Below are positions 1-64,000 of a stretch of 64,000 nucleotides of DNA, piece after piece; within the stretch, counting starts at the first letter, position 1, and the number at the start of each line of letters is the position of its first letter. The DNA is from Clostridia bacterium (GTDB taxonomy: Bacteria; Bacillota; Clostridia; TANB77; UBA1234). The notes beneath the pieces are model-generated. The model saw only the letters and a list, made by a program, of their open reading frames with translations. It did no database searches and had not been told where the DNA came from. The stretch is from contig JAFYBZ010000014.1 of assembly GCA_017539905.1 (NCBI GenBank), forward strand, positions 184,312-248,311. The letters are read 5' to 3'. The position numbers and the translations under genes were made by a program.

Positions 1-851
1 GAATATGACAATTTCTTATTGCCAAGACCATACAAAACTATTTCATCATCGTGAGTATCATTATTTTCCTCAATTGTTATTTTATCCACTTTTTTATCAA
101 TGATTTTTATAGTTTTGTTAACCATATATTCATCTTTTTTTAACCAATTAAGTAAGTAAAAATACTGCATTGGTATTTGAAGCATACCATCCACCATAAC
201 ATCAGAGTTATCAACGTAATGCTCATAAAATGTCTCATAATATTCCAATTTTGCCTTAATTGCTTCATAAACTTTTTTATCAGTTTTTTCATAATCAGCT
301 AATATATTTTCTCTATAATTGTATTTATACCCCAACTCACTCTCAAGCTTAGTTTGTTTAATGTCAAAAATGATTTTTTTAACATCATTAAATTTTTTTC
401 TAAACTCTAATCTCTCATATGACTTAATATCCGCTTTTGGATTTAAGGTATATTTGAGCATATAAGTATAAAAACCTGTTTTTTTACCTTTGGAAATATA
501 CATATCCATTTCAATTTCAGCAAAAGAATCTGGAGAATTATCGCTTAATTGAGGAAGAATATAATATATGTCATTTTCAATTTTAATATCATCTATGCTG
601 GTAAATTTAAGAGTTGAGTTACCCATTTTTCTATAACCAATAAAAGAACCAACTGCACAAATTGCTTTTATAATACTAGTTTTTCCTGAAGCATTTCCAC
701 CAATGATACCTGCGATTTTGTTCAATGATATTCCTTTATCAATAGGACATACCGTTGTTTTCTTTTCTTTTTTCCTAGGAGTAGCTCTAAAATCTAATTT
801 GATCTCATTATTAATACCCGCTATATTGTTTAGATATATATAATTAAACAT
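1..851 (-). CDS. AAA-family ATPase (AAA_15/AAA_21-like), N-terminal portion; 3' end lies left of the window
   Basis: Translation from ATG at ~851 (RBS GGAGA upstream): MFNYIYLNNIAGINNEIKLDF...IAGIIGGNASGKTSIIKAI. Walker A motif is read directly. Such ATPases are typical defence-island proteins; the exact family is not assignable from this fragment. Confidence 0.55.
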   Translation of the reverse strand, partial: MFNYIYLNNIAGINNEIKLDFRATPRKKEKKTTVCPIDKGISLNKIAGIIGGNASGKTSIIKAICAVGSFIGYRKMGNSTLKFTSIDDIKIENDIYYILPQLSDNSPDSFAEIEMDMYISKGKKTGFYTYMLKYTLNPKADIKSYERLEFRKKFNDVKKIIFDIKQTKLESELGYKYNYRENILADYEKTDKKVYEAIKAKLEYYETFYEHYVDNSDVMVDGMLQIPMQYFYLLNWLKKDEYMVNKTIKIIDKKVDKITIEENNDTHDDEIVLYGLGNKKLSY

Positions 852-904
852 TAATATTCTCCTTTCAAATGACATTTTAAGTCTTTTGTGTACCTTTGTC
901 AATA

Positions 905-930
905 TGCAATACGATTTTTTTCGTATTGCA
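905..930. promoter_or_regulatory. 26-bp palindrome TGCAATACGA-TTTTTT-TCGTATTGCA in the promoter region of the AAA ATPase gene (operator or hairpin)
   Basis: Perfect 10-bp inverted arms read directly from the sequence. Confidence 0.3.
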
Positions 931-1206
931 ATGGCTTTTTTCTAATTACTTAGTCTTTTCTACAGTAATAAATACAATCTCATGCATTATTTGATATACT
1001 TATTATACATTATTTTTTATCAATTCTTTATAGAAAAGCGCTTTGCCATAAACAATAAAATCCCACCTATTTTACACATCAAAATTCATAGTATTTTGTG
1101 TCACTGGGTTACTATTGAATAACACCATGGATATCGTTATGATAAAATTCAATATAATTATATGAAAAAGCCACAGTTCATAAAAAGAACGTGGCCTTTT
1201 TTTTAT

Positions 1207-3054
1207 CTATCCCTCAAATATAAATTTAATAATCCTATCAGCAGCTTTTTGGGTTGCCTTATTAATATCATCTTTCTTCCAATATGGTTTTGTTTCAAAT
1301 TTATATCTTTCTACCAATGCTTTTGCAAGAGGAAACTTACTATTAACATATCCTTTTTTATCTTCAATTGTATTAGACAACTTACTTCTAAACCATTCAT
1401 TACCAATAGAACGATTTATACTTTCTTCTAAAACTATTTTATTACCTAGTTTGTTCACGATGTCTTTAAATTCTTCTTCAGAAGCAATATCTGCGTCGCT
1501 TCTTATAGAAGAGTGGTTCTTTCCACTTAATGGCATAATGTGTTCTATATCGTATTTATCTGTCAAATCAAATATCATATCATTTTCTTTTGCGTATAGA
1601 TATTCATTAACATATACAAGCATATGCTTATCATAATCAAGTATTGCATTTTTAATAATATCCCTGTTCCAGTTTTTATTTATATGATTATCAAAGTCAT
1701 TTTTAATTTCATAATCTAAAATATTAGGATTTATTAATCTTACTTCTTCTCCAAATAAGAAAGTTTTAAAGTACTTGCTTGAATAACCAATATCAGTTAG
1801 TTCGACAATTACAAACAACCTAATAAGACACTCTACTACGACTGTAATCCTTTCTTCTGTTATGTCTTCAACATTATATCTTTTAAAATAACTAGTTAAA
1901 AACAATTTTGCATTTTCATTTAATTTTAATAATACTTGTACGCAAGGATAATATGAAATCTTATTCCAAATTGCCGCAATTTTTATCATATCTTTAGTTA
2001 AATCAATTGGATTGTTAATTAGATTTTTATTTAAATCAATATAATATCTTCTAACGCCTGGTACAGTTACATCTATAGAACCTGTGTTACTAATTGTATC
2101 CCCATTAATTGTTCTTTCATAATACATTTTTTGCATTAAAACCGAGTCTATAGTTGCAATTTTATTGCGAGAAAGTATTTCTATTTGGTTCTTAAGATCC
2201 TCCCAAAGTCCAACAAATTCCTCTTTTTTATTTAATGATTCTGCTACTGCATAAAGTTTTGCAGATATTATATCGGAATCATTTAGAGGTAATCCATCTG
2301 AGTTTAATGAATTAAACATAGTTATAGCTTGTTCAACTTGCCAGCTCTTTATTTCAATAACTTCGCATTTTGATATAACTGTTTTAGCAATTGTGTTTAA
2401 GTTTGTTTCACTTAATTCGGAAGCTTGCTCATAGAAAAATTTAAAATTCTTAAAGAAATTTGTATACTTATTATCTTTTTGCTTATATGGGATTTTAATA
2501 ACTCTTTGTTCAGCTTGATCAAAATCAACTGACTGTAAAATGGTTGTTAAATCATCTTCATACTGCTCATTGATCGAATTATTAACAAGAATTACAGCAT
2601 TTTTAACTAGCTCTTTGTCTTTATCAATATCAGGAATATTAGATACATTCTCAGCTTCGGCTCTGCATAGTATTCCCATTAATTGTCTTCTACGTTCTTC
2701 AAGTCCACTACGCAAACTTGCAGATTCATCATCATTACTTATTTCATTAAGAACATTATTGATCCTAATAAGCAAAGCTTTTAGCAATAACAAAAAAGTT
2801 GTTGTTCTTTGTTGTCCATCTATTAATCCCAAACTCTTATCTTCATCCTGACAATTAATAATAATTGTTCCAAAGAAATAACTATCCTTATTGTCGCCTT
2901 CTGAAAATAAAATGATATCATTCCATAATTTATCGCAATGTTCTATTCCCCATGAATATGCTCTCTGATATTCCGGGATTAAAAAATTAACCTCTTCATC
3001 TAGCTTTAGATAATCCCCAATTTTCTTTAGTTTTGGTTCAATATTTTTTGCCAT
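1207..3054 (-). CDS. brxU: GmrSD-family type IV restriction endonuclease (DUF262 N-terminal + DUF1524/HNH-like C-terminal), BrxU-like
   Basis: N-terminal motifs EYQRAYSW and DGQQRTTT match DUF262. C-terminal HIMPLS...NKIVLEESINRSIGN matches DUF1524. Start re-called at MAKNIEP after GAGGAGG. The ORF-track start at 3084 overlaps the pglZ stop and is the alternative. Confidence 0.75.
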   Translation of the reverse strand: MAKNIEPKLKKIGDYLKLDEEVNFLIPEYQRAYSWGIEHCDKLWNDIILFSEGDNKDSYFFGTIIINCQDEDKSLGLIDGQQRTTTFLLLLKALLIRINNVLNEISNDDESASLRSGLEERRRQLMGILCRAEAENVSNIPDIDKDKELVKNAVILVNNSINEQYEDDLTTILQSVDFDQAEQRVIKIPYKQKDNKYTNFFKNFKFFYEQASELSETNLNTIAKTVISKCEVIEIKSWQVEQAITMFNSLNSDGLPLNDSDIISAKLYAVAESLNKKEEFVGLWEDLKNQIEILSRNKIATIDSVLMQKMYYERTINGDTISNTGSIDVTVPGVRRYYIDLNKNLINNPIDLTKDMIKIAAIWNKISYYPCVQVLLKLNENAKLFLTSYFKRYNVEDITEERITVVVECLIRLFVIVELTDIGYSSKYFKTFLFGEEVRLINPNILDYEIKNDFDNHINKNWNRDIIKNAILDYDKHMLVYVNEYLYAKENDMIFDLTDKYDIEHIMPLSGKNHSSIRSDADIASEEEFKDIVNKLGNKIVLEESINRSIGNEWFRSKLSNTIEDKKGYVNSKFPLAKALVERYKFETKPYWKKDDINKATQKAADRIIKFIFEG

Positions 3055-3070
3055 AATAAGCCTCCTCTTC

Positions 3071-5599
3071 TTATTCAACTCCATCTAATATATCTATAAC
3101 AAACTCTATCTTCTGTTTATCCCCGGTCTTCTCATTTTCTATTACTAAATAGTACTTCTTAGAATCAATATACTTCATGCTCTTAAATACAAATTTTTCT
3201 TTAAATACCCTGTTTTTTACTACGTCGTCTTTATACTCAGCAATTATGGTGGTCTCATCAGAAATTCTATTTTCATCTTCGTCTTCAAATCTTACTAAAT
3301 ACCTACAAGCTTTATGGAATGAATCAACTCTTTGAGCTTGAATAAATGTTAAATATGATACAACATTAGAAATCCTGTTGGAGTTTCCACTATATACTAT
3401 TTCAACATTTTCAGCTTCTGAATTAATATTTCTAGATGATTTAAAGTCAATAACAGGAATAATTATTTCCTGTGGCAAAGCACCACCATGTACATAATTT
3501 CGTCCTCCACCTTGTCTAGAATATATAATCTCACCCTTAGGTATATTAACATATCCACTATCTTCTCCAAATAAGTAATCCATACTAATTGAAAGAATAC
3601 CTTCTTTGTTAACCTTATTCTTAGTATACTCATATCTAAGCTTAGCTACTGATGATTCTTCACCTTTTTCTATAGTGCCAGATTTTTCTATTGCCCCATT
3701 TTTATAGAAGAATCCATGATCTGCTGTAATGAACAAATTAATACCGCCGAATGTTGTATGCAAATTTTCTACTAATTTGTATAGTTCTTCTATTGTATTT
3801 TGACATTCATTAAATACATTTAGCTCATCATGTTCTCCAGCATTATCTATTCTATCATGATAAATATAGATTACTTTTTTACCCGAAAATAATTTTTGCC
3901 ATTCAGCTTTTCTCATTTCTTTGAAATCCGAATATTGTATAGCTATTGAGTCTTCTTGAGCATTGTTTAATATCCTTTCTCTATCTTTAATACCAGAAGA
4001 TTTTATTCCATCAACTAAAATATCTATTTCATTTTTGTCTCTTTTTAATTCTGCATTTGGAAGCAAAGATGCCATTCCAAGCTTGGTATATGATGGTACA
4101 TTTCCCCACATATATTCAACTTTAGTATCAGTAGTAATATCTCTTAATCTCCTGTTTAATTCTTTTGCAACTTCAAATCGCATTGCATCAGATATTATAA
4201 CAATGGTTCTTCCTTTTTTAGAATTAAATGGTTCGACAAATCTTGAATAAAACTTTCTTTGTAAAGGAATTCTAGTATCATCAAAAGAATTCATTTCTTC
4301 AAGAGATAAGCTCCAATTAATAGACAGTGCTTCAATATATAATTTGTTATATATTTTTTCTACAAGTTCTTTTATTTCGCTAAATTTTTCTTTATCTGCT
4401 ACATGATCAAAATCATATGATATCTTTCTATATAAAGTATCTAATTTATATAACTTATCTGTATATAATTTAGCAAAAGAGTCTATATCCATCTCTTTAA
4501 TTGATCCTAAATAATCATTACTCTTCTGATAAAATCTCATTGCTTTCTTTAAGAAATCAAACTCGTGATTCATCTTATTGCCGAAATACTTGCTTTCTCT
4601 AAAACTTAAATATCTATTATATGTATCATAGTTTTTTTCATGATTATTAAGATTTTTAACTACATACATTATTATATACTCATCTATGGCTTTGAAAGCA
4701 TCACACTCGACGAAACTATCAATCTCATGCTCGGAAATTATTTGTGAAATTCCAAACTCAGTTTCTGCATTTCTAGACATATCCTCAAATAGGTTCTGAG
4801 ATTTTAAATCTCTCATCAACTGATCAACAAAAAAGTTGATATTGTTTCTTTTTTTCAACATAAAGGTTGAAAACATAGTCGTATTATCAATAAATGTATT
4901 GCTCTCAAAGTAAGTAATCATGATGCAATTCATTAGATCTCCAATTTCCGAAAATGAATGTATGTCAGAGCCGAAGTAGTCATTTAAAACATTCATAACA
5001 AAATCTTCATTAGCACATTTGGTTAGCTCAACATAACACTTTGAATTGCTTTTATACTCTATAAATAAATTCTTAATAATTTCTTCAATTTGTATACTTT
5101 TAATTCCTAAAAGAGCAGCTATAATCATATACTCAAGGTTTTCTCTTGTCTTTTCTTCATCAAACTTCTTTAAAGATTCCACTCTTTTAGCACTCTTGAA
5201 AAATTTATAGTTTTTTTCAATAATCGGTCTTAAATCTTTATCTAGTTTTAAGTCATTAATAATCTGAGATGCTTTGTCTAATGAAAACTCCAAATCCATA
5301 TTTTTAACATACAAATCCAAAAGAGGGTTATCATAGATATTCTGTTTTCCGTCAGGGAAGAAGATAATAAAGTTGTCCTTAGGTTTTTCAGTTTCAATAT
5401 GATATCTCAAGAAAAAACTATTGTTGTCATATATTAATATCTCTGCATTATTAATATGTAGACTCTCGACAGTCTCAATAGTTTCTCCTTCTTCCCCTTC
5501 TTTATTAAACCAGAATATTATTTTTCTACATCTACCCTCTTTGTTAAAGTCAGTAGTATTATCTATTAACTTTTGCAACAATTCCTGTACATTGTCCAT
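3071..5599 (-). CDS. pglZ: BREX-1 alkaline-phosphatase-superfamily protein PglZ
   Basis: 842 aa. PglZ-like region TIVIISDAMRFEVAKEL...GNVPSYTKLGMASLLPN. Position directly after pglX in the operon. Confidence 0.85.
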   Translation of the reverse strand: MDNVQELLQKLIDNTTDFNKEGRCRKIIFWFNKEGEEGETIETVESLHINNAEILIYDNNSFFLRYHIETEKPKDNFIIFFPDGKQNIYDNPLLDLYVKNMDLEFSLDKASQIINDLKLDKDLRPIIEKNYKFFKSAKRVESLKKFDEEKTRENLEYMIIAALLGIKSIQIEEIIKNLFIEYKSNSKCYVELTKCANEDFVMNVLNDYFGSDIHSFSEIGDLMNCIMITYFESNTFIDNTTMFSTFMLKKRNNINFFVDQLMRDLKSQNLFEDMSRNAETEFGISQIISEHEIDSFVECDAFKAIDEYIIMYVVKNLNNHEKNYDTYNRYLSFRESKYFGNKMNHEFDFLKKAMRFYQKSNDYLGSIKEMDIDSFAKLYTDKLYKLDTLYRKISYDFDHVADKEKFSEIKELVEKIYNKLYIEALSINWSLSLEEMNSFDDTRIPLQRKFYSRFVEPFNSKKGRTIVIISDAMRFEVAKELNRRLRDITTDTKVEYMWGNVPSYTKLGMASLLPNAELKRDKNEIDILVDGIKSSGIKDRERILNNAQEDSIAIQYSDFKEMRKAEWQKLFSGKKVIYIYHDRIDNAGEHDELNVFNECQNTIEELYKLVENLHTTFGGINLFITADHGFFYKNGAIEKSGTIEKGEESSVAKLRYEYTKNKVNKEGILSISMDYLFGEDSGYVNIPKGEIIYSRQGGGRNYVHGGALPQEIIIPVIDFKSSRNINSEAENVEIVYSGNSNRISNVVSYLTFIQAQRVDSFHKACRYLVRFEDEDENRISDETTIIAEYKDDVVKNRVFKEKFVFKSMKYIDSKKYYLVIENEKTGDKQKIEFVIDILDGVE

Positions 5600-5614
5600 G
5601 CGTTTTTCTCCTAA

Positions 5615-8600
5615 TTATTTGATTTTTGCTAATACTTTATCGAATTTTGCGTAATTAACCTTAACGCCGTCATCTAAATCAATTTTGATTCTTTGATCAG
5701 CTAAATGTTTAATTTCTTCATCATAATCTATAATTTCCTGTAGTTTAGATGATAAATCTTGTTTTTGCTTCTCAAGCTTTCTAATTTCAGCACCGCTTTC
5801 TTCTTTCTCTAATCTTTCTTCAATGTCTTTAAGAAGGTTTTCATATGTTTCTTGAACTTTTAGAAGATAATTTGTTCTAATATTAGATACAGTTGCATCA
5901 TCATATCTATGCATATATATTAGACACTTAAAGCCATTATTCTTTCCGCTATCAAACAACCAATAAATTGGTCTTTTTTGATATATCTTGCAATGGTCTT
6001 TGTAAAAGTCATTAACAAAGTATCTTCTAATTGTTTCCTGACTTGTTTCTGTTCCTTTTCTACCAAGAGTTTCTGCTATATAATTAAGATTTTCAGCTAG
6101 ATACTCCTCGCCAAAAGCAACTCTAATGAATTCAACAAATCTTGTAACTATGTCATCACTAAAAAATGCATTATCCACTATTGGAATTACATTATCCATA
6201 TCTGGAGTAAATGATAATTCTATAGCGTCTTCTCCATCTTTTAAAAATATACTGGTTCTATTATCTAATATAATATGACCGCCCGATACTGCTCTTCCAG
6301 CTATCGGTGAAGATACTGCTTGATATACATCACTAAATTTTCCACCAGCATATATAAGCCCTTCTTTATCTAATGAGTATCTTCCAAGCATACAACCAAC
6401 GGCATAACTAATAAGTGATTTAACTTCTCGCTCTCTATCTGCTTTTCTAATAGTAATATCATTATCTGCTACTTCAGGTGTTAGAACATCACGTAGACCA
6501 TATATGTCTATAAAGAGGCGATTTAACTCTTCTTCATTTTGCTTTAAACAATTAAACTTTGATTCACAATTTCTTTTCCATGAATCAAATGAATCTTTAA
6601 TCTTGAAGCTCCTAATATCATTATCAAAACCATTTCTTTTTTTATATTCAAGTAGTGGATGATTAGTGAAATCCCAACTAGTTTCAAATGAATTCCAGTC
6701 TTCTTTTGATACTTCTATAAGTTTCAAAACTACACTTTTAATTGTAGAATTAAAAGAAATACTCTCATGATTAAATGGCAGTGCAAGTAAATTTCCAGGA
6801 GTCAAGTTTAAAGTTGGGTTCAGCATAGATAAATAGTATGTCCCGATTTTTGAATTAAATAACCCCAAAAAATATTCTTCAAACTTGTCTCTACATGAAC
6901 AGATTGGCCCAGCATCATCAAACATATATCCTTCATTGACATATCTGAAAGCATAATTAGATGATGATATTTTTGTCCATGTAATGGCTTTTTTAAATGC
7001 ATACTCTCCATTATAATTATGTGATCTAACTCTATTGGTTATTTTATCATAATTATCATTTTTCATTTCGTAACCATCATCATACCAATTAACAATATAC
7101 TCATTATTTCCATACCATTTTCTATAAGCTCCTCCTTTTTGATAAGGAAACCATTTAATCTTAGACCTTATACTATCCGCATTCGATTTACATCCAAAAT
7201 AAACATTGTATATATTAGGTTCATACCATAACCTTAAAAACCTACTTGTATCACCTGTTACCAATCCGATCCTTGGGTTAATATACTTATTGATATCTTT
7301 ATATTTGAAATTATCAATTCCATTTTTAGGTAGCCAGTAAAGCATTGGACTACCCGGTATTAATTTGAAACTAGATAAATCAGCCAAATATAAGTCATTA
7401 TTAACACCAGATATAGCCTTTAAATACATTTCCTCTTGTTTCTTCATTCCTCCAACATAATCTGTTAGCCTTATATATTTTCCATCTTTTTGGCAATTTG
7501 AAGAATTATAAATAACAAAACTACAAATAGGAACTGTAGCTTCTTGCAAGGCGGAATATTCAAATTGTATTAATGAAGAAATTACCATATTCCTAATAAT
7601 AAATTGCCTTAACTTCTCATATGTTTGAATAAACATCCAAACGTATGGTGTCATAAAACCCAAATATCCTCCTTTTTTATTAATTCTTTGGTTGTTAATA
7701 ATAAAGGCCGAGAAGGTATCACTTTTATACTCGTTGTACTTTTCATTTATATACTCTTTAAGCTTAGGAGGCATTAAACTTGAATTCATATATGGTGGAT
7801 TTGTTACAACTATATCGTATTTGTTAGCAATCAACAGTGCACTTTTTAATACAGGAAGAAATTTATTTTTAATCTCATTTAATTTATCCATATCAAAAAC
7901 ACTTTGCTGTCCATTTAATTTTTCTTCTATTGTTTTTTGAATATCAGAATAATTCTTATCTTCTATTATTAAAAGTGAGCCTATTTCTTTAGCGTCTTTC
8001 ATGTTGTCATATATATAGTTTAAAGCTTCATTATATGTGTAGTTTTCTATATCATCTCCATCCTTTTTAATTACATCTAAAGTTCTTCTATCCATTGTAT
8101 TGGTTTCTGATATACTAATGATGTTCAAACCTTTTGTAACTTTTTTATTAAAAATATCTCTGTCATATTCTCTAGCCTTTAGAAGTACTGAAAGAACGGA
8201 TAACTGAAATGCTCTATCATCTATTTCCAAACCATACAGATTGTTTTCTAATATTGATTCCGGAATAATGGCTTTGCTATAGCCATAAGAAAGATATATT
8301 TGATACAACACCTCAAACAAATAAACTAAAATGTGTCCACTTCCACTACATGGATCTATACACTTTATATCTTTAGGATCTATAGTTTCTTTAAGTTCTA
8401 TGTTGGCGTCTTTAATGTAATACTTCCAATTATCTATTAGTCTTGTATCCCCTCTATGTTCAATCCAATATCTACCTAAAGAGTTCTCAACCATGTATTT
8501 TACTATCCAGTCTGGAGTAAATAGTTGTGTTGCATATGCTATTTCATGTTTTTTGTAAACCTTTTTAGCTGATATTACTCTGTCTTTTTCCGTTTGGTTA

Positions 8601-9265
8601 TAGTATTGATATAGCCACCCTATGATTTCAACTTCACTAAAGTTTTCTTCTGGAACATCAGTCAAAAGTTTTTTTATAATACCAGCACTCAACAATAATC
8701 CATCTGGTATTAATATATCAATATAGTCTGTTACACCATCAAATACTTGAGGAATTACTCTTCCAAGTTTTTTCACTAGTAGAAGCATGATATACTTATA
8801 CTTCTCCTCTTCCAGATTGATAGTACTATACTTTTCGTAATCAAATCCAATATCTAATTCTGGACTTCTTAGATTAGAAAGTTTCATAATTTCTGGATTA
8901 GGGGTATTATCCTTATCAGACAATACTCTTATCCCCAGTGATTGATTATCAGAAGTTAACGGCAAATAATCATGTATTTCCATATATCTTAAAGCAATAA
9001 TTCTATTGAACCAAGTATATGCAGCCTCTTCAACAACTCTCTCCTCAGTAATTTCCTTAATTCTTTCTAGAAGCTTAAGTCGGTTCTTATACTCATTCTG
9101 AGTGTATGTGAATGAATGATGTAATCCTCTTAAAATAACCAAATCACCATTATTGATGACCTCAAATTCTTCATTTAGGAATAGTCTATCAATTTTCTTT
9201 TTAGTTTGGTCCATAAGCAATTTTCTTGATTCAATTGCAAATTTCTTTAAAATATTTTTGTCCAT
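5615..9265 (-). CDS. pglX: BREX-1 N6-adenine DNA methyltransferase PglX
   Basis: 1216 aa. Methyltransferase motif I IDPCSGSGHILVY and motif IV VVTNPPYM. Confidence 0.85.
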   Translation of the reverse strand: MDKNILKKFAIESRKLLMDQTKKKIDRLFLNEEFEVINNGDLVILRGLHHSFTYTQNEYKNRLKLLERIKEITEERVVEEAAYTWFNRIIALRYMEIHDYLPLTSDNQSLGIRVLSDKDNTPNPEIMKLSNLRSPELDIGFDYEKYSTINLEEEKYKYIMLLLVKKLGRVIPQVFDGVTDYIDILIPDGLLLSAGIIKKLLTDVPEENFSEVEIIGWLYQYYNQTEKDRVISAKKVYKKHEIAYATQLFTPDWIVKYMVENSLGRYWIEHRGDTRLIDNWKYYIKDANIELKETIDPKDIKCIDPCSGSGHILVYLFEVLYQIYLSYGYSKAIIPESILENNLYGLEIDDRAFQLSVLSVLLKAREYDRDIFNKKVTKGLNIISISETNTMDRRTLDVIKKDGDDIENYTYNEALNYIYDNMKDAKEIGSLLIIEDKNYSDIQKTIEEKLNGQQSVFDMDKLNEIKNKFLPVLKSALLIANKYDIVVTNPPYMNSSLMPPKLKEYINEKYNEYKSDTFSAFIINNQRINKKGGYLGFMTPYVWMFIQTYEKLRQFIIRNMVISSLIQFEYSALQEATVPICSFVIYNSSNCQKDGKYIRLTDYVGGMKKQEEMYLKAISGVNNDLYLADLSSFKLIPGSPMLYWLPKNGIDNFKYKDINKYINPRIGLVTGDTSRFLRLWYEPNIYNVYFGCKSNADSIRSKIKWFPYQKGGAYRKWYGNNEYIVNWYDDGYEMKNDNYDKITNRVRSHNYNGEYAFKKAITWTKISSSNYAFRYVNEGYMFDDAGPICSCRDKFEEYFLGLFNSKIGTYYLSMLNPTLNLTPGNLLALPFNHESISFNSTIKSVVLKLIEVSKEDWNSFETSWDFTNHPLLEYKKRNGFDNDIRSFKIKDSFDSWKRNCESKFNCLKQNEEELNRLFIDIYGLRDVLTPEVADNDITIRKADREREVKSLISYAVGCMLGRYSLDKEGLIYAGGKFSDVYQAVSSPIAGRAVSGGHIILDNRTSIFLKDGEDAIELSFTPDMDNVIPIVDNAFFSDDIVTRFVEFIRVAFGEEYLAENLNYIAETLGRKGTETSQETIRRYFVNDFYKDHCKIYQKRPIYWLFDSGKNNGFKCLIYMHRYDDATVSNIRTNYLLKVQETYENLLKDIEERLEKEESGAEIRKLEKQKQDLSSKLQEIIDYDEEIKHLADQRIKIDLDDGVKVNYAKFDKVLAKIK

Positions 9266-9269
9266 TTAT

Positions 9270-12200
9270 TTACCCCTCTTTAATTGTAAGCTTGCCATTA
9301 GTAGCAAGTTCTTCTTTAAGTTTGGCCCTAATCTCTTCGACATATTTATCTATGTCCTCTTCGCTGTCAATTTCAAATGAATGATTAATTAATTTACCTA
9401 CTCTAACTACTTTTCTAGGTGTTGGTACTGGTGCAGGATCTCCTGGTTCAGTTGGCTGCTCTGGTTCTTGTAATTTTGCTTTTTCAAGTTCCAACCTGAT
9501 ATCAAATTCTTCTTTTATGTTAGAAATTAATGTCTTTTGAGCAAGTATAATTACAAGTTCGTTTGAAGTCTTAAGCTCATCAATTACAGCTTGTTCTCTT
9601 TTTGCAAACTTTTCAGTAATACCATTATCTAGTTTTGCAACAGCAGCTTCTTTTTGAATGTACTGAATTGCATCATTTGCTTCATCAATAATAGGTTGGC
9701 ATCTCTCATCATATATTGCAGTTAAAGAATCAACAAGTTTTCCTTTAAGTGTAGGTAATTTAAAAATATCACTATATGGTTCTTCTGATTGCATTATAGC
9801 TTTCATTTCGTTAGCTATATCGTCAATTTCTTTATTTTTGCCAATGTACTGCTGATTTTTATCATAAACGTTAAGTGCTGATCTTGCATTGTCAAATATT
9901 TCTCTTTGATTATTCTGTTCATCAAAGAATTCTAAAGCTTTTTCAAGTTTAGGCATATTTTCTTTAAAAAATTCTTCTTTACCATTTACTTCCTCGAAAA
10001 AGTCTTGATTATATTTGATATCTAGTAAACCATTCAAACAAGTGTAAACGCTATTTACCGCTTCTTTAGCAGGATATTCATAAGTTGAATATCTACCATA
10101 GTATCCTTTTGCAAACACAACATTGTTAATGCTTTTTATTTGATCGTTTAAACAATTCTTAAATCCTTCAACCATTTGATCTTCATCTTCGCCGATATCT
10201 GTTTTATTAAAATATTTACGACTAATAGATTTAAGACCATCAAGAAGTTTTTGATCTATTTTAGTTCTAAGTCTAACTGTAGTTCTATCAAAATAGCTTC
10301 TATTTGTAAGCTTATTAACGGTTTCTGTTGCTGCTGGAATCTGAATTTCATTACCATACACAAGATTAATATAACCATCTTTTAATGCTTTGGCCAATAG
10401 ATACAATATATCATCTTCTAAATAACCATATGGCACTTTTTCGAAATCTTGAAGTATAGTTCTAATAGTTAATGATGCAATATCGGAATTTTTGTATTTA
10501 ATATACTCGGCTATTTCATCATATGCTTTTTGGTTTGGAAATTCTTCAATATTAGCAATCTTAGTTTGCAATTTTTTATCTTGAAGCAATGCTTTGATAT
10601 CTTCTTTAGTGTAATTCTTTTGAATAAATGCTAATTTGGTGTACTTGTTACTGATTACTATTGCTAGTGCTTCGTTTATTCTTGTCTTAATGTCTTTACT
10701 CTTTATGCTTTCATACTTGTTACCACCAATAATTATTTCTGAGTTTTCAAGAGCGTTTTTAATATAATCTTTCACGGTAGCTTCAAGGTTTCTCATTTCA
10801 ATGCTTTTTGTTGAAATAATTACATTTAGTTCATCGGACAATGTGTTTTTCTTTTGTTCCTGAAGATACTTTTCAATTTGAAGCTTATATTTCATATCTG
10901 ATAATACTTCATTATTAAGTATCAACTTAATAATTGCATATTTATCATCCTCAAAATACAATGCTTTATCATCTTCATCAGGAGCTAAGGTTCTAATTTT
11001 AAAACCAATATCTGTTTCATTAGTATATAAATAGTCATCAATTGCTTTGGTTATAACAAATGGTTGATTCTTATACATCATTTTAGAATCATTATAAAAA
11101 TCATCTAGGATTATTTTCTTTAGATAGTCAGTCATTGCTTCCCTATCTATTTCTTTGTTTTTAATCTCACGATTAACTTCCTGCTCGTCATCTGTTAGAA
11201 ATGTATATACATCTCCATTTTTTTGAATTAACGTTTGTCTTTCTAGTCTCTTTAATGCATTAGTAATATTTTCTCTCAATACAAGTTTGTCTTCATCAAT
11301 ACTAGATACAAACAATGCTGTAATATTGTCGATGTTTGAAGGAAGAGTTTTTATATTTTTTAATAAAAATAATGTTTTAAGAACATTAACATCAAGTTCT
11401 TCTAAGTGGCCAGATTTTTTAAGCTTTTCTGCACTGTTTATAACATTTCTTACCTTAATACTAAGTTCTCTTTCTGCAGTATTGTAAAATACATATAAAG
11501 GTATAAAAGCTCCTAAATCTTCATCTGCACATGTTTTTACTGCTTCTTGTACAGCACTAATAAGTGTTCTTTCACTTCCTGCTAAGCTAATACCAGCAAA
11601 TCCTTTATCACGAATACTCTCAAATATATCTTGTAACAAAGGAAATTGATATGGAATCATAGGATATGTTCTAGCAAAGTCCTCATTATCTTCATATTCT
11701 CTTTGATGTTGACCACCTTTAAAGAATAACAAATTTTTAATAATAGCATGTTTATCACTATACAATGCCCTTAATGACTCATCGATTGCATCTTTCTTCT
11801 TTAAAAGACGTTCTTTGATTATTTCATCAATGTTTGTTGAAGAAATATCGATTCTAGTATGGAATCTTCCAAGCATTTTTGACATTGTAAGCCCATGAAC
11901 ATTTTTAATTACAACATCAATTGCTTGTTGAGCTGTTGCTATAACCCATGCATTGCCTTGACAAATATCACCCAAGTCTTCAACTATTGTTTGAAGGTCT
12001 AAAACTAATTTGTCATCATTACCAATATATAAGCTTACTTCATCAACAAGAAATACTACTTGATGATTTCCACCCTTTGATTTTATATATTCATTTACTC
12101 TTTCAGCAAAATCTCTAATAGAAATACTATAGTTTCTTTCGGTCTTATCCATAAGTTCTTTTGCATAGTCTTCATTGACATTCATTACCTTAGAATAAGC

Positions 12201-12824
12201 CTTTACAAAGTCTTCTTCTACAAATTGAAATCCATTTCTTTCTTCGTCCCAATTGTTGCCATTAATACTTTTGAATTCTTTCTTAAACTCATCAAACTTA
12301 TTGTTCTTTATTATGTTTCTTTCTATTTCTGCAACAGCAGGATTAGTAGAAAGACCTAATTTCTCATTGAACACTTTTTCAAATACTTCCAATATTGCTT
12401 CTTTATTACCAGTAGCAGAATTATTGTTGGCCTGAGAAGCAATATTAAATAGAATCACATCTGAACTCATTTTTTGAATTTCAGAAATATCTTCCAATAG
12501 AGATTTATCCGAAAACTTGTCTTCGAAATACTCTTTCACACTTTTTCCATTTACTACTTTATTATCAATAATGTAAGATAGCATCTTTAGAAAGTGAGAT
12601 TTTCCGCTTCCAAAGAACCCAGAAATCCAAACGCCAACATTATGGCTATGATCTTTAATGCCTTCTTTATAATTTGTAAAAAACAATTTGAATCGTTTTT
12701 CCATTTCTTCTGTAACAACATATTCTTCTAATTCTTGAACTATGTTTTTCTCGTCTTCAACCGTAATTGCTGCTTTTATAGGTCTGTTAATATCCTTATA
12801 AAATATATTCCCCAATTTTTCCAT
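9270..12824 (-). CDS. brxC: BREX-1 ATPase BrxC/PglY
   Basis: 1184 aa. N-terminal P-loop GFFGSGKSHFLK. Size and position are typical of BrxC. Confidence 0.85.
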   Translation of the reverse strand: MEKLGNIFYKDINRPIKAAITVEDEKNIVQELEEYVVTEEMEKRFKLFFTNYKEGIKDHSHNVGVWISGFFGSGKSHFLKMLSYIIDNKVVNGKSVKEYFEDKFSDKSLLEDISEIQKMSSDVILFNIASQANNNSATGNKEAILEVFEKVFNEKLGLSTNPAVAEIERNIIKNNKFDEFKKEFKSINGNNWDEERNGFQFVEEDFVKAYSKVMNVNEDYAKELMDKTERNYSISIRDFAERVNEYIKSKGGNHQVVFLVDEVSLYIGNDDKLVLDLQTIVEDLGDICQGNAWVIATAQQAIDVVIKNVHGLTMSKMLGRFHTRIDISSTNIDEIIKERLLKKKDAIDESLRALYSDKHAIIKNLLFFKGGQHQREYEDNEDFARTYPMIPYQFPLLQDIFESIRDKGFAGISLAGSERTLISAVQEAVKTCADEDLGAFIPLYVFYNTAERELSIKVRNVINSAEKLKKSGHLEELDVNVLKTLFLLKNIKTLPSNIDNITALFVSSIDEDKLVLRENITNALKRLERQTLIQKNGDVYTFLTDDEQEVNREIKNKEIDREAMTDYLKKIILDDFYNDSKMMYKNQPFVITKAIDDYLYTNETDIGFKIRTLAPDEDDKALYFEDDKYAIIKLILNNEVLSDMKYKLQIEKYLQEQKKNTLSDELNVIISTKSIEMRNLEATVKDYIKNALENSEIIIGGNKYESIKSKDIKTRINEALAIVISNKYTKLAFIQKNYTKEDIKALLQDKKLQTKIANIEEFPNQKAYDEIAEYIKYKNSDIASLTIRTILQDFEKVPYGYLEDDILYLLAKALKDGYINLVYGNEIQIPAATETVNKLTNRSYFDRTTVRLRTKIDQKLLDGLKSISRKYFNKTDIGEDEDQMVEGFKNCLNDQIKSINNVVFAKGYYGRYSTYEYPAKEAVNSVYTCLNGLLDIKYNQDFFEEVNGKEEFFKENMPKLEKALEFFDEQNNQREIFDNARSALNVYDKNQQYIGKNKEIDDIANEMKAIMQSEEPYSDIFKLPTLKGKLVDSLTAIYDERCQPIIDEANDAIQYIQKEAAVAKLDNGITEKFAKREQAVIDELKTSNELVIILAQKTLISNIKEEFDIRLELEKAKLQEPEQPTEPGDPAPVPTPRKVVRVGKLINHSFEIDSEEDIDKYVEEIRAKLKEELATNGKLTIKEG

Positions 12825-12836
12825 CTTAATTCTCCT

Positions 12837-13409
12837 CTACTTTTTATATACTAATTGAATTGCTTTATAATAATCATTTGGCTTTAGTTTATTAAATAGT
12901 CTTAATCCGTTTTCATCATAGCCTCCCGGGTACAACAATAAAACAGGATTTTCATCAACTACTTTTTCAAGATTACTTAGTATAGTATGTGCTCTAACAA
13001 CGCCAAAGCATTTTCCTATACCTTTTAATACTAGTATCTCATCTTTTTTCAAGTCTTTTGTAATTTCATTAAGTAATAGATCTCTAGACGATCCTACGCC
13101 AATAGTACTTGTTATAACGCCATTGGTATAATCAATACCTTTTTCTTTTTCCATTTTGTATACTTTTTCTAGATATCCTTTTTCTTTAAGAATATTAATT
13201 ATGCAGTCATAAACATCAACTATTCTTAAGTGAAAATCATCTTTTACATTTAGATATGTTTCAAAATAATTGTAGACTTTTTCTTCATCTTCAGGATCAT
13301 AATCAAAAATGAAAAATTTTAATCCGTTACCTAAGCTCTGCGTTTCACTTAATTTTTTGGTTTTAAGTTTGTCATAAACTTCTTGAAGTCTATTTTCTAT
13401 AGTCCTCAT
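12837..13409 (-). CDS. brxB: BREX protein BrxB (DUF1788-like)
   Basis: 190 aa. Its start overlaps the brxA stop by 4 nt. Size and position in the BREX operon fit BrxB. Confidence 0.65.
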   Translation of the reverse strand: MRTIENRLQEVYDKLKTKKLSETQSLGNGLKFFIFDYDPEDEEKVYNYFETYLNVKDDFHLRIVDVYDCIINILKEKGYLEKVYKMEKEKGIDYTNGVITSTIGVGSSRDLLLNEITKDLKKDEILVLKGIGKCFGVVRAHTILSNLEKVVDENPVLLLYPGGYDENGLRLFNKLKPNDYYKAIQLVYKK

Positions 13410-14002
13410 CTTAAACCTCCTATCGCTTTTAAGTAGTCTTCATCATTATGCTTCTTTAATAAATCAATATATTCTTCTGTTAATAAAGGTCTTATAATTA
13501 AATATGAATCTTTTTGATATTTAACAAGTCCCGCATCTTTCAAAATCTTTATAAGAACTTGCCTTAATTTATATCTAGTACTGTCGGTACACTTACTTAA
13601 CGTAGGGCTGTTATCGCACTTCTCCTTTATCCAGCCATTAATGTCATAGTCATATATTAAGTCAGATCCTATAAGAATTTTTTCTTTATAAATATCATTA
13701 ACAAAATCGTTAACTAACTTGTTTGTCTTCATAATTATATATAGAAGAATAATTTTGCTTGTATCTACATCACTATTTACGAAATCATATAGAATTTCAT
13801 CATCCATAGCTTGTAACCTATTAAAGATTCCAGAGTTAACTCTCAAAATGCTACTTTTTGTTTTATGCATTATTAAATTTTCATCTACATTTCGTTTTCG
13901 TAGCTCATTAATGTCTTCACCCTGTATTAAGTATTTCGCCAAAATCTTGGTTTCATTATATAAAAACGGCTCACCCGTAAGTCTTGCACTATAATCTTCC
14001 AT
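13406..14002 (-). CDS. brxA: BREX protein BrxA (DUF1819-like)
   Basis: First gene of the operon. Start re-called at MEDYSARL after AAAGGAGAAAACA, by frame arithmetic from the ORF track. The track's longer N-terminus lacks an RBS. Confidence 0.6.
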   Translation of the reverse strand: MEDYSARLTGEPFLYNETKILAKYLIQGEDINELRKRNVDENLIMHKTKSSILRVNSGIFNRLQAMDDEILYDFVNSDVDTSKIILLYIIMKTNKLVNDFVNDIYKEKILIGSDLIYDYDINGWIKEKCDNSPTLSKCTDSTRYKLRQVLIKILKDAGLVKYQKDSYLIIRPLLTEEYIDLLKKHNDEDYLKAIGGLR

Positions 14003-14138
14003 TGTTTTCTCCTTTCGTAACGATATCATGATAACATATTTTATGTACTTTTTCAACGCAAATTACAAAAATTTGCAAAAAAAGTGTATATTTTAAAAAA
14101 TCTTTGCAAAAAGTTGCTTGAAACACAAACTCATGTTC

Positions 14139-14897
14139 TCATTTTCTAATTCGCTTATTCACACATCTCCCCACCAACATCCCCATCAGCTCCTTCACCT
14201 TCTCAAAACCTTCCGTTTTTTCGCCGGTTTCTTCATTCATATACACCTTTTTATTGATCTCTATCATTATAGATTTCACCCTTTTATCTTTGGTCTTATA
14301 ATACTTGTTCGGTATTATAGCTCCTGCAAATGGGTAATTCTCCTTGCAAGTTAATCCATACTCTTTTGCTAATTCTTTAAATCTTTCTATATATGCTTTA
14401 TCGCAAAAGTCTTCTTCATAACCAATACATATGTCTGGATATGGTCCTTTGTTTCCTATCATATCTGCCCACTTTTCAGAAAAACTATGACCATCAATTA
14501 CTATGCATTCTCCTCTTTCTTCTATTATTCTTTCAGCAAAAGAATCTAGCAAAGCATGATGCAAATCATACACCGCTTCTATTATCTTATTCTTATATGC
14601 ATCATCTAGTTTTATCAAATCTTTACCATCCGTTGTTTTAGTATATACTGCTCCCATACCTATTTTGCTCATTACTTCATCTTCATCATTTTTAAATCTT
14701 TCTACATCGCAAATTAGTCTAGAGTATTCACATTTCAAATTGATACAATTCTTGTTTTCAAATATTTCATCTGTATAATAATCTGTCAAAATATTTAGTT
14801 GCTCCTGCAATTCTTCGTGGCTTATCAGCAACCTGTCAAAAAACTCATTTGTAAGCTTAGTAGAACTATGTGGAATATTAATTAAAACTTTTTTCAT
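14139..14897 (-). CDS. N-formylglutamate amidohydrolase family protein
   Basis: Start at MKKVLINIPHSS after AGGGAGG. Motifs INIPHSS and VIDGHSF are characteristic of the FGase family. Confidence 0.65.
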   Translation of the reverse strand: MKKVLINIPHSSTKLTNEFFDRLLISHEELQEQLNILTDYYTDEIFENKNCINLKCEYSRLICDVERFKNDEDEVMSKIGMGAVYTKTTDGKDLIKLDDAYKNKIIEAVYDLHHALLDSFAERIIEERGECIVIDGHSFSEKWADMIGNKGPYPDICIGYEEDFCDKAYIERFKELAKEYGLTCKENYPFAGAIIPNKYYKTKDKRVKSIMIEINKKVYMNEETGEKTEGFEKVKELMGMLVGRCVNKRIRK

Positions 14898-15100
14898 ATA
14901 AAAACCTCCCTTTGTTTCCACAAAGAGAGGCATAAAAATAACTCCCATCGTTTGATGGGAGTTGAATTTAAAATGAATACTGAACAATCCCATCATTCAA
15001 GCTTTAGCACCTTGCCTTTTGGCAGGTTGCTGAAGGGTCGTCGAGCTTGTCTCTCGCCTTCTCTTTATGGTGAGCTTATTATATCATATATTAATATTAA
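14898..15100 (-). promoter_or_regulatory. Leader of the FGase gene: promoter TTGAAT-17-TATAAT followed by a candidate attenuator with mutually exclusive antiterminator and terminator
   Basis: On the minus strand, three segments occur in order: ATGATGGGA, then 26 nt, then CTCCCATCA, then AAC, then GATGGGAG followed by a U-run. Segment 2 can pair with either segment 1 or segment 3, with 8 bp each. Confidence 0.4.
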
Positions 15101-15102
15101 AT

Positions 15103-15972
15103 TCAATCATCTAATTTATAATAATCTTCAAAATTCATAGCATATGGATCACCAATATATATATCATTCAAAAATCCTTGAGCGTTGTATTTTAAAGCAA
15201 CAGCCATTCCAACTTTTTCTCCATCTTCTTTTATCTGTTCAACCACAATTCCTATTGAATCGCCAGGCTGTGGTAGTCTTACTATGGTATTTTTATCTAT
15301 ACTTCCATTTGGTAATTGTAAGCTAGCGACTTTAAATTCAAACCAATCGCCAATATATTTGATTAGAAAATAACTTATTTCTGTATTCTTGATTGATTCA
15401 GATTTTTCTTTATAATACTTCATTATTTCTTGCTTAGAATTATATTTATTGCCACTAAAGAAAGAACACCACTTACAATCTTCTGCTAAGTATTTTTCTA
15501 AAATTGAGAAATCCTTTGTTTCATAACAAGTACCCAATATTTGAGGAATAAACTCAAACATTTCTTCTTTAGTCAAATTCTTTTCAATATCAAGATTAAT
15601 ATCTTCAAAACCAACAAAATTAGCATAATACCCTTCTGGGTCATGCTTTATTAAAAGTTCCTTATCAAATCTCTCAGGATTAGCCGCTCCTAATCCAACT
15701 GATGCATACAAAGGAACTGCATTAAATTTTCTAGCAAACCTCAACATGTCAAAAGTCCTTCTTGTCGAATATTTAGGCTGCTTTCTAACCTCATCGACAT
15801 CTATTATTATTCCGTATAATGTTCCATCTTTTGAAGCTACTATATTAGGATAAGTATTGCAACTGCTGTTCACTCCTTCAATAGTATAGTTTTCTTTTTC
15901 CAAATATTTTACTATTGTATCGGTTGCAACATTCCACATGTCTTGTTTACTCATTAGATTTGATTCATCCAT
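15103..15972 (-). CDS. hypothetical protein (289 aa)
   Basis: Long ORF. A terminator hairpin follows at 14940-14963. No family recognised. Confidence 0.55.
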   Translation of the reverse strand: MDESNLMSKQDMWNVATDTIVKYLEKENYTIEGVNSSCNTYPNIVASKDGTLYGIIIDVDEVRKQPKYSTRRTFDMLRFARKFNAVPLYASVGLGAANPERFDKELLIKHDPEGYYANFVGFEDINLDIEKNLTKEEMFEFIPQILGTCYETKDFSILEKYLAEDCKWCSFFSGNKYNSKQEIMKYYKEKSESIKNTEISYFLIKYIGDWFEFKVASLQLPNGSIDKNTIVRLPQPGDSIGIVVEQIKEDGEKVGMAVALKYNAQGFLNDIYIGDPYAMNFEDYYKLDD

Positions 15973-16021
15973 AATTTTTCCTCCTATGATTTTGGGTACA
16001 GGTCCAAAAAATAATTATAAT

Positions 16022-16243
16022 CTAATCTTCTATAATGCCGTCATAGTCATCCTCATCAGTATCAATTTCTTCATCGCAATTAGAACATACCCAAGTATCA
16101 TCCCAATACATAGTACCACCACAATTAGGACATACTTTATAAGGTCTTTCGCCATATTCTTCTATTAATTCCCCTGAACAATAAGGACATTTACTATATT
16201 CTGATTCATCATAAATTTTGTTACACTCAGGACACATTTGCAT
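16022..16243 (-). CDS. small zinc-ribbon protein with acidic C-terminus
   Basis: CPECN...CPYCSG...CPNCGG...CSNCDEE. Four CxxC pairs. Confidence 0.55.
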   Translation of the reverse strand: MQMCPECNKIYDESEYSKCPYCSGELIEEYGERPYKVCPNCGGTMYWDDTWVCSNCDEEIDTDEDDYDGIIED

Positions 16244-16261
16244 AAATTAATCACTCCTTAA

Positions 16262-16432
16262 TTAAAAATTCTTAGATAATTCTAAATTACCAACTTTCAT
16301 ACCATAGCCGTTTTTCATAGCAAAAAATCCTAATGCTACAATACCTACAACAACTATTGCTACATTTTTAGTATTTTTAACTACCTCTACTATATTGCTA
16401 CCTACAACAGTCAATTGATTCATCTCTCCCAT
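16262..16432 (-). CDS. small hydrophobic protein (56 aa), below the ORF-track size cut-off
   Basis: GAAAGGAG RBS then MGEMNQLTVVGSNIVEVVKNTKNVAIVVVGIVALGFFAMKNGYGMKVGNLELSKNF. Hand-translated. Confidence 0.35.
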   Translation of the reverse strand: MGEMNQLTVVGSNIVEVVKNTKNVAIVVVGIVALGFFAMKNGYGMKVGNLELSKNF

Positions 16433-16446
16433 TTTAAAACTCCTTT

Positions 16447-16932
16447 CTACAACTTTTTAATTCCCTTAAATCCGATTATTCCAATAACGATTGCTCCAAC
16501 AGTAATACCTGCCACTTTTAAAATATCCAAAAAATCTTTACTTGCCTCTTCTCTTGTACTGGTATTATTTATAATCGCTGATGCAAATGCATTGGCTTTT
16601 CGTAGAACAATTTCTCTATCATTATCACTATAATTTTGAGGGTTATCTACAATCATTTCTAAAACCCATGCTAATATATCATCTACTCCTTCTTCTTTTT
16701 TATTTTTTTTCCTATCCATATTTGCATATGGATATGCGATTAATTCTTTTAAAACAAATCTCATAGCTATATATTGTGTTTTACTTAACTTACTCTTATT
16801 ATTTTCTATATTGCTCATAGTTTGCCTAGTTATACCTACTTTATTTGCAAATTCTTCAGCAGTCCAACCAGCAAGTTTTCTAATTAAAACTATATTTTTT
16901 TGAAATCTTTGAATTTCAGCTTCTTCTCCCAT
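16447..16932 (-). CDS. XRE-family HTH transcriptional regulator with C-terminal transmembrane segment
   Basis: AEEFANKVGITRQTMSNIENN is the HTH. The hydrophobic tail is GITVGAIVIGIIGF. Start at MGEEAEIQ after AGAGGTGA. Confidence 0.65.
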   Translation of the reverse strand: MGEEAEIQRFQKNIVLIRKLAGWTAEEFANKVGITRQTMSNIENNKSKLSKTQYIAMRFVLKELIAYPYANMDRKKNKKEEGVDDILAWVLEMIVDNPQNYSDNDREIVLRKANAFASAIINNTSTREEASKDFLDILKVAGITVGAIVIGIIGFKGIKKL

Positions 16933-17116
16933 TTCGATCACCTCTATTGGCATTATAACATATTTTTTGACGAATGTAAATATTTTTTGTCATTAATGTT
17001 AATTTTTTTACATTTAATTTGGAAATAGTATTAAAAAAAGTTGCTTAATTTAGCAACTTTTCTCTTTTCTTTATTCAATTTTACCTTGCTAACCACTTAG
17101 CTTAAGGCTATTTTGA

Positions 17117-17152
17117 GCTTGTTTTTTGGGACAGGTACGAAAAACATTTTTC
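17117..17152. repeat. REP-like palindromic repeat copy 1 (GCTTGTTTTTTGGGACAGGTACGAAAAACATTTTT)
   Basis: Shares the GGGACA..GT(C)C core. Near-identical to copy 2 at 18733. Confidence 0.65.
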
Positions 17153-17188
17153 TTCTTTTAATATACCCATAATTTCGCCTTTTGTCTA

Positions 17189-18118
17189 TTATTTCGAACA
17201 ATGTCTTGGTCTCTTGCTTTTCTTCTTTTCTCCCTTCTTCTCTGTCATTCCTTTTACCACCTTTTTAATATCTCTTACTTTAATCTCAAATCCAAAATCT
17301 ATATCTTCTCGTGGGTAAAATAAAACGTCTGCTCGTAACAAATCTTTTAATTTATATATGTGATAATCATAAAAACCTTTTGCTTCGTCATAAGCTTCAA
17401 AAAGACCTAAGCATTCATCGTCATCTTCATCTTTGAAGTCACTTCCTAAATATCCTACTTTTTTCTTTCCATCCAAAAATTCAATTTTTGCTTTTTGGCC
17501 TGCTACTTTATGAAGTCCTTCTTCATCCATAAATAGTAAATCTTCATCATAATTATCAAAATACACATGAAGTTCTTTTACTTTTTCTTCAGGAACTTCT
17601 GGCATAAATTCCGCCTTAAATAACTCTAATAATTTTTCTGTTTTAGAATCTTTTGTTTTCTTAACAAGATAACCTAAGTAATCGGCATCTGCAAAAGTCA
17701 TATGAAGCCCTACATCTATATCATCTTCGTCTTCAAGTTCTTTTATAGAATATGGAAGATTCAAATCATCTAATTCTTTTCGTTGCTTTTTGGTTAATTT
17801 TACTTTTTCTTTTAAAATAGGTCTTTCATATGGAATTGGATCACCATTAATTACATAGGCTTGCCTAATTAAATCTTTTGCATCATGTTCATCATCGTTG
17901 GTGATATATTCCATTAAATGTATTATATCAATGAAACAATCTCCTAATATGTTAAATATTTGATTCATCTCTTCTTCTGTTAAACAGCTTTTTTGCAAAT
18001 AATTTTCTAAATCATGTTTTAGTTTTGTTTGAAACTCTAGTTCCATTTCTTTTATATTTAACCATTTCATAATATGGTATTTGGTAGATTCCGACATTTT
18101 TAATGTGATTTTTTTCAT
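17189..18118 (-). CDS. hypothetical acidic protein (309 aa)
   Basis: ORF with GGGAG RBS. Translationally coupled to the upstream gene. No family recognised. Confidence 0.55.
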   Translation of the reverse strand: MKKITLKMSESTKYHIMKWLNIKEMELEFQTKLKHDLENYLQKSCLTEEEMNQIFNILGDCFIDIIHLMEYITNDDEHDAKDLIRQAYVINGDPIPYERPILKEKVKLTKKQRKELDDLNLPYSIKELEDEDDIDVGLHMTFADADYLGYLVKKTKDSKTEKLLELFKAEFMPEVPEEKVKELHVYFDNYDEDLLFMDEEGLHKVAGQKAKIEFLDGKKKVGYLGSDFKDEDDDECLGLFEAYDEAKGFYDYHIYKLKDLLRADVLFYPREDIDFGFEIKVRDIKKVVKGMTEKKGEKKKSKRPRHCSK

Positions 18119-18119
18119 T

Positions 18120-18698
18120 TTAACAACTCCCTATTATTACATATAGTGTTTTTTTATTTTTCTTGCAAAAGAAACTATACTCGGCGACTATGGTATCTTC
18201 ATCTATTTCATCAAATTCAATAGGCAGAACCACTTCTCTATTTTGATCTATTACACCCCATTTGTTGTTTTTACAAACTATATATTTCTTGTCGCTTTCA
18301 TCACTTCCAATTTTCCACACTGCTTTTATATGTTCATATTCAAAAGGAATTATTTCGTTTCCTTTTAAATCTATTACTCCACACTTTTGATTATTTGATT
18401 TATATACACCATGTTCTTTTTTCCACAAGTCGCCTTTATATACAACAAATGAGTCAAAATATGCATATCTTGGCTCATATAAAAACTGTGGTTTAAAAAT
18501 GATTTTATTTGTTTTGTTACTTTTTATTCCCCAGATACCTGGGTTCTCAGCTATGGCATTTCCAAAGTGTAATTTATCAAAAACAGCATTATCTTGGTCA
18601 ATATTTTCAACCAATTCATTAATCCCGCAATATTTTAAAGTAAACGATTTAAAATCAAACTTCCATTTTTTAAAAGATTTTTTTGTTTTGGTTTTCAT
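18120..18698 (-). CDS. WG-repeat-containing hypothetical protein
   Basis: Repeated KWGVID/...IPFEY motifs. Start re-called at MKTKTKK after GAGGAGG. The track's N-terminus (NVFWTCPKK) is translation of a repeat copy. Confidence 0.55.
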   Translation of the reverse strand: MKTKTKKSFKKWKFDFKSFTLKYCGINELVENIDQDNAVFDKLHFGNAIAENPGIWGIKSNKTNKIIFKPQFLYEPRYAYFDSFVVYKGDLWKKEHGVYKSNNQKCGVIDLKGNEIIPFEYEHIKAVWKIGSDESDKKYIVCKNNKWGVIDQNREVVLPIEFDEIDEDTIVAEYSFFCKKNKKTLYVIIGSC

Positions 18699-18732
18699 TA
18701 AGATTCCTCCTCTTTTTTCGTGTTTTTTTGTG

Positions 18733-18768
18733 GCTTGTTTTTTGGGGCAGGTCCAAAAAACATTTTTT
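18733..18768. repeat. REP-like repeat copy 2 (GCTTGTTTTTTGGGGCAGGTCCAAAAAACATTTTTT), in the 5' leader of the 18698 gene
   Basis: Read directly. Lies 35 nt upstream of the start codon. Confidence 0.65.
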
Positions 18769-19036
18769 ATTCCGCACAACAACGGCTTCCAAGAACCTCA
18801 ATCTTCACATCATACAAATTGCCTGTCACTTTCAACAAAGCGAGTTCCATTAATTTTTTATATCGTTTTTCTATAACACGTTTTTGATATAGTGAACTTG
18901 CTTCAAAATAAAAATTATCTTCATCTATAAGTAATGGTTTTAACTTCTTTAACCAACAATCAATTTCAACACATTCATTTTCTTGTTCCATAAGTTCTTT
19001 TGCCAACAACCAATCTAAAACTAATTCTTTATTCAT
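18767..19036 (-). CDS. hypothetical protein (89 aa)
   Basis: ORF; long 5' untranslated region upstream. Confidence 0.45.
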   Translation of the reverse strand: MNKELVLDWLLAKELMEQENECVEIDCWLKKLKPLLIDEDNFYFEASSLYQKRVIEKRYKKLMELALLKVTGNLYDVKIEVLGSRCCAE

Positions 19037-19280
19037 AATTATCTCCTCCTTTTTTTTAAAATGAGTTTTTATAGCTATATTTTTAACTCACTTAAAATTT
19101 TATCATCTCAAAGAAGGAATTTTAAAGCGAACAAAACCTTAAATTAAAATTTCAATCGTAAAGACTATATGTTAAATTCGTATGTAAACCTACAATTATT
19201 TTTGCTCATTTTTGTGCTCATAAAAAATGTGTATATTGAATATGTGAAGCAAAAAACTGTAATAATAATTTAATAATCAA

Positions 19281-19309
19281 AAAAGAGGCAACATAAGTTG
19301 CCTCTTTTT
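19281..19309. terminator. bidirectional rho-independent terminator AAAAGAGGCAAC-ataa-GTTGCCTCTTTTT
   Basis: 11-bp GC-containing stem flanked by A and T runs. Confidence 0.5.
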
Positions 19310-19310
19310 A

Positions 19311-19344
19311 ACTTGTTTCTTGGGACAGCTCCCAAAATTTTTTT
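19311..19344. repeat. REP-like repeat copy 3 (ACTTGTTTCTTGGGACAGCTCCCAAAATTTTTTTC)
   Basis: Core GGGACAGCTCCC is a perfect palindrome. Abuts the stop codon of the 19345 gene. Confidence 0.6.
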
Positions 19345-19917
19345 CTACTTTATTTCAAACCTTAAAAACTCACCATTTTTAAGCTTTGGTGTAACACTTA
19401 AGTCTGTCATCGTTTCAAGAGGAATCTTATTAAAGTAGATATACATTGGGACTAGTACTCCACCATGGGATACTATAAGAATTCTTTTCTCATGATATTT
19501 TTCAATTATCTCATCAAGAAAATCGTATATCCTTTTTGCAAATTCTTGGAATGGTTCGATTCCATTATAACCAACATTTCTTTTATAATTCCATATATCA
19601 GTTATTTCAGGATGCTCTAGTTCAAGTTCACGAATTTCTGGTTTGGTAAGTCCTTCACTATTTCCAAAACTTCTCTCCATTAGTCTTGCATCTTCTATTA
19701 TTGGAATATTAAGCGCTTGGTTAATAATATCGGCTGTCTCTCGTGCTCTTTTTAAAGGCGAGGAAATTATTAAATCAAACTTTTCTCCTTTAATAGAATC
19801 TTTAATAGCTCCTGCTTGTTCTCTTCCAGTATCATTTAATTCAATGTCTTTTTGTCCTTGAATTCGATTCTCTGCATTCCAATTAGTTTGTCCATGTCTA
19901 GTAGCCAAAACATACAT
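19345..19917 (-). CDS. histidine phosphatase (phosphoglycerate-mutase-like) family protein
   Basis: MYVLATRHGQTNWN carries the RHGxTxWN catalytic motif. Start after AAAGAGGTGA. The track's N-terminus is repeat translation. Confidence 0.7.
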   Translation of the reverse strand: MYVLATRHGQTNWNAENRIQGQKDIELNDTGREQAGAIKDSIKGEKFDLIISSPLKRARETADIINQALNIPIIEDARLMERSFGNSEGLTKPEIRELELEHPEITDIWNYKRNVGYNGIEPFQEFAKRIYDFLDEIIEKYHEKRILIVSHGGVLVPMYIYFNKIPLETMTDLSVTPKLKNGEFLRFEIK

Positions 19918-19934
19918 ATTAAGTTCACCTCTTT

Positions 19935-19968
19935 CATGTTTTTTGGGACAGGTCCAAAAGCCATTTTC
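19935..19968. repeat. REP-like repeat copy 4 (CATGTTTTTTGGGACAGGTCCAAAAGCCATTTTC) in the 5' UTR
   Basis: About 18 nt upstream of the RBS of the 19917 gene. A putative promoter (TTGCCA-18-TATAGT) lies further upstream. Confidence 0.65.
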
Positions 19969-20143
19969 TCTATTTCTCCTCATTTATTATCTTCACAATT
20001 TCTTTACTATAATAATTTGCTTTTACTTTTGGCAATATATTATATACTTCTACTTGTGTTTTTGGTTTTATTGATATTAGTTTTTCTAGTTATTCATCGT
20101 TAAATATATAATATGGTGGTTTTCTCCTCCCATATTTTAAATT

Positions 20144-20941
20144 CTAAATTCCATAATAACATGCAATTACATGGACCTTACCATCTTTTATTTCAAATCC
20201 ACCCTCAGACATATCTTTAGCATCTATGCGCAATTCTCCTTCAAATGAAGGCGAGCTATTGTAATACGCTTCAACTGTTTTCTCAACCGGAACAAGGTTA
20301 TCATATGTCCCATAAAAATCCTCATAATCTAATGAAATAATATCATCTGGATATAATTCTATTTTTATTGCATCTTTTTCATTAATTGTTGTCACTTCAA
20401 ATGAGTCTATTACTACACCAGCATAACTCCTATATCTTGGATAAATAAATCCATCATTTTCCTCTCTCAAATATACAGGAGAAGCATAGTCATTTTTTAT
20501 TAAATCCATAAACATAGGAAATCCATTTTTATCAACCCATTCCCCTTCCTTTGCTACTTTCCAATCATCACTAAGGTATGCTTCATTCATTCTTTCGGGA
20601 TCAGGATTTTGTGTATAAATTACAAACCTGCCACCATCTAATAATGGAATCTCGTACTCAGATAGATTTTTCTCCTTTATAGTATTTATCCATGAATCAA
20701 TTTCTTCTTTGGTAAGACGATACATTCCTGATGAGTCAGCAACTAGTTCATAGTGAGCTTCATCAATTTTGTTTAGTCTTATATTTGTATAATGCTTTTT
20801 TGTTCTATCTCCACTATTTTCTTGAAGTTGATCATAATATATTTGAGTTCTCTCTTCGAAAGTTTTATTGACAACTTCTGTATTGTTGCTCAAAATAACA
20901 AGCATTGCAACTAATATTACTATTGAAATATATTTTCCCAT
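20144..20941 (-). CDS. secreted or membrane-anchored hypothetical protein (265 aa)
   Basis: N-terminal hydrophobic segment. GGAGG RBS. Confidence 0.55.
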   Translation of the reverse strand: MGKYISIVILVAMLVILSNNTEVVNKTFEERTQIYYDQLQENSGDRTKKHYTNIRLNKIDEAHYELVADSSGMYRLTKEEIDSWINTIKEKNLSEYEIPLLDGGRFVIYTQNPDPERMNEAYLSDDWKVAKEGEWVDKNGFPMFMDLIKNDYASPVYLREENDGFIYPRYRSYAGVVIDSFEVTTINEKDAIKIELYPDDIISLDYEDFYGTYDNLVPVEKTVEAYYNSSPSFEGELRIDAKDMSEGGFEIKDGKVHVIACYYGI

Positions 20942-20969
20942 TCTTTATTTCCTCCAATTAATAATTATT

Positions 20970-20997
20970 GTGTTTTAGGGACAGGTCCAATATTTTC
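20970..20997. repeat. REP-like repeat copy 5 (GTGTTTTAGGGACAGGTCCAATATTTTC) in the 5' leader of the 20941 gene
   Basis: Read directly. Confidence 0.6.
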
Positions 20998-21004
20998 TAT
21001 TTTT

Positions 21005-21307
21005 CTACCCTATACTCTTCTCTATCGTTCTACACATTTTTCTTTGAACTTCTAGATTATTATCTAGCATATTATATATTCCGTCTTCAGATAGCACTCC
21101 ACGTTTTAAATCATTTGGAAGTTTTCCTTTTTCGTCAGCTTCAAAATCATCTTTCCATTCTTTACTAGAATAATATGTAGCAAGTGTATGTATTCCATCT
21201 TGTGCTTTGTTATATTCTTTTAATGCTTTCTGCAAATTTTTAATTGCAGTATTCGAAGCATTTAATAATTCTTCCATCTCTTCTATTCTTTTAATTCTAT
21301 TATTCAT
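21005..21307 (-). CDS. DUF4298-like small protein
   Basis: YYSSKEWKDDFEADEKGKLPNDLKRGVLSEDGIYNML matches my recollection of DUF4298. Start at MNNRIKRIEE after GGGAGAGAG. Confidence 0.55.
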   Translation of the reverse strand: MNNRIKRIEEMEELLNASNTAIKNLQKALKEYNKAQDGIHTLATYYSSKEWKDDFEADEKGKLPNDLKRGVLSEDGIYNMLDNNLEVQRKMCRTIEKSIG

Positions 21308-21320
21308 AATCTCTCTCCCT

Positions 21321-21350
21321 GATTTTTGGGACACTCACCAAAATCACATC
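21321..21350. repeat. REP-like repeat copy 6 (GATTTTTGGGACACTCACCAAAATCACATC), between promoter TTGTAA-17-TAAAAT and the RBS
   Basis: Read directly. Confidence 0.6.
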
Positions 21351-21455
21351 TTTCATCTATGTCTTATTGAATTATCCTATTTTACATGATATAATCCCAA
21401 ATTACAAGATAATGGTTAAACCAAATTAATTGAAATAATTAAGGAGGAATATGAC

Positions 21456-21692
21456 ATGGCAGTTAGAGTTGTTGCTAGAGAACGTTTTTGTCCGAATTGT
21501 CATGAGTGCATTGCATTTATTTCTGATGATGTAAAAAAAGTAATCAAAAAAGAACGTGTCTCTGTTTATGACTCAAATACTAGAAAAAACATCCCTATGA
21601 TTAAAGTGACCGAAGAATGGTATGTTACTTGTCCCACATGCCATAAACAGTTTAAGGCAGATGAATTCAATGGTGGTTATGTTCGAGCATAA
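21456..21692 (+). CDS. small zinc-ribbon protein (CPNCHEC...CPTCHKQF)
   Basis: AAGGAGGA RBS. Followed by a terminator hairpin (AGAAAGACAGGAAAT...TTTCCTGTCTTTCT). Confidence 0.55.
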   Translation: MAVRVVARERFCPNCHECIAFISDDVKKVIKKERVSVYDSNTRKNIPMIKVTEEWYVTCPTCHKQFKADEFNGGYVRA

Positions 21693-21760
21693 TAGAAAGA
21701 CAGGAATTTATTTCCTGTCTTTCTTTATTTTAGTGACACTTCATCAGATTGCCAAAATAA

Positions 21761-21928
21761 TTAAGATTCCATCGTCCCGTCACTACGATATAAGGTACCA
21801 TCTGCACCTTTATAACCATCGCCACATTCTTCAAGATAACCATTTTTAATTGCATCTTCAACTGCAGACTGATTACTAAAATTGCCTGCTTCATCCATGT
21901 CACAATAATATCTCATATATTCGCTCAT
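21761..21928 (-). CDS. small protein (55 aa) co-transcribed with the DHH gene, below the ORF-track cut-off
   Basis: AAGGAGG RBS then MSEYMRYYCDMDEAGNFSNQSAVEDAIKNGYLEECGDGYKGADGTLYRSDGTMES. Confidence 0.4.
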   Translation of the reverse strand: MSEYMRYYCDMDEAGNFSNQSAVEDAIKNGYLEECGDGYKGADGTLYRSDGTMES

Positions 21929-21940
21929 GGTTATACCTCC

Positions 21941-22969
21941 TTAATTGTTCTCGTCATATTTCTGATTAACGATGTACTGTAGAGCTTCTTTTTGGTCGTC
22001 AAATGAATCCATTTTTTCCCTTTGAGTTTTGCTGATCATTACCCTAGCAGAATTTTTGTGTCCTCCTCCATTCATTTTTGCTGTAATTCGGTTTAAGTCA
22101 CATACGCCATCAACCCTCCTAAATGATTTTTGTCCATACTTGCAAACGTCTAGCGAAACTATTATCACATAAGAAATCTCATAAGGCCTATGAGTCTTTC
22201 TTATATAATCCGGTATCTCATTTCTTAAAAAATAAGGTGCAAATAATACTGCTACTTTGTTATTATCTTTATCTACAAAATACTCAATGTTGTTTGTAGC
22301 TTTCTTTAATTCTTCTTTTGCTTTTTCTTCATGACGTTTTATTACTTCTTCATCACTTTTTGAAAACTTCAAGATCGGCTCATATAAAAGCTTCTTGTAA
22401 AAATTATTTATATACTCATTCTCTCCGATTTCATTTAAAAGATAAGAAAGCTTATGCGAGAAATCTCCAAAATCTCCTTTATCTCGCCAGTCCCACGTAT
22501 CATTTTGTCTTACGTGTTCAACGTAATCAAACATTTCACTCAAATCAAATACGAAGCTCTTCATATAAAGCCAACGATAAAAAAGTTCAGTCGCACAAGT
22601 GAATCTTTCATCTAATTTTTCCTGAACAAAACAAAAATCATAATTAGGTGCGCCTTCATCAATAGTCCTAATATGATGATCTATAATTACTACTTTTCTT
22701 CGAAGTTCCTTGGTGTTATTTATCCTTCCAAGGTTTTCTTTAAATACTGGAAGGTCTGTAATAAATACGGAATTATAATTATCTAATTTGTGAGTATTAA
22801 GATCTTCTTCAAGCTTCTTATTTAACTCCTCAGGATTTGCAAAAAGTTCATAATCGACATTTGGAAAAGCTATTATGGCAAGGATTGCACAGCTTACACC
22901 ATCAACGTCAGCACCATGAGTGTAAATTTTTGTCTTAATGATAGTATCAAACGTAGTTGGGTAATACAT
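21941..22969 (-). CDS. DHH/DHHA1-family phosphoesterase (NrnA-like)
   Basis: THGADVDGVSCA, VIIDHH and the C-terminal GGGH motif (MNGGGHKNSA). Confidence 0.7.
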   Translation of the reverse strand: MYYPTTFDTIIKTKIYTHGADVDGVSCAILAIIAFPNVDYELFANPEELNKKLEEDLNTHKLDNYNSVFITDLPVFKENLGRINNTKELRRKVVIIDHHIRTIDEGAPNYDFCFVQEKLDERFTCATELFYRWLYMKSFVFDLSEMFDYVEHVRQNDTWDWRDKGDFGDFSHKLSYLLNEIGENEYINNFYKKLLYEPILKFSKSDEEVIKRHEEKAKEELKKATNNIEYFVDKDNNKVAVLFAPYFLRNEIPDYIRKTHRPYEISYVIIVSLDVCKYGQKSFRRVDGVCDLNRITAKMNGGGHKNSARVMISKTQREKMDSFDDQKEALQYIVNQKYDENN

Positions 22970-23123
22970 AGACTCTTTCTCCTTTCATTTTTCTTAAGAC
23001 ATTCGAAAAATAGCTTTAATGATTTACTTTATACTTGAATTATATGCCCTTTTATGATATAAGTAAAATATGTAGTTTTTATATTAGTTATTTGTTTTAC
23101 TTATATTTAAAAGGAGATTTTTT

Positions 23124-24008
23124 ATGAATAATATTAGTTTTGAATTGTATAAAATTTTTTATGAGGTTGGAAAAACTAAAAACATCACAAAAGCCTCAAA
23201 CAACTTATTCATATCTCAGCCTGCCATCACCCATCAAATCAAAAAATTGGAAAGCGAATTAAATTGTACATTGTTTTATAGAACAAAATATGGCGTTGAA
23301 TTTACAAAAGAAGGCGAGGAAATTTTCAAAATAGTAGAAAATTCTATTTTATCTTTAGAAAACGTTCCAGACTCTTTATCGAAGATAAAAAATGTTTCTA
23401 ATAATATTAATTTTGCAAGTAGTTTTGGAAGCGCTAGAATCATCCTCTCTCCTGCAATTCCAAAGCTTATTAAAAAGTTTCCTGATGTTAATATTAAGTT
23501 AGATATTCTCACAAATGAGCAAATACTAGATAGCATTTTAAATAACTCTACTGACATTGGATTTATTAATAGAAATGACTTATTTAGAGAAAACATCTCT
23601 TATATTGAATGGACACAAGTTGAGAGAGTATTTGTAGCTTCAAAAGAATTTATTGAAAAAAATAAGATTAAAAAAATCACAAAAGAAAACATCACCAATT
23701 ATCCTTTTATTGCAACAGGTAAAAAGTCTGCAACAAGAATTTTATTAGATGAATTTTTATTAGAAAACAATATTTATATCACACCAAAATTAGACATAGA
23801 CTCTTTTGAAATGGCTTTAGATTTAATAGTGCAAGGACATGGCTTTGCTCTATTTAACAAGCCTTATGCAAAAGAATATTTAGAAAAAGGAAAATTAGTT
23901 GAGATTAAAAGCGATATAAAATTCCCAACAAGAACAATCTATTTAGCAGTGAATAAAAATAACGAGAATAATAAATTTATAAAAGATATCATCAAAATAA
24001 TTACTTGA
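23124..24008 (+). CDS. LysR-family transcriptional regulator
   Basis: N-terminal HTH KNITKASNNLFISQPAITHQIKKLE plus a substrate-binding domain of the right size. Divergent from the DHH operon. Confidence 0.8.
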   Translation: MNNISFELYKIFYEVGKTKNITKASNNLFISQPAITHQIKKLESELNCTLFYRTKYGVEFTKEGEEIFKIVENSILSLENVPDSLSKIKNVSNNINFASSFGSARIILSPAIPKLIKKFPDVNIKLDILTNEQILDSILNNSTDIGFINRNDLFRENISYIEWTQVERVFVASKEFIEKNKIKKITKENITNYPFIATGKKSATRILLDEFLLENNIYITPKLDIDSFEMALDLIVQGHGFALFNKPYAKEYLEKGKLVEIKSDIKFPTRTIYLAVNKNNENNKFIKDIIKIIT

Positions 24009-24163
24009 GTTTAATTGGTTCCAAGAATCTAAAATCGATTAAAAAGTGTTATATATTGTTGAATTTTATGTAAACCTATGGTATAATATTACTTGTGTTT
24101 AATCCAACTAAACCTATCTCCCAGTGAAGCATCAAAGTAAATCAACAATTAAGGAGGTTAAAG

Positions 24164-24388
24164 ATGAAGTATCTATGTACGAATTGTGGGGAAATTACTG
24201 AGTTGACAGACAAAATTGAAGTCTACGAAGCCCCCCAGGAAACAAATTATCCCTTTATTGGGCTGAAGCATGTATACAGGATTAAATATTTTCAGTGCCC
24301 AAGATGCATGGATCTTTGTGAGATTGAGAGGCAGCTTATAGAATCCTGGAAGGATGGCAAAAAGGTTGCCCTCGACACCCCACTTTAA
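24164..24388 (+). CDS. YgiT/MqsA-N-type zinc-finger small protein (family member B)
   Basis: CTNCGE...YPF..LKHVY...CPRC...IE. Paralogue of 27365 and 37169. Local GC is clearly higher than the surroundings. AAGGAGG RBS. Terminator hairpin follows. Confidence 0.55.
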   Translation: MKYLCTNCGEITELTDKIEVYEAPQETNYPFIGLKHVYRIKYFQCPRCMDLCEIERQLIESWKDGKKVALDTPL

Positions 24389-24454
24389 GACCTACAAAAC
24401 AAAAAAGGAACAATGATTTTTTCATTGTTCCTTTTTTTTATTCACTAATCACAA

Positions 24455-25171
24455 TTAATCACAGAATATTTGTCCATGTGAATCTATTTCAGCTCCTAAA
24501 TCATAGAATGTACTAGCATATCCATTGTCCCATACATCTACATGAACCTCTGCATCCATTATATAATAGTGATAACCTTTATCCACTACTTCTGCACCTT
24601 GGTATAATCTATTTATAATGGCTTTATTTGATTCAAAACACTCTCCATTTTGCGTTCCTTCTAATGCAAATAATGTTCCTTTATAAATTCCACAAGCATA
24701 TGCTCTTAAGATTCTATTATTCTCATCTAACTTAAATCCTAAGAATACTCTTCTTTGCTTTCCGTCACTTCTTTTAAGTGTAGTAAAATCGGTTGTATAA
24801 TTGTCAAGAACATCTCCAAAAGTTTTTATGCCATCTTTCTTTTGAAAGAATGCAAAAACAAGTCCTTCAGCAGATGGGTCAATTGTTGTTACAACAACAT
24901 CTTCCTCAGGTGGTCTATTTGGTTCATCTTCAAATTCAATAATTTCATCACCAAAAACTACAATTTCATCATCGTTATAATTATTATCTTGTTCAGATGT
25001 GTTTTCTTCTTCTATAACAGGTTGTGATGGTTCTTCAACTGGTTCTTGGTAATTTGGAGTTTCATTATTATTTACATCTCCGTTTGGAACCTTTCCTCTA
25101 TTACCGCCACCACAAGCAGTTAAGCCAATACAAGCAATGATAACAATAGCTAAAAGTAATAATTTTTTCAT
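24455..25171 (-). CDS. lipoprotein (lipobox LTACGG) with acidic Pro/Glu linker
   Basis: MKKLLLLAIVIIACIGLTACGGG. The N-terminal 60 aa are paralogous to 28286..29014. Confidence 0.6.
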   Translation of the reverse strand: MKKLLLLAIVIIACIGLTACGGGNRGKVPNGDVNNNETPNYQEPVEEPSQPVIEEENTSEQDNNYNDDEIVVFGDEIIEFEDEPNRPPEEDVVVTTIDPSAEGLVFAFFQKKDGIKTFGDVLDNYTTDFTTLKRSDGKQRRVFLGFKLDENNRILRAYACGIYKGTLFALEGTQNGECFESNKAIINRLYQGAEVVDKGYHYYIMDAEVHVDVWDNGYASTFYDLGAEIDSHGQIFCD

Positions 25172-25234
25172 TTTAAAATCCCCCTTTTATTTTAATTTTA
25201 TTCTTGATTAATACCTCCTACAATAATTCTAATC

Positions 25235-25266
25235 TACATTTTCTGGGGCACCTCCAAAAAATGTAG
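25235..25266. repeat. REP-like repeat copy 7 (CTACATTTTCTGGGGCACCTCCAAAAAATGTAG)
   Basis: 13-bp stem. Lies between the terminator and the promoter of the 25171 gene. Confidence 0.6.
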
Positions 25267-25268
25267 TA

Positions 25269-25290
25269 GCTCCCATCACAAGATGGGAGC
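25269..25290. terminator. terminator hairpin GCTCCCATC-acaa-GATGGGAGC followed by a T-run
   Basis: Read directly. Same stem sequence as the hairpin at 14940. Confidence 0.45.
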
Positions 25291-25296
25291 TTTTAA

Positions 25297-27075
25297 TTAT
25301 TTATTTAACAAATCATAAGTTGATATATAGCCATCAAATGACTTTTGAATCACCATACTACCACCATAAGCTCCTGACATACCGTCAGTTGAGTATGCTA
25401 GCACATCAACCCATAGTACTATATGCGTGTTATCATAATCTAGCTCTGGATATTTATCACTTTTTATTAATGAATGTATTCCTCCACTTGCTTGCTCAAT
25501 AATATCATTCTTCGCATAGGTTGCAACTATTCCTCTTTTCAATTTCTTGATATCTAACTTAAAGTTTCCATCTTCCATTTCGCTTATTATATCATCACTT
25601 TGCATCTTTGCACTTAACATACCAAATTCTCTTCTTGTTATCATATTGGTATCATGCGTACCATCACCTAAATCTAGGTATAAACTAATTTTTCCGCCTT
25701 CATAATCGTTTAATTTTCTACCAAATTTTACGATTATATCCTCTTTGTTTTTTAATCCATTAGTTAAATCAACGGTAACTTCCATACCATTCTCAATAAT
25801 CAAATTTGTATTAAAAGATTTTGAAGAAATAATTTCATCATTTTTTGATATTTCTACTACAATATCTATATTTAATCCATCAACGTTCTCAGATAATTCC
25901 TTTGCTTTATCATATATATCTTTTGCTTCTATCTCATAAGTTTTATTCTTGTAATTATCATTAAATAAAACTACTTCTTTATCTTGCGATTTAATAGATA
26001 TCTTTAATTTTTCATCATCTTCCAAATTTCTATCAAATCTGATTGTTTTTACGCTTTTTTCACTTGTAACATTAATAATATTTGATGATATTACTACTCC
26101 ATCAGAATTATTCTCTTTAAAAAATGTTTCATGTTCTTTAGTTACAAAATTTTGTCTAATGACTGTGAAAGCCCCTACATTAACTGCTTCTACAAAAACA
26201 ATGTCATTAGGTTGAAGTTCAAAATTATCATGATTTTTACTCATTGATGATTCAAAATTTACCAACTTATTTTCCGAATCTAACTCTGCATAGCACAAAT
26301 ATGAATAATTTGAATAAATATCATCTTTAGAATACGTTGTGGTTTTTCCATTGCTAACTATATCAAATGAGTCTCCATCTACAGAACTTACATATTTTTG
26401 GTTATCTAGTTTATTTGGTCCAATTCCATAAGGTGCAACAAATCCACCATTGCCTCCAGCTGCTGTTAAAAAAACAATTTCTCCAACCTCATGTTCTGGA
26501 AATATTGAAATATAATATTCATTTCCATTTACAGTGAAATATGTTTTATCATCAATAACATTTTTAGATTCAAGCATTCCAATAATATATGTAGAAGTAT
26601 CAAACTGATATATATATGTAACTTCTTGTTCTTCTCCATCAATAACATATTTTACTTTTATATTTAAATTACTATATGGATCATTTACTCCAACACCAGG
26701 TACTGTTGTAGGCAAATCTATTTGTTGTGGCTCATCATTATCAAACCAATACCATGCTTCTTTAATCATATCATATGGAATATTAAGTGAAACTCCAAAG
26801 TCACTATATGAAAATACCATTTTCTTCTCATTAGTAGATAATTGAGTGCCAGCACAAATAACATCAACTATTTCTCCACCATTTTTGATATATTCTGCAT
26901 AATCAATAGGATCAATCCAATCTTCATATCCTTCAAATTCTTTATGTTCTTCTAATCCCTCGGTATTCTCGTACTCAGTAGTAGCTTTATTCTTGTTGAT
27001 ATTATATACTGTAATACCAACAGCACAAACTACAAGAATGACAACAATCAATGATAAAATTAGTACTTTTTTCAT
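25297..27075 (-). CDS. membrane-anchored large extracellular hypothetical protein (592 aa)
   Basis: One N-terminal transmembrane segment, then a long hydrophilic domain. Confidence 0.55.
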   Translation of the reverse strand: MKKVLILSLIVVILVVCAVGITVYNINKNKATTEYENTEGLEEHKEFEGYEDWIDPIDYAEYIKNGGEIVDVICAGTQLSTNEKKMVFSYSDFGVSLNIPYDMIKEAWYWFDNDEPQQIDLPTTVPGVGVNDPYSNLNIKVKYVIDGEEQEVTYIYQFDTSTYIIGMLESKNVIDDKTYFTVNGNEYYISIFPEHEVGEIVFLTAAGGNGGFVAPYGIGPNKLDNQKYVSSVDGDSFDIVSNGKTTTYSKDDIYSNYSYLCYAELDSENKLVNFESSMSKNHDNFELQPNDIVFVEAVNVGAFTVIRQNFVTKEHETFFKENNSDGVVISSNIINVTSEKSVKTIRFDRNLEDDEKLKISIKSQDKEVVLFNDNYKNKTYEIEAKDIYDKAKELSENVDGLNIDIVVEISKNDEIISSKSFNTNLIIENGMEVTVDLTNGLKNKEDIIVKFGRKLNDYEGGKISLYLDLGDGTHDTNMITRREFGMLSAKMQSDDIISEMEDGNFKLDIKKLKRGIVATYAKNDIIEQASGGIHSLIKSDKYPELDYDNTHIVLWVDVLAYSTDGMSGAYGGSMVIQKSFDGYISTYDLLNK

Positions 27076-27160
27076 AATGATTCTCCCTTAAAATAATTTT
27101 GTACATCCAAAAATTATTGTATCATTATCTCAATTTCATTTCAACTTTGCATTCTTTGGT

Positions 27161-27275
27161 GCATTTTTGGGACACATCCAAAAAACCATCTTTTCCTGTC
27201 TTTTGGGAACACGTTCAAAAACCCAAAAAAGTTGGAAAAAAGTAAGTGTCCCCAAAAAGCATCCCCAAAAAGCAC
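27161..27275. repeat. compound REP-like array copy 8: three GGGACA/TGTCCC units plus a CCAAC spacer module
   Basis: gcatttttgggacacatccaaaaaacc...cttttgggaacacgttcaaaaac...gttggaaaaaagtaagtgtccccaaaaagcatccccaaaaagcac. Confidence 0.6.
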
Positions 27276-27364
27276 AATTGACAATATGTAAACTCGTGGT
27301 ATAATTGCCTCAAAAGTAAATCTTGAGATTTCTCTTTTAAATAATTTTCAAAGGAGGCGCTAAA

Positions 27365-27616
27365 ATGGAACGGACTAAAACTTGCCCACATTGCAAACAA
27401 GATGTGACCTACACCGATAAAGACATCATCAAAAAATGTGAGTTTGAAAAACCTGTTCCCTTCTGCCGTATTCTCAATGTTTATTGGGATGTTCTCGTTA
27501 AGTGCCCCAACTGTGGAGAGTCTTTCATTGAAAAAGATATTTACATGAATGACGTGATCTATCACGGAAATGCTCACCACACTCCCAAGCCCCGGGTACC
27601 ATTAACTGAAGACTAA
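27365..27616 (+). CDS. YgiT/MqsA-N-type zinc-finger small protein (family member C)
   Basis: CPHCKQDVTYTDKD...PF...NVY..V..CPNCGESFIEKD. RBS AAAGGAGG. Confidence 0.55.
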   Translation: MERTKTCPHCKQDVTYTDKDIIKKCEFEKPVPFCRILNVYWDVLVKCPNCGESFIEKDIYMNDVIYHGNAHHTPKPRVPLTED

Positions 27617-27620
27617 ATTA

Positions 27621-27662
27621 AAAGATGCTTTTTTGGGACACGTCCAAAAAAGCATCTTTTTT
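27621..27662. repeat. REP-like repeat copy 9 acting as terminator-like hairpin (AAAAGATGCTTTTTTGGGACACGTCCAAAAAAGCATCTTTTTT)
   Basis: 19-bp near-perfect inverted arms plus a T-run. One mismatch from copy 22 at 60737. Confidence 0.65.
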
Positions 27663-28245
27663 ATTCATCTTTTTCTCCTAATACAATATCACAAATTGTT
27701 TTATATTTTTCTCTAAACTCTTCTTTTGTTCTATCACTCAAATCATCAAAATCTTTTTCAAAACAATCCTTTATCCAAGTTCGAGCTTCATTTAGACCCA
27801 AGTGATTTCTATTAAATGCAGAATTAAATAACATTGAAATATTATCAAAATGTGCTAATACATCAGCATCTGCTACACATATTTCTTCAATCGTCTCGGC
27901 ATTTTTGCTACTTCTATGATGTAAAACACATTTTAATACTCTCTCTTTTTTATCTTCTGGATAATCAAAATTTTCTAATACTTTACGTGCCAAAATCTCT
28001 CCATTTATGTGATGATCTTTTCTATCACCAACTTTTTTAACAAGTGCAATATCATGAAGTAGTGCACCAAGTTCCACTATCTCTCTATCGGCATTATATT
28101 TATCTGCAAGTTTAATTGATTCTTCATAAACATATTTAATGTGCTCATTCCAATAATCATATTTATCTTCAGCTTGCGATTTATAGTCTTCACTTGCATC
28201 TATTATTATCTTTTTTACTTCTTCAATTATAAGCAACTCTTCCAC
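27661..28245 (-). CDS. HD-domain phosphohydrolase
   Basis: LGALLHDIALVK...H...DADVLAH. Confidence 0.65.
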   Translation of the reverse strand: MEELLIIEEVKKIIIDASEDYKSQAEDKYDYWNEHIKYVYEESIKLADKYNADREIVELGALLHDIALVKKVGDRKDHHINGEILARKVLENFDYPEDKKERVLKCVLHHRSSKNAETIEEICVADADVLAHFDNISMLFNSAFNRNHLGLNEARTWIKDCFEKDFDDLSDRTKEEFREKYKTICDIVLGEKDE

Positions 28246-28258
28246 TTCCTCTTTTTAC

Positions 28259-28286
28259 TTTTTTTAGGACACGTCCAAGAGTCATC
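28259..28286. repeat. degenerate REP-like copy 10 (TTTTTTAGGACACGTCCAAGAGTCATC)
   Basis: Core GGACACGTCC is retained. Confidence 0.45.
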
Positions 28287-29014
28287 TAATTTGGCAATTC
28301 ATGTGGAAAACTTGCCCCCACACTTGTATCAAATTTTGTTAAGTACCACGCTTGAGCTATATTTTCATATTTAATATTAAATCCTAATTGCTTTGAATAA
28401 TAAACTGTATATTCCGTGCCATTGTAATCTACTAATGTTCCTTTTACTGTATCAACATCGCCAAGACCTTCTACAAATATTGTTTCATGTTCATCTGTAT
28501 AATCTTCTTGAATTACATATTGTCTACCCATGCCAAATGTTTGTGGACTTGATGGATAGTTTCCATGGAAATAATGTTCTTTCCAACCTGTGTCTAAATA
28601 ATGAACATAAGAATCCCATTTATAATCGCCTTTATATTTATAGTAAAAATAATAATTATCTAACCAATATGATTCGCTTTTTGGACGAGCTCCATTTTCC
28701 CATCCTTCGCTTCCAATCATTACATCGTTTCCTCTTTTATATTCTTCATATAAAGAATAATTTGGTGCATTTTTCTCTTCAACTTTCCAATACATATCTA
28801 CATTTTCTGGCAAGCTCATCCAAACCTTGGCTGCTTTCTCTTCTAATGTAAGTGGCTTTGATGTATCTTCTACCGGCTCTTGATTATTTTCTGTTTCTAC
28901 ATTATTTACATCTGCATTTTGAACTTTGCCACCTTTGCCTCCATTGCCAATACCACAAGCAGTTAAACAAACACAAGCAATGATAACAACTGCTAAAAGA
29001 AATAATTTCTTCAT
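28286..29014 (-). CDS. lipoprotein (lipobox LTACG), paralogous leader and linker to 24455..25171
   Basis: Start re-called at MKKLFLLAVVIIACVCLTACG after GGGGGA. Tyr/Trp-rich C-terminal domain. Confidence 0.6.
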   Translation of the reverse strand: MKKLFLLAVVIIACVCLTACGIGNGGKGGKVQNADVNNVETENNQEPVEDTSKPLTLEEKAAKVWMSLPENVDMYWKVEEKNAPNYSLYEEYKRGNDVMIGSEGWENGARPKSESYWLDNYYFYYKYKGDYKWDSYVHYLDTGWKEHYFHGNYPSSPQTFGMGRQYVIQEDYTDEHETIFVEGLGDVDTVKGTLVDYNGTEYTVYYSKQLGFNIKYENIAQAWYLTKFDTSVGASFPHELPN

Positions 29015-29048
29015 ATAAAATCCCCCTTTTTTATGTTGTGCAATTTTT

Positions 29049-29070
29049 GACATGTCCCTAAAAATCACAC
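29049..29070. repeat. REP-like half-site copy 11 (GACATGTCCCTAAAAATCACAC)
   Basis: Matches the right half of full copies (GTGTCCCAAAAATCAC). Confidence 0.3.
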
Positions 29071-29301
29071 TTGAGATAATACTAATAATACTCCACCTAT
29101 TATTAATACTATTACTGCAATTACAAGAATGATTGAACCAATCACTCTAAGCTGATCTTTACTAGCATTTTTAGCACTCACCCATGCACGTCCAAATATA
29201 AATTGATTTTTATGACCAGTAAAAATATATATTCCTGCTAAAGCAAGTAATATTCCAAATATAAATAATAACGTTCCTAATCCAATAAAATCTTCCTGCA
29301 T
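29065..29301 (-). CDS. small membrane protein (two transmembrane segments)
   Basis: Hydrophobic 78-aa ORF within the operon. Confidence 0.5.
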   Translation of the reverse strand: MQEDFIGLGTLLFIFGILLALAGIYIFTGHKNQFIFGRAWVSAKNASKDQLRVIGSIILVIAVIVLIIGGVLLVLSQV

Positions 29302-29321
29302 AGCATCATTCCCCTTATTAT

Positions 29322-30041
29322 TTACTCTTCAAACAATACCTTTTGCATTCCATATGGATTATTTAAAAAGTCTTTATATATTTGATACACTTCAGTATCT
29401 TCATATTTAATTTCTTTCATTCCATTATTCATATCAATTATTTTTCCATGCATATACGATAATAATATTGGTGAATGTGTTGCTATTATAAACTGAGATC
29501 CTTTCTTAGCAAGATCATGAATATGACAAAGTAATATCATTTGTCTTTGCGGTGAAAGTGCTGCTTCTGGCTCATCTAAAATATATAATCCTTTATTCCA
29601 AAACCTATTTTCTACAAGCTTCATAAAAGATTCTCCATGTGAGCATTCGTGCAAATCTCCTCCGTACTGAAAACTTAAGTCTCCACTATTACTAATTTCT
29701 GTTGCAACATTGAAAAATGATTCTGCTCTCAAAAAGAATTTTGTCTTTGGCATCCCAAATTTACTGATTATTAAATACTTATAAAGTTCCGAATAATCAT
29801 CATAATTTGAAAAATTCATATTGTTGCTTCCACCTTCAGGATTTAATCCCAAAGCTATTGCAATTGCTTCAACCAATGTTGACTTACCTACTCCATTCTC
29901 ACCATAAAAAAGCGTAACTGGGTTTGTTATTTCAAGCTCATCAAATTTTTTAAGGCATTTAATATTAAAAGGATATTTTTTACTAGATATTTTTTCTCTA
30001 TTCAGTTTAATTCGTTTTATAAATAACTCGTTCATTTTCAC
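29322..30041 (-). CDS. short ABC/AAA_21-type ATPase
   Basis: Walker A GENGVGKST, signature/D-loop LDEPEAALSP, H-loop ATHSP. Confidence 0.7.
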   Translation of the reverse strand: MKMNELFIKRIKLNREKISSKKYPFNIKCLKKFDELEITNPVTLFYGENGVGKSTLVEAIAIALGLNPEGGSNNMNFSNYDDYSELYKYLIISKFGMPKTKFFLRAESFFNVATEISNSGDLSFQYGGDLHECSHGESFMKLVENRFWNKGLYILDEPEAALSPQRQMILLCHIHDLAKKGSQFIIATHSPILLSYMHGKIIDMNNGMKEIKYEDTEVYQIYKDFLNNPYGMQKVLFEE

Positions 30042-30075
30042 CAGTCTTCAAATACAGATTCTCAAATAATTATCT

Positions 30076-30387
30076 TTAATCTTCTTCATTTAATTTTTCG
30101 TTTGGTCTACTAGCATCTGTTTGTTTTCTTTTATAAGCATTTACAAATTTTATAATGCAAAGAACCGCGAAAACAACTGCAAATATAATTATTCCTACAC
30201 CGAACACAACACTTTCTTTAAGCGTTGTAATACCAAACCAAACTACTAATCCAATAATCATTGCATATATTAAAATCACAGCGGTTAAAATTACATATCT
30301 TAATCCTTTTGGAATTTTCTTGTTTTGACTTGCCTCTATTCCATCTTCCAAAACTAAATCAATTAATAAATCTAAAATAAAATCCAT
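30076..30387 (-). CDS. small membrane protein
   Basis: Two hydrophobic helices. C-terminal KRKQTDASRPNEKLNEED. Confidence 0.5.
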   Translation of the reverse strand: MDFILDLLIDLVLEDGIEASQNKKIPKGLRYVILTAVILIYAMIIGLVVWFGITTLKESVVFGVGIIIFAVVFAVLCIIKFVNAYKRKQTDASRPNEKLNEED

Positions 30388-30391
30388 TTGT

Positions 30392-31114
30392 TTAATTCTC
30401 CTTTATTATAAAATCTACAATTGCTTCTGCAGTTTTATTCTGTTGTTCTTCTTTTGTAATAGTGGCTTGTCCATCACCTTTTTGTTCTCCATAATTTGCG
30501 ATACCAGAGTGATTACCACCTTCAATAATTATTTCAGTATAATCAGCTGGTAAATAATTTTTAGCATTTTCATATGCTTTCCAATCAAGCACTCCATCAT
30601 TTGATGTCACAATTGATAGAACTTTTAAATCATCATCAAGCTTAACATCAGCTCTAGATTCAACCAAAACAAGTCCATCAACTTTATCCATGTTTTCATA
30701 TGCATAATTTCCTGCAATCACTCCACCAAGTGAATGTCCGCCTACATATACTTGTTTATAATTATTCTTTTTAATAATATCGTCTGCACCATTTGCATTA
30801 AAAAGAGCAAGTCTAAATGGAAGCTTTACCAAATAGCAATCAATCCCGTTTTGAGCAATTAGATTCATTAATCTAGCATACGCTTTTTCTTCAACTTTTG
30901 CTCCAGGATAAAAAATTAATGCTACATCTTCTCTGCTTCCATCAAAAAAGAAGTATTCATTTTCTTCACTTATCTTTACTGCATCCGTGCTTTTCATATA
31001 ATCATTTGCAATGTCTTCTGCATCATACCTGTCTGCCAAAAGAATATACAAAGGTATAGCAAAAATAATAATTATAATTATTAGTATTAAAGAAATAATT
31101 AGAACTTTTTTCAT
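30392..31114 (-). CDS. alpha/beta hydrolase with N-terminal membrane anchor
   Basis: GGHSLGG nucleophile elbow. Start at MKKVLIISL after GGAG. The track start uses TTG. Confidence 0.7.
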   Translation of the reverse strand: MKKVLIISLILIIIIIIFAIPLYILLADRYDAEDIANDYMKSTDAVKISEENEYFFFDGSREDVALIFYPGAKVEEKAYARLMNLIAQNGIDCYLVKLPFRLALFNANGADDIIKKNNYKQVYVGGHSLGGVIAGNYAYENMDKVDGLVLVESRADVKLDDDLKVLSIVTSNDGVLDWKAYENAKNYLPADYTEIIIEGGNHSGIANYGEQKGDGQATITKEEQQNKTAEAIVDFIIKEN

Positions 31115-31171
31115 CCTAATCTCCAATCATGTGTTTTTCATTATTATACATTAAAAAAATATACAAAAAAA

Positions 31172-31194
31172 GGGACAACTATAAAAGTTGTCCC
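31172..31194. terminator. terminator hairpin GGGACAACT-ataaa-AGTTGTCCC (minus-strand U-run follows)
   Basis: 9-bp stem. Note the same GGGACA/TGTCCC ends as the REP core. Confidence 0.5.
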
Positions 31195-31213
31195 TATGTG
31201 TTAAACCATAGAA

Positions 31214-32788
31214 TTAATCTTCAGTTGAGTCATCATTTTCAGGTTCATCAGGTTTATCTGTTTTTTCAGAATCACTAGAATCATTGCTGCTCTGAGCATC
31301 AACCAACCCCTTAAGAGCACCCAAGTTCTTTCCAGTGAAATAACCGGCAAGAAGCTGAACGATATTGAGTCCAGTGCTTTCCTCAATGCCACTCAAGACC
31401 TGTGTGGTATTAGTAAGCATTTCTTTGACAAGCTTAGTAGAATTTCCATCGCCGTACATAGTAATCTTGTCGACATTTGAAAGCGGTGCAGAAACAGCTT
31501 TGGCAACTTCAGGAAGTGCCGCAAATGCCATTTCAAGCACAGCAGCCTGGCCGTACTTCTGCATAGCGATAGCTTTCTTGTCGATTGCTTCCGCTTCTGC
31601 CTTACCTTTTGCTTCGATGGCTTCTGCTTCAGCAAGACCGATTGCGCGAATACCTTCTGCTTCCTTCTGCTGCTGAACAAGACGCGCTTCAGCTTCAATC
31701 CGCAGGGCTTCCGCGGCCATCTGCTTTTCATACTTTTCAGCTTCAGCCTGCTTCTGCCGGCGTACAAGATCCGCTTCAGCTTCTTTTTCAGCCTTGAATC
31801 TCGCTGCTTCCGCTTCAGTCTGGACCTTAAACTTCTGAGCCTCAGCAACTTTCTTGATATCAGCTTCCAGAGTACGTTCCTTAAGAGCTACCTGGCGTTC
31901 TGCAAGGTCTGCTTCGCGTTCGCGGCGAGCAATATCTGCATTAACAGTGGTAACTTCGACGTCTCTTCTCTGCATCTGCTCCTGGATTTTATAAGCAGCA
32001 TCTGCTTCTGCCTGCTTGATATCAGAAACCTTCTTGAGTTCAGCCTGACGAATACGAAGTTCGTTTTCGCGTTCAGCAATATTTGTTTCAGAAGCAACTT
32101 CAGCGTTTCTTGCTGCTTCCTGAGCCAGCGCCTGAGCTTTTCTGACTTCCTTTTCGGAATCAGCTCTGGCGATAGCGGCCTGCTGCTTGACCTGAACTTC
32201 GTTTTCAGTACCCAGGGCATCGATTACTCCCTTTTCGTCCTTGAAGTTCTGCACGTTGAATGTCAGAAGTTCAATACCCATGCGGCGAAGGTCAGGAATG
32301 GCATTTTCGCGAACCTTTTCTGCAAAGGCTTTACGGTCATTAACCATTTCCTTGATACCCATCTGGCCGATAATTTCACGTGCGTTACCTTCAAGAACAG
32401 GTGTAACCATCTGAATGCAGTAGTTAGCACTCTGGTTCAGGAAGTTCTTCGCTGCAAGGTCCATGAGGTCATACTTCACGCCATCAATTTCGGTTTCGCC
32501 ACGTGCAACCTGCATTGTAACGACACCATCAATAGTAACATTGATAAATTCTTTTGTCGGAACAGGTACTTGTGTTTTGACATCAACAGAAATGATAGAA
32601 AGCTGTAATTTGTCGATTCTTTCAAGGAAAGGAATTCTTATGCCGGCTTTACCAATAAGTACTTTCCGTCTTTTAAAACCAGTAATGATGTACGCAGTAT
32701 CCGGTGGAGCTTTTACGTAGCTGAGGCTGATGAAAACGATAAATAGTACGACAACCAACGCAATGCCACCGATCAGGAAAAAGTTCAT
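31214..32788 (-). CDS. flotillin-like SPFH-domain protein
   Basis: N-terminal transmembrane segment plus SPFH domain. Long Ala/Glu/Lys/Arg-rich coiled coil. Gene GC about 45-48 % versus about 28 % for the flanks. Confidence 0.8.
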   Translation of the reverse strand: MNFFLIGGIALVVVLFIVFISLSYVKAPPDTAYIITGFKRRKVLIGKAGIRIPFLERIDKLQLSIISVDVKTQVPVPTKEFINVTIDGVVTMQVARGETEIDGVKYDLMDLAAKNFLNQSANYCIQMVTPVLEGNAREIIGQMGIKEMVNDRKAFAEKVRENAIPDLRRMGIELLTFNVQNFKDEKGVIDALGTENEVQVKQQAAIARADSEKEVRKAQALAQEAARNAEVASETNIAERENELRIRQAELKKVSDIKQAEADAAYKIQEQMQRRDVEVTTVNADIARREREADLAERQVALKERTLEADIKKVAEAQKFKVQTEAEAARFKAEKEAEADLVRRQKQAEAEKYEKQMAAEALRIEAEARLVQQQKEAEGIRAIGLAEAEAIEAKGKAEAEAIDKKAIAMQKYGQAAVLEMAFAALPEVAKAVSAPLSNVDKITMYGDGNSTKLVKEMLTNTTQVLSGIEESTGLNIVQLLAGYFTGKNLGALKGLVDAQSSNDSSDSEKTDKPDEPENDDSTED

Positions 32789-32942
32789 AGTTTAGCCCTC
32801 CTACAATAAATTATTAGGCCTTCAATGAAGACCGAACTGTAGCTTAGTCATTTTCCCTTCTTGATTGGAAAGGGGGATTTCAGGTATGTATTGCGTTGCG
32901 ATTATAGCACGGCATTATGTAAATTGCAATATGAAAAATATA

Positions 32943-32972
32943 AAAAAGCTCGGCAATTTCTGCCGGGCTTTT
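32943..32972. terminator. GC-rich terminator hairpin (AGCTCGGCA-atttc-TGCCGGGCT) for the minus-strand pit operon
   Basis: Stem plus U-run on the minus strand. Confidence 0.45.
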
Positions 32973-32986
32973 ACTCTATCTCCAGT

Positions 32987-33054
32987 GTGCTTTTTTGGGA
33001 CACTTACAAAAAGTCACCATTTTATGACTTTTTGTAAGTGTCCCAAAAAGTCAC
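32987..33054. repeat. REPIN-like inverted doublet copy 12: GTGCTTTTTTGGGACACTTACAAAAAGTCAC / GACTTTTTGTAAGTGTCCCAAAAAGTCAC
   Basis: Two REP units in inverted orientation around an 8-nt centre. Overlaps the stop codon of the 33051 gene. Confidence 0.7.
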
Positions 33055-33671
33055 GCGTTTTTCATGAAAGCTGCATCTACATACTCCGCTACATGTTCAA
33101 CAGAGTCAAAGCAATCTTCTAATTTATTATAAATAGCTGTCCACCTAATTACTTCAACAGCATCCGTTTCATTAGTGTACAAATCTCTAAGCGATTCTTG
33201 ATAAAGTTTATCGCCTTGCTCCTCCATTCCATTTAAAGCAACACATATTTTTTGTACCTCATCATAATTTTTCATATCTTTAAATGCAACTAGCAACTCA
33301 CTCATTTTATTCGTAGCAACTTCCATAAGATCAACATACTTTCCAATGTTTGGTCTCATTTCTTTTATTGCCAAAATATCAAAGTCGATCATTACCTCAT
33401 CAATGTTATCTACAACATCATCTAGCCTTCTCGTAAGAGTAATGATATCCTCTCTTTCAATTGGTGGAACAAAATCTTTTATTAAATAATTTAAAATTTT
33501 GTGTTGTGTTTTATCTGCCTCACGCTCTTTTTCATGAACTTTCTTTTCTTGCTCGCGAGATTCATCGTATGTATATGATTCAACAAGTTTTCTAAAAGTT
33601 TTTGAAATATCTATCGCACATTTTGACATGTTTATAAATTCATCATAATAGTTTAATTCTTCTTTTTTCAT
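33051..33671 (-). CDS. DUF47-family (PhoU-like) phosphate transport accessory protein
   Basis: 206 aa helical protein directly downstream of the PiT transporter gene, which is the classic pairing. Confidence 0.7.
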   Translation of the reverse strand: MKKEELNYYDEFINMSKCAIDISKTFRKLVESYTYDESREQEKKVHEKEREADKTQHKILNYLIKDFVPPIEREDIITLTRRLDDVVDNIDEVMIDFDILAIKEMRPNIGKYVDLMEVATNKMSELLVAFKDMKNYDEVQKICVALNGMEEQGDKLYQESLRDLYTNETDAVEVIRWTAIYNKLEDCFDSVEHVAEYVDAAFMKNA

Positions 33672-33686
33672 TTTGCATCCTCCAAT

Positions 33687-34736
33687 CTAACCAGCTATTT
33701 TTAGTAAAACTATCGTTAATAAATATCCTAAAAATCCGCATCCTGGAAAAACTAAAAACCACGAAACAATCAAATTCTTTACGATTTTCCAATTTACATT
33801 AGACAATCTTTTTGCAGCGCCAACACCCATGATTGCAGTTGTTTTTGTATGTGTTGTACTTACTGGCATACCAAAAACACTTGATAATAGCAAGCACGAT
33901 GCTCCAGCTAAGTCAGCACACATTCCTTCATAAGGTTCTATTTTTACCATTTTAATTCCAACTGTTTTTATAATTTTATAACCGCCGATTGAAACTCCGA
34001 TTCCCATAGTTAGGCTACAAAGTATAATTAACCAAACTGGAATTACCATCTCCCCTTGATTTCCACCAAGAGCAGCAAACGAAATTGCTAATAAAAATAT
34101 TCCCATGAATTTTTGTCCATCTTGTGCACCATGCATGAATGCCATAAATGCACCACTTAAAACTTGTCCTTTTTTAAAAACTTTATTTGCTTTTAATCTA
34201 TTAACTTTTTTAAATGTTACTTTAATAATTTTTGCTATTACAAATCCTAATAAAAATCCAATTACTAAAGATAAAAGTAATCCATAAATAACTTTTTTCC
34301 ATTCATCAATATTTACACCAGAGAATCCGTGATTAATTGCTATAGCTGCACCAGTGATTCCTGCAATCAACGCATGACTTTCTGATGATGGGATTCCAAA
34401 TTTTGTAGCTAAGACTGCCCACAAAATTGCACCTACTATTCCTGCGCTCAATGCAATCAATGCATAAGTTTTATTATCTCCGTAGTCCACTAAATTTGAC
34501 ATTGTAGATACGACATTCGAACTAATAAAACTCATTATTAAAACACCAGCGGCATCAAATATAGCTGCCATAATAATAGCATTTCGCGGCTTGATAGTTC
34601 TTGTAGAAACGCAAGTAGCTATTGCATTTGGTGCATCAGTCATACCATTTACAAGCATTAATCCAAGAACTAATAATGAAATGATAAGCAATATTGGATT
34701 ACTTAACACATTATTAAAATACTCTAAAATTGTCAT
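33687..34736 (-). CDS. pitA: inorganic phosphate transporter, PiT family
   Basis: MTILEYFNN...GMTDAPNAIATCVSTR and the duplicated GANDGQK-type motif (MAFMHGAQDGQKFMG). Start after GGGAGAG. The track's N-terminal 45 aa are repeat translation. Confidence 0.8.
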   Translation of the reverse strand: MTILEYFNNVLSNPILLIISLLVLGLMLVNGMTDAPNAIATCVSTRTIKPRNAIIMAAIFDAAGVLIMSFISSNVVSTMSNLVDYGDNKTYALIALSAGIVGAILWAVLATKFGIPSSESHALIAGITGAAIAINHGFSGVNIDEWKKVIYGLLLSLVIGFLLGFVIAKIIKVTFKKVNRLKANKVFKKGQVLSGAFMAFMHGAQDGQKFMGIFLLAISFAALGGNQGEMVIPVWLIILCSLTMGIGVSIGGYKIIKTVGIKMVKIEPYEGMCADLAGASCLLLSSVFGMPVSTTHTKTTAIMGVGAAKRLSNVNWKIVKNLIVSWFLVFPGCGFLGYLLTIVLLKIAG

Positions 34737-34759
34737 TCGTCTCTCCCACTTTTTTCCTT

Positions 34760-34825
34760 GGAATTTGGGGACACTTACTTTTTTCCAACTTTTTTGGTTT
34801 TTTTGGAAGTGTCCCAAAAAAGCAC
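34760..34825. repeat. REPIN-like element copy 13 (GGGGACACTTAC-TTTTTTCCAACTTTTTTGG-TTTTTTTGGAAGTGTCCCAAAAAAGCAC) in the pit leader
   Basis: Inverted REP arms GGGACACTTAC / GGAAGTGTCCC around a CCAAC spacer. Confidence 0.7.
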
Positions 34826-35114
34826 ATTCATTAACTTCTATTATACCAATCAAAATTTTTCTCTTCAACAAAGCATTTTTTGATGATTTCCTTTATAAGC
34901 ACAACTAATGTATAGTATTATGATTAATTATTTTACATTATGTTAAATTCATAGTATAATAAAATTGTACAAAGGTACAATAAAAATCAACATTTCGGAA
35001 TCAGACACATTCGATTAATCTCATATTACTAAAAAATATGAGTAGAGCATTTGTTAATTGAAATCGTGTATGGTCGCTGAGAAATGTTGTGCAAGAAAGG
35101 AAAGCATTTTTCTA

Positions 35115-35309
35115 ATGAGTATGATCCCCTTCCTCATGGCTAAGGCTGCTTACGATAAGCGGCATGGTAAATCACATAGTGCTGCTGGCGATGCTTTAGA
35201 CAACACCGGAACGGTTATCGCCATGATCTTTATTGCCATTATTCCTCTGTGTATTGTTGGCGGCATTATTGAACTAATCCTTATGCTTTGCGGCGTTATT
35301 ACCCCGTAA
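35115..35309 (+). CDS. small membrane protein (64 aa) at the start of the GC-rich block
   Basis: MSMIPFLMAKAAYDKRHGKSHSAAGDALDNTGTVIAMIFIAIIPLCIVGG. Terminator hairpin at 35323-35352. Confidence 0.35.
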   Translation: MSMIPFLMAKAAYDKRHGKSHSAAGDALDNTGTVIAMIFIAIIPLCIVGGIIELILMLCGVITP

Positions 35310-35361
35310 AGTAGGAAAAAAAGCAAGGTGAGCTCTACACCTTGCCTTTTTTTGTTTGGAC

Positions 35362-35476
35362 TTGAGTTGGCTTTTTGGGACAATTCTATTTTTCCAACTT
35401 TTTTTGCTTTTTTGTAATTGTCCCCAAATTCCAGAAAAAGTTGGAAAAATAGCAGTGTCCCAAAAAGCCAACTCAA
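35362..35476. repeat. MITE-like compound REP element copy 14 with perfect 21-bp terminal inverted repeats (TTGAGTTGGCTTTTTGGGACA ... TGTCCCAAAAAGCCAACTCAA)
   Basis: Terminal inverted repeats at 35362-35382 and 35456-35476. The interior has two more GGGACA/TGTCCCC units and CCAAC/GTTGG modules. Confidence 0.7.
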
Positions 35477-35586
35477 TTCTAAATAATTATGTTTACCTGT
35501 TGAATTTTTCCGTATTTGGTGGTATAATTCTCGCGAAAAATAGATTTTGCACTGGTCTCTCGATTAACTAATAGGGGGTAATTCAA

Positions 35587-36909
35587 ATGAAACTGTCTCG
35601 TTTTTCCAAAATCAAACTTGTTAAGCCCGATGTTTATGCTGTGTTCAATACTCTCATGATGAAGGTGCTTTTCCTTTCGGATGAAGAAAAAACTGCTCTT
35701 GAAAATCTGGATTTTTCACCTGATGACAAGAAAACCTATCTGGAATGCGGAATCATCGTCGATGATGATCAGAAGGATGACCTGGCCCTGGGTAGCGTGA
35801 TGCGTGAATTCGAAGCCATGGAAAAAGAAATCGCGGTCTTGTACCTCATTCTTTCCAGTGGCTGCAATCTCGCCTGCCGCTACTGCTTCATTGAAAACAG
35901 CATGTACAACAACAAGTGCGAACTCAACATGTCGCTTGATGTTGTGGATGCCGCTGTCAATAAGTACTGCGACTATGTGAAGGCCAAGAAAATTGACAAG
36001 CCTCTCATCCTCTTCTACGGCGGTGAACCGCTTCTCAACTGGGCCGCTATCGAGCGGACTATGTCCATCGTAAAATCCAAAGGCGTCTACATGGAATATT
36101 CTATCGTGACGAATGCTACTCTGCTCGATGAAGACAAAGTGAAATTCCTTGCGGAGCACGAAGTCGAAATCGGTATTTCTATCGATGGCCCCAAGGACCT
36201 GAACGACAAGAACCGGATTTATCGCAACTCGTCCAGCAGCGTGTACGACAAGGTGACTGAAAAGATTCAGCTGCTTAAAAAGTACAACGCGAAGTTCGGC
36301 TTGTCGATTACCGTTTCTCAGGATCTTCTGGACCACAAGGCCGAATTCTTCGAGTGGATCAAGCAGTACGGAGTGAAGGACATCTTCTACAACCTGTACC
36401 ATTTCACCGACAAGGCGGAATGGGAAGACTACTACAAGCAGGCGTGCCAATTCTTGTTTGAATCGCATGAGATTCTCTCAGGGCTTGGCATTCACGACGG
36501 AAGGCTTCAGAGAAAACTTGATAGTTTCTTCGATGGGTCTTTCAAATTTGCCGACTGTGCATCTATCGGTGCCAACCAGCTGACCATCAAACCGAATGGC
36601 GATATGTGCGTGTGTCAGGGCTATCACAAATCTGACCAGTATGTTATCGGAAACATTCGTGATGTTGATCTGGAAAAACTTCAGGACACCGATGAATTCT
36701 CTTTCTGGGTAAGTCGTGCACCACTCAAGAATCCCAAGTGTCTCGATTGTGAAGCACTTTTTATCTGCGGTGGTGGTTGTGCGATGCAAGCCGAAGCGCT
36801 TTTTGGAAATCGTGCAGAACTCGATATTCCTTTCTGCCAGCATTCCAAGAGTGCTCTCGAATGGTTGCTTCTTAGGAGCTACGAGTTGGCTCTTGAGGAT
36901 AAAAATTGA
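35587..36909 (+). CDS. radical SAM / SPASM-domain peptide-modifying maturase
   Basis: Cx3Cx2C radical-SAM cluster motif CNLACRYC. GGEPLL. C-terminal SPASM signature CLDCEALFICGGGC (Cx2Cx5Cx3C). About 44 % GC. Confidence 0.85.
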   Translation: MKLSRFSKIKLVKPDVYAVFNTLMMKVLFLSDEEKTALENLDFSPDDKKTYLECGIIVDDDQKDDLALGSVMREFEAMEKEIAVLYLILSSGCNLACRYCFIENSMYNNKCELNMSLDVVDAAVNKYCDYVKAKKIDKPLILFYGGEPLLNWAAIERTMSIVKSKGVYMEYSIVTNATLLDEDKVKFLAEHEVEIGISIDGPKDLNDKNRIYRNSSSSVYDKVTEKIQLLKKYNAKFGLSITVSQDLLDHKAEFFEWIKQYGVKDIFYNLYHFTDKAEWEDYYKQACQFLFESHEILSGLGIHDGRLQRKLDSFFDGSFKFADCASIGANQLTIKPNGDMCVCQGYHKSDQYVIGNIRDVDLEKLQDTDEFSFWVSRAPLKNPKCLDCEALFICGGGCAMQAEALFGNRAELDIPFCQHSKSALEWLLLRSYELALEDKN

Positions 36910-36925
36910 AAGGAGGATTTCGCCC

Positions 36926-37111
36926 ATGCGGAAGCTTGACAAGAAAAAGGTGGCCGTGCAGCTGAATAGCTCCCCCACCGCCGGAATGTCTGTCTGCAAC
37001 TCTTGCGCCAAATGTGGCGGCTGCGGAAGTCGCTGCGTGTCCACTTGCAAGGGATGCCATGACAAGGACGTGAAGGTACAGAGCGTCGAGGAAGTTTACT
37101 CCAGCGAGTAA
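36926..37111 (+). CDS. Cys-rich precursor peptide (61 aa; 7 Cys in 21 residues), probable substrate of the rSAM maturase (ranthipeptide/SCIFF-like)
   Basis: GAAAGGAGG RBS then MRKLDKKKVAVQLNSSPTAGMSVCNSCAKCGGCGSRCVSTCKGCHDKDVKVQSVEEVYSSE. Starts 17 nt after the maturase stop. Confidence 0.6.
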   Translation: MRKLDKKKVAVQLNSSPTAGMSVCNSCAKCGGCGSRCVSTCKGCHDKDVKVQSVEEVYSSE

Positions 37112-37123
37112 AGGGAAAAAGCG

Positions 37124-37148
37124 ATGGCCGGGATTCTTTCCCGGCCAT
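37124..37148 (+). terminator. perfect GC-rich hairpin ATGGCCGGGA-ttctt-TCCCGGCCAT immediately after the precursor gene (partial terminator or attenuator)
   Basis: 10-bp perfect stem. A weak T-tract follows. Confidence 0.45.
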
Positions 37149-37168
37149 TGTATTATGGAGGTAGATTC

Positions 37169-37402
37169 ATGGAGAAAAGTACGATGACTCGCATCTGTCC
37201 AACGTGTAAGCAACTCTTTTACTACACCGAAGACAAAGTCACTCGCACAAAAGTGAATAAATGCTATCCTTTTATGAATCTTGTTCACGTTTACGAAGTC
37301 GAGTATCTTGAGTGTCCTAATTGTAAAACAACTTTCGAACTTCGGCGTGCGTTGATCGAAGCGCAAAAAAATGGCAAGCCACTTCACCCACCGATTCACT
37401 AA
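37169..37402 (+). CDS. YgiT/MqsA-N-type zinc-finger small protein (family member D)
   Basis: GGAGG RBS. CPTCKQLFYYTEDK...YPF..LVHVY..EYLECPNCKTTFELRR. Strongly similar to members B and C. Confidence 0.55.
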   Translation: MEKSTMTRICPTCKQLFYYTEDKVTRTKVNKCYPFMNLVHVYEVEYLECPNCKTTFELRRALIEAQKNGKPLHPPIH

Positions 37403-37423
37403 ATAATTTCTCAACGATTCGCG

Positions 37424-37458
37424 AAAAAAAGACAAGGATTTTTCTCCTTGTCTTTTTT
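37424..37458 (+). terminator. rho-independent terminator GACAAGGA-tttttc-TCCTTGTC followed by TTTTTT
   Basis: Read directly. Confidence 0.5.
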
Positions 37459-37459
37459 A

Positions 37460-37492
37460 GTGCTTTTTTGGGACACTTACAAAAAGTCTCAC
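37460..37492. repeat. REP-like copy 15 (GTGCTTTTTTGGGACACTTACAAAAAGTCTCAC)
   Basis: Identical, apart from one extra G, to copy 16. Direct orientation. Confidence 0.7.
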
Positions 37493-38559
37493 TTCAAAAG
37501 CTTTGCCACTCTCTCCGGAATACTCCTTGGCGCTCTTATAAAACTACATCCATGCTCTTTTAAAAAGCTATATGGATATTCGTTGTTTTTATATTTTTTA
37601 ATCAGCTTTAATTCCATGTCTCTTGCTGAATATATTTTTAAATTTGTTTTTATAATTTCGCATTTATATAAAATTTGTGAATATGGTGCACCAACATAAA
37701 TATAAACAAGATCCCCCACTTTTGCTTCTTTAGGCTGCTTATGCCACACAAAAGTTTTATTATTATCAACGTAACTTACCACATCAAACACATTTATATT
37801 CGACGGAATAATAAACGCACCCGACTTAACTGTCATTTGATAACTATCATCTAAAAGTCTGTATGTATCTTTTAGTTTTGTATTTTTATCGAGAATAATT
37901 GTTATCCAGCTTTCTTTATTCATGTGATAACCAGGAAAAACATTTTGATAATCAATTACCTCTTTTGATTTTTCTTTATCTATATGCAAGTCCAAAACTT
38001 CGATATAATCATCATCCGAAAAATCTTTTATATTTAAAAGTGGATGATCAGAAATCACGCCATCTATTTTCATTCTTTTTAATGTAGATGTGACAAAACT
38101 TTTTTCTCTAACTTTCATGATAACGCCATACCATTTTTTGTTGTCTTGATTTCTAAATACAGCGCCATCGTAATCATCCCACAAAAATTCTAATTCACCA
38201 TCAAATTTTTCTTTTACATATGAAATGATTTTCTTTGCGGATGGCGATTTAAAAGTATCTAAATACGTGCATTTTTCAACGAACTTTTCTAACACTTCTT
38301 CGTATTCTTCTTTAATGCTACCAACAAATTGTCCACTCGATTCTTCAACATCTACGAGAGCATATTCTGATTCATCAAAATTGTCTAGCACTTTTGAAAT
38401 CGCTTTTTTCTTATCGACTTCAATAACAACTTTAAACTCTCCATCTTTTATATCTTTGATGTAAGTATATTTATCTTTATTTTTCTTAAAGCCAAACTTA
38501 GTAAGTTTGGCTTCATCAATTGATCGACTTTTCAAATACGCCTTATACAAATCTCTCAT
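37489..38559 (-). CDS. hypothetical protein with MmcQ/YjbR-like segment (PGYHMNKESW) and C-terminal EVE/PUA-like region
   Basis: 356 aa ORF. AGGAG RBS. The family assignment is weak. Confidence 0.45.
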   Translation of the reverse strand: MRDLYKAYLKSRSIDEAKLTKFGFKKNKDKYTYIKDIKDGEFKVVIEVDKKKAISKVLDNFDESEYALVDVEESSGQFVGSIKEEYEEVLEKFVEKCTYLDTFKSPSAKKIISYVKEKFDGELEFLWDDYDGAVFRNQDNKKWYGVIMKVREKSFVTSTLKRMKIDGVISDHPLLNIKDFSDDDYIEVLDLHIDKEKSKEVIDYQNVFPGYHMNKESWITIILDKNTKLKDTYRLLDDSYQMTVKSGAFIIPSNINVFDVVSYVDNNKTFVWHKQPKEAKVGDLVYIYVGAPYSQILYKCEIIKTNLKIYSARDMELKLIKKYKNNEYPYSFLKEHGCSFIRAPRSIPERVAKLLK

Positions 38560-38600
38560 TTAATTCTCCTATAAATAAAATCTTCCGCTGTTAACGTGTT

Positions 38601-38633
38601 GTGCTTTTTGGGGACACTTACAAAAAGTCTCAC
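38601..38633. repeat. REP-like copy 16 (GTGCTTTTTGGGGACACTTACAAAAAGTCTCAC)
   Basis: Direct repeat of copy 15. Together they bracket the single gene 37489..38559. Confidence 0.7.
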
Positions 38634-39082
38634 TTTATTTTTCTAATAAAATCTTCCAATCCCTCTGGCATATTTTCTTTTGAAATCATAAAGCCTTGAT
38701 TATTTGCAATCATCAAATAAAAATTTGTTTTTGTCTCGATGATTTCGCTTAGTTTTTCATAAGGAACTTTGGCTTCTCCGCCATCGTGTTTTTCATACAA
38801 GTAGTCCTTATAAAACTCATACGAAACATCAACATTTTGCATCAATTTGTTTGAATTAAAAACTCTGTGCACGCCTATCTTTAAGGCTATATAAAACAAG
38901 ATTGGATAAATAATCGCGAAAATAACTAGCACATTATTTTGTAATAAATATCCACTTACAAAAAGACAAATACAAGCAATTATCGAAAGCAAAACTATAT
39001 GTCTCTTTTTAATTAGCGCCCAGTTAAATTTTTTATATTCATCAATTGTAAATTTAGTTGTCGTTTTAAATAAATAATCCAT
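38630..39082 (-). CDS. YcxB-like membrane protein
   Basis: Start at MDYLFKTTTKF after GGAGAA. Two transmembrane helices then a PH-like domain. The track's N-terminus is repeat translation. Confidence 0.5.
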   Translation of the reverse strand: MDYLFKTTTKFTIDEYKKFNWALIKKRHIVLLSIIACICLFVSGYLLQNNVLVIFAIIYPILFYIALKIGVHRVFNSNKLMQNVDVSYEFYKDYLYEKHDGGEAKVPYEKLSEIIETKTNFYLMIANNQGFMISKENMPEGLEDFIRKIK

Positions 39083-39094
39083 CTTTTCTCCTTC

Positions 39095-39161
39095 TGCTTT
39101 TTGGGGACACTTACTTTTTTCCAACTTTTTCGGGTTTTTTGGACGTGTCCCAAAAAATCAC
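39095..39161. repeat. REPIN-like element copy 17 (..GGGGACACTTAC-TTTTTTCCAACTTTTTCGGG-TTTTTTGGACGTGTCCCAAAAAATCAC)
   Basis: Lies between the exonuclease stop and the RBS of the 39082 gene. Confidence 0.7.
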
Positions 39162-39745
39162 TTAAATAATTTTTTGAATTCATCAAAGCTATCATATTCA
39201 CTGCAAATTGATTTGCACATTTTCTTATAGACCTTGTTAGTTAAATCGCAATCATTTAGCGCTCTATGTTTGTTACGCACCTTTATTCCATAGTAATCCG
39301 TTAAATCATCTAATTTATGATGATCCAAATCCTTGATGTGTTTTCTTGCAATTTTTAAAGTGTCAACAAAATCATTTGTCAAAGGTTCATCTAAAACCTC
39401 TTCGAAATTATCATACAAAAAATTTACATCAAAATTTACGTTGTGACCAAGTATAATATCGTCTTCTAAAAAATCCCTGAAATCATACAAAACATCTTCG
39501 AGCTCATCGCCCTCATCCTCAACCATCCTTGTAGTAATTCCTGTTAGATTACTTATAAAATACGGAATCCTTTCGTGCGGATTAATAAGTCTCGAAAATG
39601 TGTCAATTTCTTTTCCATCTCTAACCTTAATTGCACTTATTTCAATTATTTTATTATAACTTGGGCTCATGCCTGTTGTTTCAATATCAAGCACCGTATA
39701 ATCCTTAAGCTTTTCCACGATGCTTTTGCCTTTCAAATCTCTCAT
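39158..39745 (-). CDS. DnaQ-like DEDDh 3'-5' exonuclease
   Basis: Exo I LDIETTG, Exo II HNVNFD, Exo III HRALNDC. Start at MRDLKGK after AAGGAAA. The alternative start is 39763. Confidence 0.75.
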   Translation of the reverse strand: MRDLKGKSIVEKLKDYTVLDIETTGMSPSYNKIIEISAIKVRDGKEIDTFSRLINPHERIPYFISNLTGITTRMVEDEGDELEDVLYDFRDFLEDDIILGHNVNFDVNFLYDNFEEVLDEPLTNDFVDTLKIARKHIKDLDHHKLDDLTDYYGIKVRNKHRALNDCDLTNKVYKKMCKSICSEYDSFDEFKKLFK

Positions 39746-39763
39746 TTTTATTTCCTTTTCCAT

Positions 39764-40777
39764 CTAGTTATTATCAAAGTATTCACTAATTTTCTGTTCA
39801 AACTTATTTTTACTTCCAATTCCTTTGATACTATTTACTTTTTTATCAATTACGCAGAACAATTCTCCATTTGAGTTAATTGATCCTAATAAGCTTGGGA
39901 AAGCAGTTAGCATTATAAGTAGAAAACAAACTAAAAAAACTGTCATGCAAACTATAATAAGATATTTTGATAAATCCAAATTAAATCTTGCTACAAACAT
40001 GCTTAAAATCAATATAACTGGCGCAAGTATTAGTCCAAGAGCAATGAGGAAAAAAGTTGCATCTTTTACCTTTAAGTTTGCGCCACTTACATTCCCATTT
40101 ACATCATTAATATAATAAGTGTATGGTTTTCCATTTTGCTCAGCAGTAACAATCCAAACTGGATAATAATATCTATTAGTCTCTGTTACCTCATAATCAA
40201 TTCTTGATTTATAGCTTCTTCCATCCCCACTTAGTTGGTTACTAGTAAACACGATTTTTTGAATTGAATCTAAAATCGCTTTATCTCCTTTTCGATGTGC
40301 TTTTTCTTTTTCACTTAATTCAATACTACTTGTGTAGATACTATCTGCTACAGAGCTACACTCTACTACTCCATCGTTATCAACAAAATCTAAAAATTCA
40401 CAATCAGAATAATTTGAATAATCAATCATTGGCTTATAGCTTTTATCTGTAAATGGAGCTATCACTTTAAATTGATTTATATCAATATCTTTGTGATTTG
40501 CACAAAGCATTAAACTAAATTTTGATTCAGTATCTGCTTCATAATAAGCTGGAACCGGGCCGTTTTTTCCTCCATTAAGCATTTTCTCATAAAACGAATT
40601 TGCTTTGGATTCAATGATGTATTTATAGAATGGAACATATACTTTTTTTGCACTTGTCATTTTTATATCACGTGCATTTAGCGCCCATCCATTATGACAG
40701 ATAAATCTTTTAGCTTTTTTCTTTGCCCATCTTTCAGTATGTGCAAATTTTATTATTCCATCAACATTTTGCATCAT
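39764..40777 (-). CDS. membrane protein with C-terminal transmembrane helices, translationally coupled to the exonuclease
   Basis: 337 aa. Its stop abuts the exonuclease ORF. Confidence 0.5.
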   Translation of the reverse strand: MMQNVDGIIKFAHTERWAKKKAKRFICHNGWALNARDIKMTSAKKVYVPFYKYIIESKANSFYEKMLNGGKNGPVPAYYEADTESKFSLMLCANHKDIDINQFKVIAPFTDKSYKPMIDYSNYSDCEFLDFVDNDGVVECSSVADSIYTSSIELSEKEKAHRKGDKAILDSIQKIVFTSNQLSGDGRSYKSRIDYEVTETNRYYYPVWIVTAEQNGKPYTYYINDVNGNVSGANLKVKDATFFLIALGLILAPVILILSMFVARFNLDLSKYLIIVCMTVFLVCFLLIMLTAFPSLLGSINSNGELFCVIDKKVNSIKGIGSKNKFEQKISEYFDNN

Positions 40778-40830
40778 TTTCCCCCTTAATTTCGCTACTT
40801 ATTTTATCATTTTTTTGCCTATTTTTCAAT

Positions 40831-40869
40831 AAAAAAAGCTTTTTTGGAACACGTCCAAAAAAGCATCAC
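40831..40869. repeat. REP-like copy 18 (AAAAAAAGCTTTTTTGGAACACGTCCAAAAAAGCATCAC)
   Basis: Read directly. Confidence 0.6.
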
Positions 40870-41339
40870 ACACAAATTTCAGCTAGTTGAAATTCAATCA
40901 CTTTCTTCAAATCTTCTAAACTCACTTCAACTTGATATCCGATCTTTCCTGCGCTAAAAATTATTGTATCAAAATTTGAAGCAGAACTATCAATTGTTGT
41001 TTTAAAAAACTTCTTCATTCCGATTGGTGAACATCCGCCGTGAATATATCCCGTTAACATGAGCAAATCTTTTTGCTTTAACATCTCTATGTTTTTTTCT
41101 CCAACAGCTTTCGCAGCCTTTTTTAAATCAAGTTCCTCTGCAACAGGAATCACAAATACATAGTGTTCTCTTGAATGACCAGTCGTAACCAAAGTTTTAA
41201 AAACTTGCGCCTCATTTTGATCTAGCACCTTCGCAACCTCCACTCCCGAGATAGCATCCGTACTTGCATAACTATATGATTTATATTCAATTTTATTCGC
41301 ATCCAAAATACGCATCACGTTCGTTTTTTCTTGTTTCAT
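40866..41339 (-). CDS. ybaK: YbaK/Cys-tRNA(Pro) deacylase-like protein
   Basis: MKQEKTNVMRILD...HGGCSPIGMKK. The start is uncertain because of a weak RBS. The track start lies inside a repeat. Confidence 0.6.
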   Translation of the reverse strand: MKQEKTNVMRILDANKIEYKSYSYASTDAISGVEVAKVLDQNEAQVFKTLVTTGHSREHYVFVIPVAEELDLKKAAKAVGEKNIEMLKQKDLLMLTGYIHGGCSPIGMKKFFKTTIDSSASNFDTIIFSAGKIGYQVEVSLEDLKKVIEFQLAEICV

Positions 41340-41372
41340 CCTAAACTTCACCGCCATCATTATACCACAAAG

Positions 41373-41478
41373 TGCTTTTTTGGGACACGTCCATTTTTCC
41401 AACTATTTCTGGAATTTTGGGACACTTCCATTTTTCCAACTTTTTCTGGTTTTTTGTATGTGTCCCAAAAATCCAACC
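41373..41478. repeat. compound REP array copy 19, 3' flank of the RAYT gene
   Basis: gtgcttttttgggacacgtccatttttccaactatttctgg aattttgggacacttccatttttccaactttttctgg ttttttgtatgtgtcccaaaaatccaacc. Two direct units plus one inverted. Confidence 0.7.
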
Positions 41479-41483
41479 CAAAA

Positions 41484-42248
41484 TTACAATTTCACTTTAT
41501 AATTCTCATCAAGTATTGCTTTAGAAACACTAAGCCAATTGATAATATCTTTTTGTTTCAATTTGCATTCTTGATTCAAATATACAATCAATTTTTGCAA
41601 TACTGCTCGAACGCTAAAGATTTCAATCAAAGAATGATTATACTCCGCGATAAAACTTCTAACGCCATCTTCAAAGTACTCATGACTAATCTTTGTCGAA
41701 TCAAGATCCATAAACACTCTGTCATAAGCTTCGTCTATCGCTTTCAAATAATTCACATTTTCTCCGAACACTTCTTTCAAAATCTCACACTTTGCACAAC
41801 CTTGTCCACGCAAATAATCTTGATACGATGAGTACGAATAAGCCTCACAACAGGTTGCTATTCCTGCCTTTACAGGATTGTTGTGAATATACTTTATGCA
41901 ATTTACTAAATGCGACATTTCATAAATCGGTTCCAATTGATATCTATTTCTAAATACAACTCCTACTCTATCTTCGCTTTTATTATAAAAGTTAGCAAAA
42001 TTTTGATTCACTGATTTCATAAATTGTCCAAAGCATTCGATATCTTTCACATAGAATAAAAAATGTGCGTGATTATTCATCATGCAATAAGCAAGCAAAT
42101 CAAATTCTTTGTAGTGTGATTCACTCTTTATACTCTTTAAATAATAATTTAGATTTTTGGGATTATCAAAAACATATTCTTTATTTACACCTTGAACCAT
42201 AACATGAATGAATGGTGTATTAATTTTTTTGCGTGCAACACGTGACAT
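41484..42248 (-). CDS. HUH-Y1 transposase-like protein, REP-associated tyrosine transposase (RAYT/TnpA-REP)-like
   Basis: HUH motif MMNNHAHFLFYV and Tyr motif YIHNNPVKAGI, as in IS200/RAYT Y1 enzymes. GGAGG RBS. Flanked on both sides by compound repeat arrays. Confidence 0.7.
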   Translation of the reverse strand: MSRVARKKINTPFIHVMVQGVNKEYVFDNPKNLNYYLKSIKSESHYKEFDLLAYCMMNNHAHFLFYVKDIECFGQFMKSVNQNFANFYNKSEDRVGVVFRNRYQLEPIYEMSHLVNCIKYIHNNPVKAGIATCCEAYSYSSYQDYLRGQGCAKCEILKEVFGENVNYLKAIDEAYDRVFMDLDSTKISHEYFEDGVRSFIAEYNHSLIEIFSVRAVLQKLIVYLNQECKLKQKDIINWLSVSKAILDENYKVKL

Positions 42249-42364
42249 TAGAAATCCTCCTTATATGCAAAAAGGGAGTTAGATTCATACTCAATCTAAC
42301 CCCCACACTTATTTTACAGCTTCATATTACCATTATCTATAAAAATTGCAATACCTTTTTACTT

Positions 42365-42469
42365 GGAATTTTGGGACAGGTCCAAAATTCCAACTTTTCT
42401 TGGATTTTTGTAAGTGTCCCAAAATCCCAACTTTTTCTGGATTTTTGTAAGTGTCCCCAAAAGTCACAC
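42365..42469. repeat. compound REP array copy 20, 5' flank of the RAYT gene
   Basis: ggaattttgggacaggtccaaaattccaacttttcttgg atttttgtaagtgtcccaaaatcccaactttttctgg atttttgtaagtgtccccaaaagtcacac. Confidence 0.7.
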
Positions 42470-42730
42470 TTTATCGCCCATGGCAAGAAGATCATTCATG
42501 GTCAAACTGCCCCACATTCTTTCCATAAGCCGCACAGCATCATACGTAATCACGCCATACTTGAAATAGTGAATCACAATGTAGCCATCATGCGCACCCA
42601 TCGTTGTGCCGATGAGTTTATCATCCAGATATACATTGTATTCCAGATAACTTCCATCACTGAGCTGCGTCCGACTCACCAGCAAATTCTGCTGATCGTC
42701 TTTGTTTTTCGAACCAAACTTTAGAACCAC
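42464..42730 (-). CDS. small hypothetical protein (88 aa), GC-rich
   Basis: Last gene of the 44924-42464 operon. Its stop overlaps the repeat. Confidence 0.4.
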   Translation of the reverse strand: MVLKFGSKNKDDQQNLLVSRTQLSDGSYLEYNVYLDDKLIGTTMGAHDGYIVIHYFKYGVITYDAVRLMERMWGSLTMNDLLAMGDKV

Positions 42731-42756
42731 CAGCTGTCACTCCCTTACGATGTTTT

Positions 42757-43848
42757 CTATCTATTATTCTTTTGCTTCGGAATTTCGGGAAGCTGTCGTC
42801 CAACAATATTAATGTCTTTAAGCAGTTCCGGATCTTTGCTCATCATAATACTTCCATGCCCACGCAAATTCAAAACATAAGCAACTCGTTCAAAATTTCC
42901 GTTATAGAATTTTTTCACAGCACGCTCGATTTCATCGACTTCTTCAATTGCTCCGCACGGCACTATCCTATCCGTAAACAACGCATTTTTAATATAGCAA
43001 TGCGAATGAATCATAAAGTTGATATTCGGAAACATCTTATAAAGTCGGACCTGAATCGGCGTATCGACCGATGGCTTATTTTCACCGATGTAATAAATTT
43101 TTCCATCCTTCATATAAACCGGCACAAAATCCTGCGCGCTAATGAATTCTTTATTCACATTTCTTCGACTTACAAAAATCAAATCGCCTTGCCTAAAAGA
43201 AGGAAATCCTTTTGGACATCTGAACGATGCATTGCCCAAAAATCTTTTAACATCTTTTGTCTGGAAAATTGCCTCAGCAAAAACATTTGCATAGTTTCGA
43301 ACAATGCCCAAAAAATCTTCATTAAAAGTATCGTCACTCAAATTTAAATCTTCAAGTTTGATATCAGAAGAAATTGTCGGCTCACGAGTAATCGTAGATA
43401 AAAATTCAAGTCGCTTTTGCATCTTTTCTGCGCAACTAATGATGCTCGCCCCATCGTACCAAAGATTTCCGAGCGGATCAAAAAGTCTCATGTTGAAAAC
43501 TTTACCCTTCTCACTAAACTCAATTGTGAGGTTCGCCTTCGCTTCAAGCGACCGCTGAAGTAATTCTTCAAAAGTATATTCACCATTATTTCTTTTCGAT
43601 GTAACAAGCAATGCCTTATAATTTATCTCTTTGACATTTCTAACCTTCGGCATATCATTCGGCACATTTGCCCACCAAAGAACAACATCAAAATAAATAC
43701 TCGTTTCAATTATCCGATGCAAATCAAAATAGTATCCACCGTTATAAACCGTGACATACGAAAACTCTCTCGCAAATTTTTCAACTACTCTTGATTTCTT
43801 TCCACCTTGAAAATCCCATGTTCCGCCAACAAGAAGAATGCTGTTCAT
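42757..43848 (-). CDS. two-domain protein with C-terminal class II aldolase/adducin-like domain
   Basis: MIHSHCY...NLRGHGSIMM carries the HSH and GHG zinc-ligand motifs. N-terminal domain unknown. Confidence 0.55.
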   Translation of the reverse strand: MNSILLVGGTWDFQGGKKSRVVEKFAREFSYVTVYNGGYYFDLHRIIETSIYFDVVLWWANVPNDMPKVRNVKEINYKALLVTSKRNNGEYTFEELLQRSLEAKANLTIEFSEKGKVFNMRLFDPLGNLWYDGASIISCAEKMQKRLEFLSTITREPTISSDIKLEDLNLSDDTFNEDFLGIVRNYANVFAEAIFQTKDVKRFLGNASFRCPKGFPSFRQGDLIFVSRRNVNKEFISAQDFVPVYMKDGKIYYIGENKPSVDTPIQVRLYKMFPNINFMIHSHCYIKNALFTDRIVPCGAIEEVDEIERAVKKFYNGNFERVAYVLNLRGHGSIMMSKDPELLKDINIVGRQLPEIPKQKNNR

Positions 43849-43865
43849 TTTAACTCCCCCTTTTA

Positions 43866-44924
43866 TTACGGCTTAAAGTCAAAATCAAAATAAGTATAGT
43901 AGCCTCCTTTTGGCAAAGCTAAATAATCCTCAATCTTTTGATTTGCAAGATAATCAAGATTTGAAATTCGAGTAATGCCATTGTAATAGAATGCGAGCGG
44001 ATTAACATACCGAGTTTTTACGGATGTATTAATGCAATAAACTCCTTCAACAGGACAATCGCTTCGATACACCTTATCCGCCTTTTGAAATTTTCGAAAA
44101 CTCTCTTCCAAATACGGATCACCGCAATGCAAGATTTTTTCGATCACTTCTTTTTCTGATAGAGTATATAAATCATCAATTAATAAATATCCACGCTGAT
44201 TCATCGCCTTGCACATATCCGCAATAAACTGCATAACTGTTCTATCTTTGTCACTTACCCATTCCGGCCAAATCTTTGCAGCAAAATGAATATACTCCGC
44301 ACAAATTTCTTTGTGCCTAAAAGTAAACTCATCAAGTCCGTCTTCATTTTTCGCAATCGTAATATCATTATAAACTCTTCGAATAGTATCTAAATCCCAA
44401 ATTCTAAAAAAAGAAAGCCCACTTGAAAAAGTATATTCGAATCTGTCTGCCGAAAGCCGCGGTGTCTCATTATCCGCCAAAGGATAAATTTTATAGTCCT
44501 TCACTTCTTCAAGCTTAATTCCGTCACGTTTTAAAAGCGTCATTATTTCTATGGAATTCTTTATAAAATCTGTCGTTTTTTCTTCGGTCGATTCCTGCGT
44601 TAAAGAATCGCCATTCATAAAATCAATGCAATGCTTAAAAACCGGTGTCGCAATATCATGGAAAAGTCCGGCCAAAGTCTGCTTTTTGTCATGCGTAAAA
44701 TGCCACAAAATGAGTGCAACACCCACACTATGCTCAAGATTAGAATACCAATACCGAATGTTATAACACCCAGAGTAATCCGTTCCGCAACTGATACTGA
44801 TTTTACCTATGCGCTGCATCTCCGGTGTGTTGATATATTCCATCATCCATTCCGGGAACTCAGGCGACAAAATCCGAAAATATTCACGAATTTCCTCGTT
44901 CAAACTTTGTAAGTACGAATTCAT
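43866..44924 (-). CDS. HD-domain phosphohydrolase
   Basis: HSVGVALILWHF...AGLFHDIATPVFKH. Start at MNSYLQSL after AAAGGAGG. Confidence 0.65.
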   Translation of the reverse strand: MNSYLQSLNEEIREYFRILSPEFPEWMMEYINTPEMQRIGKISISCGTDYSGCYNIRYWYSNLEHSVGVALILWHFTHDKKQTLAGLFHDIATPVFKHCIDFMNGDSLTQESTEEKTTDFIKNSIEIMTLLKRDGIKLEEVKDYKIYPLADNETPRLSADRFEYTFSSGLSFFRIWDLDTIRRVYNDITIAKNEDGLDEFTFRHKEICAEYIHFAAKIWPEWVSDKDRTVMQFIADMCKAMNQRGYLLIDDLYTLSEKEVIEKILHCGDPYLEESFRKFQKADKVYRSDCPVEGVYCINTSVKTRYVNPLAFYYNGITRISNLDYLANQKIEDYLALPKGGYYTYFDFDFKP

Positions 44925-45033
44925 CTTATTCCTGCCTCCTTTATTAATTGAAAAGGATTTTCTCAAATAATCCACTTTGCGAGAGCATAATACCACGGAT
45001 TTGCCGATTTTTCAACCGATTTTGTGGTTTTAG

Positions 45034-45111
45034 GGCGGGTGCTTTTTGGGGACACTGCTAAAAAACCAGGAAATCCTGGTTTTTTAGCAGTGTCCCCAAA
45101 AAGCACCCGCC
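45034..45111. repeat. perfect 78-bp palindromic REPIN copy 21 (38-bp arms GGCGGGTGCTTTTTGGGGACACTGCTAAAAAACCAGGA with a 2-nt centre)
   Basis: Both arms are identical as reverse complements, suggesting recent duplication or mobilisation. Confidence 0.75.
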
Positions 45112-45221
45112 TCAAAAAAGCACCCCCTGTAACACAAACTTAACATTGTAATACCGCTAAAACAATTGTCGCAGCTGGCCAAATATAATATCATTGTTAG
45201 TATAGAAAGGAGCGGACAATC

Positions 45222-45362
45222 ATGGAATATGAAGAAAGCGAAAACTATAAAAAACTAATGGCTTTAAACAAAGAAGAATTAGACAGAATTTTTTCTGAGA
45301 TGACAATTGCCGAAGTAGCTAAGCTATTAGAATCTATAAATGGGGTGAGCACAAATGACTAA
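45222..45362 (+). CDS. small protein (46 aa) overlapping the start of the downstream gene (ATGACTAA), below the ORF-track cut-off
   Basis: GAAAGGAG RBS then MEYEESENYKKLMALNKEELDRIFSEMTIAEVAKLLESINGVSTND. Confidence 0.4.
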   Translation: MEYEESENYKKLMALNKEELDRIFSEMTIAEVAKLLESINGVSTND

Positions 45363-47106
45363 AGAAGAATTTTTTGGATTAGTTAGCGCTACCATTAAAG
45401 AGTTGTCACGTGACTTACGAAAAATCGATAGCGATTTGGCTACAATTGAAGAAAAGCAAAAGATACTTCCGTATCCTACTTATGAAAGAGATAAAAGAGA
45501 AGCTGAGGCAAGGCACAATGTTCTTCGTGGTAGAATAGTTGCTCTTAAAACTATGATAGAGGCTCCCGCCTACTTCGCAATCAAAAACCTATCTGATGAA
45601 GAATTATCTCAATACAAAGATCAACTTATTCAAGAAGTCGATAATGAACAAAAATCAATTATTGAAGAAAGAGATAAAAAAGTTGCTGAGCGCGATGAGC
45701 TTAAAAACCAAGATGATGCTCAAAGGGATGCATACGCTGACACAGATGATAAGGACGAACAAGAAAGAATTATTCTTGCTAGAACAGAATTAGATAAAAA
45801 AATTACAAGATTAAATGATGAAATCAAGAGACTTAATCAAAAAATTTCCGATCTTGATTTGAAAAGAGAAAAAATCAGTGCCAGACCTTTAGAAAGCGTT
45901 CGTGAAGATTTATTAAGCAAAATCGAAAGTCGTAAGACCATTGAAAAAAGCATGGATCTTTCTCAAGAAATAGATGAAGTTTCTGAAATCATTTTTGAAT
46001 TGGGCGAAAATGAAAAGACTCATACAGCTGCACAATTACTAAACGAATACATTAAGCTTGCCGAAGAAAGAGAAAATGCTGCTGCAAATTATGGCGACAA
46101 CGTGTATGCTTATCCATTCTATTCAAGAGGAAATCCAGATGAAACCGAATACTTTATTAATAGACCATTAGCAAGAATACTAATAGATCATTCTTTTAAA
46201 GTTGAAGACACTCATTTTCATACAGAATCAAATAATTCTAAAGTAAGAATTTATATCAAAGATGTTGCTGGTTGTAAAGAAGATATTAGCAAATATGAAG
46301 AACAGTTACTTCAATTTGAACACGATTTTGAAAACAAATATTCTAAAGAAGATTTAGAAAACTTGTTTACTAAACTTGAAAAAGGAATTGGTTCAGACAA
46401 AGAAACTAAAGAACAGTATTTCTTACTACTAGATCAGTATAAAGAAAAAGTTGCAGATTTAGATAAAGACATTCAAGAGCTTAAAAATCTATTAGCTGAA
46501 AAAGAAGCATTAGAAAGTAAACGTTTTGCTTTAGGCAAAGATAAAAAAATTGCCGAATTAAATGAAAAAATCGATGCAAAAAGATTATCTATTAACGATA
46601 AAATAATTGAAGTAAATAGAAAAGAGTACAATAAAGTTTGTGAAACAGCTAAAAAAGTGTATGGATTAAGTTTTACTCGATTCCCTAAAAACTCTGCAGA
46701 GATTGATAAGATTTGTACTTACAATCAAGGACAATTCAATAGTGCAATAAATGATATTACACAGGCACAAACTCGTTTAGATGAATGTCAAAAGCAAATA
46801 GATTCACAACGAAAAGCTCTCGACATAGATTTGGACAGAATAATTGAAGAAATGAGACCAATGCTAAAACCAGAATTTCAACAAAAATCTACAGCTGAAA
46901 TTAGAGAATTCTTTGCTAAGAGAATTCAATATAGAGGTCATTCACAAACAGCAAGAATGGACGTAAAAGGGTTATATGACACAGCACAGGATGTTGAAAT
47001 TGATAAAGCAACTAAAAAGATTGAAGCAAATGTAGGATCTGTTACTTTAGGTGATATTCTACAAGCTGTAGATGGTGATAAAAAACAAAAAGAAGAAGAA
47101 AAATAA
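45355..47106 (+). CDS. long coiled-coil hypothetical protein (583 aa)
   Basis: Lys/Glu-rich heptad-like sequence. No catalytic motif seen. Confidence 0.6.
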   Translation: MTKEEFFGLVSATIKELSRDLRKIDSDLATIEEKQKILPYPTYERDKREAEARHNVLRGRIVALKTMIEAPAYFAIKNLSDEELSQYKDQLIQEVDNEQKSIIEERDKKVAERDELKNQDDAQRDAYADTDDKDEQERIILARTELDKKITRLNDEIKRLNQKISDLDLKREKISARPLESVREDLLSKIESRKTIEKSMDLSQEIDEVSEIIFELGENEKTHTAAQLLNEYIKLAEERENAAANYGDNVYAYPFYSRGNPDETEYFINRPLARILIDHSFKVEDTHFHTESNNSKVRIYIKDVAGCKEDISKYEEQLLQFEHDFENKYSKEDLENLFTKLEKGIGSDKETKEQYFLLLDQYKEKVADLDKDIQELKNLLAEKEALESKRFALGKDKKIAELNEKIDAKRLSINDKIIEVNRKEYNKVCETAKKVYGLSFTRFPKNSAEIDKICTYNQGQFNSAINDITQAQTRLDECQKQIDSQRKALDIDLDRIIEEMRPMLKPEFQQKSTAEIREFFAKRIQYRGHSQTARMDVKGLYDTAQDVEIDKATKKIEANVGSVTLGDILQAVDGDKKQKEEEK

Positions 47107-47110
47107 AATT

Positions 47111-47140
47111 AAAAGACAACCATTAAATGGTTGTCTTTTA
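47111..47140 (+). terminator. terminator AGACAACCA-ttaaa-TGGTTGTCT followed by TTT
   Basis: Read directly. Confidence 0.5.
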
Positions 47141-47143
47141 TTG

Positions 47144-47590
47144 TTAAAGAACGAACAAATTCAAAATTGCAACTAAATAACAAACTGATATTAGAATCAA
47201 AAAGCCACCAATAATAGTAATTAAAGCAAGTGGAAGCCCTCTAATTCTTTTATAAGTTAATACTCTATTATATACAAATGTTTCTATCATTATTGGAATT
47301 ACTATCAGTAATATAACAGATATGATTTCAGTAATATAATTCATACTTATTAGGCCAAGAAATTTAATAATAAAGTAATCTATAAATGCAAACATAAAAT
47401 TCAGTACAGCAATCACAGCTCTGTCTTTTGATTTCATTTTCATAAACAAAGTAGGCAACACAATAAACAAGCAAATAAACATTCCTAGAATTATTGCGAC
47501 AAAAGCATCCAAAAAAGCACCCACAGCAGTATTAAATAAAAAACTTGCTGCAAAAGATGTACTTGGTACAGACACCATCCCAATTCCCAT
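47144..47590 (-). CDS. polytopic membrane protein
   Basis: 148 aa, four hydrophobic segments. Confidence 0.5.
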   Translation of the reverse strand: MGIGMVSVPSTSFAASFLFNTAVGAFLDAFVAIILGMFICLFIVLPTLFMKMKSKDRAVIAVLNFMFAFIDYFIIKFLGLISMNYITEIISVILLIVIPIMIETFVYNRVLTYKRIRGLPLALITIIGGFLILISVCYLVAILNLFVL

Positions 47591-47593
47591 ATA

Positions 47594-47938
47594 CTATTCT
47601 CCCCCTTGTTCTTCACTTGAGCCTTCAGATGATTCTCCAGCTGGAGTTTCGTCAGTTGCTTCTTTTGGAGCTTCAACATGTTCTTTTGCAGGTTCTTCTT
47701 TTACTTCTTCCTTATTTTCCGCATTCTTTTTATTACTTCTATAAATTAAAACAATTATTAAAATACATATAAATAATACAAGTGCAATGATTCCAACCAT
47801 AGCATAATAATATGATGCAGTATAATCACTTATTGTTGGTACAGCAACATGATCTGCATATATAACGCTAGTACCTAAAATTGCACTCATAACCAGTATT
47901 AATAAAACACTACTAAAAATTCTTTTAAAATTTTTCAT
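47594..47938 (-). CDS. membrane-anchored protein with acidic Glu/Pro tail
   Basis: Two transmembrane segments then EEVKEEPAKEHVEAPKEATDE. Confidence 0.45.
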   Translation of the reverse strand: MKNFKRIFSSVLLILVMSAILGTSVIYADHVAVPTISDYTASYYYAMVGIIALVLFICILIIVLIYRSNKKNAENKEEVKEEPAKEHVEAPKEATDETPAGESSEGSSEEQGGE

Positions 47939-48055
47939 TTTAATTCCCCCGTTTTTAAGAATTCATTAAAATTATATCACAACACTAGTATATTCAATGA
48001 AAATATGTGTAAAATTAATATAAAATAAACAATAATGTTACATTGGAGTACTAAA

Positions 48056-48946
48056 ATGAAAAAAACTATAATTATGAAAGTGCTGGGCGCTATTATAATC
48101 ATCACTTTAATTGCAATCTTGTTAAATATTCTAAGCTACTTACCAAAAGAAGTAGATTATAATGCCTATGCCCCATTTTCACTGTTTTCCTATAATATAA
48201 AAGCAGATAGATTTACAAAGATAGATTCAAATATTCCTAAAATAAATGCAGCTGTTGCTACATACCCTTTTGCATCATCGCTTGTTGAAAGCACTATTAG
48301 TAAAGAATCTTATAATAATGAATTACAGCATGTTTCAACTACGCAAGCTTATCAAGATATTATTAATAATGTTGTGGATATTTCAATTGCATCTGAAACA
48401 AATCAAGAGAATCGAGATGCTGTAGAATTAGATTCAGATATTGTGCTAGTTCCAATCGCAAAAGAAGAATTAGTAATCTATGTGAATAAAGATAATCCTA
48501 TATCCTTTATATCGATTGAGGAGTTAAACAACATTTATAGTGGAAAAATTTCTAATTGGAAAGGACTTGGCGGAAAGGATGAAAAAATCTATCCTTATCA
48601 ATTAAAGCCAAACGTTGGCGGTAGTGAAGAATGTTTTGCAAGAGCAGTTCCAAAGAATACTACATATAATAATTCCGAATTGGTTGCGTACGACATGAAA
48701 AACATCATCGATTTAACTGCAGGCAGTAAAGGCGGAATCGGATATGCATTTAACCTTTTCTATTCAAAGCTTTATAATCAAAAAATGCTTAAAAAAATAG
48801 CAACGGATACACCATTGCTATATAATGTTTATTTTATTTATCGAAAATCAAATGCTAATCCAAATATCGAAAAAATCCTAACTTGGCTTTTATCAGATGA
48901 TGGACAAAACTTCGTCACTAAATGCGGCTACGCGCCAATTAAATAA
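48056..48946 (+). CDS. PstS-like phosphate-binding (PBP superfamily) lipoprotein or anchored protein
   Basis: ELNNIYSGKISNWKGLGGKDEKI resembles the PstS signature. GGAG RBS. Confidence 0.55.
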   Translation: MKKTIIMKVLGAIIIITLIAILLNILSYLPKEVDYNAYAPFSLFSYNIKADRFTKIDSNIPKINAAVATYPFASSLVESTISKESYNNELQHVSTTQAYQDIINNVVDISIASETNQENRDAVELDSDIVLVPIAKEELVIYVNKDNPISFISIEELNNIYSGKISNWKGLGGKDEKIYPYQLKPNVGGSEECFARAVPKNTTYNNSELVAYDMKNIIDLTAGSKGGIGYAFNLFYSKLYNQKMLKKIATDTPLLYNVYFIYRKSNANPNIEKILTWLLSDDGQNFVTKCGYAPIK

Positions 48947-48950
48947 TATG

Positions 48951-49505
48951 CTAAAAATCGCCTGATTCGCCGCTAAAATCGCCTGATTCGCCGCTTATCT
49001 GTATGTCCATTACTTGCTGATTATCTAAATACTTTCCCTCTTCGTTCATTCTAATTGTACAAAGTTCATCACCAGATAATCCAGCAAGTATCCACAAATC
49101 TTCACCGGAGTTTAAGCCTACTTTAATGTTTACACTTCCAGGATATGCAACTACTAATGGATCACCAGACTTTGTATAATATCCATCGTAATAAGGAATA
49201 TCATCTAATCTATATCCATTTGAAAATTCAACATCTACACTGTCACCATACTCAAAACCAAGTGCATTAAAATATGGAATTGATGTTTTAACATATACTC
49301 CACCAAATTTAGTATCATATAAAATGTTTGCATCTTCAAGAGCTATGCTACTCTTTTTCTCTACTTCTCCTGAGTCAACACTAGTATCTTTATATAATTT
49401 CGCAGGCTCTTTATGATTAATAATATACATTCCCGTTGCAATTATTATTGCAAAAACAATTATATAGATAATCTTTGCAAAATTTTTGTTATCATTTGTA
49501 TCCAT
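48951..49505 (-). CDS. membrane-anchored hypothetical protein ending in tandem SGESGDF repeats
   Basis: The 3' end contains a 21-bp perfect tandem duplication at 48955-48996. Confidence 0.5.
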   Translation of the reverse strand: MDTNDNKNFAKIIYIIVFAIIIATGMYIINHKEPAKLYKDTSVDSGEVEKKSSIALEDANILYDTKFGGVYVKTSIPYFNALGFEYGDSVDVEFSNGYRLDDIPYYDGYYTKSGDPLVVAYPGSVNIKVGLNSGEDLWILAGLSGDELCTIRMNEEGKYLDNQQVMDIQISGESGDFSGESGDF

Positions 49506-49565
49506 AAGTTGATTTCTCCTTTGTTATTATTTTTCCATTACTCTTTCTAGTGTTAAAAGTAGCTT

Positions 49566-50105
49566 TTATAAATCTTTTCTTAAAACTAGTCTTGGTCCTC
49601 TTTTCAATTCTACTTTTGTCGAAATCTCAAAATTTTTCTTTAAAAGATTTCTCAACGAATAAACATTTTCTGGATCAACTGTTCCTAAGCAGTGCTTATA
49701 TCCTTGTCCCACAGCAATTCTTTCTAAGTATTCTAAAACATCCATTTGTAGTCCATTGCCGATATAATCTGGATGAACCATCTCAGGGCCAAAGTCCACT
49801 ACTTCTTTATATTCCAAATCATCTTGCATGAATTTTGTTAAATCTTTCTTTCTAGCTGGAATTAACATGCCACAAGCAACAAATTGATCTATACTTGTAA
49901 ACTTTTTATTCATATTTTCAAAATTTGTCCATATATAAATTGCTGCGCCATTGTTAAACATTCTAATGTAGTCTCTTTTAACGAATTCACCTAACCACTC
50001 TGGATGCTCCATGTTCTTTTTAACATGTCTTACAAATTTCATATATGTACTTAATTCATCTTCTTTTAATTTTCTAACAAATAATTTAGATTTATCTATT
50101 TTCAT
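49566..50105 (-). CDS. GNAT-family N-acetyltransferase
   Basis: 179 aa with the acetyl-CoA-binding region ...RIAVGQGYKHCLGTV.... Confidence 0.6.
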   Translation of the reverse strand: MKIDKSKLFVRKLKEDELSTYMKFVRHVKKNMEHPEWLGEFVKRDYIRMFNNGAAIYIWTNFENMNKKFTSIDQFVACGMLIPARKKDLTKFMQDDLEYKEVVDFGPEMVHPDYIGNGLQMDVLEYLERIAVGQGYKHCLGTVDPENVYSLRNLLKKNFEISTKVELKRGPRLVLRKDL

Positions 50106-50283
50106 TTCTTACTTCCTTTTGGCTATTGGCCACACTTCTTATTATATAAAATTATACTTTACAGCCCAAAAGTTTACAAGAAAAGTTGTACAAAAACCTG
50201 TTGGATTCCTATTTTTTTCTTTATTTTTGGCAAATTTCATGCTATAATGATGCTCGATGACTGAATAAAAAGGAGTTTTGAGA

Positions 50284-51129
50284 ATGAAAAAATTTATATT
50301 TGCTTTATGTGTTTTATTTATCCTTTCTTCTTGTGCCTTCGCACTTGAGCTTACAATTGATGGTGAGACAAAAGAATATACTGGTCCTAACGTTACATTA
50401 GTATTAAATGACTTTGTATTCGAAGTTGGAGAAAACCAAATGCCTCCCGTTATCATAGACGGAAGGACTCTAGTTCCAGTAAGAGAAATCTTTGAAACTC
50501 TTGGTGGAAAAGTTGATTGGGACAAAGAAGCTAAAAAAGCTACTATTTGGATGGGTGAAAACACTATTGAACTAGAAATAAATAGCAATTTAGCTGGTGT
50601 TAACGGAGTTGCAAAAGACTTAGATGTACCTGCTAAAATAATTAATAACAAGACTATGGTTCCTGTTAGATTCATTTCAGAAAATTGTGGATTATTAGTT
50701 GAGTGGGATTCAGAAACAAAAACAGTATCTGTTAATAAGCCTTCTAAAGAAGTACAACCTTCTGGAGAAGAATTAATTGAAATTGAAACTTCTGGCGAAG
50801 AAAACATCGTAATTGCTGAAGAAATCCCATTCAATATTAGAAACTTTAATGAGAAGTTTTCAAAGAGCTTTGGTACTAATAAGAGCATTAACAGCACCTA
50901 TCAACTATGTGACTATGTTGCAATTAGTAACCAAATGACTGAAGGAAATGACATCACAGTAGAATATACTGATGAAAAAGGTAATGTTACCTCTTCTAGT
51001 GACTTTGCAGTCATTAAAGATATTAAAGTAAGAATATTAAAAACAACAAATACAAGATATGATGTTTCTGGTGAATATCGTGAAGATGGTTATCTAGATA
51101 AAATCATCATTAAATATGTAGTTAAATAA
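50284..51129 (+). CDS. secreted protein with copper-amine-oxidase N-terminal-like (stalk) repeats
   Basis: Signal peptide. Repeated RTLVPVREI...LGGKVDWD and KTMVPVRFISE...VEWD. Extended -10 TGCTATAAT and GGAG RBS. Confidence 0.65.
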   Translation: MKKFIFALCVLFILSSCAFALELTIDGETKEYTGPNVTLVLNDFVFEVGENQMPPVIIDGRTLVPVREIFETLGGKVDWDKEAKKATIWMGENTIELEINSNLAGVNGVAKDLDVPAKIINNKTMVPVRFISENCGLLVEWDSETKTVSVNKPSKEVQPSGEELIEIETSGEENIVIAEEIPFNIRNFNEKFSKSFGTNKSINSTYQLCDYVAISNQMTEGNDITVEYTDEKGNVTSSSDFAVIKDIKVRILKTTNTRYDVSGEYREDGYLDKIIIKYVVK

Positions 51130-51164
51130 AAATAAAAGGTGTCTATTTCTAGACACCTTTTTTA

Positions 51165-51839
51165 TTATATTGAATAACCTAAATTAAAAATCAAATCGTA
51201 TAGTTTATATGTTGGAACTAATGATGTAGATACTGAATCACCTAGAGTGACAATTCCTACTACTTCTCCATTCTCGTTTAATGCAGGTCCACCACTATTT
51301 CCACTATATACAACATTTGTAATATCAATATAAGAATTATTTTTATACTGTGCATTTGTATCAATAACTTTTCCACTTGTTACTGTATAGTTTGTCGAAT
51401 AACCACATGTATAAATATTCTCATTCTTTTTAACATCAAATGATAATGGCAACTTTTTATAATCAAATTCATCGTCTGATGTAATTATTGCAATATCATT
51501 TTTCTCATCAAATGCAACAATTTTTGCTCTATATGCATATTCATCTTCTCTTATTGTTATAAAAATCTTTTCTGCATCTCTTACAACATGATAATTAGTT
51601 ACAATTGTTTTTTTATCATCAATAAAGAAACCTGTTCCAAAAGAGCCTCCACTATTTCTTACTGTGATAATTTGAACAACAGACTTTTGTAAGTTTTCAA
51701 AGTAATACATTTCTTTTTGAGTATTTACTTGTGATTTGTATTCTAAGTTATCTTTAGTATAACCTCTTCCACCAGAAATTATTAAAAATAATATCATTAG
51801 TATAAAAGAGGTAAAAAAAGCTAAAGACAACTTTTTCAT
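51165..51839 (-). CDS. trypsin-like (S1) serine protease with N-terminal anchor
   Basis: TNYHVV (His) and GNSGGP (Ser) motifs. Confidence 0.7.
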   Translation of the reverse strand: MKKLSLAFFTSFILMILFLIISGGRGYTKDNLEYKSQVNTQKEMYYFENLQKSVVQIITVRNSGGSFGTGFFIDDKKTIVTNYHVVRDAEKIFITIREDEYAYRAKIVAFDEKNDIAIITSDDEFDYKKLPLSFDVKKNENIYTCGYSTNYTVTSGKVIDTNAQYKNNSYIDITNVVYSGNSGGPALNENGEVVGIVTLGDSVSTSLVPTYKLYDLIFNLGYSI

Positions 51840-51925
51840 CTTTAAACTACCCCCAAACGTGAGGCAATTATATAACGTGTTTACATAATTTGCAAGCATT
51901 ATTTACATTTTTTTAACAAAAGCTC

Positions 51926-51956
51926 AAAAAAAAGCGCCGTTTTAGGCGCTTTTTAA
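51926..51956. terminator. bidirectional terminator AAAAAAGCGCC-gtttta-GGCGCTTTTT
   Basis: Read directly. Confidence 0.5.
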
Positions 51957-51972
51957 TCATTTTTTGCTGTTT

Positions 51973-53085
51973 TTATGCAGCTGCTTGTGTACCCTTCTTC
52001 TTTTTAAGTAGTACTACGATTCCAACAATAGCAGCTATTATTATAGCTATAAATATAATAGCTAGTACTGGTCTATAAATGAACCAGAATACGATTATAA
52101 TTACTAATGAGTGAATTACTGCTAGTAAGAAAGCTATACCGCTTAAAGCCCAACCAACAATTGATCCAAGAACTGGAATCTTGTTAGTAAATCTAGTAAT
52201 GAAGCTAATTAATGATAGATATCCAAATAGAATCATAAGTGCTCCAACAGCTCTTAAAATCCACTTTAACATGTTGTTTTCATTTTGTTGATTTCTGCAT
52301 AGCTCATCTTTTGATAGTAAGCCCTTGTCTACTCTATTAATTGAATTAGCACTATCACTTGATTTGAAATCTTTAAATGAATTTCCTGCTACTGTTGCTG
52401 CTACACTTGCTTCTGTCCAATCATTATACTTCCAAATAATTCTTATATCTCCAATATTTGGATTTTCTAGGTTTCTAGCGTTAGTCATATAGTGACCTTG
52501 CTTTGTGTATCCATCAATGATTGCATCTTGTGAGAAATCATATTCTGCATCAATTGCAATATACTCAATTTGATCTGCACTTAAATTATATGCTCCAACT
52601 TTTACATCTTTTGCAAAATATTCATCTGTTTTAAATGGCATTGATTTTGGATTTTCTGCATTCTTTTGAGTATCGTGAGAAACATCTAAAACTTTATCTG
52701 ACCAAACTTTGCTGTAACGATATGTTGTACGGCCATCATCGTTTTCTTCTTTTTCTTCCCATTGATACATTTCAACAATTCTCTTTAAACGAGCTGTCTT
52801 AACTGCAACATTGAATTCATCATCTTGTAATGGCTCATCAACTACTGTTAATTTACCATTAGTAGTAACTGCTTTTCCATCATATTGTGGATCAACTGTT
52901 TCACTACTAATTTCAACAGCTTCTTTTTCAAAAGCAGCAAGCACTTTAATATTTTGAACATTATTGTACTCATTCCAAGCTAATAGAATTGTACCTATTA
53001 GAATTAATAATAATGCTCCTAAAAAGCTATTGCCTTTTTTCTTTTGACCATTACCTGCTGTAAAATTGTTTAAATTAATTTCCAT
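51973..53085 (-). CDS. membrane protein (N-terminal and C-terminal transmembrane regions, large extracytoplasmic domain)
   Basis: 370 aa. No family recognised. Confidence 0.5.
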   Translation of the reverse strand: MEINLNNFTAGNGQKKKGNSFLGALLLILIGTILLAWNEYNNVQNIKVLAAFEKEAVEISSETVDPQYDGKAVTTNGKLTVVDEPLQDDEFNVAVKTARLKRIVEMYQWEEKEENDDGRTTYRYSKVWSDKVLDVSHDTQKNAENPKSMPFKTDEYFAKDVKVGAYNLSADQIEYIAIDAEYDFSQDAIIDGYTKQGHYMTNARNLENPNIGDIRIIWKYNDWTEASVAATVAGNSFKDFKSSDSANSINRVDKGLLSKDELCRNQQNENNMLKWILRAVGALMILFGYLSLISFITRFTNKIPVLGSIVGWALSGIAFLLAVIHSLVIIIVFWFIYRPVLAIIFIAIIIAAIVGIVVLLKKKKGTQAAA

Positions 53086-53185
53086 ATTCCATCCTCCCCA
53101 GGATTTAATTTATCAATTTTTATTCTATAATAATATAAAAATAAAAACAATACGCCTTTACACATTTTTGTAAAGGCGTATTGCT

Positions 53186-54382
53186 TTAAGCCAATAGTTC
53201 ATTCATTTCGTCAATGATTTGTTGCTTGTCCATATTTTTTCCAATGAATACAAGCTTAATCATTCTATCGCCAACTTCTTCATCCCATTCTTTTAATGCA
53301 TCTGGTTGAGAAGCTATAAGTTTTTTAAGTTCATCTTTTGGTGCAGTTGCTAGCCAAAATCCTGCTTCATTTAATTTCATTTGTTTTCCTGCTTGTTCAA
53401 ATAAATATGACATATCATAATCATTTGCAAACCAAACTAATCCTTTGCAACGAATTACTTCTTTTGGAAATCTTGTATTAACATACTCTTCGAATTTTCT
53501 AGAATTAAATGGTTTTCTAGACATATATACGAAAGTAGAAATACCATACTCCTCTGCTTCACCTTCATCGTTGTGCTCGTGGTGATGATGGTGGTGTTCA
53601 TGATGCTCATGTTCATCTTTACTATGGTCTTCGTTTACTTCTTTATCTAATCCTGCAACCCATCCTGCTGATGATGCAGTTTTTTCAAAATCGAAATTGT
53701 TAGTATCAATTACTGCTTCTACATTGACTTTTGCATAATTTGTCTCGATAATTTTTGCTTCTGGGTGAAGATTCTTAATTACTTCTTTTACTTCTTCTAG
53801 TTGTTCTTTTGTTACTTCATCAATTTTATTTAGAATAATCAAGTCACAAAACTCAATTTGTTGAATTAGAAGATTTTCAATATCTTCATCATCTAAATCA
53901 TCTTTTTCTAAATCTCTTCCTGAGCCAAATTCATCAACTAATCTTAGAGCATCTACAACTGTAACAACATTATCCAATTTGCAAATCTTTCTTCCTGCTT
54001 GTTTTTCTAATTGATCTTCTAGGAAAGAAATTGTTTGTGCAATTGGAAGTGGTTCGCAAATACCAGAAGCCTCGATTAAAATGTAATCAAATTTTTGAGT
54101 TTTTAAGATATCTACTATTTGATTTATTAAATCTTCTTTTAATGTACAACAAATACATCCATTTGAAAGTGGAACTACATTGCCTTTATCCTCTTCATTT
54201 ATTAGTCCGCCATCTGCAATTAATTTTGCATCTATATTTACTTCACCAATATCATTTACAATTACAGCTACTTTATAACCTTCTTGATTTGTTAGGATAT
54301 GATTCATAAGTGTAGTTTTTCCAGCACCTAAGTAACCTGTTAAAACTGTAATTGGAACTACTTTGTTCATTTTATTTGCCAC
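53186..54382 (-). CDS. CobW/COG0523-family GTPase (putative zinc metallochaperone) with His-rich insert
   Basis: P-loop GYLGAGKTT. GCICCTLKEDL contains the CxCC motif. HHEHHHHHHEH stretch. Confidence 0.8.
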   Translation of the reverse strand: MANKMNKVVPITVLTGYLGAGKTTLMNHILTNQEGYKVAVIVNDIGEVNIDAKLIADGGLINEEDKGNVVPLSNGCICCTLKEDLINQIVDILKTQKFDYILIEASGICEPLPIAQTISFLEDQLEKQAGRKICKLDNVVTVVDALRLVDEFGSGRDLEKDDLDDEDIENLLIQQIEFCDLIILNKIDEVTKEQLEEVKEVIKNLHPEAKIIETNYAKVNVEAVIDTNNFDFEKTASSAGWVAGLDKEVNEDHSKDEHEHHEHHHHHHEHNDEGEAEEYGISTFVYMSRKPFNSRKFEEYVNTRFPKEVIRCKGLVWFANDYDMSYLFEQAGKQMKLNEAGFWLATAPKDELKKLIASQPDALKEWDEEVGDRMIKLVFIGKNMDKQQIIDEMNELLA

Positions 54383-54511
54383 CTTTCTATATTATATGTC
54401 GATTAATAATCGCCGCTACATTTCATTTAAAAAGCCAAATGATAATTTATCATTTGGCTTACTTTATTAATGCATAATAGCACTTTTGGACATCATTTTC
54501 AAGTGATTAGC

Positions 54512-55018
54512 TTAAATTCCAGATTTCTTAACAGCCAATTCCACCATACTATCAATGTCCAGATTATCTGGGTGATCAATCATTCTAAGGAATTCACACT
54601 CGAATTTTTCTCTCCTTTTCGGAGTGAGCATCTTACCCATCATGGTATCTTTGATTGTTCTATAGTAGTCTTTGACAAATACTTTTCCACCTTTTTGACT
54701 TCTTAGTACAACCTTATATACGGGATCAACATTCACATATTCAGAGCCAGAAGATTCTAGAAAAGTTCGATGAGAACCTCCACAATAAATAAACTCTGCT
54801 GTAAATTTCGGAATCTTGGCAAAATCACAATTCCTGAATACCACTTTGTTTCCACATTTAATAGTAACAATATCTTTCAAAGAAAATCTCGCAGTATTAT
54901 TTTTGGGACCAAAAACAAAACTAATTTTTGAACCATTTCGAAGGTCAAAAACATAGCTCTTATTCCTTGCCTCACTCAGAATGCTTTTTAGATACCGTTC
55001 CTTATTGTGGTTCACCAT
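54512..55018 (-). CDS. hypothetical protein
   Basis: Start at MVNHNKERY after AAAGGAGAG. Confidence 0.45.
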   Translation of the reverse strand: MVNHNKERYLKSILSEARNKSYVFDLRNGSKISFVFGPKNNTARFSLKDIVTIKCGNKVVFRNCDFAKIPKFTAEFIYCGGSHRTFLESSGSEYVNVDPVYKVVLRSQKGGKVFVKDYYRTIKDTMMGKMLTPKRREKFECEFLRMIDHPDNLDIDSMVELAVKKSGI

Positions 55019-55134
55019 GCATCTCTCCTTTTGTGCTAATTCTTCACCAGCCAAATTGCTGGCGAGTTAGATAATGAAAAAACCAAGAGTAATTTTAACA
55101 CTCTTGGCTCTTTATGTCAACATTATGTATACTA

Positions 55135-56142
55135 CTATTTTAAGCTCATTTCTAAGCTTCCCTTACCATCTTTTGATTTAAAATGCCCAATTGCTCCATT
55201 AATTAAACAAAATCTTGGCTTAATATGGCTTACTTCTGTTTCCATTATTATTGGAATTTCTGTTCCTAATGCTCTTTGAACTGCTTCAACGTATGTAGTT
55301 CCTGTATGTGTGCTTTCAAACATTGTTCTTCCAAAAACAAATCCTTTTGCATATTTAAACCAACCTGATTCTCTAAGAGTCCACAATTCCGAATACAAAT
55401 CTTCTGTGCTTAAACCAAAATTATCAAAGTACCAAATTATTCCATCATCTTTATAGCGCTCGATAAAATCTTTAACAAAATCAAATCTCGTTCCATGAAA
55501 GAAAACTAAAGTATCAATACAACCGCCTATAAGTCTGCCTTCTATATCTACTTCACCATTTGGCGTTATCCACTTTGAATCTGTATTTAAAATTAGTCCT
55601 TCTTCACTTTCTTCATCGAAAGAAATTCTTTCGCATTTATCAAAGCTTTCTTGAACTGGAATATCACCCTTTATAATCTTTAAAGCATCTTGCAAACTTT
55701 TGTGAAGATTTTTATAACTAAATGCACCTGAATTGCATCCGTACATTGTAGCTATATCAAACTTTGTTGTTAAGTACATTAATAATAATGTTGGGTTAGA
55801 AAAACCAGAAAACCATTTTGTTTTATTGTTTGCTATTGTTTCCTTAATTATTTCATCATCAACATATGGAAGCATTTCCATTAAAAACTCTCCACCAGCT
55901 GCAGCAAATATAAAATCAATATCATCTCTTTTCATGAGCTCATTGAAATCATTTGCTCTAGTAGTTGGATCTGCAGATGGCTTCTTACCAGTTCTTACAT
56001 TTGGAGTTTCATATACATTATAACCTTCTTCTTTAAGATAATTTAAGGAAATATCATAAGAAGTATCATCTGGATTTTTTCCATCACTAGGTGCACAAAT
56101 TCCAATTGTGTCTCCTGGTTTTAAAAACTTTGGATAAATCAT
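55135..56142 (-). CDS. LD-carboxypeptidase (S66 family)
   Basis: GDTIGICAPS...FSGFSNPT(L) carries the Ser nucleophile motif. Size about 335 aa. Confidence 0.7.
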   Translation of the reverse strand: MIYPKFLKPGDTIGICAPSDGKNPDDTSYDISLNYLKEEGYNVYETPNVRTGKKPSADPTTRANDFNELMKRDDIDFIFAAAGGEFLMEMLPYVDDEIIKETIANNKTKWFSGFSNPTLLLMYLTTKFDIATMYGCNSGAFSYKNLHKSLQDALKIIKGDIPVQESFDKCERISFDEESEEGLILNTDSKWITPNGEVDIEGRLIGGCIDTLVFFHGTRFDFVKDFIERYKDDGIIWYFDNFGLSTEDLYSELWTLRESGWFKYAKGFVFGRTMFESTHTGTTYVEAVQRALGTEIPIIMETEVSHIKPRFCLINGAIGHFKSKDGKGSLEMSLK

Positions 56143-56546
56143 TTATTTGCCTCCTTACTTCTTTCAAGTGATGAAAGCAACTTTTGACAATACTCTTTAT
56201 TTAATACTACTTGATTTAAATTATTGTCATGATTTAAACACATGCCACTACAAAGTGGAGTCATAACAACATATTCTAATATCTCTTTTATTGTTAAATA
56301 AACATACGAAACATCATCTTCTTTTTTGCTGTCATCTGTGCAAGCAATTAAATACTTTCCACCATCTTCCGCAGTTAAAGTTTTGATATCATATCCATCT
56401 CCACTCTCTTTACATGGAAGATATAATCCAAGATTTTTTTGAGTACATTCATTAAGTTGTAAAATGATTTCACTATAGTTATCTTGAATACTATGTGATT
56501 TATATGTTTCTATTAATCTTTCTAATTGAACTAATTCTTCTCTCAT
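56139..56546 (-). CDS. hypothetical protein (135 aa)
   Basis: ORF overlapping the downstream start by 4 nt. Confidence 0.45.
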   Translation of the reverse strand: MREELVQLERLIETYKSHSIQDNYSEIILQLNECTQKNLGLYLPCKESGDGYDIKTLTAEDGGKYLIACTDDSKKEDDVSYVYLTIKEILEYVVMTPLCSGMCLNHDNNLNQVVLNKEYCQKLLSSLERSKEANK

Positions 56547-56664
56547 AAAACACCTCGTAAGAATTATATACTATATTCCCTATTTCAACAACTTACATAA
56601 ATAAAAAAGTCATGCTTCAATTGAAGCATGACTACAATTATTATTTAGTAATAAATTCTTACAA

Positions 56665-58488
56665 TTATCTAAAGAACTTCTCAATTTCATATTTTGAGAG
56701 AGTTTCTTTATCCAAAAGTTCCCTAGAAAGCCGCCTCAACAAGGTTCTTTTCGACATAAGAATCTTCTTTGTTTCTTGATAGCATGTCTTCAAGAATTTG
56801 TTCATTCCATCATAGGATTCATCTACAATTACTCCATTAAGATCGATATCATCTGTAAGCACCATGCTAACACCTAGCTTGTCACTCATCGAATATCTTA
56901 AGAACATATCTCTTACAATTGTAGACGCTCTTTCTAAGTCATTAGAAGCACCAGCAGAAACTTCATTATAGATTTCTTCCTCAGCAGCACGACCAGCAAG
57001 AAGTATCATAATCTGATGTTTCATCTCGTTAAAGCTAAATTCTGAATCTTCATCAAATGGAGACAAATTATATCCTGCTGCGCTACCTCGAGAAATAATA
57101 GATATTTCCGAAATAGTTTGACCAAAATAATTAGAAACAATAGCATGACCAGCTTCGTGAGTTGCTGTTCTCTTAAGCTGTTCCTTTGACTTATGATTGA
57201 AATTATTTTCAGAACCAATTTCCACTTTTCTAAAAGCTTCCATTATTGATTCTTCCGAAATACTTTCTTCTTCTTTTCTTACACTAAGTAATGCCGCTTC
57301 ATTTAGAATTGTCTTAATATCTGCACCAGTAAGTCCTGTTGTGATATCAACAAGTCTATCAAGATTTACAGAACTACCAATCTTTTTCCCACCGGAATAA
57401 TAATCAATGAGTTCTCTTCTTGCCTTTTTATCCGGAGTATGAATAAAGATCTTTCTATCAAATCTACCGCTTCTCAAAAGTGCATCATCAAGTTCACGCA
57501 TATGATTGGTAGCAGCAATTACTATTACATTTGTATCTTTAGAAAAACCATCCATACAAGCAAGAAGCTGATTTAATATACTTGCTCCATACTTATTTGA
57601 ATTTTCTGTATATCTTTGAACCGCAATAGAATCGATTTCATCAATGTAGATAATTGCTGGCGCTTCTTTTTCAGCAGCAGCAAAAATTGATCTCACTCTC
57701 TCTTCGGATTCGCCAAGATATTTTGCATTAATCTCAGATGCAGAGATTTCGAAAAAAGGAACATCAGCTTCACCTGCTATTGCCCGAGCAATATGTGTCT
57801 TACCTACACCAGGCTTACCAAAAAGAAGAATTCCTTTAGGAAGTGTTGCTCCTATTTCTTCATATTTTTCAGGTTCTTTTAAAAATTTAACGATGTCTCG
57901 AAGTTCATCCATCTGCTTATCGAGACCAATAACATCTTTAAAAGTAATACCTGTACTCTCTACTTTTCGTGGTTGGAAACCATTCAATAATCCAAAGCTT
58001 CCACCAGCAAAGAGTTTACTAGAATCTTTCTTACCTTTTTTACTATCATTGTATTCTTTGAAATTCACTTTGCCTTTTTTCTTTTCACGAACTTTCTGAT
58101 AAATCTTAGACCATATCGTATAGCCTATTACATTAAACATTAAAGTAATCGAAAGCTGTGCATATAAGCTCAACTCAACTGGAGCTTCATATTTTCCAAA
58201 AACAAAATTTTCAGCATTTAAAGAATACTCATAAACATCTTTTTCAAAACTTTCCTTTGATACTATATTTACTTTATATTCAATGTCCTCTGTTCCATTT
58301 TTTACAATAGCAAATTTATCATTTTCGTTATAGCTAATAGAAATTACTTCACCAGCTTCCAAGTCACCTTTAAAAGTATAATAGCTTTCTATTGGGTATT
58401 TCTTTTCTACTGGTGTCAAAAAATAAATCAAAGTAATAGTAAGGAAATACATTACAAATATCCGAAATAGTCTATGCCTCAATGACAT
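56665..58488 (-). CDS. ftsH: ATP-dependent zinc metalloprotease FtsH-family protein
   Basis: AAA Walker A GKPGVGKT and zinc-binding HEAGHAI. N-terminal transmembrane segments. Confidence 0.85.
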   Translation of the reverse strand: MSLRHRLFRIFVMYFLTITLIYFLTPVEKKYPIESYYTFKGDLEAGEVISISYNENDKFAIVKNGTEDIEYKVNIVSKESFEKDVYEYSLNAENFVFGKYEAPVELSLYAQLSITLMFNVIGYTIWSKIYQKVREKKKGKVNFKEYNDSKKGKKDSSKLFAGGSFGLLNGFQPRKVESTGITFKDVIGLDKQMDELRDIVKFLKEPEKYEEIGATLPKGILLFGKPGVGKTHIARAIAGEADVPFFEISASEINAKYLGESEERVRSIFAAAEKEAPAIIYIDEIDSIAVQRYTENSNKYGASILNQLLACMDGFSKDTNVIVIAATNHMRELDDALLRSGRFDRKIFIHTPDKKARRELIDYYSGGKKIGSSVNLDRLVDITTGLTGADIKTILNEAALLSVRKEEESISEESIMEAFRKVEIGSENNFNHKSKEQLKRTATHEAGHAIVSNYFGQTISEISIISRGSAAGYNLSPFDEDSEFSFNEMKHQIMILLAGRAAEEEIYNEVSAGASNDLERASTIVRDMFLRYSMSDKLGVSMVLTDDIDLNGVIVDESYDGMNKFLKTCYQETKKILMSKRTLLRRLSRELLDKETLSKYEIEKFFR

Positions 58489-58601
58489 AAATCTTACCTC
58501 CTTCAGTTTTAGAAAATTTTATTGTATTTTCCCCAAAAGTCTATTTAACGCCAGAATTTTAACACGATTTTGCTATTCGGTCAACATAAAAGGCTAAAAA
58601 C

Positions 58602-59264
58602 CTATGGTTTTAGCCTTTCTATATTATTCAATTTCCATGTTTTTGGAGCTATATCTATAAGTCCTGAATTACAGTATGGACACACTTTATGGCCAAGTCC
58701 TTTAATCGGTGCTCCACAACTTGGGCAGTGTAAACTGATTGATTCATTAGCTTTTAAATTCTTATCATCAAAGATATAAATAAATTCTGTATTAATTCTA
58801 TCTTCTACTCTCTTTGAAGAACCATTTTTAATAAAATCATATCCGATTGATGTTTGAAAAATTAATGTGCATATACTTCCACTTTTTGTATATTTATTAA
58901 TTACTGTTTTATGAATATCAATATTTTCAATTTCGATTTTTTCTTTAGGATTTTGACTACCTGTTTTAAAATAATTAACTATACTCTCCTCTGCTAATGA
59001 CTTCATCTCATCTATATGCATATAAGGAAAATCTTTTTGAAGATCTGGCATGATTAAACTATCCATTCCATATGGAGTTTTTGGTTCAGCCTGAAGCTCA
59101 TCTTTTTGAGCACTGATTCCTTCAAAGAAATCTTTAAACTCAAATACTGTATTTGTTACTTTTTTAAATTTATCCTTAAGATAAACAAATATTCCAATAG
59201 CTACTATCATTATTATAAGAATTAATACTAATATCACTATTAGGCCAACAATAATCATGCTCAT
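58602..59264 (-). CDS. membrane protein with C-terminal zinc ribbon (CPSCG...CPYCN)
   Basis: Read from translation. Confidence 0.5.
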   Translation of the reverse strand: MSMIIVGLIVILVLILIIMIVAIGIFVYLKDKFKKVTNTVFEFKDFFEGISAQKDELQAEPKTPYGMDSLIMPDLQKDFPYMHIDEMKSLAEESIVNYFKTGSQNPKEKIEIENIDIHKTVINKYTKSGSICTLIFQTSIGYDFIKNGSSKRVEDRINTEFIYIFDDKNLKANESISLHCPSCGAPIKGLGHKVCPYCNSGLIDIAPKTWKLNNIERLKP

Positions 59265-59407
59265 TTTTCATCACCTTCATAAATTTTACCATTTATTCCA
59301 TAAAAAAGCCACTATCAATTGACATAAAAGGGCCGAGATTATATAATACACCCGAAATTTAAAGCGTTACGCTTACCTATAAATCGACTGATTAGGAGGG
59401 AAAAAAG

Positions 59408-60517
59408 ATGCGGACACTTTCTTATTTTGAAATCGTAGATCTCAAAAGAATCGCTTCCAGCTTTGATATTTGTGCCGGCGAAATTACTCACGTGCTTCCT
59501 GTTAATGTTGGAAAAACTAATGCTACTTACAAAATTGTTGTCTCTCATGAGACTGATACTACTTCTTATATGCTTCAGAAAATTAATGAAGCTGTTTTCA
59601 AAAATGTTGGTATCATCGTTAACAATGCTCGTCTAGTTACTGAGCACCTTCGTGCAAAAGGATTTGATACACTGGAGTTTGTGATGAACAAACAAAATCA
59701 TACTCCTCTATACAAAGATGCTACGGGAACATACAGAATGACAAAGTTTATTCATGCTGAAGTTTTCCAAACAATTACTCGGCCTGAAGATATGAAAATG
59801 CTTGGTATTGCAATTGGTAAATTTTTGATTGGGCTTTCTGATTTTGATGCAAATCTTTTGGAAGATACTATTCCTAATTTTCACAATACTTCAGTTCGTT
59901 ATCAAGATTTGATTTTGAGTGCACTTGAATGCTCTCTTAGTGATCAACGTCAAAAAGTAATTGATACTCAAAATGATTTGATGTTTGTGAATAAAAATCG
60001 CTACTGCACTGGTATTATTGTTGAAGCTCTTTTGAAGGGAGATATTCCCTATCGAGTTACACACAATGATACCAAGCTTAGCAACGTGTTGTTTGATCGT
60101 AAGACAAATCTTCCTCGATGCATGATTGATCTTGATACTGTTATGAAAGGTTCTGTTCTTTTTGATTTGGCCGATGCAATTCGTTCTGGAGCTAATACTC
60201 GTTCTGGTCAGGAAAAAGAATATGATAAAGCACAAATTGATCTTGAGCTTTTGAAAAATTTCCTGATTGGTTTTTCGGAAGGTGCTCCTGGACTTTTGAC
60301 AGAAAAAGAAAAGTATTTACTGCCTACTGCTATTAAAATTATTCCTTTGGAACTTGGTATGAGATATCTTACTGACTATTATAAAGGTAATCGTTACTTC
60401 AATTATTCTTATGAAGAGCAAAATCTTTATAGAGCTCGTCTTCAGTTTGCTCTCGTAAAAGATGTCGATACAAAAATGGATTCTATTATTCAGATTGTTG
60501 AAGAAATATTTGGATAA
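59408..60517 (+). CDS. APH-like phosphotransferase (aminoglycoside/N-acetylhexosamine-kinase family)
   Basis: Brenner motif VTHNDTKLSNVLFD and IDLDTV. Confidence 0.65.
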   Translation: MRTLSYFEIVDLKRIASSFDICAGEITHVLPVNVGKTNATYKIVVSHETDTTSYMLQKINEAVFKNVGIIVNNARLVTEHLRAKGFDTLEFVMNKQNHTPLYKDATGTYRMTKFIHAEVFQTITRPEDMKMLGIAIGKFLIGLSDFDANLLEDTIPNFHNTSVRYQDLILSALECSLSDQRQKVIDTQNDLMFVNKNRYCTGIIVEALLKGDIPYRVTHNDTKLSNVLFDRKTNLPRCMIDLDTVMKGSVLFDLADAIRSGANTRSGQEKEYDKAQIDLELLKNFLIGFSEGAPGLLTEKEKYLLPTAIKIIPLELGMRYLTDYYKGNRYFNYSYEEQNLYRARLQFALVKDVDTKMDSIIQIVEEIFG

Positions 60518-60532
60518 TAAGGAGGTTTACAA

Positions 60533-60733
60533 ATGGACCAAAAAATGGATTATGTATTATTACATGAAGATATGCTTGATTTATACAAAGCATTAAACGG
60601 ACTTCAAGAAAAAGTAAAAAAGTATATTTCTTTTGGATACGTTCCTCAGGGTGGCGTTTCTATTTGTGCTGTTGGCGATAATAACTACCATCATTATTCT
60701 GCTGCTCAGGCCATGGTTAGAGTAAATAAATAA
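60533..60733 (+). CDS. small hypothetical protein (66 aa)
   Basis: AAGGAGG RBS. Followed by a REP-type terminator. Confidence 0.4.
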   Translation: MDQKMDYVLLHEDMLDLYKALNGLQEKVKKYISFGYVPQGGVSICAVGDNNYHHYSAAQAMVRVNK

Positions 60734-60736
60734 AAT

Positions 60737-60782
60737 AAAGATGCTTTTTTGGGACACCTCCAAAAAAGCATCTTTTTTTTCT
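60737..60782. repeat. REP-like copy 22 (AAAGATGCTTTTTTGGGACACCTCCAAAAAAGCATCTTTTTTTTC), terminator-like
   Basis: One mismatch from copy 9 at 27621, about 33 kb away. Confidence 0.65.
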
Positions 60783-60785
60783 AAC

Positions 60786-61196
60786 CTAAAACATCGCTCC
60801 TGCGAATACAACACCTACTGCCATTCCTTCTGGAATATTATGAAGCGTAACAGCAAGAACCATCATTGTAGTTTTTTCTAGTTTTGCTTTTAATCCTTCT
60901 GGCTTATCACTATTTAAATGTAAGTGAGGAATCAAACTATCTAGTAAAAGCAAAAACAAAATACCTAATAGAAAACCAACTGTTGCTGGTAACCACTCTA
61001 TCACACTTTGTTCTTTTGCCATATCCATTGATGGTATCAAAAGTGACCAAACAGATGCGGCAATCATAACTCCAGATGCAAAACCAAGTAATAATTTTTC
61101 AACTTTTTTATTTATTTTGTTCTTCATAAAGAAGACCATTGCAGAACCTAACGCAGTACCTAAAAAAGGTATCGCAAGTCCATATACTAATTCCAT
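60786..61196 (-). pseudogene. ZIP-family zinc transporter fragment (N-terminal ~half; ends 17 aa after the HNIPEGMAVG motif)
   Basis: ZupT-type proteins are about 260 aa with HNxPEG mid-protein. This ORF stops at 136 aa, 4 nt from REP copy 22. Confidence 0.45.
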
Positions 61197-61217
61197 AAAA
61201 GCCTCCTCTAAAATTTA

Positions 61218-61613
61218 TTATTCATCGATTTTAGATTTCGGAATTGTAATCGGTGCTACAATACAAATTTGTCTTTCATCATATTCTTCATCAAAACCAA
61301 TATCACCAACTATTTCTCCATCATTAACTGTTATAGTAGTTTCTTCACTAAATGCAATTTCTTCATCTTTTGTTCTAAACATCATTAAACAATAATATGT
61401 TTTTCCTTCTTCAAACTGACCATTAAAAATAGTATCTTCAACTGTCGATGGATCTGTATACCAAAAACCATAGTCATAATAATAATCAACACCTTCTGGT
61501 ATTGTAACAACAGGTTGAGGTGTTTGTGTATTAAAATTATTATCTGTAACTGTGACCATATCACCTACTTTAGGTATAGTTAAGTTTGCTTTTACTTCTA
61601 AAATGGTATTCAT
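61218..61613 (-). CDS. hypothetical protein (131 aa)
   Basis: ORF only. Confidence 0.45.
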   Translation of the reverse strand: MNTILEVKANLTIPKVGDMVTVTDNNFNTQTPQPVVTIPEGVDYYYDYGFWYTDPSTVEDTIFNGQFEEGKTYYCLMMFRTKDEEIAFSEETTITVNDGEIVGDIGFDEEYDERQICIVAPITIPKSKIDE

Positions 61614-61822
61614 ATAGCTTCCTCCATTCTTTATCCGGCATAACGCCTTTACATAATTTCATTCATTTAAATTATATAAATGTCTCCCCTATTTTTCAAG
61701 TGCTTTAAAGCACACATTAAGTCAAAAATAATATGTCTATTTTTTGTTAAAAAAATTTGCAAATCGCTTTACTTGTAACTTTTTATCATTATATAATGTA
61801 AGTATCTATTGGGGAATAATAT

Positions 61823-62623
61823 ATGAAAAAACAAACAAAAAAAGTTATTGTTATTTCGGGTGCTAGCAGTGGTATTGGTCTTACTACAGCCAACTATTTC
61901 CTAGAAAATGGTTGGGTGGTTTATGGAATTGCTAGAAAACCATCTGAAGAAATTAAAGCAGATTTTAATTATTATCAAGGTGACATTTGTGACTCTACTC
62001 TTATGCAAAAAATAGCAAAGGAAATATTTGATAAAGAGGGACAAATTGACATCCTGTTTAATAATGCTGGATTTGGAATATCTGGTGCCATCGAATTTAC
62101 AGAAAAAGAAAAAGTCGAAAAGATTTTTGATGTAAATACTATTGCTCAAATTGATATGTGCAAAATATATATTCCTTATTTGCGCAAAACAAAAGGCAAA
62201 ATTATATTTACAAGTTCTGTTGCAGCACCAGCTGCAATTCCATTTCAAGCTTGCTATTCTGCAACAAAAGCCGCAATTGAAAGTTTTGCTTTAGCTCTTT
62301 CAAAAGAAGTGCGAAACCAAGGAATCAAAATTGCTTGCGTTCGTCCAGGCGATATCAAAACAGGTTTTACCGAAGCTCGAGATAAAAATGAACAAACAAG
62401 TGAAAACTACGGCGATATTATTGAAAAGAAAACTTCTAATATGGAGAAGTGTGAAAACAATGGTATGCAACCAATTACTGTTTCAAAACTAGTTTATAAA
62501 GTAGCAAATAGAAAAAATCCTCCACTAATTTCTTCAGTGGGCTTAGGATATAAATGCATTTCTAGTATGCTAAAAATTGTACCAGTTAGATGGTCAAACT
62601 ATCTTGTTTATAAATTTTATTAG
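61823..62623 (+). CDS. SDR-family short-chain dehydrogenase/reductase
   Basis: GASSGIG Rossmann motif and catalytic YSATKAA. Confidence 0.8.
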   Translation: MKKQTKKVIVISGASSGIGLTTANYFLENGWVVYGIARKPSEEIKADFNYYQGDICDSTLMQKIAKEIFDKEGQIDILFNNAGFGISGAIEFTEKEKVEKIFDVNTIAQIDMCKIYIPYLRKTKGKIIFTSSVAAPAAIPFQACYSATKAAIESFALALSKEVRNQGIKIACVRPGDIKTGFTEARDKNEQTSENYGDIIEKKTSNMEKCENNGMQPITVSKLVYKVANRKNPPLISSVGLGYKCISSMLKIVPVRWSNYLVYKFY

Positions 62624-62639
62624 TATTGGAGAAATAATT

Positions 62640-63821
62640 ATGGATTTATTTGAAAAAATGTACAAGGAACAAGCATATGATATTGGTAAAAGAGAAGGAT
62701 ATTACCCATATTTTCATGTGTTAACGACTGGTCAAGATACCGAAGTTGAAATGGAAGGTATTCATACTATCATGATTGGATCAAATAACTATCTTGGATT
62801 AACGAGTGATCCTAGTGTTATTGAAGCTGGTATAGAAGCTCTTAAAAAATATGGTTCTGGAAATAGTGGTTCACGTTTCTTAAATGGAACACTGGATATA
62901 CACATTGAACTTGAAAAAGAACTTGCAGATTTTTTGCATAAAGATGCATGTCTTACCTTCTCTACTGGATTTCAATCAAACCTAGCTATCATAAGCGCTG
63001 TTTGTGGAAGAAATGACTATGTTGTTTGTGATAAAGAAAACCATGCTAGTATCTATGATGCAATTAAATTAAGTTATGCTACAATGCTTCGTTATAAACA
63101 TAGCGATATGGCTGACTTAGAAGAAAAATTAAAGTCTATCCCTGAAGAAAGCGGAATTTTAATTGTTACTGATGGTGTATTTAGTATGAGTGGTGAGATT
63201 TGTAAATTGCCAGAAATCGTAGCACTTGCTAAAAAATATGGTGCACGTGTAATGGTTGATGATGCTCATGCTCTTGGTGTTCTTGGAGAACATGGTAGAG
63301 GTACTGCTGAACACTTTAATCTTGAAAAAGATGTTGATATTATTATGGGTACATTTTCAAAATCACTTGCATCACTTGGCGGTTATATGGCTGCAGATGA
63401 AAGAGTTGTTGAATGGGTTAAGCATACTTCTCGCCCATATATATTTAGTGCAAGTATCACACCTGCAAGTGTGGCATGTGCTAGACAAAGTTTAAAAATA
63501 ATTCGTGAACATCCAGAACGTATTAAAGCTCTAGCTGATATTTCCGAATATATGAGAAACGGGCTTAAAAAACTTGGTGTAAAAATTATAGATAGTACAA
63601 CACCAATTATTCCAATATATGTTTATGATGATATGAAAGCATTCTTAGCTTGCAAAATGCTTCTTGAAAGAGGTGTATATGTAAATCCAGTTATTAGCCC
63701 TGCTACACCTCCAGGATATGCCCTACTTCGTACATCATATACAGCTACTCATACAAAAGAGCAAATGGATAAAGCTATGGTTGCCATTAAAGAAGTTTTA
63801 GATGAACTTGATGTACATTAA
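62640..63821 (+). CDS. alpha-oxoamine synthase family PLP enzyme (Kbl/BioF/serine-palmitoyltransferase-like)
   Basis: PLP-lysine context GTFSKSLASLGG. Start at MDLFEKMYKE after GGAG. The track start overlaps the SDR gene. Confidence 0.8.
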   Translation: MDLFEKMYKEQAYDIGKREGYYPYFHVLTTGQDTEVEMEGIHTIMIGSNNYLGLTSDPSVIEAGIEALKKYGSGNSGSRFLNGTLDIHIELEKELADFLHKDACLTFSTGFQSNLAIISAVCGRNDYVVCDKENHASIYDAIKLSYATMLRYKHSDMADLEEKLKSIPEESGILIVTDGVFSMSGEICKLPEIVALAKKYGARVMVDDAHALGVLGEHGRGTAEHFNLEKDVDIIMGTFSKSLASLGGYMAADERVVEWVKHTSRPYIFSASITPASVACARQSLKIIREHPERIKALADISEYMRNGLKKLGVKIIDSTTPIIPIYVYDDMKAFLACKMLLERGVYVNPVISPATPPGYALLRTSYTATHTKEQMDKAMVAIKEVLDELDVH

Positions 63822-63825
63822 ATAT

Positions 63826-63860
63826 AAAAAACACAACTGTAAAACAGTTGTGTTTTTATT
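63826..63860 (+). terminator. terminator ACACAACTG-taaaa-CAGTTGTGT followed by TTTTATTTT
   Basis: Read directly. Confidence 0.55.
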
Positions 63861-64000
63861 TTATACTTGATCATCTTCAATTATTTTTTCTGGTGCAGAC
63901 TCTAACAATTCTGGATTTAAGAATAAGTGCCTCATATATTTTAAAAATGATGCTAGATACAATCCATCTGCGATTCTTTCATCTGCAGTAAATCTTGTTT
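63861..64000 (-). CDS. C-terminal fragment of a gene running off the window (tail ...FTADERIADGLYLASFLKYMRHLFLNPELLESAPEKIIEDDQV, 2-oxoacid-dehydrogenase-E2/CAT-like acyltransferase fold possible)
   Basis: Hand translation. Resembles the DHRxxDGxxxxxFL...LExP...LL C-terminus of E2 acyltransferases but with Glu in place of His. Confidence 0.3.
   Translation of the reverse strand, partial: TRFTADERIADGLYLASFLKYMRHLFLNPELLESAPEKIIEDDQV

What the first reader, a model, noticed from the sequence alone, without database searches (positions are those of the whole stretch)
1207..14002. Type 1 BREX locus lacking brxL, ending instead with a GmrSD-family (BrxU-like) type IV restriction enzyme
brxA, brxB, brxC, pglX and pglZ are all recognisable and tightly packed. 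After pglZ, with start and stop overlapping, comes a 615-aa DUF262/DUF1524 protein (EYQRAYSW, DGQQRTTT, C-terminal HIMP...) rather than the Lon-like BrxL. GmrSD-type enzymes such as BrxU, embedded in BREX loci, give complementary defence against modified-base phages. Here it appears to replace brxL, with a terminator immediately after it. No BrxR-like regulator is present. Two TTTGCAAA palindromes, 31 bp apart at 14072-14110, sit just upstream of the brxA promoter and might be operator sites.
Basis: partly seen in the sequence, partly recalled or inferred. Interest (0 to 1): 0.6.

Follow-up and report, generated by a model that had tools for sequence, protein, structure and literature searches.

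The report
BrxL-less BREX operon plus GmrSD nuclease
A Clostridia genome carries a five-gene BREX phage-defence operon that lacks the usual sixth gene (brxL) and ends with a GmrSD-family nuclease, a combination whose two halves are each already documented, so it is a well-built but fairly ordinary defence island.

Summary
On the minus strand, 1207-14002 is one tight operon: brxA-brxB-brxC-pglX-pglZ followed by a 615-aa DUF262/DUF1524 (GmrSD-family) gene. It has one promoter and one terminator. No brxL or brxL remnant lies in the 64-kb window or in 8.8 kb to its left, read from a 99.99%-identical contig.

The nuclease occupies brxL's position, but nothing suggests it does brxL's job.
- The closest BREX relative (L076, PglZ 63% identical) is also a five-gene locus, with neither brxL nor GmrSD.
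- The nuclease's relatives (41-66% identical) are either stand-alone or attached to type I R-M operons. Three are in BREX loci at other positions, and all three loci keep brxL.
- It is "BrxU-like" only by fold: 13-16% identity, no RLFDS motif, and its best PADLOC match is HEC-06.

Published work already reports that about a quarter of type-1-like BREX loci lack BrxL, that Salmonella BREX defends without BrxL, and that GmrSD enzymes are common riders on BREX.

The most likely reading is two independent, co-transcribed layers: BREX against unmodified DNA and a type IV enzyme against modified DNA.

One small new lead: a paired TGC(A/G)AA motif upstream of brxA is conserved across related loci.

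The parts
14072..14110 (-). Pair of TTTGCAAA motifs (core TGCAAA) 31 nt apart, 16-55 nt upstream of the -35 hexamer. Candidate cis-regulatory sites.
   Evidence: Sequence and a 15-nt direct repeat. Analogous pairs of TGC(A/G)AA at 31-33 nt spacing occur upstream of brxA in L076, L016, L019, L022 and L024. The binding factor is unknown.
14028..14056 (-). Promoter of the operon: TTGAAA, 17 nt, TG-n-TATCAT (extended -10).
   Evidence: Consensus scan, 10 of 12 matches with a TG. It is followed by an AAAGGAG Shine-Dalgarno sequence and ATG 14002. This is a consensus match only; transcription was not measured.
13406..14002 (-). brxA (198 aa)
   Evidence: PF08849 E 1.8e-47; PADLOC BrxA E 7.6e-52; 70% identical to L076 BrxA.
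12837..13409 (-). brxB (190 aa)
   Evidence: PF08747 E 3.5e-32; PADLOC BrxB E 1.2e-49.
9270..12824 (-). brxC (1184 aa), P-loop ATPase
   Evidence: NF033441 at 1031 bits against a cutoff of 400; PADLOC BrxC at 1070 bits; Walker A GFFGSGKS at residue 69.
5615..9265 (-). pglX (1216 aa), BREX-1 N6-adenine methyltransferase and specificity factor
   Evidence: NF033452 BREX_1_MTaseX at 1283 bits against a cutoff of 500; NPPY at residue 489.
3071..5599 (-). pglZ (842 aa), BREX-1 PglZ type A
   Evidence: TIGR02687 at 463 bits against a cutoff of 270; PF08665 E 5.8e-48. It keeps 64 of the 68 columns that are invariant in 16 relatives.
1207..3054 (-). GmrSD-family (DUF262 + DUF1524) putative type IV restriction endonuclease, 615 aa, HEC-06-like
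   Evidence: PF03235 and PF07510; PADLOC HEC-06 E 7e-39; IDGQQR at 78 and EHIMP at 504, invariant in 36 homologues. The AF2 model (pLDDT 74) matches only BrxU in the PDB.
1165..1200 (-). Intrinsic terminator hairpin ending the operon
   Evidence: RNA fold -16.8 kcal/mol, z = -3.96, 0 of 200 shuffles as stable. The next gene has its own promoter, TTGACA-17-TAAAAT, at 902-874.

Best explanation
This is a six-gene defence operon made of two independent layers.

Layer 1 is a five-gene, BrxL-less type-1 BREX core (BrxA, BrxB, BrxC, PglX, PglZ). By analogy with characterised systems, PglX together with BrxB, BrxC and PglZ methylates one adenine in a non-palindromic host motif. Incoming DNA that lacks the mark is blocked, with PglZ as the nuclease/effector candidate.

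Layer 2 is a self-sufficient GmrSD-family enzyme. It has an N-terminal DUF262 NTPase with DGQQR and a C-terminal DUF1524 His-Me nuclease with EHxxP. Its gene has been appended to the 3' end of the operon and is co-transcribed with it. It most likely cuts DNA carrying modified bases, and so catches phages that escape BREX by hypermodifying their DNA.

The loss of brxL and the gain of the nuclease were probably separate events. BrxL was probably already missing in the ancestor shared with the nearest relative.

Shown here: gene content, intact motifs, operon layout, absence of brxL, and the contexts of relatives. Inferred: all activities, the substrate of the nuclease, and co-transcription.
For: - Gene identities and intact motifs.
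- Tight spacing, one promoter and one terminator.
- No brxL in the window or in 8.8 kb beyond it.
- The closest BREX relative, L076 (BrxA 70%, BrxB 73%, BrxC 68%, PglX 51%, PglZ 63% identical), has the same five intact genes, then a hairpin and a convergent housekeeping gene, with no brxL and no GmrSD. It forms a clade with the window in the PglZ tree.
- L019 is a third intact five-gene locus, nested among loci that have BrxL.
- The nuclease's nearest homologues (63-66% identical) are single genes next to housekeeping genes in Streptococcus. In Roseburia the gene sits beside a transposase, and in one MAG it lies in another defence island.
- Of 29 informative metagenome loci, about 16 have type I R-M genes in the flanks. 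Several have HsdR or HsdM ending 2-50 nt before the nuclease gene. Three are BREX loci.
- In those three BREX loci the nuclease sits after brxL (L037) or between pglX and pglZ (L039, L067), always with brxL present. BREX-linked copies are not monophyletic.
- Literature: BrxU and BREX act independently and complementarily (PMC8565348). GmrSD-like genes are frequently embedded in Hma, type I R-M and BREX systems, and HEC-06 is a validated defence that needs the DGQQR and EH residues (bioRxiv 10.1101/2024.01.29.577857). Salmonella BREX methylates and defends without BrxL (PMC11341690). PglZ is a nuclease (PMC12205998). BrxL is found in only 74-76% of type-1-like BREX taxa, and GmrSD is a prominent auxiliary effector (PMC12839542).
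Against: - E. coli and Acinetobacter BREX need BrxL for defence, as cited in PMC11341690 and PMC12839542. A BrxL-less core may therefore only methylate.
- Three of the four BrxL-less loci among the 16 relatives from the PglZ genome scan are visibly decayed: L018, L024 and L025.
- Modification dependence of this nuclease subfamily is untested. At least one GmrSD-like enzyme, EF_B0059, was toxic even to an E. coli strain unable to methylate its DNA (PMC11322646).
- The AF2 model is poor in the N-terminal 80 residues.
- The trees are neighbour-joining without support values.
- The rest of the genome could not be searched for an unlinked brxL.
Confidence: 0.72

Rival explanations
1. The BREX core is defence-dead without BrxL. 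It survives only as an orphan epigenetic (methylation) module or as a decaying remnant, and the GmrSD enzyme is the only working restriction activity in the operon.
For: [quoted passage not shown] Among related loci lacking brxL, L018, L024 and L025 show remnants or deletions.
Against: All five genes are full length with catalytic motifs, and 64 of 68 invariant PglZ columns are retained. The same five-gene layout is kept intact in L076 at 51-73% protein identity, which implies long-term purifying selection without BrxL. Salmonella BREX defends without BrxL, and sometimes better (PMC11341690).
Confidence: 0.15
2. The GmrSD-family protein has been recruited as a functional substitute for BrxL. 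It would then be the effector that BREX directs against unmethylated invading DNA.
For: It occupies exactly the brxL slot, 16 nt after pglZ and in the same operon. BrxL variants carrying a nuclease (HKD) domain exist, so a nuclease at this position has a precedent (PMC12839542).
Against: The nearest BREX relative lacks both genes. Every other BREX-linked copy of this subfamily coexists with brxL and sits at other positions. The closest homologues work in non-BREX contexts. There is no homology to BrxL. BrxU acts independently of BREX (PMC8565348).
Confidence: 0.05
3. The system is a normal six-gene type-1 BREX whose brxL is encoded elsewhere in the genome.
For: Only about 73 kb of the genome could be inspected.
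Against: In 12 of 12 related loci with BrxL, brxL lies directly after pglZ. L076 also ends at pglZ. I know of no precedent for an unlinked brxL (own knowledge).
Confidence: 0.05

Closest known systems
Type 1 BREX (Goldfarb 2015 definition; E. coli HS, Acinetobacter, Salmonella D23580 systems)
   Same: Same gene order brxA-brxB-brxC-pglX-pglZ. PglX and PglZ pass the curated BREX-1 NCBIfam models and BrxC passes the general BREX BrxC model. Walker A and NPPY motifs are intact.
   Different: It has no brxL and no BrxR regulator. This resembles the experimentally made Salmonella brxL deletion, which still methylates and defends (PMC11341690), and the roughly 24-26% of type-1-like loci reported to lack BrxL (PMC12839542).
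pEFER BREX + BrxU defence island of Escherichia fergusonii (PMC8565348)
   Same: A GmrSD-family DUF262/DUF1524 enzyme lies inside a type-1 BREX operon in the same orientation. BrxU is the only significant structural match to the model. The expected logic is complementary targeting of unmodified and modified DNA.
   Different: BrxU sits between brxC and pglX, and pEFER keeps brxL and has brxR. Here the enzyme is last and brxL is absent. Identity is only 13-16%, with no RLFDS motif, EHIMP instead of DHIYP, and no hit to BrxU by phmmer or to HEC-05 models.
HEC-06 GmrSD-like defence (Payne et al., bioRxiv 10.1101/2024.01.29.577857)
   Same: It is the best PADLOC match (E 7e-39). It has DGQQR plus an EHxxP-type motif and lacks RLFDS. 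It is a single-gene defence found embedded in other defence operons. The validated essential residues (QR of DGQQR, and EH) are conserved here.
   Different: The HEC-06 models align mainly to the N-terminal half (residues 13-307). Host and context differ: Hma systems in the paper, BREX or type I R-M here. Phage range is unknown for both.
Auxiliary GmrSD (ParB + HNH) effectors of BREX loci (PMC12839542)
   Same: This locus fits the described class: an HNH-type GmrSD gene immediately adjacent to core BREX genes, in the same operon.
   Different: That survey does not single out loci where GmrSD sits in the brxL slot of a BrxL-less locus. I could not retrieve counts from its supplements.

Membership tests
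Type 1 BREX | BrxA (DUF1819) and BrxB (DUF1788) genes at the head of the operon | tested here: met
   PF08849 E 1.8e-47 and PF08747 E 3.5e-32; PADLOC BrxA and BrxB.
Type 1 BREX | BrxC/PglY P-loop ATPase | tested here: met
   NF033441 at 1031 bits against a cutoff of 400; Walker A GFFGSGKS.
Type 1 BREX | BREX-1-type PglX adenine methyltransferase with NPPY | tested here: met
   NF033452 at 1283 bits against a cutoff of 500. The BREX-5 and BREX-6 models score below their cutoffs. NPPY at residue 489.
Type 1 BREX | PglZ type A | tested here: met
   TIGR02687 at 463 bits against a cutoff of 270.
Type 1 BREX | BrxL (Lon-like AAA+ protein) following pglZ | tested here: not met
   tblastn with a Pfam-verified BrxL finds nothing in the window or in L001. 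Genes left of the window are an AAA_21 ATPase, DUF8370, Ymh and NUDIX. I therefore file this as a BrxL-less variant of the type-1 core, not a canonical six-gene type 1.
Type 1 BREX | Motif-specific N6-adenine methylation of host DNA and exclusion of unmethylated phage | not testable with these tools
   Needs methylome sequencing and phage assays.
BREX types 5 and 6 | BrxHI or BrxHII helicase in place of BrxL | tested here: not met
   No helicase domain in the ORFs of 80 aa or more flanking the operon. The PglX and PglZ models for types 5 and 6 score below their cutoffs.
[quoted passage not shown] | N-terminal DUF262 domain with the (I/V)DGQQR motif | tested here: met
   PF03235 at 113 bits against a cutoff of 33. 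IDGQQR at residue 78. D79, Q81, Q82 and R83 are invariant in 36 homologues.
[quoted passage not shown] | C-terminal DUF1524 His-Me/HNH domain with the (D/E)HxxP motif | tested here: met
   PF07510 at 47 bits against a cutoff of 23. EHIMP at residue 504. E504, H505, N538 and N547 are invariant.
[quoted passage not shown] | Helical linker between the two domains in a single polypeptide | tested here: met
   The AF2 model is largely helical between about residues 82 and 490. Fold match to BrxU has probability 1.0.
[quoted passage not shown] | NTP-dependent cleavage of DNA with modified bases | not testable with these tools
   Biochemistry is required. The substrate cannot be predicted from sequence.
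BrxU (HEC-05) subfamily | Sequence-level relatedness to BrxU, including the RLFDS nucleotide-binding motif and DHIYP | tested here: not met
   No BrxU hit by phmmer or by profile search of the PDB. No HEC-05 model appears among all 25 PADLOC hits. RLFDS is absent and the nuclease motif is EHIMP. Identity in the structural alignment is 13-16%.
BrxU (HEC-05) subfamily | Embedded in a BREX operon in the same orientation | tested here: met
   The gene starts 16 nt after pglZ on the same strand, with a shared terminator.

The most novel reading that the evidence does not exclude
In this lineage the GmrSD-family nuclease has been co-opted as the executioner of a BrxL-less BREX. BREX recognition of unmethylated motifs would license the appended DUF262/DUF1524 enzyme to cut. 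That would give BREX a dedicated DNA-cleaving effector and explain how it can do without BrxL.
Probability: 0.05. Interest if true: 0.75.

Novelty: new member of a known kind. Interest (0 to 1): 0.32.

Why it matters
Whether BrxL is needed for BREX defence is an open, system-dependent question: it is required in E. coli and Acinetobacter but dispensable in Salmonella. The window and L076 form a small natural clade in which five intact genes have been kept without BrxL over substantial divergence (51-73% protein identity). That makes them a convenient natural test case for BrxL-independent BREX. The locus also adds a Firmicutes example of the rule that modification-dependent nucleases ride on methylation-based defence operons (BREX, type I R-M). 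Finally, it points to a conserved paired motif that may control BREX expression in lineages without BrxR. None of this changes current understanding. It mainly supplies material for experiments.

Tried and rejected
- Exact-protein look-up with the 625-aa ORF found nothing. The 615-aa form from ATG 3054 is the form on record.
- The alternative start at 3084, which would overlap pglZ, is rejected because the N-terminus MAKNIEPKL is conserved in 36 homologues and the Shine-Dalgarno sequence precedes 3054.
- A brxL remnant in the 355-nt spacer after the nuclease gene, or anywhere in the window, was not found.
- I looked for conserved non-coding flanks that would mark the nuclease gene as a cassette. 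Only the ORF and its Shine-Dalgarno sequence are shared.
- The GC content of the nuclease gene (0.280) does not differ from that of the BREX genes (0.276-0.296), so composition says nothing about recent transfer.
- The L028 GmrSD, which lies after brxL, turned out to be a different subfamily at 26% identity. It supports only the general BREX-GmrSD association.
- The supplements of PMC12839542 held no searchable GmrSD counts.
- No tRNA genes lie in the window that could mark an integration site.
- The count of TTTGCAAA in the whole window (13 against 6.6 expected; 4 of 100 shuffles reach 13) is not convincing on its own. The case for the motif rests on conservation of its position in relatives.
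- A resemblance of TTGCGAA to the Spo0A box TGTCGAA was considered and dropped, with 2 of 7 mismatches (own knowledge, untested).
Full report
**What is there.**
The window is AT-rich (about 28% GC), and composition does not change across the region. On the minus strand, six ORFs run head to tail from 14002 to 1207.

Pfam, PADLOC and NCBIfam identify them as follows:
- BrxA, 13406-14002.
- BrxB, 12837-13409.
- BrxC, 9270-12824 (NF033441, 1031 bits).
- BREX-1 PglX, 5615-9265 (NF033452, 1283 bits).
- BREX-1 PglZ type A, 3071-5599 (TIGR02687, 463 bits).
- A DUF262 + DUF1524 (GmrSD_N + GmrSD_C) protein, 1207-3054.

Gaps between genes are -4, 12, 4, 15 and 16 nt, and each gene has its own Shine-Dalgarno sequence. 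A sigma-70-type promoter with an extended -10 (TTGAAA, 17 nt, TG-n-TATCAT) lies at 14056-14028. A hairpin terminator at 1165-1200 closes the unit, at -16.8 kcal/mol with z = -3.96. The next gene has its own promoter at 902-874.

The nuclease gene starts at ATG 3054 and encodes 615 aa. The alternative ATG at 3084 is not the start, for three reasons:
- The Shine-Dalgarno sequence AAGAGGAGG precedes 3054.
- The N-terminus MAKNIEPKL is conserved in 36 homologues.
- The public record holds the 615-aa form.

**Is brxL really missing?**
Contig L001 is 99.99% identical to window 1-13054 and extends 8.8 kb past the left edge. Beyond the nuclease gene it carries these genes, and no BrxL:
- an AbiLi-like AAA_21 ATPase,
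- a DUF8370 protein,
- a 228-aa protein,
- a Ymh-family protein,
- NUDIX, ArsC and other housekeeping genes.

The same gene order was seen in contigs from at least four samples. The query was a BrxL verified by Pfam, with BrxL_N, BrxL_ATPase and Lon_C domains. With it, tblastn finds nothing in the window or in L001. No ORF of 80 aa or more that I scanned upstream of brxA has a helicase or WYL domain. An unlinked brxL elsewhere in the genome cannot be excluded.

**Are the five BREX genes intact?**
All are full length against the family profiles. BrxC keeps its Walker A motif and PglX keeps NPPY. PglZ retains 64 of the 68 columns that are invariant in 16 relatives.

**What do the relatives of the BREX part look like?**
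A genome scan with PglZ returned 16 loci at 33-48% identity.
- Twelve have a 676-aa BrxL directly after pglZ.
- Four do not. L018 keeps a 24-aa brxL remnant and L025 keeps a C-terminal fragment of about 150 aa. In L024, brxC and pglX are largely deleted. L019 has all five genes intact and no brxL.

The protein database holds one much closer relative, P0121, on contig L076. [quoted passage not shown] L076 has the same five genes, followed by a hairpin and a convergent housekeeping gene. It has neither brxL nor a GmrSD gene.

In a neighbour-joining PglZ tree, the window and L076 form a clade that is sister to the mostly BrxL-bearing group. L019 is nested next to a BrxL-bearing locus. The simplest history is that BrxL was already absent in the common ancestor of the window and L076. 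The five-gene core has been maintained since then, and L019 lost brxL independently. The only genes the window and L076 loci share are the five core genes, so no other conserved partner replaces BrxL.

**What is the nuclease, and where do its relatives live?**
It has the family-defining motifs IDGQQR (residue 78) and EHIMP (residue 504). Further His-Me positions N538 and N547 are invariant in 36 homologues. These are the residues shown to be essential in BrxU and in HEC-06 (PMC8565348; bioRxiv 10.1101/2024.01.29.577857).

Its relation to BrxU is distant:
- Its best PADLOC matches are HEC-06 models (E 7e-39), and no HEC-05/BrxU model hits.
- phmmer and a family profile find only the N-terminal domains of SspE and of one other DUF262 protein in the PDB, not BrxU.
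- An AlphaFold2 model (pLDDT 74, weak in the first 80 residues) matches BrxU as its only significant PDB neighbour: E 1.6e-5, 13-16% identity, TM 0.35-0.38.
- The RLFDS motif of BrxU is absent.

So it is a GmrSD-family enzyme that is BrxU-like in fold and architecture but is not a BrxU orthologue.

Homologues are abundant at about 62-66% identity.
- In Streptococcus the gene sits alone between guaA and an ABC transporter.
- In Roseburia it lies next to a transposase.
- In one MAG it sits in another defence island.

Among 45 metagenome loci at 41-65% identity, 29 have at least 2 kb of upstream sequence. About 16 of these carry type I R-M genes in the flanks. HsdR or HsdM ends immediately before the nuclease gene in L038, L041, L052 and L065, and in L054 only an AAA_13 ATPase gene lies between hsdR and it.

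Three of the 29 are BREX loci:
- L037: pglX-pglZ-brxL-GmrSD.
- L039 and L067: brxC-pglX-GmrSD-pglZ-brxL.

All three keep brxL. BREX-linked copies do not cluster in the nuclease tree, and the window's sister is the stand-alone L013. A different GmrSD subfamily (26% identity) lies downstream of brxL in L028.

The gene therefore behaves as a self-contained module that repeatedly lands at the end of, or inside, methylation-based defence operons. Payne et al. describe this pattern for GmrSD-like genes, and PMC12839542 describes it for BREX auxiliary effectors.

**Mechanism.**
The best-supported reading is two independent layers under one promoter.

The first layer is the BREX core. It marks host DNA by PglX-dependent adenine methylation and blocks unmarked DNA. 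That this can work without BrxL is inferred from two observations:
- Salmonella BREX with brxL deleted keeps methylation and defence, sometimes enhanced (PMC11341690).
- PglZ has nuclease activity (PMC12205998).

The second layer is the GmrSD enzyme. It uses NTP hydrolysis by DUF262 to control a His-Me nuclease, and it most likely attacks modified DNA. This is inferred from BrxU and GmrSD (PMC8565348). The substrate is not predictable, and one family member was toxic even to an E. coli strain unable to methylate its DNA (PMC11322646).

Functional replacement of BrxL by the nuclease is not excluded, but nothing supports it. A defence-dead, methylation-only core remains a real alternative, because E. 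coli and Acinetobacter BREX need BrxL.

**The palindromes.**
Both TTTGCAAA copies exist, 31 nt apart and 16-55 nt upstream of the -35 hexamer, within a 15-nt direct repeat. The genome-wide count is not striking: 13 against 6.6 expected.

The same position upstream of brxA carries a pair of TGC(A/G)AA motifs 31-33 nt apart in L076 (TGCAAA twice), in L016, L019 and L022 (TGCGAA twice) and in L024 (TGCGGA twice). Such pairs occur about 22 times in 680 kb searched, so this positional recurrence is far beyond chance, although the loci are homologous.

The conserved unit is a direct repeat spaced at about three helical turns. The 8-bp palindrome itself is not conserved. The binding factor is unknown.

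**Comparison with what is known, and verdict.**
Each half of the finding is already described:
- BrxL is present in only 74-76% of type-1-like BREX taxa.
- GmrSD enzymes are a prominent class of BREX-adjacent effector (PMC12839542).
- BREX plus BrxU is the experimental paradigm (PMC8565348).

This locus is a clean new example, in which the nuclease happens to sit where brxL would be. Its moderate value is as a natural BrxL-less five-gene clade, and for the promoter motif. I score interest at 0.32 and rate it a new member of a known kind.

Noticed in passing
window 14072-14110; also L076 ~1640-1680, L016 1266-1303, L019 1550-1586, L022 1636-1673, L024 7165-7202: A pair of TGC(A/G)AA motifs, 31-33 nt apart start to start, is conserved just upstream of the brxA promoter across related BREX loci that otherwise differ in intergenic sequence. 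Both copies carry the same variant within a locus (TGCAAA, TGCGAA or TGCGGA). No BrxR/WYL regulator is nearby, and the binding factor is unknown.
   Followed up: partly
window 1-851 (minus strand, runs off the left end); L001 12204-15981: Directly after the BREX/GmrSD terminator, with its own promoter (902-874), lies an AbiLi-like ABC/AAA_21 ATPase (419 aa, PADLOC AbiLi E 5e-39). It is followed by a DUF8370 / PDC-M36A-like protein (292 aa), a 228-aa protein with no hits and a Ymh-family protein. This is probably one or two further defence systems in the same island.
   Followed up: partly
L019 1676-13700: An intact five-gene type-1 BREX without brxL in a Clostridia MAG, nested among BrxL-bearing relatives in the PglZ tree. 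pglZ is followed by a small antitoxin/toxin-like gene pair and then uvrB. This looks like an independent, recent brxL loss.
   Followed up: partly
L028 4062-5304 and 14591-17897: Two small ORFs (149 aa with CxxC pairs, and 280 aa, neither scanned against domain libraries) are embedded between brxC and pglX. After brxL come two more small ORFs with no Pfam hits and a distant GmrSD (612 aa, 26% identical to the window's).
   Followed up: partly
L025 13312-16575; L030 2643-5909: A Cas9-sized ORF (about 1087 aa, N-terminus MKYSIGLDIG, not verified by a domain search) lies right after the BREX locus in two Bacillales MAGs. In L025 brxL is reduced to a C-terminal fragment of about 150 aa, whereas L030 keeps a full brxL.
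   Followed up: no
window 14139-14996: The ORF for N-formylglutamate amidohydrolase contains two terminator-like hairpins (14904-14963) in its first 30 codons, and the Pfam match begins at residue 37. The true start is probably near 14890, and the hairpins likely terminate the upstream gene.
   Followed up: no
window 16447-16953: A 168-aa HTH_3 (Xre-type) protein has the best promoter match in the region (TTTACA-17-TATAAT with TG, 16980-16952). It lies 2.4 kb upstream of brxA, with weak PADLOC hits to HTH_VI, RmrA and CapH-type regulators. A link to the defence island is untested.
   Followed up: no
L067 5687-7520 versus L039 7001-8839: The BREX-embedded GmrSD copy in L067 is interrupted (longest ORF 365 aa), while the near-identical arrangement in L039 is intact. 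This is either a pseudogene or an assembly error.
   Followed up: no

What the first reader, a model, noticed from the sequence alone, without database searches (positions are those of the whole stretch)
17117..45111. Dense family of GGGACA...TGTCCC palindromic repeats (REP/REPIN-like) filling nearly every intergenic gap over about 28 kb
The window holds at least 22 copies of a 25-45 bp imperfect palindrome, TTTTGGGACA-N2-(T)GTCCCAAAA. Many are headed by GTGC and tailed by GCAC. Several copies are joined pairwise in inverted orientation around a TTTTTCCAACTTTTT-type spacer (32987, 34760, 35362, 39095, 45034). This is the REPIN architecture described for enterobacterial and Pseudomonas REPs. 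The GTGC head is reminiscent of the conserved GTAG tetranucleotide of E. coli REPs. Copies are absent from the BREX block at 1-14 kb and almost absent from 46-64 kb. Here the elements are AT-rich, whereas classical REPs are GC-rich hairpins. To my knowledge REP/RAYT systems are reported mainly in Proteobacteria, so a low-GC Firmicute instance would be unusual.
Basis: partly seen in the sequence, partly recalled or inferred. Interest (0 to 1): 0.85.

Follow-up and report, generated by a model that had tools for sequence, protein, structure and literature searches.

The report
Hairpin repeats with resident RAYT transposase
About 35 copies of a short AT-rich hairpin repeat fill the gaps between genes around a single gene for a REP-type (RAYT/TIRYT) tyrosine transposase in an uncultured gut Clostridia genome, so a repeat-plus-enzyme system known mainly from Proteobacteria also runs through a large Firmicute lineage.

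Summary
The repeat family is real. The core TTTTGGGACAC-N-T(C/A)CAAAA (up to 3 mismatches) occurs 30 times against 0.21 expected. With in-register array units I count 35 copies in 24 clusters between 15,991 and 60,765. They occupy 19 of 24 intergenic gaps between 15.9 and 45.4 kb.

ORF 41484-42248 (-) encodes a 254-aa HUH/Y1 protein. Its best matches are the NCBIfam model 'REP-associated tyrosine transposase' and PDB 4ER8 (E. coli TnpA-REP). Inverted repeat arrays flank it on both sides.

The gene-plus-inverted-flank layout recurs in uncultured Clostridia MAGs: 48 of 69 related loci examined, out of 245 matching stretches found among species-representative genomes. GGGAC is invariant, the rest of the core tracks the protein tree, and outer stems change in a compensatory way.

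The core fits the GGGGWSAS motif of the TIRYT/'TIRtron' class (Group 1 RAYT, subclass 2.1). Published surveys report few or no REP-like repeats for that class.

Verdict: a REP/REPIN-like system of the TIRYT type, a new member of a known kind. Genome-wide spread in this organism and enzymatic mobilisation remain untested.

The parts
41484..42248 (-). RAYT/TIRYT-type HUH-Y1 tyrosine transposase gene (254 aa). HUH is H59-A-H61 (NNHAHFLF). The catalytic Tyr is Y119 in CIKYIHNNPVKAG, followed by a YSSY motif and a helical C-terminal extension of about 100 aa.
   Evidence: Pfam PF01797 E=7e-6. NCBIfam NF047646 'REP-associated tyrosine transposase' E=7e-17, 61.6 bits, below the 80-bit cut-off. Invariant residues in the 37-sequence alignment A1. 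The only PDB sequence hit is 4ER8. AF2 model pLDDT 85; top Foldseek hit 4er8_A, E=3e-5.
41368..41475 (.). Repeat array on the 3' flank of the transposase gene: three 37-nt units (+,+,-). The nearest core lies 13 nt after the stop codon.
   Evidence: (family D2)
42359..42470 (.). Repeat array on the 5' flank of the transposase gene: three 37-nt units (+,-,-). The nearest core lies 120 nt before the start codon. The far end abuts the TGA of an 88-aa ORF (42464-42730).
32983..33060 (.). Inverted doublet (REPIN-like) forming a long hairpin, 2 nt after the stop of 33051-33671.
   Evidence: DNA fold -29.1 kcal/mol, z -10.3
34758..34830 (.). Inverted doublet with the CCAAC spacer, upstream of the PHO4 transporter gene.
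   Evidence: z -2.3
35352..35486 (.). Three units (+,-,-) forming a 55-nt-arm palindrome.
   Evidence: I1, 89% complementary; fold -44.1 kcal/mol, z -12.6
39095..39160 (.). Inverted doublet with the CCAAC spacer, 2 nt after the stop of 39158-39763.
   Evidence: Logan contigs L002 and L003 end here.
45028..45117 (.). Near-perfect 44-nt-arm inverted doublet.
   Evidence: I7, 95%; fold -49.9 kcal/mol, z -15. Contig L003 starts inside it.
27155..27261 (.). Array of three units (+, degenerate +, -).
27621..27662 (+). Best-formed singlet hairpin, AAAGATGCTTTTTTGGGACACGTCCAAAAAAGCATCTTTTTT, 11 nt after the stop of 27661-28245.
   Evidence: flagged terminator-like on both strands; fold z -8.3
60737..60778 (+). 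Outlying singlet, 98% identical to 27621-27662, 20 nt after the stop of 60786-61196.
40832..40873 (+). Singlet 5 nt after the stop of the tRNA_edit gene 40866-41228.
37460..37492 (+). Singlet GTGCTTTTTTGGGACACTTACAAAAAGTCTCAC. Its tail supplies the TGA stop of 37489-38559.
38601..38633 (+). Singlet of the same subfamily. Its tail supplies the TGA stop of 38630-39082.
17114..17155 (+). Singlet of the GGGACAGGTCC subfamily.
   Evidence: (D3/D4)
18730..18771 (+). Singlet of the GGGACAGGTCC subfamily (GGGGCAGG variant), 8 nt after the stop of 18767-19036.
19314..19344 (+). Singlet 8 nt after the stop of 19345-19983, next to an unrelated terminator hairpin at 19280-19309.
19937..19967 (+). Singlet. 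It overlaps the first codons of ORF 19345-19983 as drawn; that start is probably called too far upstream.
20974..20992 (+). Degenerate singlet 12 nt after the stop of 21005-21307.
21324..21342 (+). Singlet upstream of 21005-21307.
25237..25267 (+). Singlet with the compensated outer stem CTACA/TGTAG, next to an unrelated terminator at 25268-25291.
   Evidence: z -5
28262..28280 (+). Degenerate singlet 5 nt after the stop of 28286-29053.
29044..29062 (-). The only singlet in the opposite orientation.
15991..16009 (+). Degenerate outermost copy on the left.
   Evidence: (D4)

Best explanation
This is a REP/REPIN-like population of non-autonomous hairpin repeats, together with the single resident gene for the HUH/Y1 tyrosine transposase that most likely makes and maintains them. 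The enzyme is a RAYT of the TIRYT / Group 1 / subclass 2.1 type.

The basic unit is a hairpin:
- a variable outer stem;
- a T5-6 run pairing with an A5-6 run;
- the conserved GGGAC(A/G)(C/G) at the 5' side of the top of the hairpin.

Units occur as singlets, as inverted doublets that fold into long hairpins, and as 37-nt tandem units. The gene itself sits between inverted arrays, a 'REPtron/TIRtron' layout.

Proposed mechanism (inferred, by analogy with E. coli TnpA-REP and IS200/IS605 TnpA). The enzyme binds the folded unit on single-stranded DNA and reads the GGGAC motif. It then cuts and rejoins through a 5'-phosphotyrosyl link at Y119. This copies, excises or multiplies units, while the gene stays at a fixed chromosomal site.

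Copies persist mainly just after stop codons. There a hairpin plus T-run is tolerated, and it probably acts as a terminator or mRNA 3'-end stabiliser.

Shown here: the repeat family, the intact catalytic motifs and fold, the inverted flanks, conservation of the layout across species, co-variation of core with protein clade, compensatory stems, and one presence/absence difference between related genomes.

Inferred: enzymatic mobilisation, the active strand, and any host function.
For: (1) Repeat family far above chance and intergenic.

(2) The ORF at 41484-42248 matches 'REP-associated tyrosine transposase' better than generic IS200. It has the HUH motif and the Y---NP motif that PMC6006769 gives as the class 2 signature. 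Its only PDB sequence hit and best fold hit are 4ER8 TnpA-REP.

(3) Inverted arrays lie 13 nt after the stop and 120 nt before the start.

(4) The layout recurs in related genomes:
- 245 stretches in GTDB species-representative genomes encode a relative, all with Clostridia-type labels among the 80 listed.
- Of 69 loci with an intact ORF, 48 have GGGAC on the + strand within 300 nt upstream and on the - strand within 300 nt downstream. A further 13 have it downstream only.
- Best inverted pairs read, for example, TTTTGGGGACACCTTCCAAAAA.

(5) Copies of each locus's own motif more than 500 nt from the gene number 126 in 881 kb, against 1 in shuffles.

(6) Core classes (GGGACAC, GGGACGGAG, GGGACAGT/G, GGGACGTTCC) follow the protein NJ tree. 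In MAGs with two such genes, each gene has its own core.

(7) Outer arms pair at 3.64 of 6 positions against 2.59 +/- 0.07 when partners are permuted. There are 52 distinct left arms among 87 well-paired copies.

(8) The gene is syntenic over about 20 kb at 76-94% nucleotide identity in nine species-level genomes, so it is vertically inherited rather than hopping.

(9) A 97-nt doublet is present in L027 and L022 but missing from L023 at the same site. A 32-nt array unit differs between L064 and L049.

(10) The core fits GGGGWSAS of TIRYT flanks (PMC3733652).
Against: - No biochemical or population evidence that this enzyme moves these repeats. All contigs of this organism that I could fetch are one strain, 99.98-100% identical.
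- The NCBIfam score is below the curated cut-off (61.6 against 80 bits).
- The canonical REP 5' GT[AG]G foot is absent.
- Copies are strongly clustered: 34 of 36 cores seen in about 81 kb lie within 30 kb on one side of the gene. Genome-wide dispersal in this organism is therefore not shown.
- In several related MAGs only the two flanking copies are present.
- The one filled/empty comparison does not give symmetric, interpretable cut sites.
Confidence: 0.8

Rival explanations
1. The gene plus its inverted flanks is an autonomous IS-like element (a mobile 'TIRtron'). The other copies are solo ends or decayed remnants of past insertions, not a population of non-autonomous elements.
For: Group 1 RAYTs are the most IS-like of the RAYT groups, with some duplicates and some plasmid copies (PMC5581495). 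Some related MAGs carry two genes or only the two flanking copies.
Against: There is one gene copy in about 81 kb but 35 or more repeat units, none with gene remnants. The gene is syntenic across nine species-level genomes. Where a MAG has two genes, they are divergent and each has its own core. Copies are compact 25-45-nt hairpins placed 2-46 nt after stop codons.
Confidence: 0.07
2. The repeats are host transcription terminators or operators that resemble each other through selection for function. The neighbouring Y1 gene is coincidental.
For: 14 of 22 clusters lie within 50 nt downstream of a stop codon (P about 2e-4). Several are flagged terminator-like. 15 of 16 singlets share one orientation.
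Against: A conserved non-pairing GGGACAC core is not needed for termination. Unrelated conventional terminators sit right beside copies at 19280-19309, 25268-25291 and 37425-37458. Copies also occur in 5' and divergent regions, as doublets and as tandem arrays. The gene-flanking layout and core/protein co-variation recur in dozens of species. 13 of 14 gaps at 45.4-64 kb lack the repeat, and several of them hold unrelated terminator-like hairpins.
Confidence: 0.05
3. The Y1 protein is fully domesticated and no longer moves DNA. On this view the repeats are its binding sites, read through the C-terminal helical domain, for example in chromosome structuring or regulation. They would then spread by recombination, gene conversion or slippage rather than transposition.
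For: The protein has a conserved helical C-terminal extension of about 100 aa with weak HTH-type Pfam hints. The gene is vertically inherited and syntenic. Copies are locally clustered and subfamilies are locally homogeneous, for example GGGACAGGTCC at 17-21 kb. Gene-sized segments are bracketed by repeat doublets in related loci, which points to recombination at repeats.
Against: The HUH residues and Tyr are invariant in all 37 aligned homologues, which argues for retained catalysis. Copies sit in many unrelated intergenic contexts with sharp boundaries.
Confidence: 0.08

Closest known systems
TIRtrons / TIRYT (TIR-associated tyrosine transposases; Di Nocera et al. 2013, PMC3733652). These correspond to Group 1 RAYT (Bertels et al. 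2017, PMC5581495) and TnpA-Y1 subclass 2.1 (Quentin et al. 2018, PMC6006769).
   Same: - A long RAYT-like protein (254 aa; subclass 2.1 median 238) with an 'SS' tail motif and a further helical C-terminal domain.
- HUH-to-Tyr spacing of 60 aa.
- The gene is flanked by inverted repeats at fixed distances.
- The flank motif GGGGACAC/GGGACAC fits GGGGWSAS.
- Repeat copies occur as singlets, dimers and clusters.
- One to two genes per genome.

   Different: - Described in Proteobacteria, Acidobacteria and similar groups; neither 'Firmicutes' nor 'Clostridi' occurs in the main text of that paper.
- Published surveys found few flanking 16-mers (about 12 per replicon) or no REP-like structures for this class. 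Here the units are clear hairpins at very high local density.
- The family runs through many uncultured Clostridia MAGs.
- HUH is NHAH and the Tyr motif is YIHNNP, against NHVH/NH[YF]H and YIELNP/Y[IV]HLNP listed for 2.1.
- Assignment to 2.1 was not tested with the authors' HMMs.
Classical REP/REPIN-RAYT systems (E. coli TnpA-REP, PDB 4ER8; Pseudomonas Group 2/3 RAYTs)
   Same: - A single vertically inherited HUH/Y1 gene flanked by its own repeats.
- Intergenic hairpin repeats, and inverted doublets forming long hairpins.
- Each enzyme has its own repeat type.
- Closest solved structure by both sequence and fold.
- Position close to stop codons. From my own knowledge, many E. coli REPs also lie within about 15 nt of a stop codon.
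   Different: - No 5' GT[AG]G foot.
- The conserved motif is at the top of the hairpin rather than at its foot.
- AT-rich stems made of T/A runs instead of GC-rich stems.
- The protein is about 90 aa longer.
- 37-nt tandem units.
- Copy number and genome-wide spread are unknown here.
IS200/IS605 family (IS608, ISDra2 TnpA)
   Same: HUH/Y1 fold (Foldseek hits 2a6o, 2vjv, 2xm3), hairpin recognition on ssDNA, and Pfam PF01797.
   Different: The Y---NP motif replaces Y---Q. There is no TnpB. The gene is single-copy and syntenic. The repeats are dispersed without the gene.
Small interspersed repeats of Firmicutes: BOX, RUP and SPRITE of Streptococcus pneumoniae (from my own knowledge; not tested here)
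   Same: Short, modular, intergenic, hairpin-forming and terminator-like repeats in a low-GC Gram-positive genome.
   Different: As far as I know, those have no dedicated Y1 transposase gene flanked by them. No sequence relationship was looked for, and Rfam gave no hit to the repeats.

Membership tests
RAYT / TnpA-REP (class 2 TnpA-Y1) | HUH motif and catalytic Tyr in a Y---NP motif | tested here: met
   H59-A-H61 and Y119-IHN-N123-P124 are invariant in 37 homologues. The class 2 signature Y---NP is taken from PMC6006769.
RAYT / TnpA-REP (class 2 TnpA-Y1) | Sequence or profile membership | tested here: inconclusive
   NCBIfam NF047646 E=7e-17 but 61.6 bits, below the 80-bit cut-off. Pfam Y1_Tnp 26.6 bits, above the 23-bit cut-off. 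The only PDB sequence hit is 4ER8, E=6e-4. JGI names some homologues RayT.
RAYT / TnpA-REP (class 2 TnpA-Y1) | Fold of TnpA-REP | tested here: met
   AF2 model pLDDT 85.2. Top Foldseek PDB hit is 4er8_A, E=3.2e-5, target-normalised TM 0.67, ahead of the IS608 and ISDra2 TnpA structures.
RAYT / TnpA-REP (class 2 TnpA-Y1) | Gene flanked by inverted copies of a repeat that is also dispersed elsewhere (REPtron layout) | tested here: met
   Window. Related loci: 48 of 69 with both flanks, and 126 distant copies against 1 in shuffles.
RAYT / TnpA-REP (class 2 TnpA-Y1) | Low copy number and vertical inheritance of the gene | tested here: met
   One copy in about 81 kb here. Mostly one locus per MAG among the 80 listed, with four MAGs carrying two divergent genes. 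Syntenic over 20 kb in nine species-level genomes. Whole genomes were not available.
Canonical REP | 5' GT[AG]G tetranucleotide at the foot of a GC-rich imperfect palindrome | tested here: not met
   Aligned copies show no conserved GTAG/GTGG foot. The heads are GTGC, GATGC, CTTGT or TGGAA, and the stems are T/A runs. The invariant element is GGGAC near the loop.
REPIN | Two units in inverted orientation that fold into one long hairpin | tested here: met
   32983-33060 (z -10.3), 35352-35486 (z -12.6) and 45028-45117 (z -15.0). The doublets with a CCAAC spacer fold only weakly (z -1.8 to -3.4).
REPIN | Evidence that the units replicate or move within genomes | tested here: inconclusive
   One 97-nt doublet present/absent between L027/L022 and L023. 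One 32-nt unit differs between L064 and L049. No strain variation was available for this organism.
TIRYT / TIRtron (Group 1 RAYT, subclass 2.1) | Flanking inverted repeats carrying GGGGWSAS at a roughly fixed distance from the gene | tested here: met
   GGGGACAC in L005-L020 at about 84-142 nt upstream and mostly 6-54 nt downstream. In the window the core is GGGACAC, or GGGGACAC in 8 copies. More distant clades use GGGACGG or GGGACAG, which fit only partly.
TIRYT / TIRtron (Group 1 RAYT, subclass 2.1) | Long protein with an 'SS' proximal tail motif and a distal HTH-like C-terminal domain | tested here: inconclusive
   254 aa; invariant Y136, S139-S140 (YSSY); five predicted helices at 188-252. 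Pfam HTH hits are weak and seen in only 1-2 of 37 members. Key motifs differ in detail from Table 1 of PMC6006769.
TIRYT / TIRtron (Group 1 RAYT, subclass 2.1) | Assignment by the published subclass HMMs or MCL clustering | not testable with these tools

The most novel reading that the evidence does not exclude
Group 1/TIRYT-type RAYTs are currently described as single-copy genes without REPIN populations. In a large clade of uncultured gut and rumen Clostridia they may instead run a vertically inherited REPIN-like system. Its features would be an AT-rich hairpin read through a loop-side GGGAC motif, repeat cores that co-diverge with the enzyme, and spread that is mainly short-range. The short range is suggested by copies piling up over about 26 kb on the side of the gene that the replication fork reaches next. 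This would be the first such system characterised in Firmicutes, and a natural case for testing fork-coupled local transposition by a Y1 enzyme.
Probability: 0.4. Interest if true: 0.65.

Novelty: new member of a known kind. Interest (0 to 1): 0.5.

Why it matters
- **Lineage.** It extends the enzyme-plus-repeat partnership (RAYT/TIRYT with REP-like elements) into low-GC Firmicutes. The family is large: 854 protein clusters at 50% identity with E<=1e-30, and 245 matching stretches among GTDB species-representative genomes.
- **Published view.** It bears on the statements that Group 1 / subclass 2.1 enzymes have few or no associated repeats.
- **A recognition rule to test.** The comparative set of enzyme clades with matched core variants (GGGACAC, GGGACGGAG, GGGACAGT, GGGACGTTCC) makes the recognition rule directly testable.
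- **Practical points.** These repeats break short-read assemblies of gut MAGs: contigs end at 39101 and 45063, and many homologue contigs are about 1 kb. They sit against stop codons, where they could affect termination and 3'-end stability. They also bracket gene-sized insertions or deletions in relatives.

Tried and rejected
1. The literal consensus GGGACANNTGTCCC gives 0 matches. I replaced it with the in-register core.
2. Rfam and tRNA scans show nothing at the repeats. The only hit is a SAM riboswitch at 14987-15073.
3. I scanned the metagenome collection with TTTTGGGACANNTNCAAAA to look for dispersal. 115 of 120 loci have a single match, come from unrelated environments with varied GC, and none has a RAYT homologue.
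4. Strain comparison for mobility failed. L001-L004 are the same strain as the window.
5. Synteny between the window and related loci is almost nil, so filled and empty sites could not be compared for this genome. It worked only within other clades.
6. Walking beyond the window gave only about 7 kb on the left and 10 kb on the right. That added one further copy on the left and none on the right. One look-up failed because my ORF start was wrong.
7. GTGC as a GTAG analogue is rejected, because the outer stem varies.
8. A CRISPR-like reading of the 37-nt periodicity is rejected. The units abut each other, with no spacers, and there are only 2-3 per array.
9. A downstream/upstream asymmetry of copies in pooled related loci is weak: 0.16 against 0.12 per kb, my arithmetic.
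10. Two of the literature searches were swamped by unrelated hits.

Full report
**Observation.**
The window is about 30% G+C with negative GC skew throughout. GGGACA occurs 38 times against 8.8 expected.

Reading the sites shows the real unit: TTTTTGGGACAC-N-T(C/A)CAAAAA. As a 19-nt pattern with up to 3 mismatches it occurs 30 times against 0.21 expected. Five further in-register units inside arrays bring the count to 35, in 24 clusters from 15,991 to 60,765.

- 33 of 35 cores lie outside my curated coding set, which covers 85% of the window.
- 19 of 24 intergenic gaps between 15.9 and 45.4 kb hold a copy, against 0 of 2 to the left and 1 of 14 to the right.

**Anatomy.**
Singlets are hairpins built from three parts: a variable outer stem, a T5-6 run pairing with an A5-6 run, and GGGACAC at the 5' side of the top. 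An example is AAAGATGCTTTTTTGGGACACGTCCAAAAAAGCATCTTTTTT, with z -8.3 as DNA.

Subfamilies exist:
- cttgtt-TTTTGGGACAGGTCC at 17-21 kb;
- gatgctt...aagcatc at 27631, 40842 and 60747;
- gtgctt...agtc(tc)ac at 32993, 37466 and 38607.

Inverted doublets at 32983, 35352 and 45028 fold into long hairpins (z -10 to -15). Doublets with a TTTTTCCAACTTTTT spacer pair only through the GGGACAC/GTGTCCC arms. Units also repeat head to tail every 37 nt (family D2).

- 14 of 22 clusters lie within 50 nt downstream of a stop codon (P about 2e-4).
- 15 of 16 singlets share one orientation.
- Several copies touch or supply the stop codon.
- Some copies look like intrinsic terminators. However, unrelated conventional terminators sit immediately beside others, so the family is not simply 'the terminators'.

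**The missed gene.**
ORF 41484-42248 (-) encodes a 254-aa protein.
- It hits Pfam Y1_Tnp (E=7e-6).
- It hits the NCBIfam model 'REP-associated tyrosine transposase' more strongly (E=7e-17, 61.6 bits, below the 80-bit cut-off).
- It has HUH (H59-A-H61) and the catalytic Tyr in CIKYIHNNPVKAG.
- A profile of 37 homologues finds only 4ER8, E. coli TnpA-REP, among PDB sequences.
- An AlphaFold model (pLDDT 85) has 4er8_A as its best Foldseek match, ahead of IS608 and ISDra2 TnpA.

The two most complex repeat arrays flank this gene in inverted orientation. One lies 13 nt after the stop and the other 120 nt before the start.

**Organism.**
Exact copies of window proteins are NCBI MAG proteins labelled 'Clostridia bacterium', on a contig of 296,582 nt. 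All contigs I could fetch that carry the transposase are the same strain. Two Logan contigs end at 39101 and one of them starts at 45063, both inside repeats.

**Relatives.**
The protein has 387 homologues of about 250 aa, matching over the full length, in uncultured Clostridia from gut and rumen. Many sit on contigs of about 1 kb. A full HMMER scan gives 854 representative clusters at E<=1e-30.

In GTDB species-representative genomes, 245 stretches encode a relative, and I held 80 loci. Of 69 loci with an intact ORF:
- 48 have GGGAC on the + strand within 300 nt upstream and on the - strand within 300 nt downstream;
- 13 have it downstream only.

By my own estimate, a chance GGGAC in 300 nt of this composition has a probability of about 0.04. 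The best inverted pairs read TTTTGGGGACACCTTCCAAAAA and similar.

Copies of each locus's own 19-mer reach 3.4-5.0 per kb within 250 nt of the gene. Between 0.5 and 10 kb away they average 0.14 per kb, or 126 copies, against one in shuffled sequence.

- Core classes (GGGACAC; GGGACGGAG; GGGACAG-G/T; GGGACGTTCC) follow the protein NJ tree. MAGs with two genes have a different core at each.
- Outer arms pair far better with their own partner than with permuted partners (3.64 against 2.59 +/- 0.07 of 6). They use many different sequences, so the hairpin itself is conserved.
- The gene is syntenic over about 20 kb at 76-94% identity in nine species-level genomes. That argues for vertical inheritance at a fixed site.
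- Within that set, a 97-nt doublet is present in L027 and L022 but reduced to a short 'double-foot' remnant in L023. An array unit differs between L064 and L049. Gene-sized segments are bracketed by doublets.

**Comparison with the literature.**
Di Nocera et al. 2013 (PMC3733652) described RAYT-like genes flanked by terminal inverted repeats ('TIRtrons', enzymes 'TIRYT').
- Many of those TIRs share GGGGWSAS.
- Some form moderately abundant families arranged as dimers or clusters.
- Neither 'Firmicutes' nor 'Clostridi' occurs in the main text of that paper.

Quentin et al. 2018 (PMC6006769) equate TIRYT with subclass 2.1, which is Bertels' Group 1.
- Its members are long proteins with an 'SS' tail motif and an HTH-like C-terminus.
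- The paper states that no REP-like sequences were found near these genes.

Bertels et al. 2017 (PMC5581495) found Group 1 in 21 classes, including Clostridia, with flanking 16-mers occurring only about 12 times.

Our core GGGGACAC/GGGACAC fits GGGGWSAS. The protein's length, its HUH-Tyr spacing of 60 aa and its YSSY motif fit 2.1. The exact HUH and Tyr motifs differ from the table, and I could not run the authors' HMMs.

The canonical REP feature, a 5' GT[AG]G foot, is absent. The system therefore works like a REP/REPIN-RAYT system and is best filed with the TIRYT/TIRtron class, not with classical GTAG REPs.

**Mechanism.**
I commit to the following. The resident HUH/Y1 enzyme recognises the folded unit on single-stranded DNA through the GGGAC motif. 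It cuts and rejoins via Y119, generating and maintaining singlets, doublets and tandem units, while the gene stays put. Copies survive mainly just after stop codons, where they probably serve as terminator or 3'-end stabiliser hairpins.

The anatomy, the conservation, the co-variation and one presence/absence event are shown. Catalysis, the active strand and any host function are inferred from E. coli TnpA-REP and IS200/IS605 (PMC8266576 abstract; PMC6006769).

**Unresolved.**
In about 81 kb of contiguous sequence (the window plus extensions), 34 of 36 cores lie between 16 and 45 kb. That is mostly on the low-coordinate side of the gene. Single copies lie at about -3 kb and at 60.7 kb, and none lies in the BREX/GmrSD defence island.

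Genome-wide spread in this organism is therefore not demonstrated. Local, possibly fork-directed, spread is an open possibility. The pooled relatives show only a weak asymmetry, by my arithmetic.

**Verdict.**
The finding is real and its main interpretation is right in kind. The decisive part, the transposase gene, was overlooked, and the correct class is TIRYT-type rather than GTAG-REP. It is a new member of a known kind, in a lineage and at a density not reported before.

Noticed in passing
window 1207-14056 (-), continuing left of the window (L207:12546-18526): Defence island: type 1 BREX genes (BrxA, BrxB, BrxC, Eco57I-like PglX, PglZ) followed by GmrSD. Beyond the window come AAA_21, DUF8370 and Hypoth_Ymh genes. 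The island carries no copy of the repeat, which fits recent acquisition.
   Followed up: partly
window 14987-15073 (-): SAM riboswitch (Rfam RF00162, 53.3 bits) in front of the gene 14139-14996.
   Followed up: no
window 25002-25207 and 28836-29050: The 5' parts of two genes without Pfam hits (24455-25171 and 28286-29068) are 71-77% identical direct repeats, so the genes are probably paralogues with a shared N-terminal region.
   Followed up: no
window 30000-46000: G+C rises to 0.35-0.42 against 0.29-0.31 elsewhere, peaking over the radical SAM/SPASM gene 35587-36909. The repeat-dense zone overlaps this block but is wider than it.
   Followed up: no
window 19280-19309, 25268-25291, 37425-37458: Conventional GC-stem terminator hairpins, unrelated in sequence to the repeat, lie directly next to repeat copies. 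The copies therefore sit between the stop codon and the terminator, or just after the terminator.
   Followed up: partly
window 37485-37491, 38626-38632, 33051-33053, 42464-42466: Stop codons (TGA) of four ORFs lie inside the outer stem of a repeat copy (tail ...GTCTCAC or head GTGAC). The repeat thus overlaps the very end of the reading frame.
   Followed up: partly
L076:7874-9940 vs L058:10755-10787; L056:8344-9849 vs L048/L055: In related MAGs, gene-sized segments of 1.5-2 kb are present or absent between two copies of the local repeat doublet. This suggests recombination or insertion at repeat sites.
   Followed up: no
L165, L166, L136, L146, L190, L192, L200, L203 (metagenome scan): An unrelated repeat, ATGTTAAAAATTTTTTGGGACATTTTCAAAAATGCTTGACA, recurs near contig ends in higher-GC metagenome contigs. 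It matched the search pattern by chance.
   Followed up: no
window 39764-40777, 45355-47106, 25297-27075, 17189-18118: Several sizeable ORFs (309-592 aa) have no Pfam family and no credible NCBIfam match (the only hit is a sub-threshold GroES match at E=0.0075 for 25297-27075).
   Followed up: no

What the first reader, a model, noticed from the sequence alone, without database searches (positions are those of the whole stretch)
35115..37402. GC-rich (about 44 %) radical-SAM/SPASM maturase plus 7-Cys precursor peptide block in a 28 % GC background, with a perfect GC hairpin after the peptide gene
The maturase has CNLACRYC plus a textbook SPASM motif (Cx2Cx5Cx3C). It is followed, after 17 nt, by a 61-aa ORF whose core SVCNSCAKCGGCGSRCVSTCKGC packs 7 Cys at 2-3-residue spacing. 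This is a RiPP precursor of the ranthipeptide/SCIFF or sactipeptide kind, but the gene order (maturase first) and the Cys pattern differ from canonical SCIFF. A perfect 10-bp GC hairpin (ATGGCCGGGA...TCCCGGCCAT) sits directly after the peptide gene and before a YgiT-type zinc-finger gene, a possible attenuator. A small membrane-protein gene precedes the block. The composition indicates horizontal acquisition, and the block is bounded by repeat elements. No transporter or protease is present, so the peptide may be intracellular (SCIFF-like) rather than exported.
Basis: partly seen in the sequence, partly recalled or inferred. Interest (0 to 1): 0.75.

Follow-up and report, generated by a model that had tools for sequence, protein, structure and literature searches.

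The report
Unnamed radical-SAM peptide-maturase cassette, horizontally acquired
A gut bacterium has picked up a two-gene cassette, a radical-SAM enzyme plus the small cysteine-rich peptide it almost certainly modifies, that belongs to a small undescribed family of a well-known kind of peptide natural-product system.

Summary
At 35587-36909 there is a 440-aa radical-SAM/SPASM enzyme. After a 16-nt spacer with an AAGGAGG ribosome-binding site comes a 61-aa ORF (36926-37111) with 7 Cys, then a perfect 10-bp GC hairpin.

The island is foreign by composition: GC3 is 0.57 and 0.73 for the two genes against about 0.20 for host genes.

The pair is real and conserved:
- Homologous maturases (44-100 % identity) carry a homologous peptide directly downstream.
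- All 10 loci found with the peptide alone have the maturase just upstream.
- The peptide core shows 14-18 synonymous versus 1-5 non-synonymous codon changes.
- Nothing else is conserved around the pair, and no transporter or protease appears in the annotated loci.

The enzyme fails every curated family cut-off. Its nearest model is the uncharacterised FibroRumin maturase (226 bits, cut-off 400). It is not an anaerobic sulfatase maturase, SCIFF maturase, PapB or cyclopropyl synthase. The peptide matches no family model and no paper in the library.

It most likely works like SCIFF or ranthipeptide systems: Cys-derived thioether crosslinks on a peptide that is probably not exported. This chemistry is inferred, not shown.

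Three side claims fail or weaken. The hairpin sits where homologues have ordinary terminators, the zinc-finger is not YgiT-type, and the flanking repeats occur across the window.

The parts
35500..35528 (+). Promoter-like site TTGAAT-17-TATAAT with a TG-extended -10 element, 58 nt upstream of the maturase start
   Evidence: It matches the consensus at 10 of 12 positions with TG before the -10. Promoter-like sites in the region are not enriched over shuffles, so this is a candidate only.
35587..36909 (+). Radical-SAM/SPASM peptide maturase, 440 aa
   Evidence: Pfam Radical_SAM, Fer4_12 and SPASM all score above their cut-offs. The best NCBIfam model is the FibroRumin maturase at 226 bits, below its cut-off of 400. 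The AlphaFold2 model has pLDDT 94; its best full-length PDB matches are TigE and CteB.
35587..35826 (+). N-terminal RRE-like domain (residues 1-80): three beta-strands followed by three helices
   Evidence: Secondary structure of the model: strands 7-13, 16-21 and 28-31; helices 32-39, 45-53 and 61-78. The Foldseek alignments to TigE and CteB are about as long as the whole query, and the sequence alignment to TigE starts at query residue 14. TigE residues 3-85 and the CteB N-terminus are RREs (PMC10878394). There is no Pfam PqqD hit.
35863..35886 (+). CNLACRYC, the Cx3Cx2C motif that binds the SAM-cleaving [4Fe-4S] cluster (C93, C97, C100)
   Evidence: All three Cys are invariant in 34 of 34 homologues.
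36556..36837 (+). SPASM region with seven invariant Cys (324, 343, 385, 388, 394, 398, 417), including Cx2Cx5Cx3C at 385-398
   Evidence: The seven Cys are invariant in 34 of 34 sequences, and C341 is present in only 24 of 34. The cysteine pair after the first SPASM Cys of anSME ('tcTC') falls opposite a gap in the query.
36910..36916 (+). AAGGAGG ribosome-binding site for the peptide gene, 9 nt before the ATG
   Evidence: Read directly from the sequence.
36926..37111 (+). Precursor peptide gene, 61 aa: MRKLDKKKVAVQLNSSPTAG-MSVCNSCAKCGGCGSRCVSTCKGCHDKDV-KVQSVEEVYSSE
   Evidence: A homologous peptide lies directly downstream of the maturase in the homologous loci. All 10 peptide-seeded loci have the maturase upstream. 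The family has 92 clusters at 90 % identity and 17 at 50 %, of which three carry only a generic source label ('hypothetical protein' or similar) and the rest no name.
36986..37072 (+). Conserved Cys-rich core (residues 21-49). Family invariants are S22, C24, C30, C41, K42, C44 and D46, with Y58 in the tail.
   Evidence: Invariants come from alignment A3 of 51 sequences. Codon changes in the core are 14-18 synonymous versus 1-5 non-synonymous. In the leader and tail, non-synonymous changes equal or exceed synonymous ones.
37121..37151 (+). GC-rich stem-loop after the peptide gene: perfect 10 bp at 37124-37148, 13 bp with flanking pairs. It is a probable terminator or leaky terminator.
   Evidence: Free energy -25.8 kcal/mol, z = -5.3. 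A stem-loop occupies the same position in all 9 homologous loci examined, in most of them followed by a T-rich run. Here the 3' tail (UUGUAUUAU) is poor in U.

Best explanation
The two genes form a self-contained RiPP cassette. The 440-aa enzyme is a radical-SAM/SPASM maturase with an N-terminal peptide-recognition (RRE-like) domain. The 61-aa product of the next gene is its substrate.

**Proposed mechanism (inferred by analogy).**
1. The enzyme binds the precursor.
2. It cleaves SAM at the C93/C97/C100 cluster to give a 5'-deoxyadenosyl radical.
3. The radical abstracts a hydrogen from a side-chain or backbone carbon of an acceptor residue in the core.
4. A core cysteine, probably held on the first auxiliary cluster, closes a thioether ring.

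This is the chemistry of ranthipeptide, SCIFF and QhpD systems. The invariant CKGCxDK stretch makes a Cys-Asp link the leading candidate.

**Other inferences.**
- No protease, transporter or immunity gene travels with the pair, and the core rather than the leader is the conserved part. The product is therefore more likely an intracellular or non-antibiotic peptide, as argued for SCIFF, than a secreted bacteriocin.
- This genome acquired the cassette horizontally from a GC-richer donor.
- The stem-loop after the peptide gene ends, or partly ends, the transcript.

**Shown:** domain content, invariant residues, gene pairing, purifying selection, foreign composition.
**Inferred:** substrate relationship, thioether chemistry, cellular location.

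The confidence of 0.6 is for the whole statement. The enzyme-substrate pairing alone is about 0.9; thioether chemistry of either kind is about 0.6.
For: **Enzyme identity.**
- Radical_SAM and SPASM score above Pfam cut-offs.
- C93, C97, C100 and seven SPASM Cys are invariant in 34 homologues.
- The predicted structure (pLDDT 94) has a beta3-alpha3 N-terminal domain and aligns over about its whole length to the RRE-containing maturases TigE and CteB.
- The ranking of curated models puts peptide maturases first: FibroRumin 226 bits, PapB 156, CefB 137, nif11 136, then QhpD and anSME at 133 each.
- The cysteine pair that follows the first SPASM Cys in anSME falls opposite a gap in the query, as in the CteB alignment. 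CteB has an open iron site on that cluster that can hold a substrate Cys (PMC8326336).

**Pairing.**
- A homologous peptide lies directly downstream in loci carrying maturases 100, 85, 73, 68, 50-52 and 44 % identical, plus more divergent Cys-rich ORFs at 34-38 %.
- All 10 peptide-seeded metagenome loci have the maturase upstream.
- In the one subclade without an adjacent peptide, a homologue lies about 1 kb upstream.
- DNA homology with the 85 % sister locus covers 35587-37111 only, which is exactly the two genes.

**Real coding gene.** Core codons show 14-18 synonymous versus 1-5 non-synonymous changes.

**No accessory genes.** Neighbours differ in every lineage annotated.

**Horizontal transfer.** GC3 is 0.57 and 0.73 against about 0.20 for host genes. 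The 59-aa-peptide relatives in low-GC gut genomes have cassette GC close to that of their flanks.
Against: - No chemistry was or can be tested here.
- The closest model (FibroRumin) is itself uncharacterised.
- The three best solved structures are about equally distant (E 1e-21 to 1e-24) and perform three different reactions: cyclopropanation, formylglycine formation and thioether formation.
- C341 is present in this protein and in 24 of 34 relatives, and could fill the open cluster site.
- The number of Cys varies from 4 to 7 across the family, and only one acidic residue is invariant. The number and partners of the crosslinks are therefore unknown.
- The invariant Tyr58 has no role in a simple thioether scheme.
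- A transporter or protease could be encoded elsewhere in the genome.
Confidence: 0.6

Rival explanations
1. The substrate relationship is the same but the chemistry differs. Candidates are a sactipeptide-type S-to-C-alpha thioether, a carbon-carbon or carbon-oxygen crosslink involving the invariant Tyr58, or another radical modification such as epimerisation.
For: Tyr58 is invariant in 51 peptides, and a (V/I)Y motif persists in most of the divergent subclades. The sister FibroRumin precursors have a conserved aromatic residue (Trp) at the same C-terminal position. The best PDB match, TigE, forms C-C bonds. Sactisynthases are known to be too divergent in sequence to recognise by similarity (PMC10288494).
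Against: Curated ranthipeptide and thioether models (PapB 156 bits, QhpD 133, SCIFF 106) outscore cyclophane and sactipeptide models (YhhB 107, AmcB 88, FxsB 87; RumMC does not appear among the 25 best families for this protein and scores 75 bits for a relative). The GYW motif that defines cyclopropyl synthases aligns to GLG here. The core is dominated by invariant Cys.
Confidence: 0.2
2. The small protein is not a substrate. It is a metal-binding partner: a mini-ferredoxin or zinc peptide that serves the enzyme, for example as electron donor. The enzyme then acts on something else.
For: The Cx2Cx2Cx2C spacing resembles iron-sulfur binding motifs. The core is strongly conserved, as expected for a folded metal site. 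Small zinc-finger genes sit near the cassette in two lineages.
Against: The Cys count is not conserved; members of the family have 4 to 7. The enzyme carries an RRE-like peptide-binding domain. The sister FibroRumin family has several tandem precursor copies per enzyme, which is typical of substrates. No other candidate substrate is conserved nearby.
Confidence: 0.07
3. The enzyme is an anaerobic sulfatase-maturating enzyme or another protein-modifying SPASM enzyme, and the small ORF is incidental.
For: anSME is among the best sequence and structure matches: E 1.5e-24 by sequence and TM-score 0.66-0.68 normalised to the query.
Against: The anSME models score 133 and 101 bits against cut-offs of 349 and 441. 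The sequence alignment to anSME starts at query residue 84, so the N-terminal domain has no counterpart there. No C/S-x-P/A-x-R sulfatase motif occurs in the peptide, and none of the Pfam-annotated neighbours is a sulfatase. The small ORF is strictly co-inherited with the enzyme and under purifying selection.
Confidence: 0.02

Closest known systems
FibroRumin system (NCBIfam TIGR04136 maturase with TIGR04135 Cys-rich precursors), uncharacterised experimentally
   Same: It is the best-scoring curated model for the maturase. Both are radical-SAM/SPASM enzymes of about 440-460 aa next to short Cys-rich peptides. Both come from gut and rumen anaerobes. Both precursor families have an N-terminal leader, a Cys-rich middle and a C-terminal tail with a conserved aromatic residue.
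   Different: The maturase is only about 30 % identical and scores 226 bits against a cut-off of 400. A true member scores 795 bits. The peptide does not hit TIGR04135, and profile-profile comparison gives 9.6 % probability. FibroRumin-type precursors lie upstream, up to three per enzyme. Here a single precursor lies downstream.
SCIFF / thermocellin system (CteA-CteB, Tte1186a-Tte1186; ranthipeptides)
   Same: Both have an RRE, radical-SAM and SPASM architecture. Both have a highly conserved Cys-rich peptide of about 45-60 aa. Both are minimal two-gene units without transporter or protease. The upstream SPASM Cys pattern aligns like that of CteB.
   Different: The SCIFF maturase model scores 106 bits against a cut-off of 425, and no SCIFF peptide model is hit. 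The Cys pattern here is Cx2Cx2Cx2Cx3Cx3Cx2C with up to 7 Cys. From my own knowledge, the gene order is reversed relative to scfA-scfB. SCIFF is widespread in Clostridia (PMC8326336), whereas this family is small, with 17 clusters at 50 % identity.
PapB/PapA (freyrasin) and QhpD/QhpC Cys-Asp and Cys-Glu thioether formation
   Same: These are the second-ranked (PapB, 156 bits) and a similarly ranked (QhpD, 133 bits) curated models. An invariant Asp follows the invariant Cys pair (C41-K-G-C44-x-D46).
   Different: Both scores are below the cut-offs of 340 and 453. There is no repeated Cx3D motif. QhpC is a subunit of an enzyme and not a free peptide.
Anaerobic sulfatase-maturating enzyme (anSME, PDB 4K36-4K39)
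   Same: It shares the radical-SAM core and a SPASM domain with two auxiliary clusters, and the E-value is comparable.
   Different: The sequence alignment to anSME starts at query residue 84, leaving the N-terminal RRE-like domain unmatched. The cysteine pair after the first SPASM Cys of anSME has no counterpart here. The score is below the family cut-off, and there is no sulfatase context.
Cyclopropylglycine synthases TvgB/TigE (PDB 8VPO)
   Same: TigE is the top PDB hit by both sequence and structure, with the same three-domain layout.
   Different: The GYW motif that defines the family, whose Tyr binds the auxiliary cluster, aligns to GLG here. The substrate has no TVGG or TIGSVS repeats.

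Membership tests
Radical SAM superfamily | Cx3Cx2C cluster motif and the Radical_SAM domain | tested here: met
   CNLACRYC at residues 93-100 is invariant in 34 of 34 sequences. PF04055 scores 63.9 bits against a cut-off of 29.5.
SPASM subfamily | C-terminal domain with seven or more Cys, including Cx2Cx5Cx3C, for two auxiliary [4Fe-4S] clusters | tested here: met
   PF13186 scores 29.9 bits against a cut-off of 21.5. C324, 343, 385, 388, 394, 398 and 417 are invariant. Cluster content itself is not testable here.
RRE-dependent RiPP maturases | N-terminal winged-helix RRE (three strands plus three helices) that binds the precursor | tested here: met
   In the predicted structure, residues 1-80 form beta3-alpha3 with pLDDT of 95 or more, and the model aligns over about its whole length with TigE and CteB. 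This rests on a model only. There is no Pfam PqqD hit, and binding is untested.
RiPP maturase-precursor pair | A short precursor gene co-inherited with the enzyme | tested here: met
   The peptide is adjacent in the homologous loci. All 10 peptide-seeded loci have the maturase upstream. The core is under purifying selection.
FibroRumin system | Maturase reaches the TIGR04136 cut-off (400 bits) | tested here: not met
   It scores 226.3 bits. A true member (L025) scores 794.6 bits.
FibroRumin system | Precursor matches TIGR04135 | tested here: not met
   No hit at E of 1 or below. The hhalign probability against FibroRumin-type precursors is 9.6 %.
SCIFF (ScfA/ScfB) | Maturase reaches the TIGR03974 cut-off (425 bits) and the peptide matches the SCIFF model | tested here: not met
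   The maturase scores 106.1 bits, and the peptide hits no SCIFF peptide model.
PapB-type ranthipeptide | Maturase reaches the NF047865 cut-off (340 bits); precursor has repeated Cx3D motifs | tested here: not met
   The maturase scores 155.8 bits. There is a single invariant Asp and no Cx3D repeats.
Ranthipeptide or sactipeptide (chemical classes) | Cys sulfur linked to a non-alpha (ranthi) or alpha (sacti) carbon of another residue | not testable with these tools
   This needs mass spectrometry or NMR of the modified peptide.
Anaerobic sulfatase-maturating enzymes | Reaches the TIGR03942 or NF010321 cut-off and acts on a C/S-x-P/A-x-R motif in sulfatases | tested here: not met
   The scores are 132.7 and 100.8 bits against cut-offs of 349 and 441. 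The motif is absent from the peptide, and none of the Pfam-annotated neighbours is a sulfatase.
Cyclopropyl synthases (TvgB/TigE) | Strictly conserved GYW motif whose Tyr ligates auxiliary cluster I | tested here: not met
   TigE G338-Y339-W340 aligns to G-L-G in this protein.
YgiT/MqsA-type zinc finger (neighbouring gene 37169-37402) | Match to a YgiT-type zinc-finger model | tested here: not met
   There is no such hit at E of 1 or below. Only weak generic zinc-ribbon hits appear (YnfU family 22 bits, Zn_ribbon_4 23 bits), all below their cut-offs.
Intrinsic terminator (hairpin 37121-37151) | Stable GC-rich stem-loop followed by a U-run | tested here: inconclusive
   The stem is very stable. 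The tail UUGUAUUAU is weak, and the scan called the site only on the minus strand. Homologous loci have stem-loops at this position, most followed by a T-rich run.

The most novel reading that the evidence does not exclude
The peptide family is a functional counterpart of SCIFF in low-GC, host-associated gut bacteria: a non-exported, strongly conserved crosslinked peptide with a cellular role such as redox, metal handling or signalling. Its invariant CKGCxDK...Y signature would reflect a crosslink pattern not yet described, for example one involving the invariant Tyr. It spreads between gut genomes as a bare two-gene cassette.
Probability: 0.15. Interest if true: 0.6.

Novelty: new member of a known kind. 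Interest (0 to 1): 0.4.

Why it matters
Radical-SAM/SPASM enzymes paired with Cys-rich peptides are a productive source of new peptide chemistry. The biological role of the conserved, transporter-less examples such as SCIFF is still unclear. This cassette defines a small family not covered by the Pfam, NCBIfam or PADLOC models or by the paper library searched here. It has 92 peptide clusters at 90 % identity and 17 at 50 %. The records that name a habitat or host come from ruminant, rabbit, chicken and human gut assemblies, mostly labelled Bacilli or Mollicutes. The signature is sharply defined and the gene content is minimal, so it would be easy to reconstitute: two genes in E. coli, then mass spectrometry. 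It also shows a RiPP cassette moving horizontally as only enzyme plus substrate. It does not challenge any current concept, and a specialist would expect such families to exist.

Tried and rejected
- **Empty site.** An exact-protein look-up of the downstream YjbR-domain gene, to find an allele without the island, returned only the same strain.
- **Phage carriage.** The best IMG/VR relative is 26 % identical, so there is no evidence of phage carriage.
- **Known RNA elements.** Rfam over 34500-37800 gave only sub-threshold microRNA-model hits on the long palindromic repeat at 35352-35486. No riboswitch or leader was found.
- **Defence role**, given BREX genes in the window. PADLOC gave only generic radical-SAM-core similarity to viperins (63 bits over residues 87-245).
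- **Literature.** Searches for 'FibroRumin' and for peptide motifs (SVCNSCA, TCKGCKDK and others) found nothing. The precursor list of PMC10288494 is not held as text.
- **Homology to FibroRumin precursors.** Rejected by hhalign.
- **Membrane ORF and zinc-ribbon gene as parts of the system.** Rejected, because DNA homology with the sister cassette ends at the two gene borders.
- **Exact look-up of the maturase.** It failed when the translation was given directly and succeeded through the identical database entry P0001.


Full report
**1. What is in the sequence**

- **Maturase.** A 440-aa ORF at 35587-36909 (+) carries CNLACRYC (residues 93-100) and CLDCEALFICGGGC (385-398). It passes the Pfam cut-offs for Radical_SAM (63.9 bits against 29.5), Fer4_12 and SPASM (29.9 bits against 21.5).
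- **Peptide.** Sixteen nucleotides later, behind an AAGGAGG site, a 61-aa ORF at 36926-37111 encodes MRKLDKKKVAVQLNSSPTAGMSVCNSCAKCGGCGSRCVSTCKGCHDKDVKVQSVEEVYSSE. It has seven Cys, at positions 24, 27, 30, 33, 37, 41 and 44.
- **Hairpin.** A perfect 10-bp GC-rich inverted repeat at 37124-37148 follows. It folds as a 13-bp stem of -25.8 kcal/mol (z = -5.3; 0 of 200 shuffles fold as well).
- **Next gene.** The following gene is best read from the ATG at 37169, which has GGAGG 8 nt upstream and is called as 77 aa on independent contigs. The hairpin is therefore intergenic.

**2. Composition**

The stretch 35115-37402 is 45.1 % GC. The rest of the window is 30.7 %. Third-position GC separates the block cleanly from its surroundings:

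| Gene | GC3 |
|---|---|
| small membrane ORF | 0.46 |
| maturase | 0.57 |
| peptide | 0.73 |
| zinc-ribbon gene | 0.44 |
| other genes tabulated (except flotillin 0.40 and two genes at 42757-44996, 0.35) | 0.11-0.30 |

. Horizontal acquisition is thus well supported.

By exact-protein names, the source is a ruminant-gut metagenome-assembled genome labelled 'Clostridia bacterium'. A contig 99.97 % identical to the window over 12 kb occurs in a ruminant gut assembly, and other assemblies carry the identical maturase.

**3. The pair is a conserved unit**

A database search gave 1358 relatives of the maturase. A homologous small ORF sits immediately downstream wherever a contig was read:

- in the loci with maturases 100, 85, 73 and 68 % identical. 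The core SVCxSCAxCGxxGSRCVSTCKGCHDKDV is nearly identical across them;
- in species-representative genomes labelled Bacilli, Mollicutes or Clostridium sp., at 44-52 % maturase identity (L012, L013, L014, L021). More divergent Cys-rich ORFs follow at 34-38 % (L019, L020).

The converse test used the peptide alone to seed a metagenome scan. It returned 10 loci, and all 10 have the maturase directly upstream.

One subclade (L015-L018, 37-41 %) seemed to lack the peptide. A profile search then found homologous peptides about 1 kb upstream on the other strand in L016, L017 and L018. In the fourth locus the contig ends about 1 kb upstream of the maturase, so a peptide gene at the position seen in the others would be at or beyond its end.

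DNA similarity between the window and the 85 % sister locus spans 35587-37111 only. That runs from the first codon of the maturase to the stop of the peptide.

Neighbouring genes differ in each lineage annotated, and none is a transporter or protease.

Between four cassettes, the 29 core codons show 14-18 synonymous and 1-5 non-synonymous differences. In the leader and tail, non-synonymous changes equal or exceed synonymous ones. The small ORF is therefore a translated gene whose core is under strong purifying selection.

**4. The peptide family**

A profile search found 92 clusters at 90 % identity, of which all but one are 47-63 aa. Three carry only a generic source label ('hypothetical protein' or similar), the rest none, and none has a Pfam domain. 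An exhaustive HMMER scan of 1.84 billion representatives found only 17 clusters at 50 % identity.

In 51 aligned members:
- invariant residues are S22, C24, C30, C41, K42, C44, D46 and Y58;
- nearly invariant residues are V23, S26, C27, C37, G43 and K47.

The signature is a-S-V-C-x-S-C-A...C...T-C-K-G-C-x-D-K...(V/I)-Y. The window's member belongs to a 61-aa 'HDKDV' clade.

Members of that clade sit above their flanks in GC: 41-46 % against about 31 % in the window, L005 and L186, and 32-34 % against 26-27 % in L008 and L094. Members of the 59-aa clade match their genomes.

The peptide hits no NCBIfam precursor model, neither SCIFF nor FibroRumin. Profile-profile comparison with FibroRumin-type precursors is negative, at 9.6 % probability.

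**5. The enzyme**

The scores against curated NCBIfam models rank as follows:

| Model | Bits | Cut-off |
|---|---|---|
| FibroRumin maturase | 226 | 400 |
| PapB | 156 | 340 |
| CefB | 137 | 600 |
| nif11 maturase | 136 | 519 |
| QhpD | 133 | 453 |
| anSME | 133 | 349 |
| SCIFF maturase | 106 | 425 |

No cut-off is reached. A genuine FibroRumin maturase found in the same scan scores 795 bits. It has three TIGR04135-type precursors upstream. This family is therefore a distinct relative at about 30 % identity.

An AlphaFold2 model built from 34 homologues is confident (pLDDT 94, pTM 0.91). It shows three strands and three helices in residues 1-80 ahead of the barrel.

The best PDB matches are TigE, CteB, anSME, ChlB and SuiB. 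The TigE and CteB alignments are about as long as the whole query, and the sequence alignment to TigE starts at query residue 14. TigE and CteB both have N-terminal RREs (PMC10878394; PMC8326336). The sequence alignment to anSME starts only at query residue 84.

The GYW motif that defines cyclopropyl synthases aligns to GLG here.

In the alignment with anSME, the cysteine pair that follows its first SPASM Cys falls opposite a gap in the query. The arrangement resembles CteB, whose first auxiliary cluster has an open site that can hold a substrate Cys. A nearby Cys (C341) is present in this protein but in only 24 of 34 relatives.

**6. How it most likely works**

By analogy with the characterised relatives, the enzyme docks the precursor. 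It generates a 5'-deoxyadenosyl radical at the C93/C97/C100 cluster and abstracts a hydrogen from an acceptor residue in the core. It then joins a cysteine sulfur to that carbon, with the auxiliary clusters holding the thiolate and taking the electron.

The invariant C41-K-G-C44-x-D46-K47 stretch makes a Cys-Asp link plausible, as formed by PapB and QhpD. The number and topology of rings cannot be predicted.

Three features argue for a non-bacteriocin, probably intracellular product, as argued for SCIFF:
- no transporter, protease or immunity gene travels with the pair;
- selection falls on the core and not on the leader;
- the core stays nearly identical across enzymes that differ by up to about 30 %.

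All of this section is inference. The domain content, the pairing and the selection pattern are shown.

**7. Side claims**

- **Hairpin.** All nine homologous loci examined have a stem-loop directly after the peptide gene, in most of them followed by a T-rich run. The element is positionally an operon terminator. In the window its 3' tail is U-poor, and the zinc-ribbon gene 20 nt downstream has an RBS with no promoter-like site called between the peptide gene and its start. Leaky termination with read-through is therefore plausible but unproven.
- **Zinc-finger gene.** It gives no YgiT-type hit. It is one of three paralogues in the window: 24164-24388, 27365-27616 and 37169-37402. All three have GC3 of 0.44-0.47. 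The other two have their own TTGAAT or TTGACA-17-TGGTATAAT promoters.
- **Repeats.** The 'bounding' repeats are a REP-like palindrome with 28 copies in the window against about 2 expected. They lie next to a Y1-transposase (RAYT-like) gene at 41484-42248.
- **Small membrane ORF.** It is GC-rich, with promoter-like and terminator-like sites.

**8. Comparison and verdict**

In function it most resembles SCIFF and ranthipeptide systems. In sequence it is nearest to the uncharacterised FibroRumin system. It is not a member of either, nor of the PapB, anSME or cyclopropyl-synthase families, because each defining test was run and failed (see the membership table).

No paper in the searchable library mentions the motifs.

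It is a new family within a well-known kind of system. That makes it interesting as an easily testable two-gene RiPP cassette with an unusually conserved core and clear horizontal mobility, but not surprising to a specialist.

Noticed in passing
window 5615-12824 (-): Two very large ORFs are exact matches to proteins that NCBI names BREX-1 methyltransferase PglX and BREX P-loop protein BrxC. A phage-defence system therefore lies about 23 kb from the cassette.
   Followed up: partly
window 13-42 kb, e.g. 32987-33054, 34764-34825, 35352-35486, 39100-39161, 41378-41476, 42369-42461: A REP-like palindromic repeat (TTTTGGGACACTTAC...GTAAGTGTCCCAAAA) occurs 28 times against about 2 expected, in the gaps between the ORFs listed. 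A Y1-transposase (RAYT-like) gene at 41484-42248 is flanked by copies on both sides. The 55-nt-arm copy at 35352-35486 gives spurious sub-threshold microRNA hits in Rfam.
   Followed up: partly
window 24164-24388, 27365-27616, 37169-37402 (all +): Three paralogous small zinc-ribbon genes (74, 83 and 77 aa; 33-36 % identical) all have GC3 of 0.44-0.47 in a genome with GC3 near 0.20. All are on the strand opposite to most genes. The first two have their own extended -10 promoters. The third has none and follows the cassette hairpin. The promoter in front of the maturase (TGTTGAATTTT...TGGTATAAT) resembles that of the first paralogue, so the cassette may have landed between a zinc-ribbon gene and its promoter. 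This is speculative.
   Followed up: partly
window 31214-32788 (-): A flotillin-family gene is a second compositional outlier (GC 45.7 %, GC3 0.40). Normal-GC PhoU-like and PHO4 genes separate it from the cassette.
   Followed up: no
L005 5527-5730 (-), L186 1576-1782 (-): In the two closest sister lineages (maturase 85 % and 83 % identical), a divergently transcribed gene sits just upstream of the maturase. It is also GC-rich (44-45 %) and encodes 67-68 aa with four CxxCxGxG repeats (DnaJ cysteine-rich-domain / BSD2-like). It is absent from the window. It might be an accessory factor for the Cys-rich peptide.
   Followed up: partly
L016 3888-4074, L017 3763-3976, L018 3899-4088 (all on the strand opposite to the maturase): In a subclade of maturases 37-41 % identical, the homologous peptide (e.g. 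MKFFDLKTAKAGKKYETNEKVYSSTCNCGSCNCNCGGGGSSTTKCSKQTKINMVKDIEHIYK) is not adjacent. It lies about 1 kb upstream on the other strand, beyond a reading frame that ends at the maturase start and looks like a methyltransferase (not tested against any family model).
   Followed up: yes
L008-L010, about 2-5 kb downstream of the cassette: In the 68 % lineage, the cassette lies next to a region that varies between otherwise identical contigs. That region carries phage-type integrase genes in each contig, which suggests an integration hot spot.
   Followed up: no
window 35115-35309 (+): A GC-rich 64-aa hydrophobic ORF has its own promoter-like (34932-34960) and terminator-like (35323-35345) sites. It has no family hit, no exact match in the protein collection and no gene call on the contig that matches the window, so its reality is uncertain.
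   Followed up: partly
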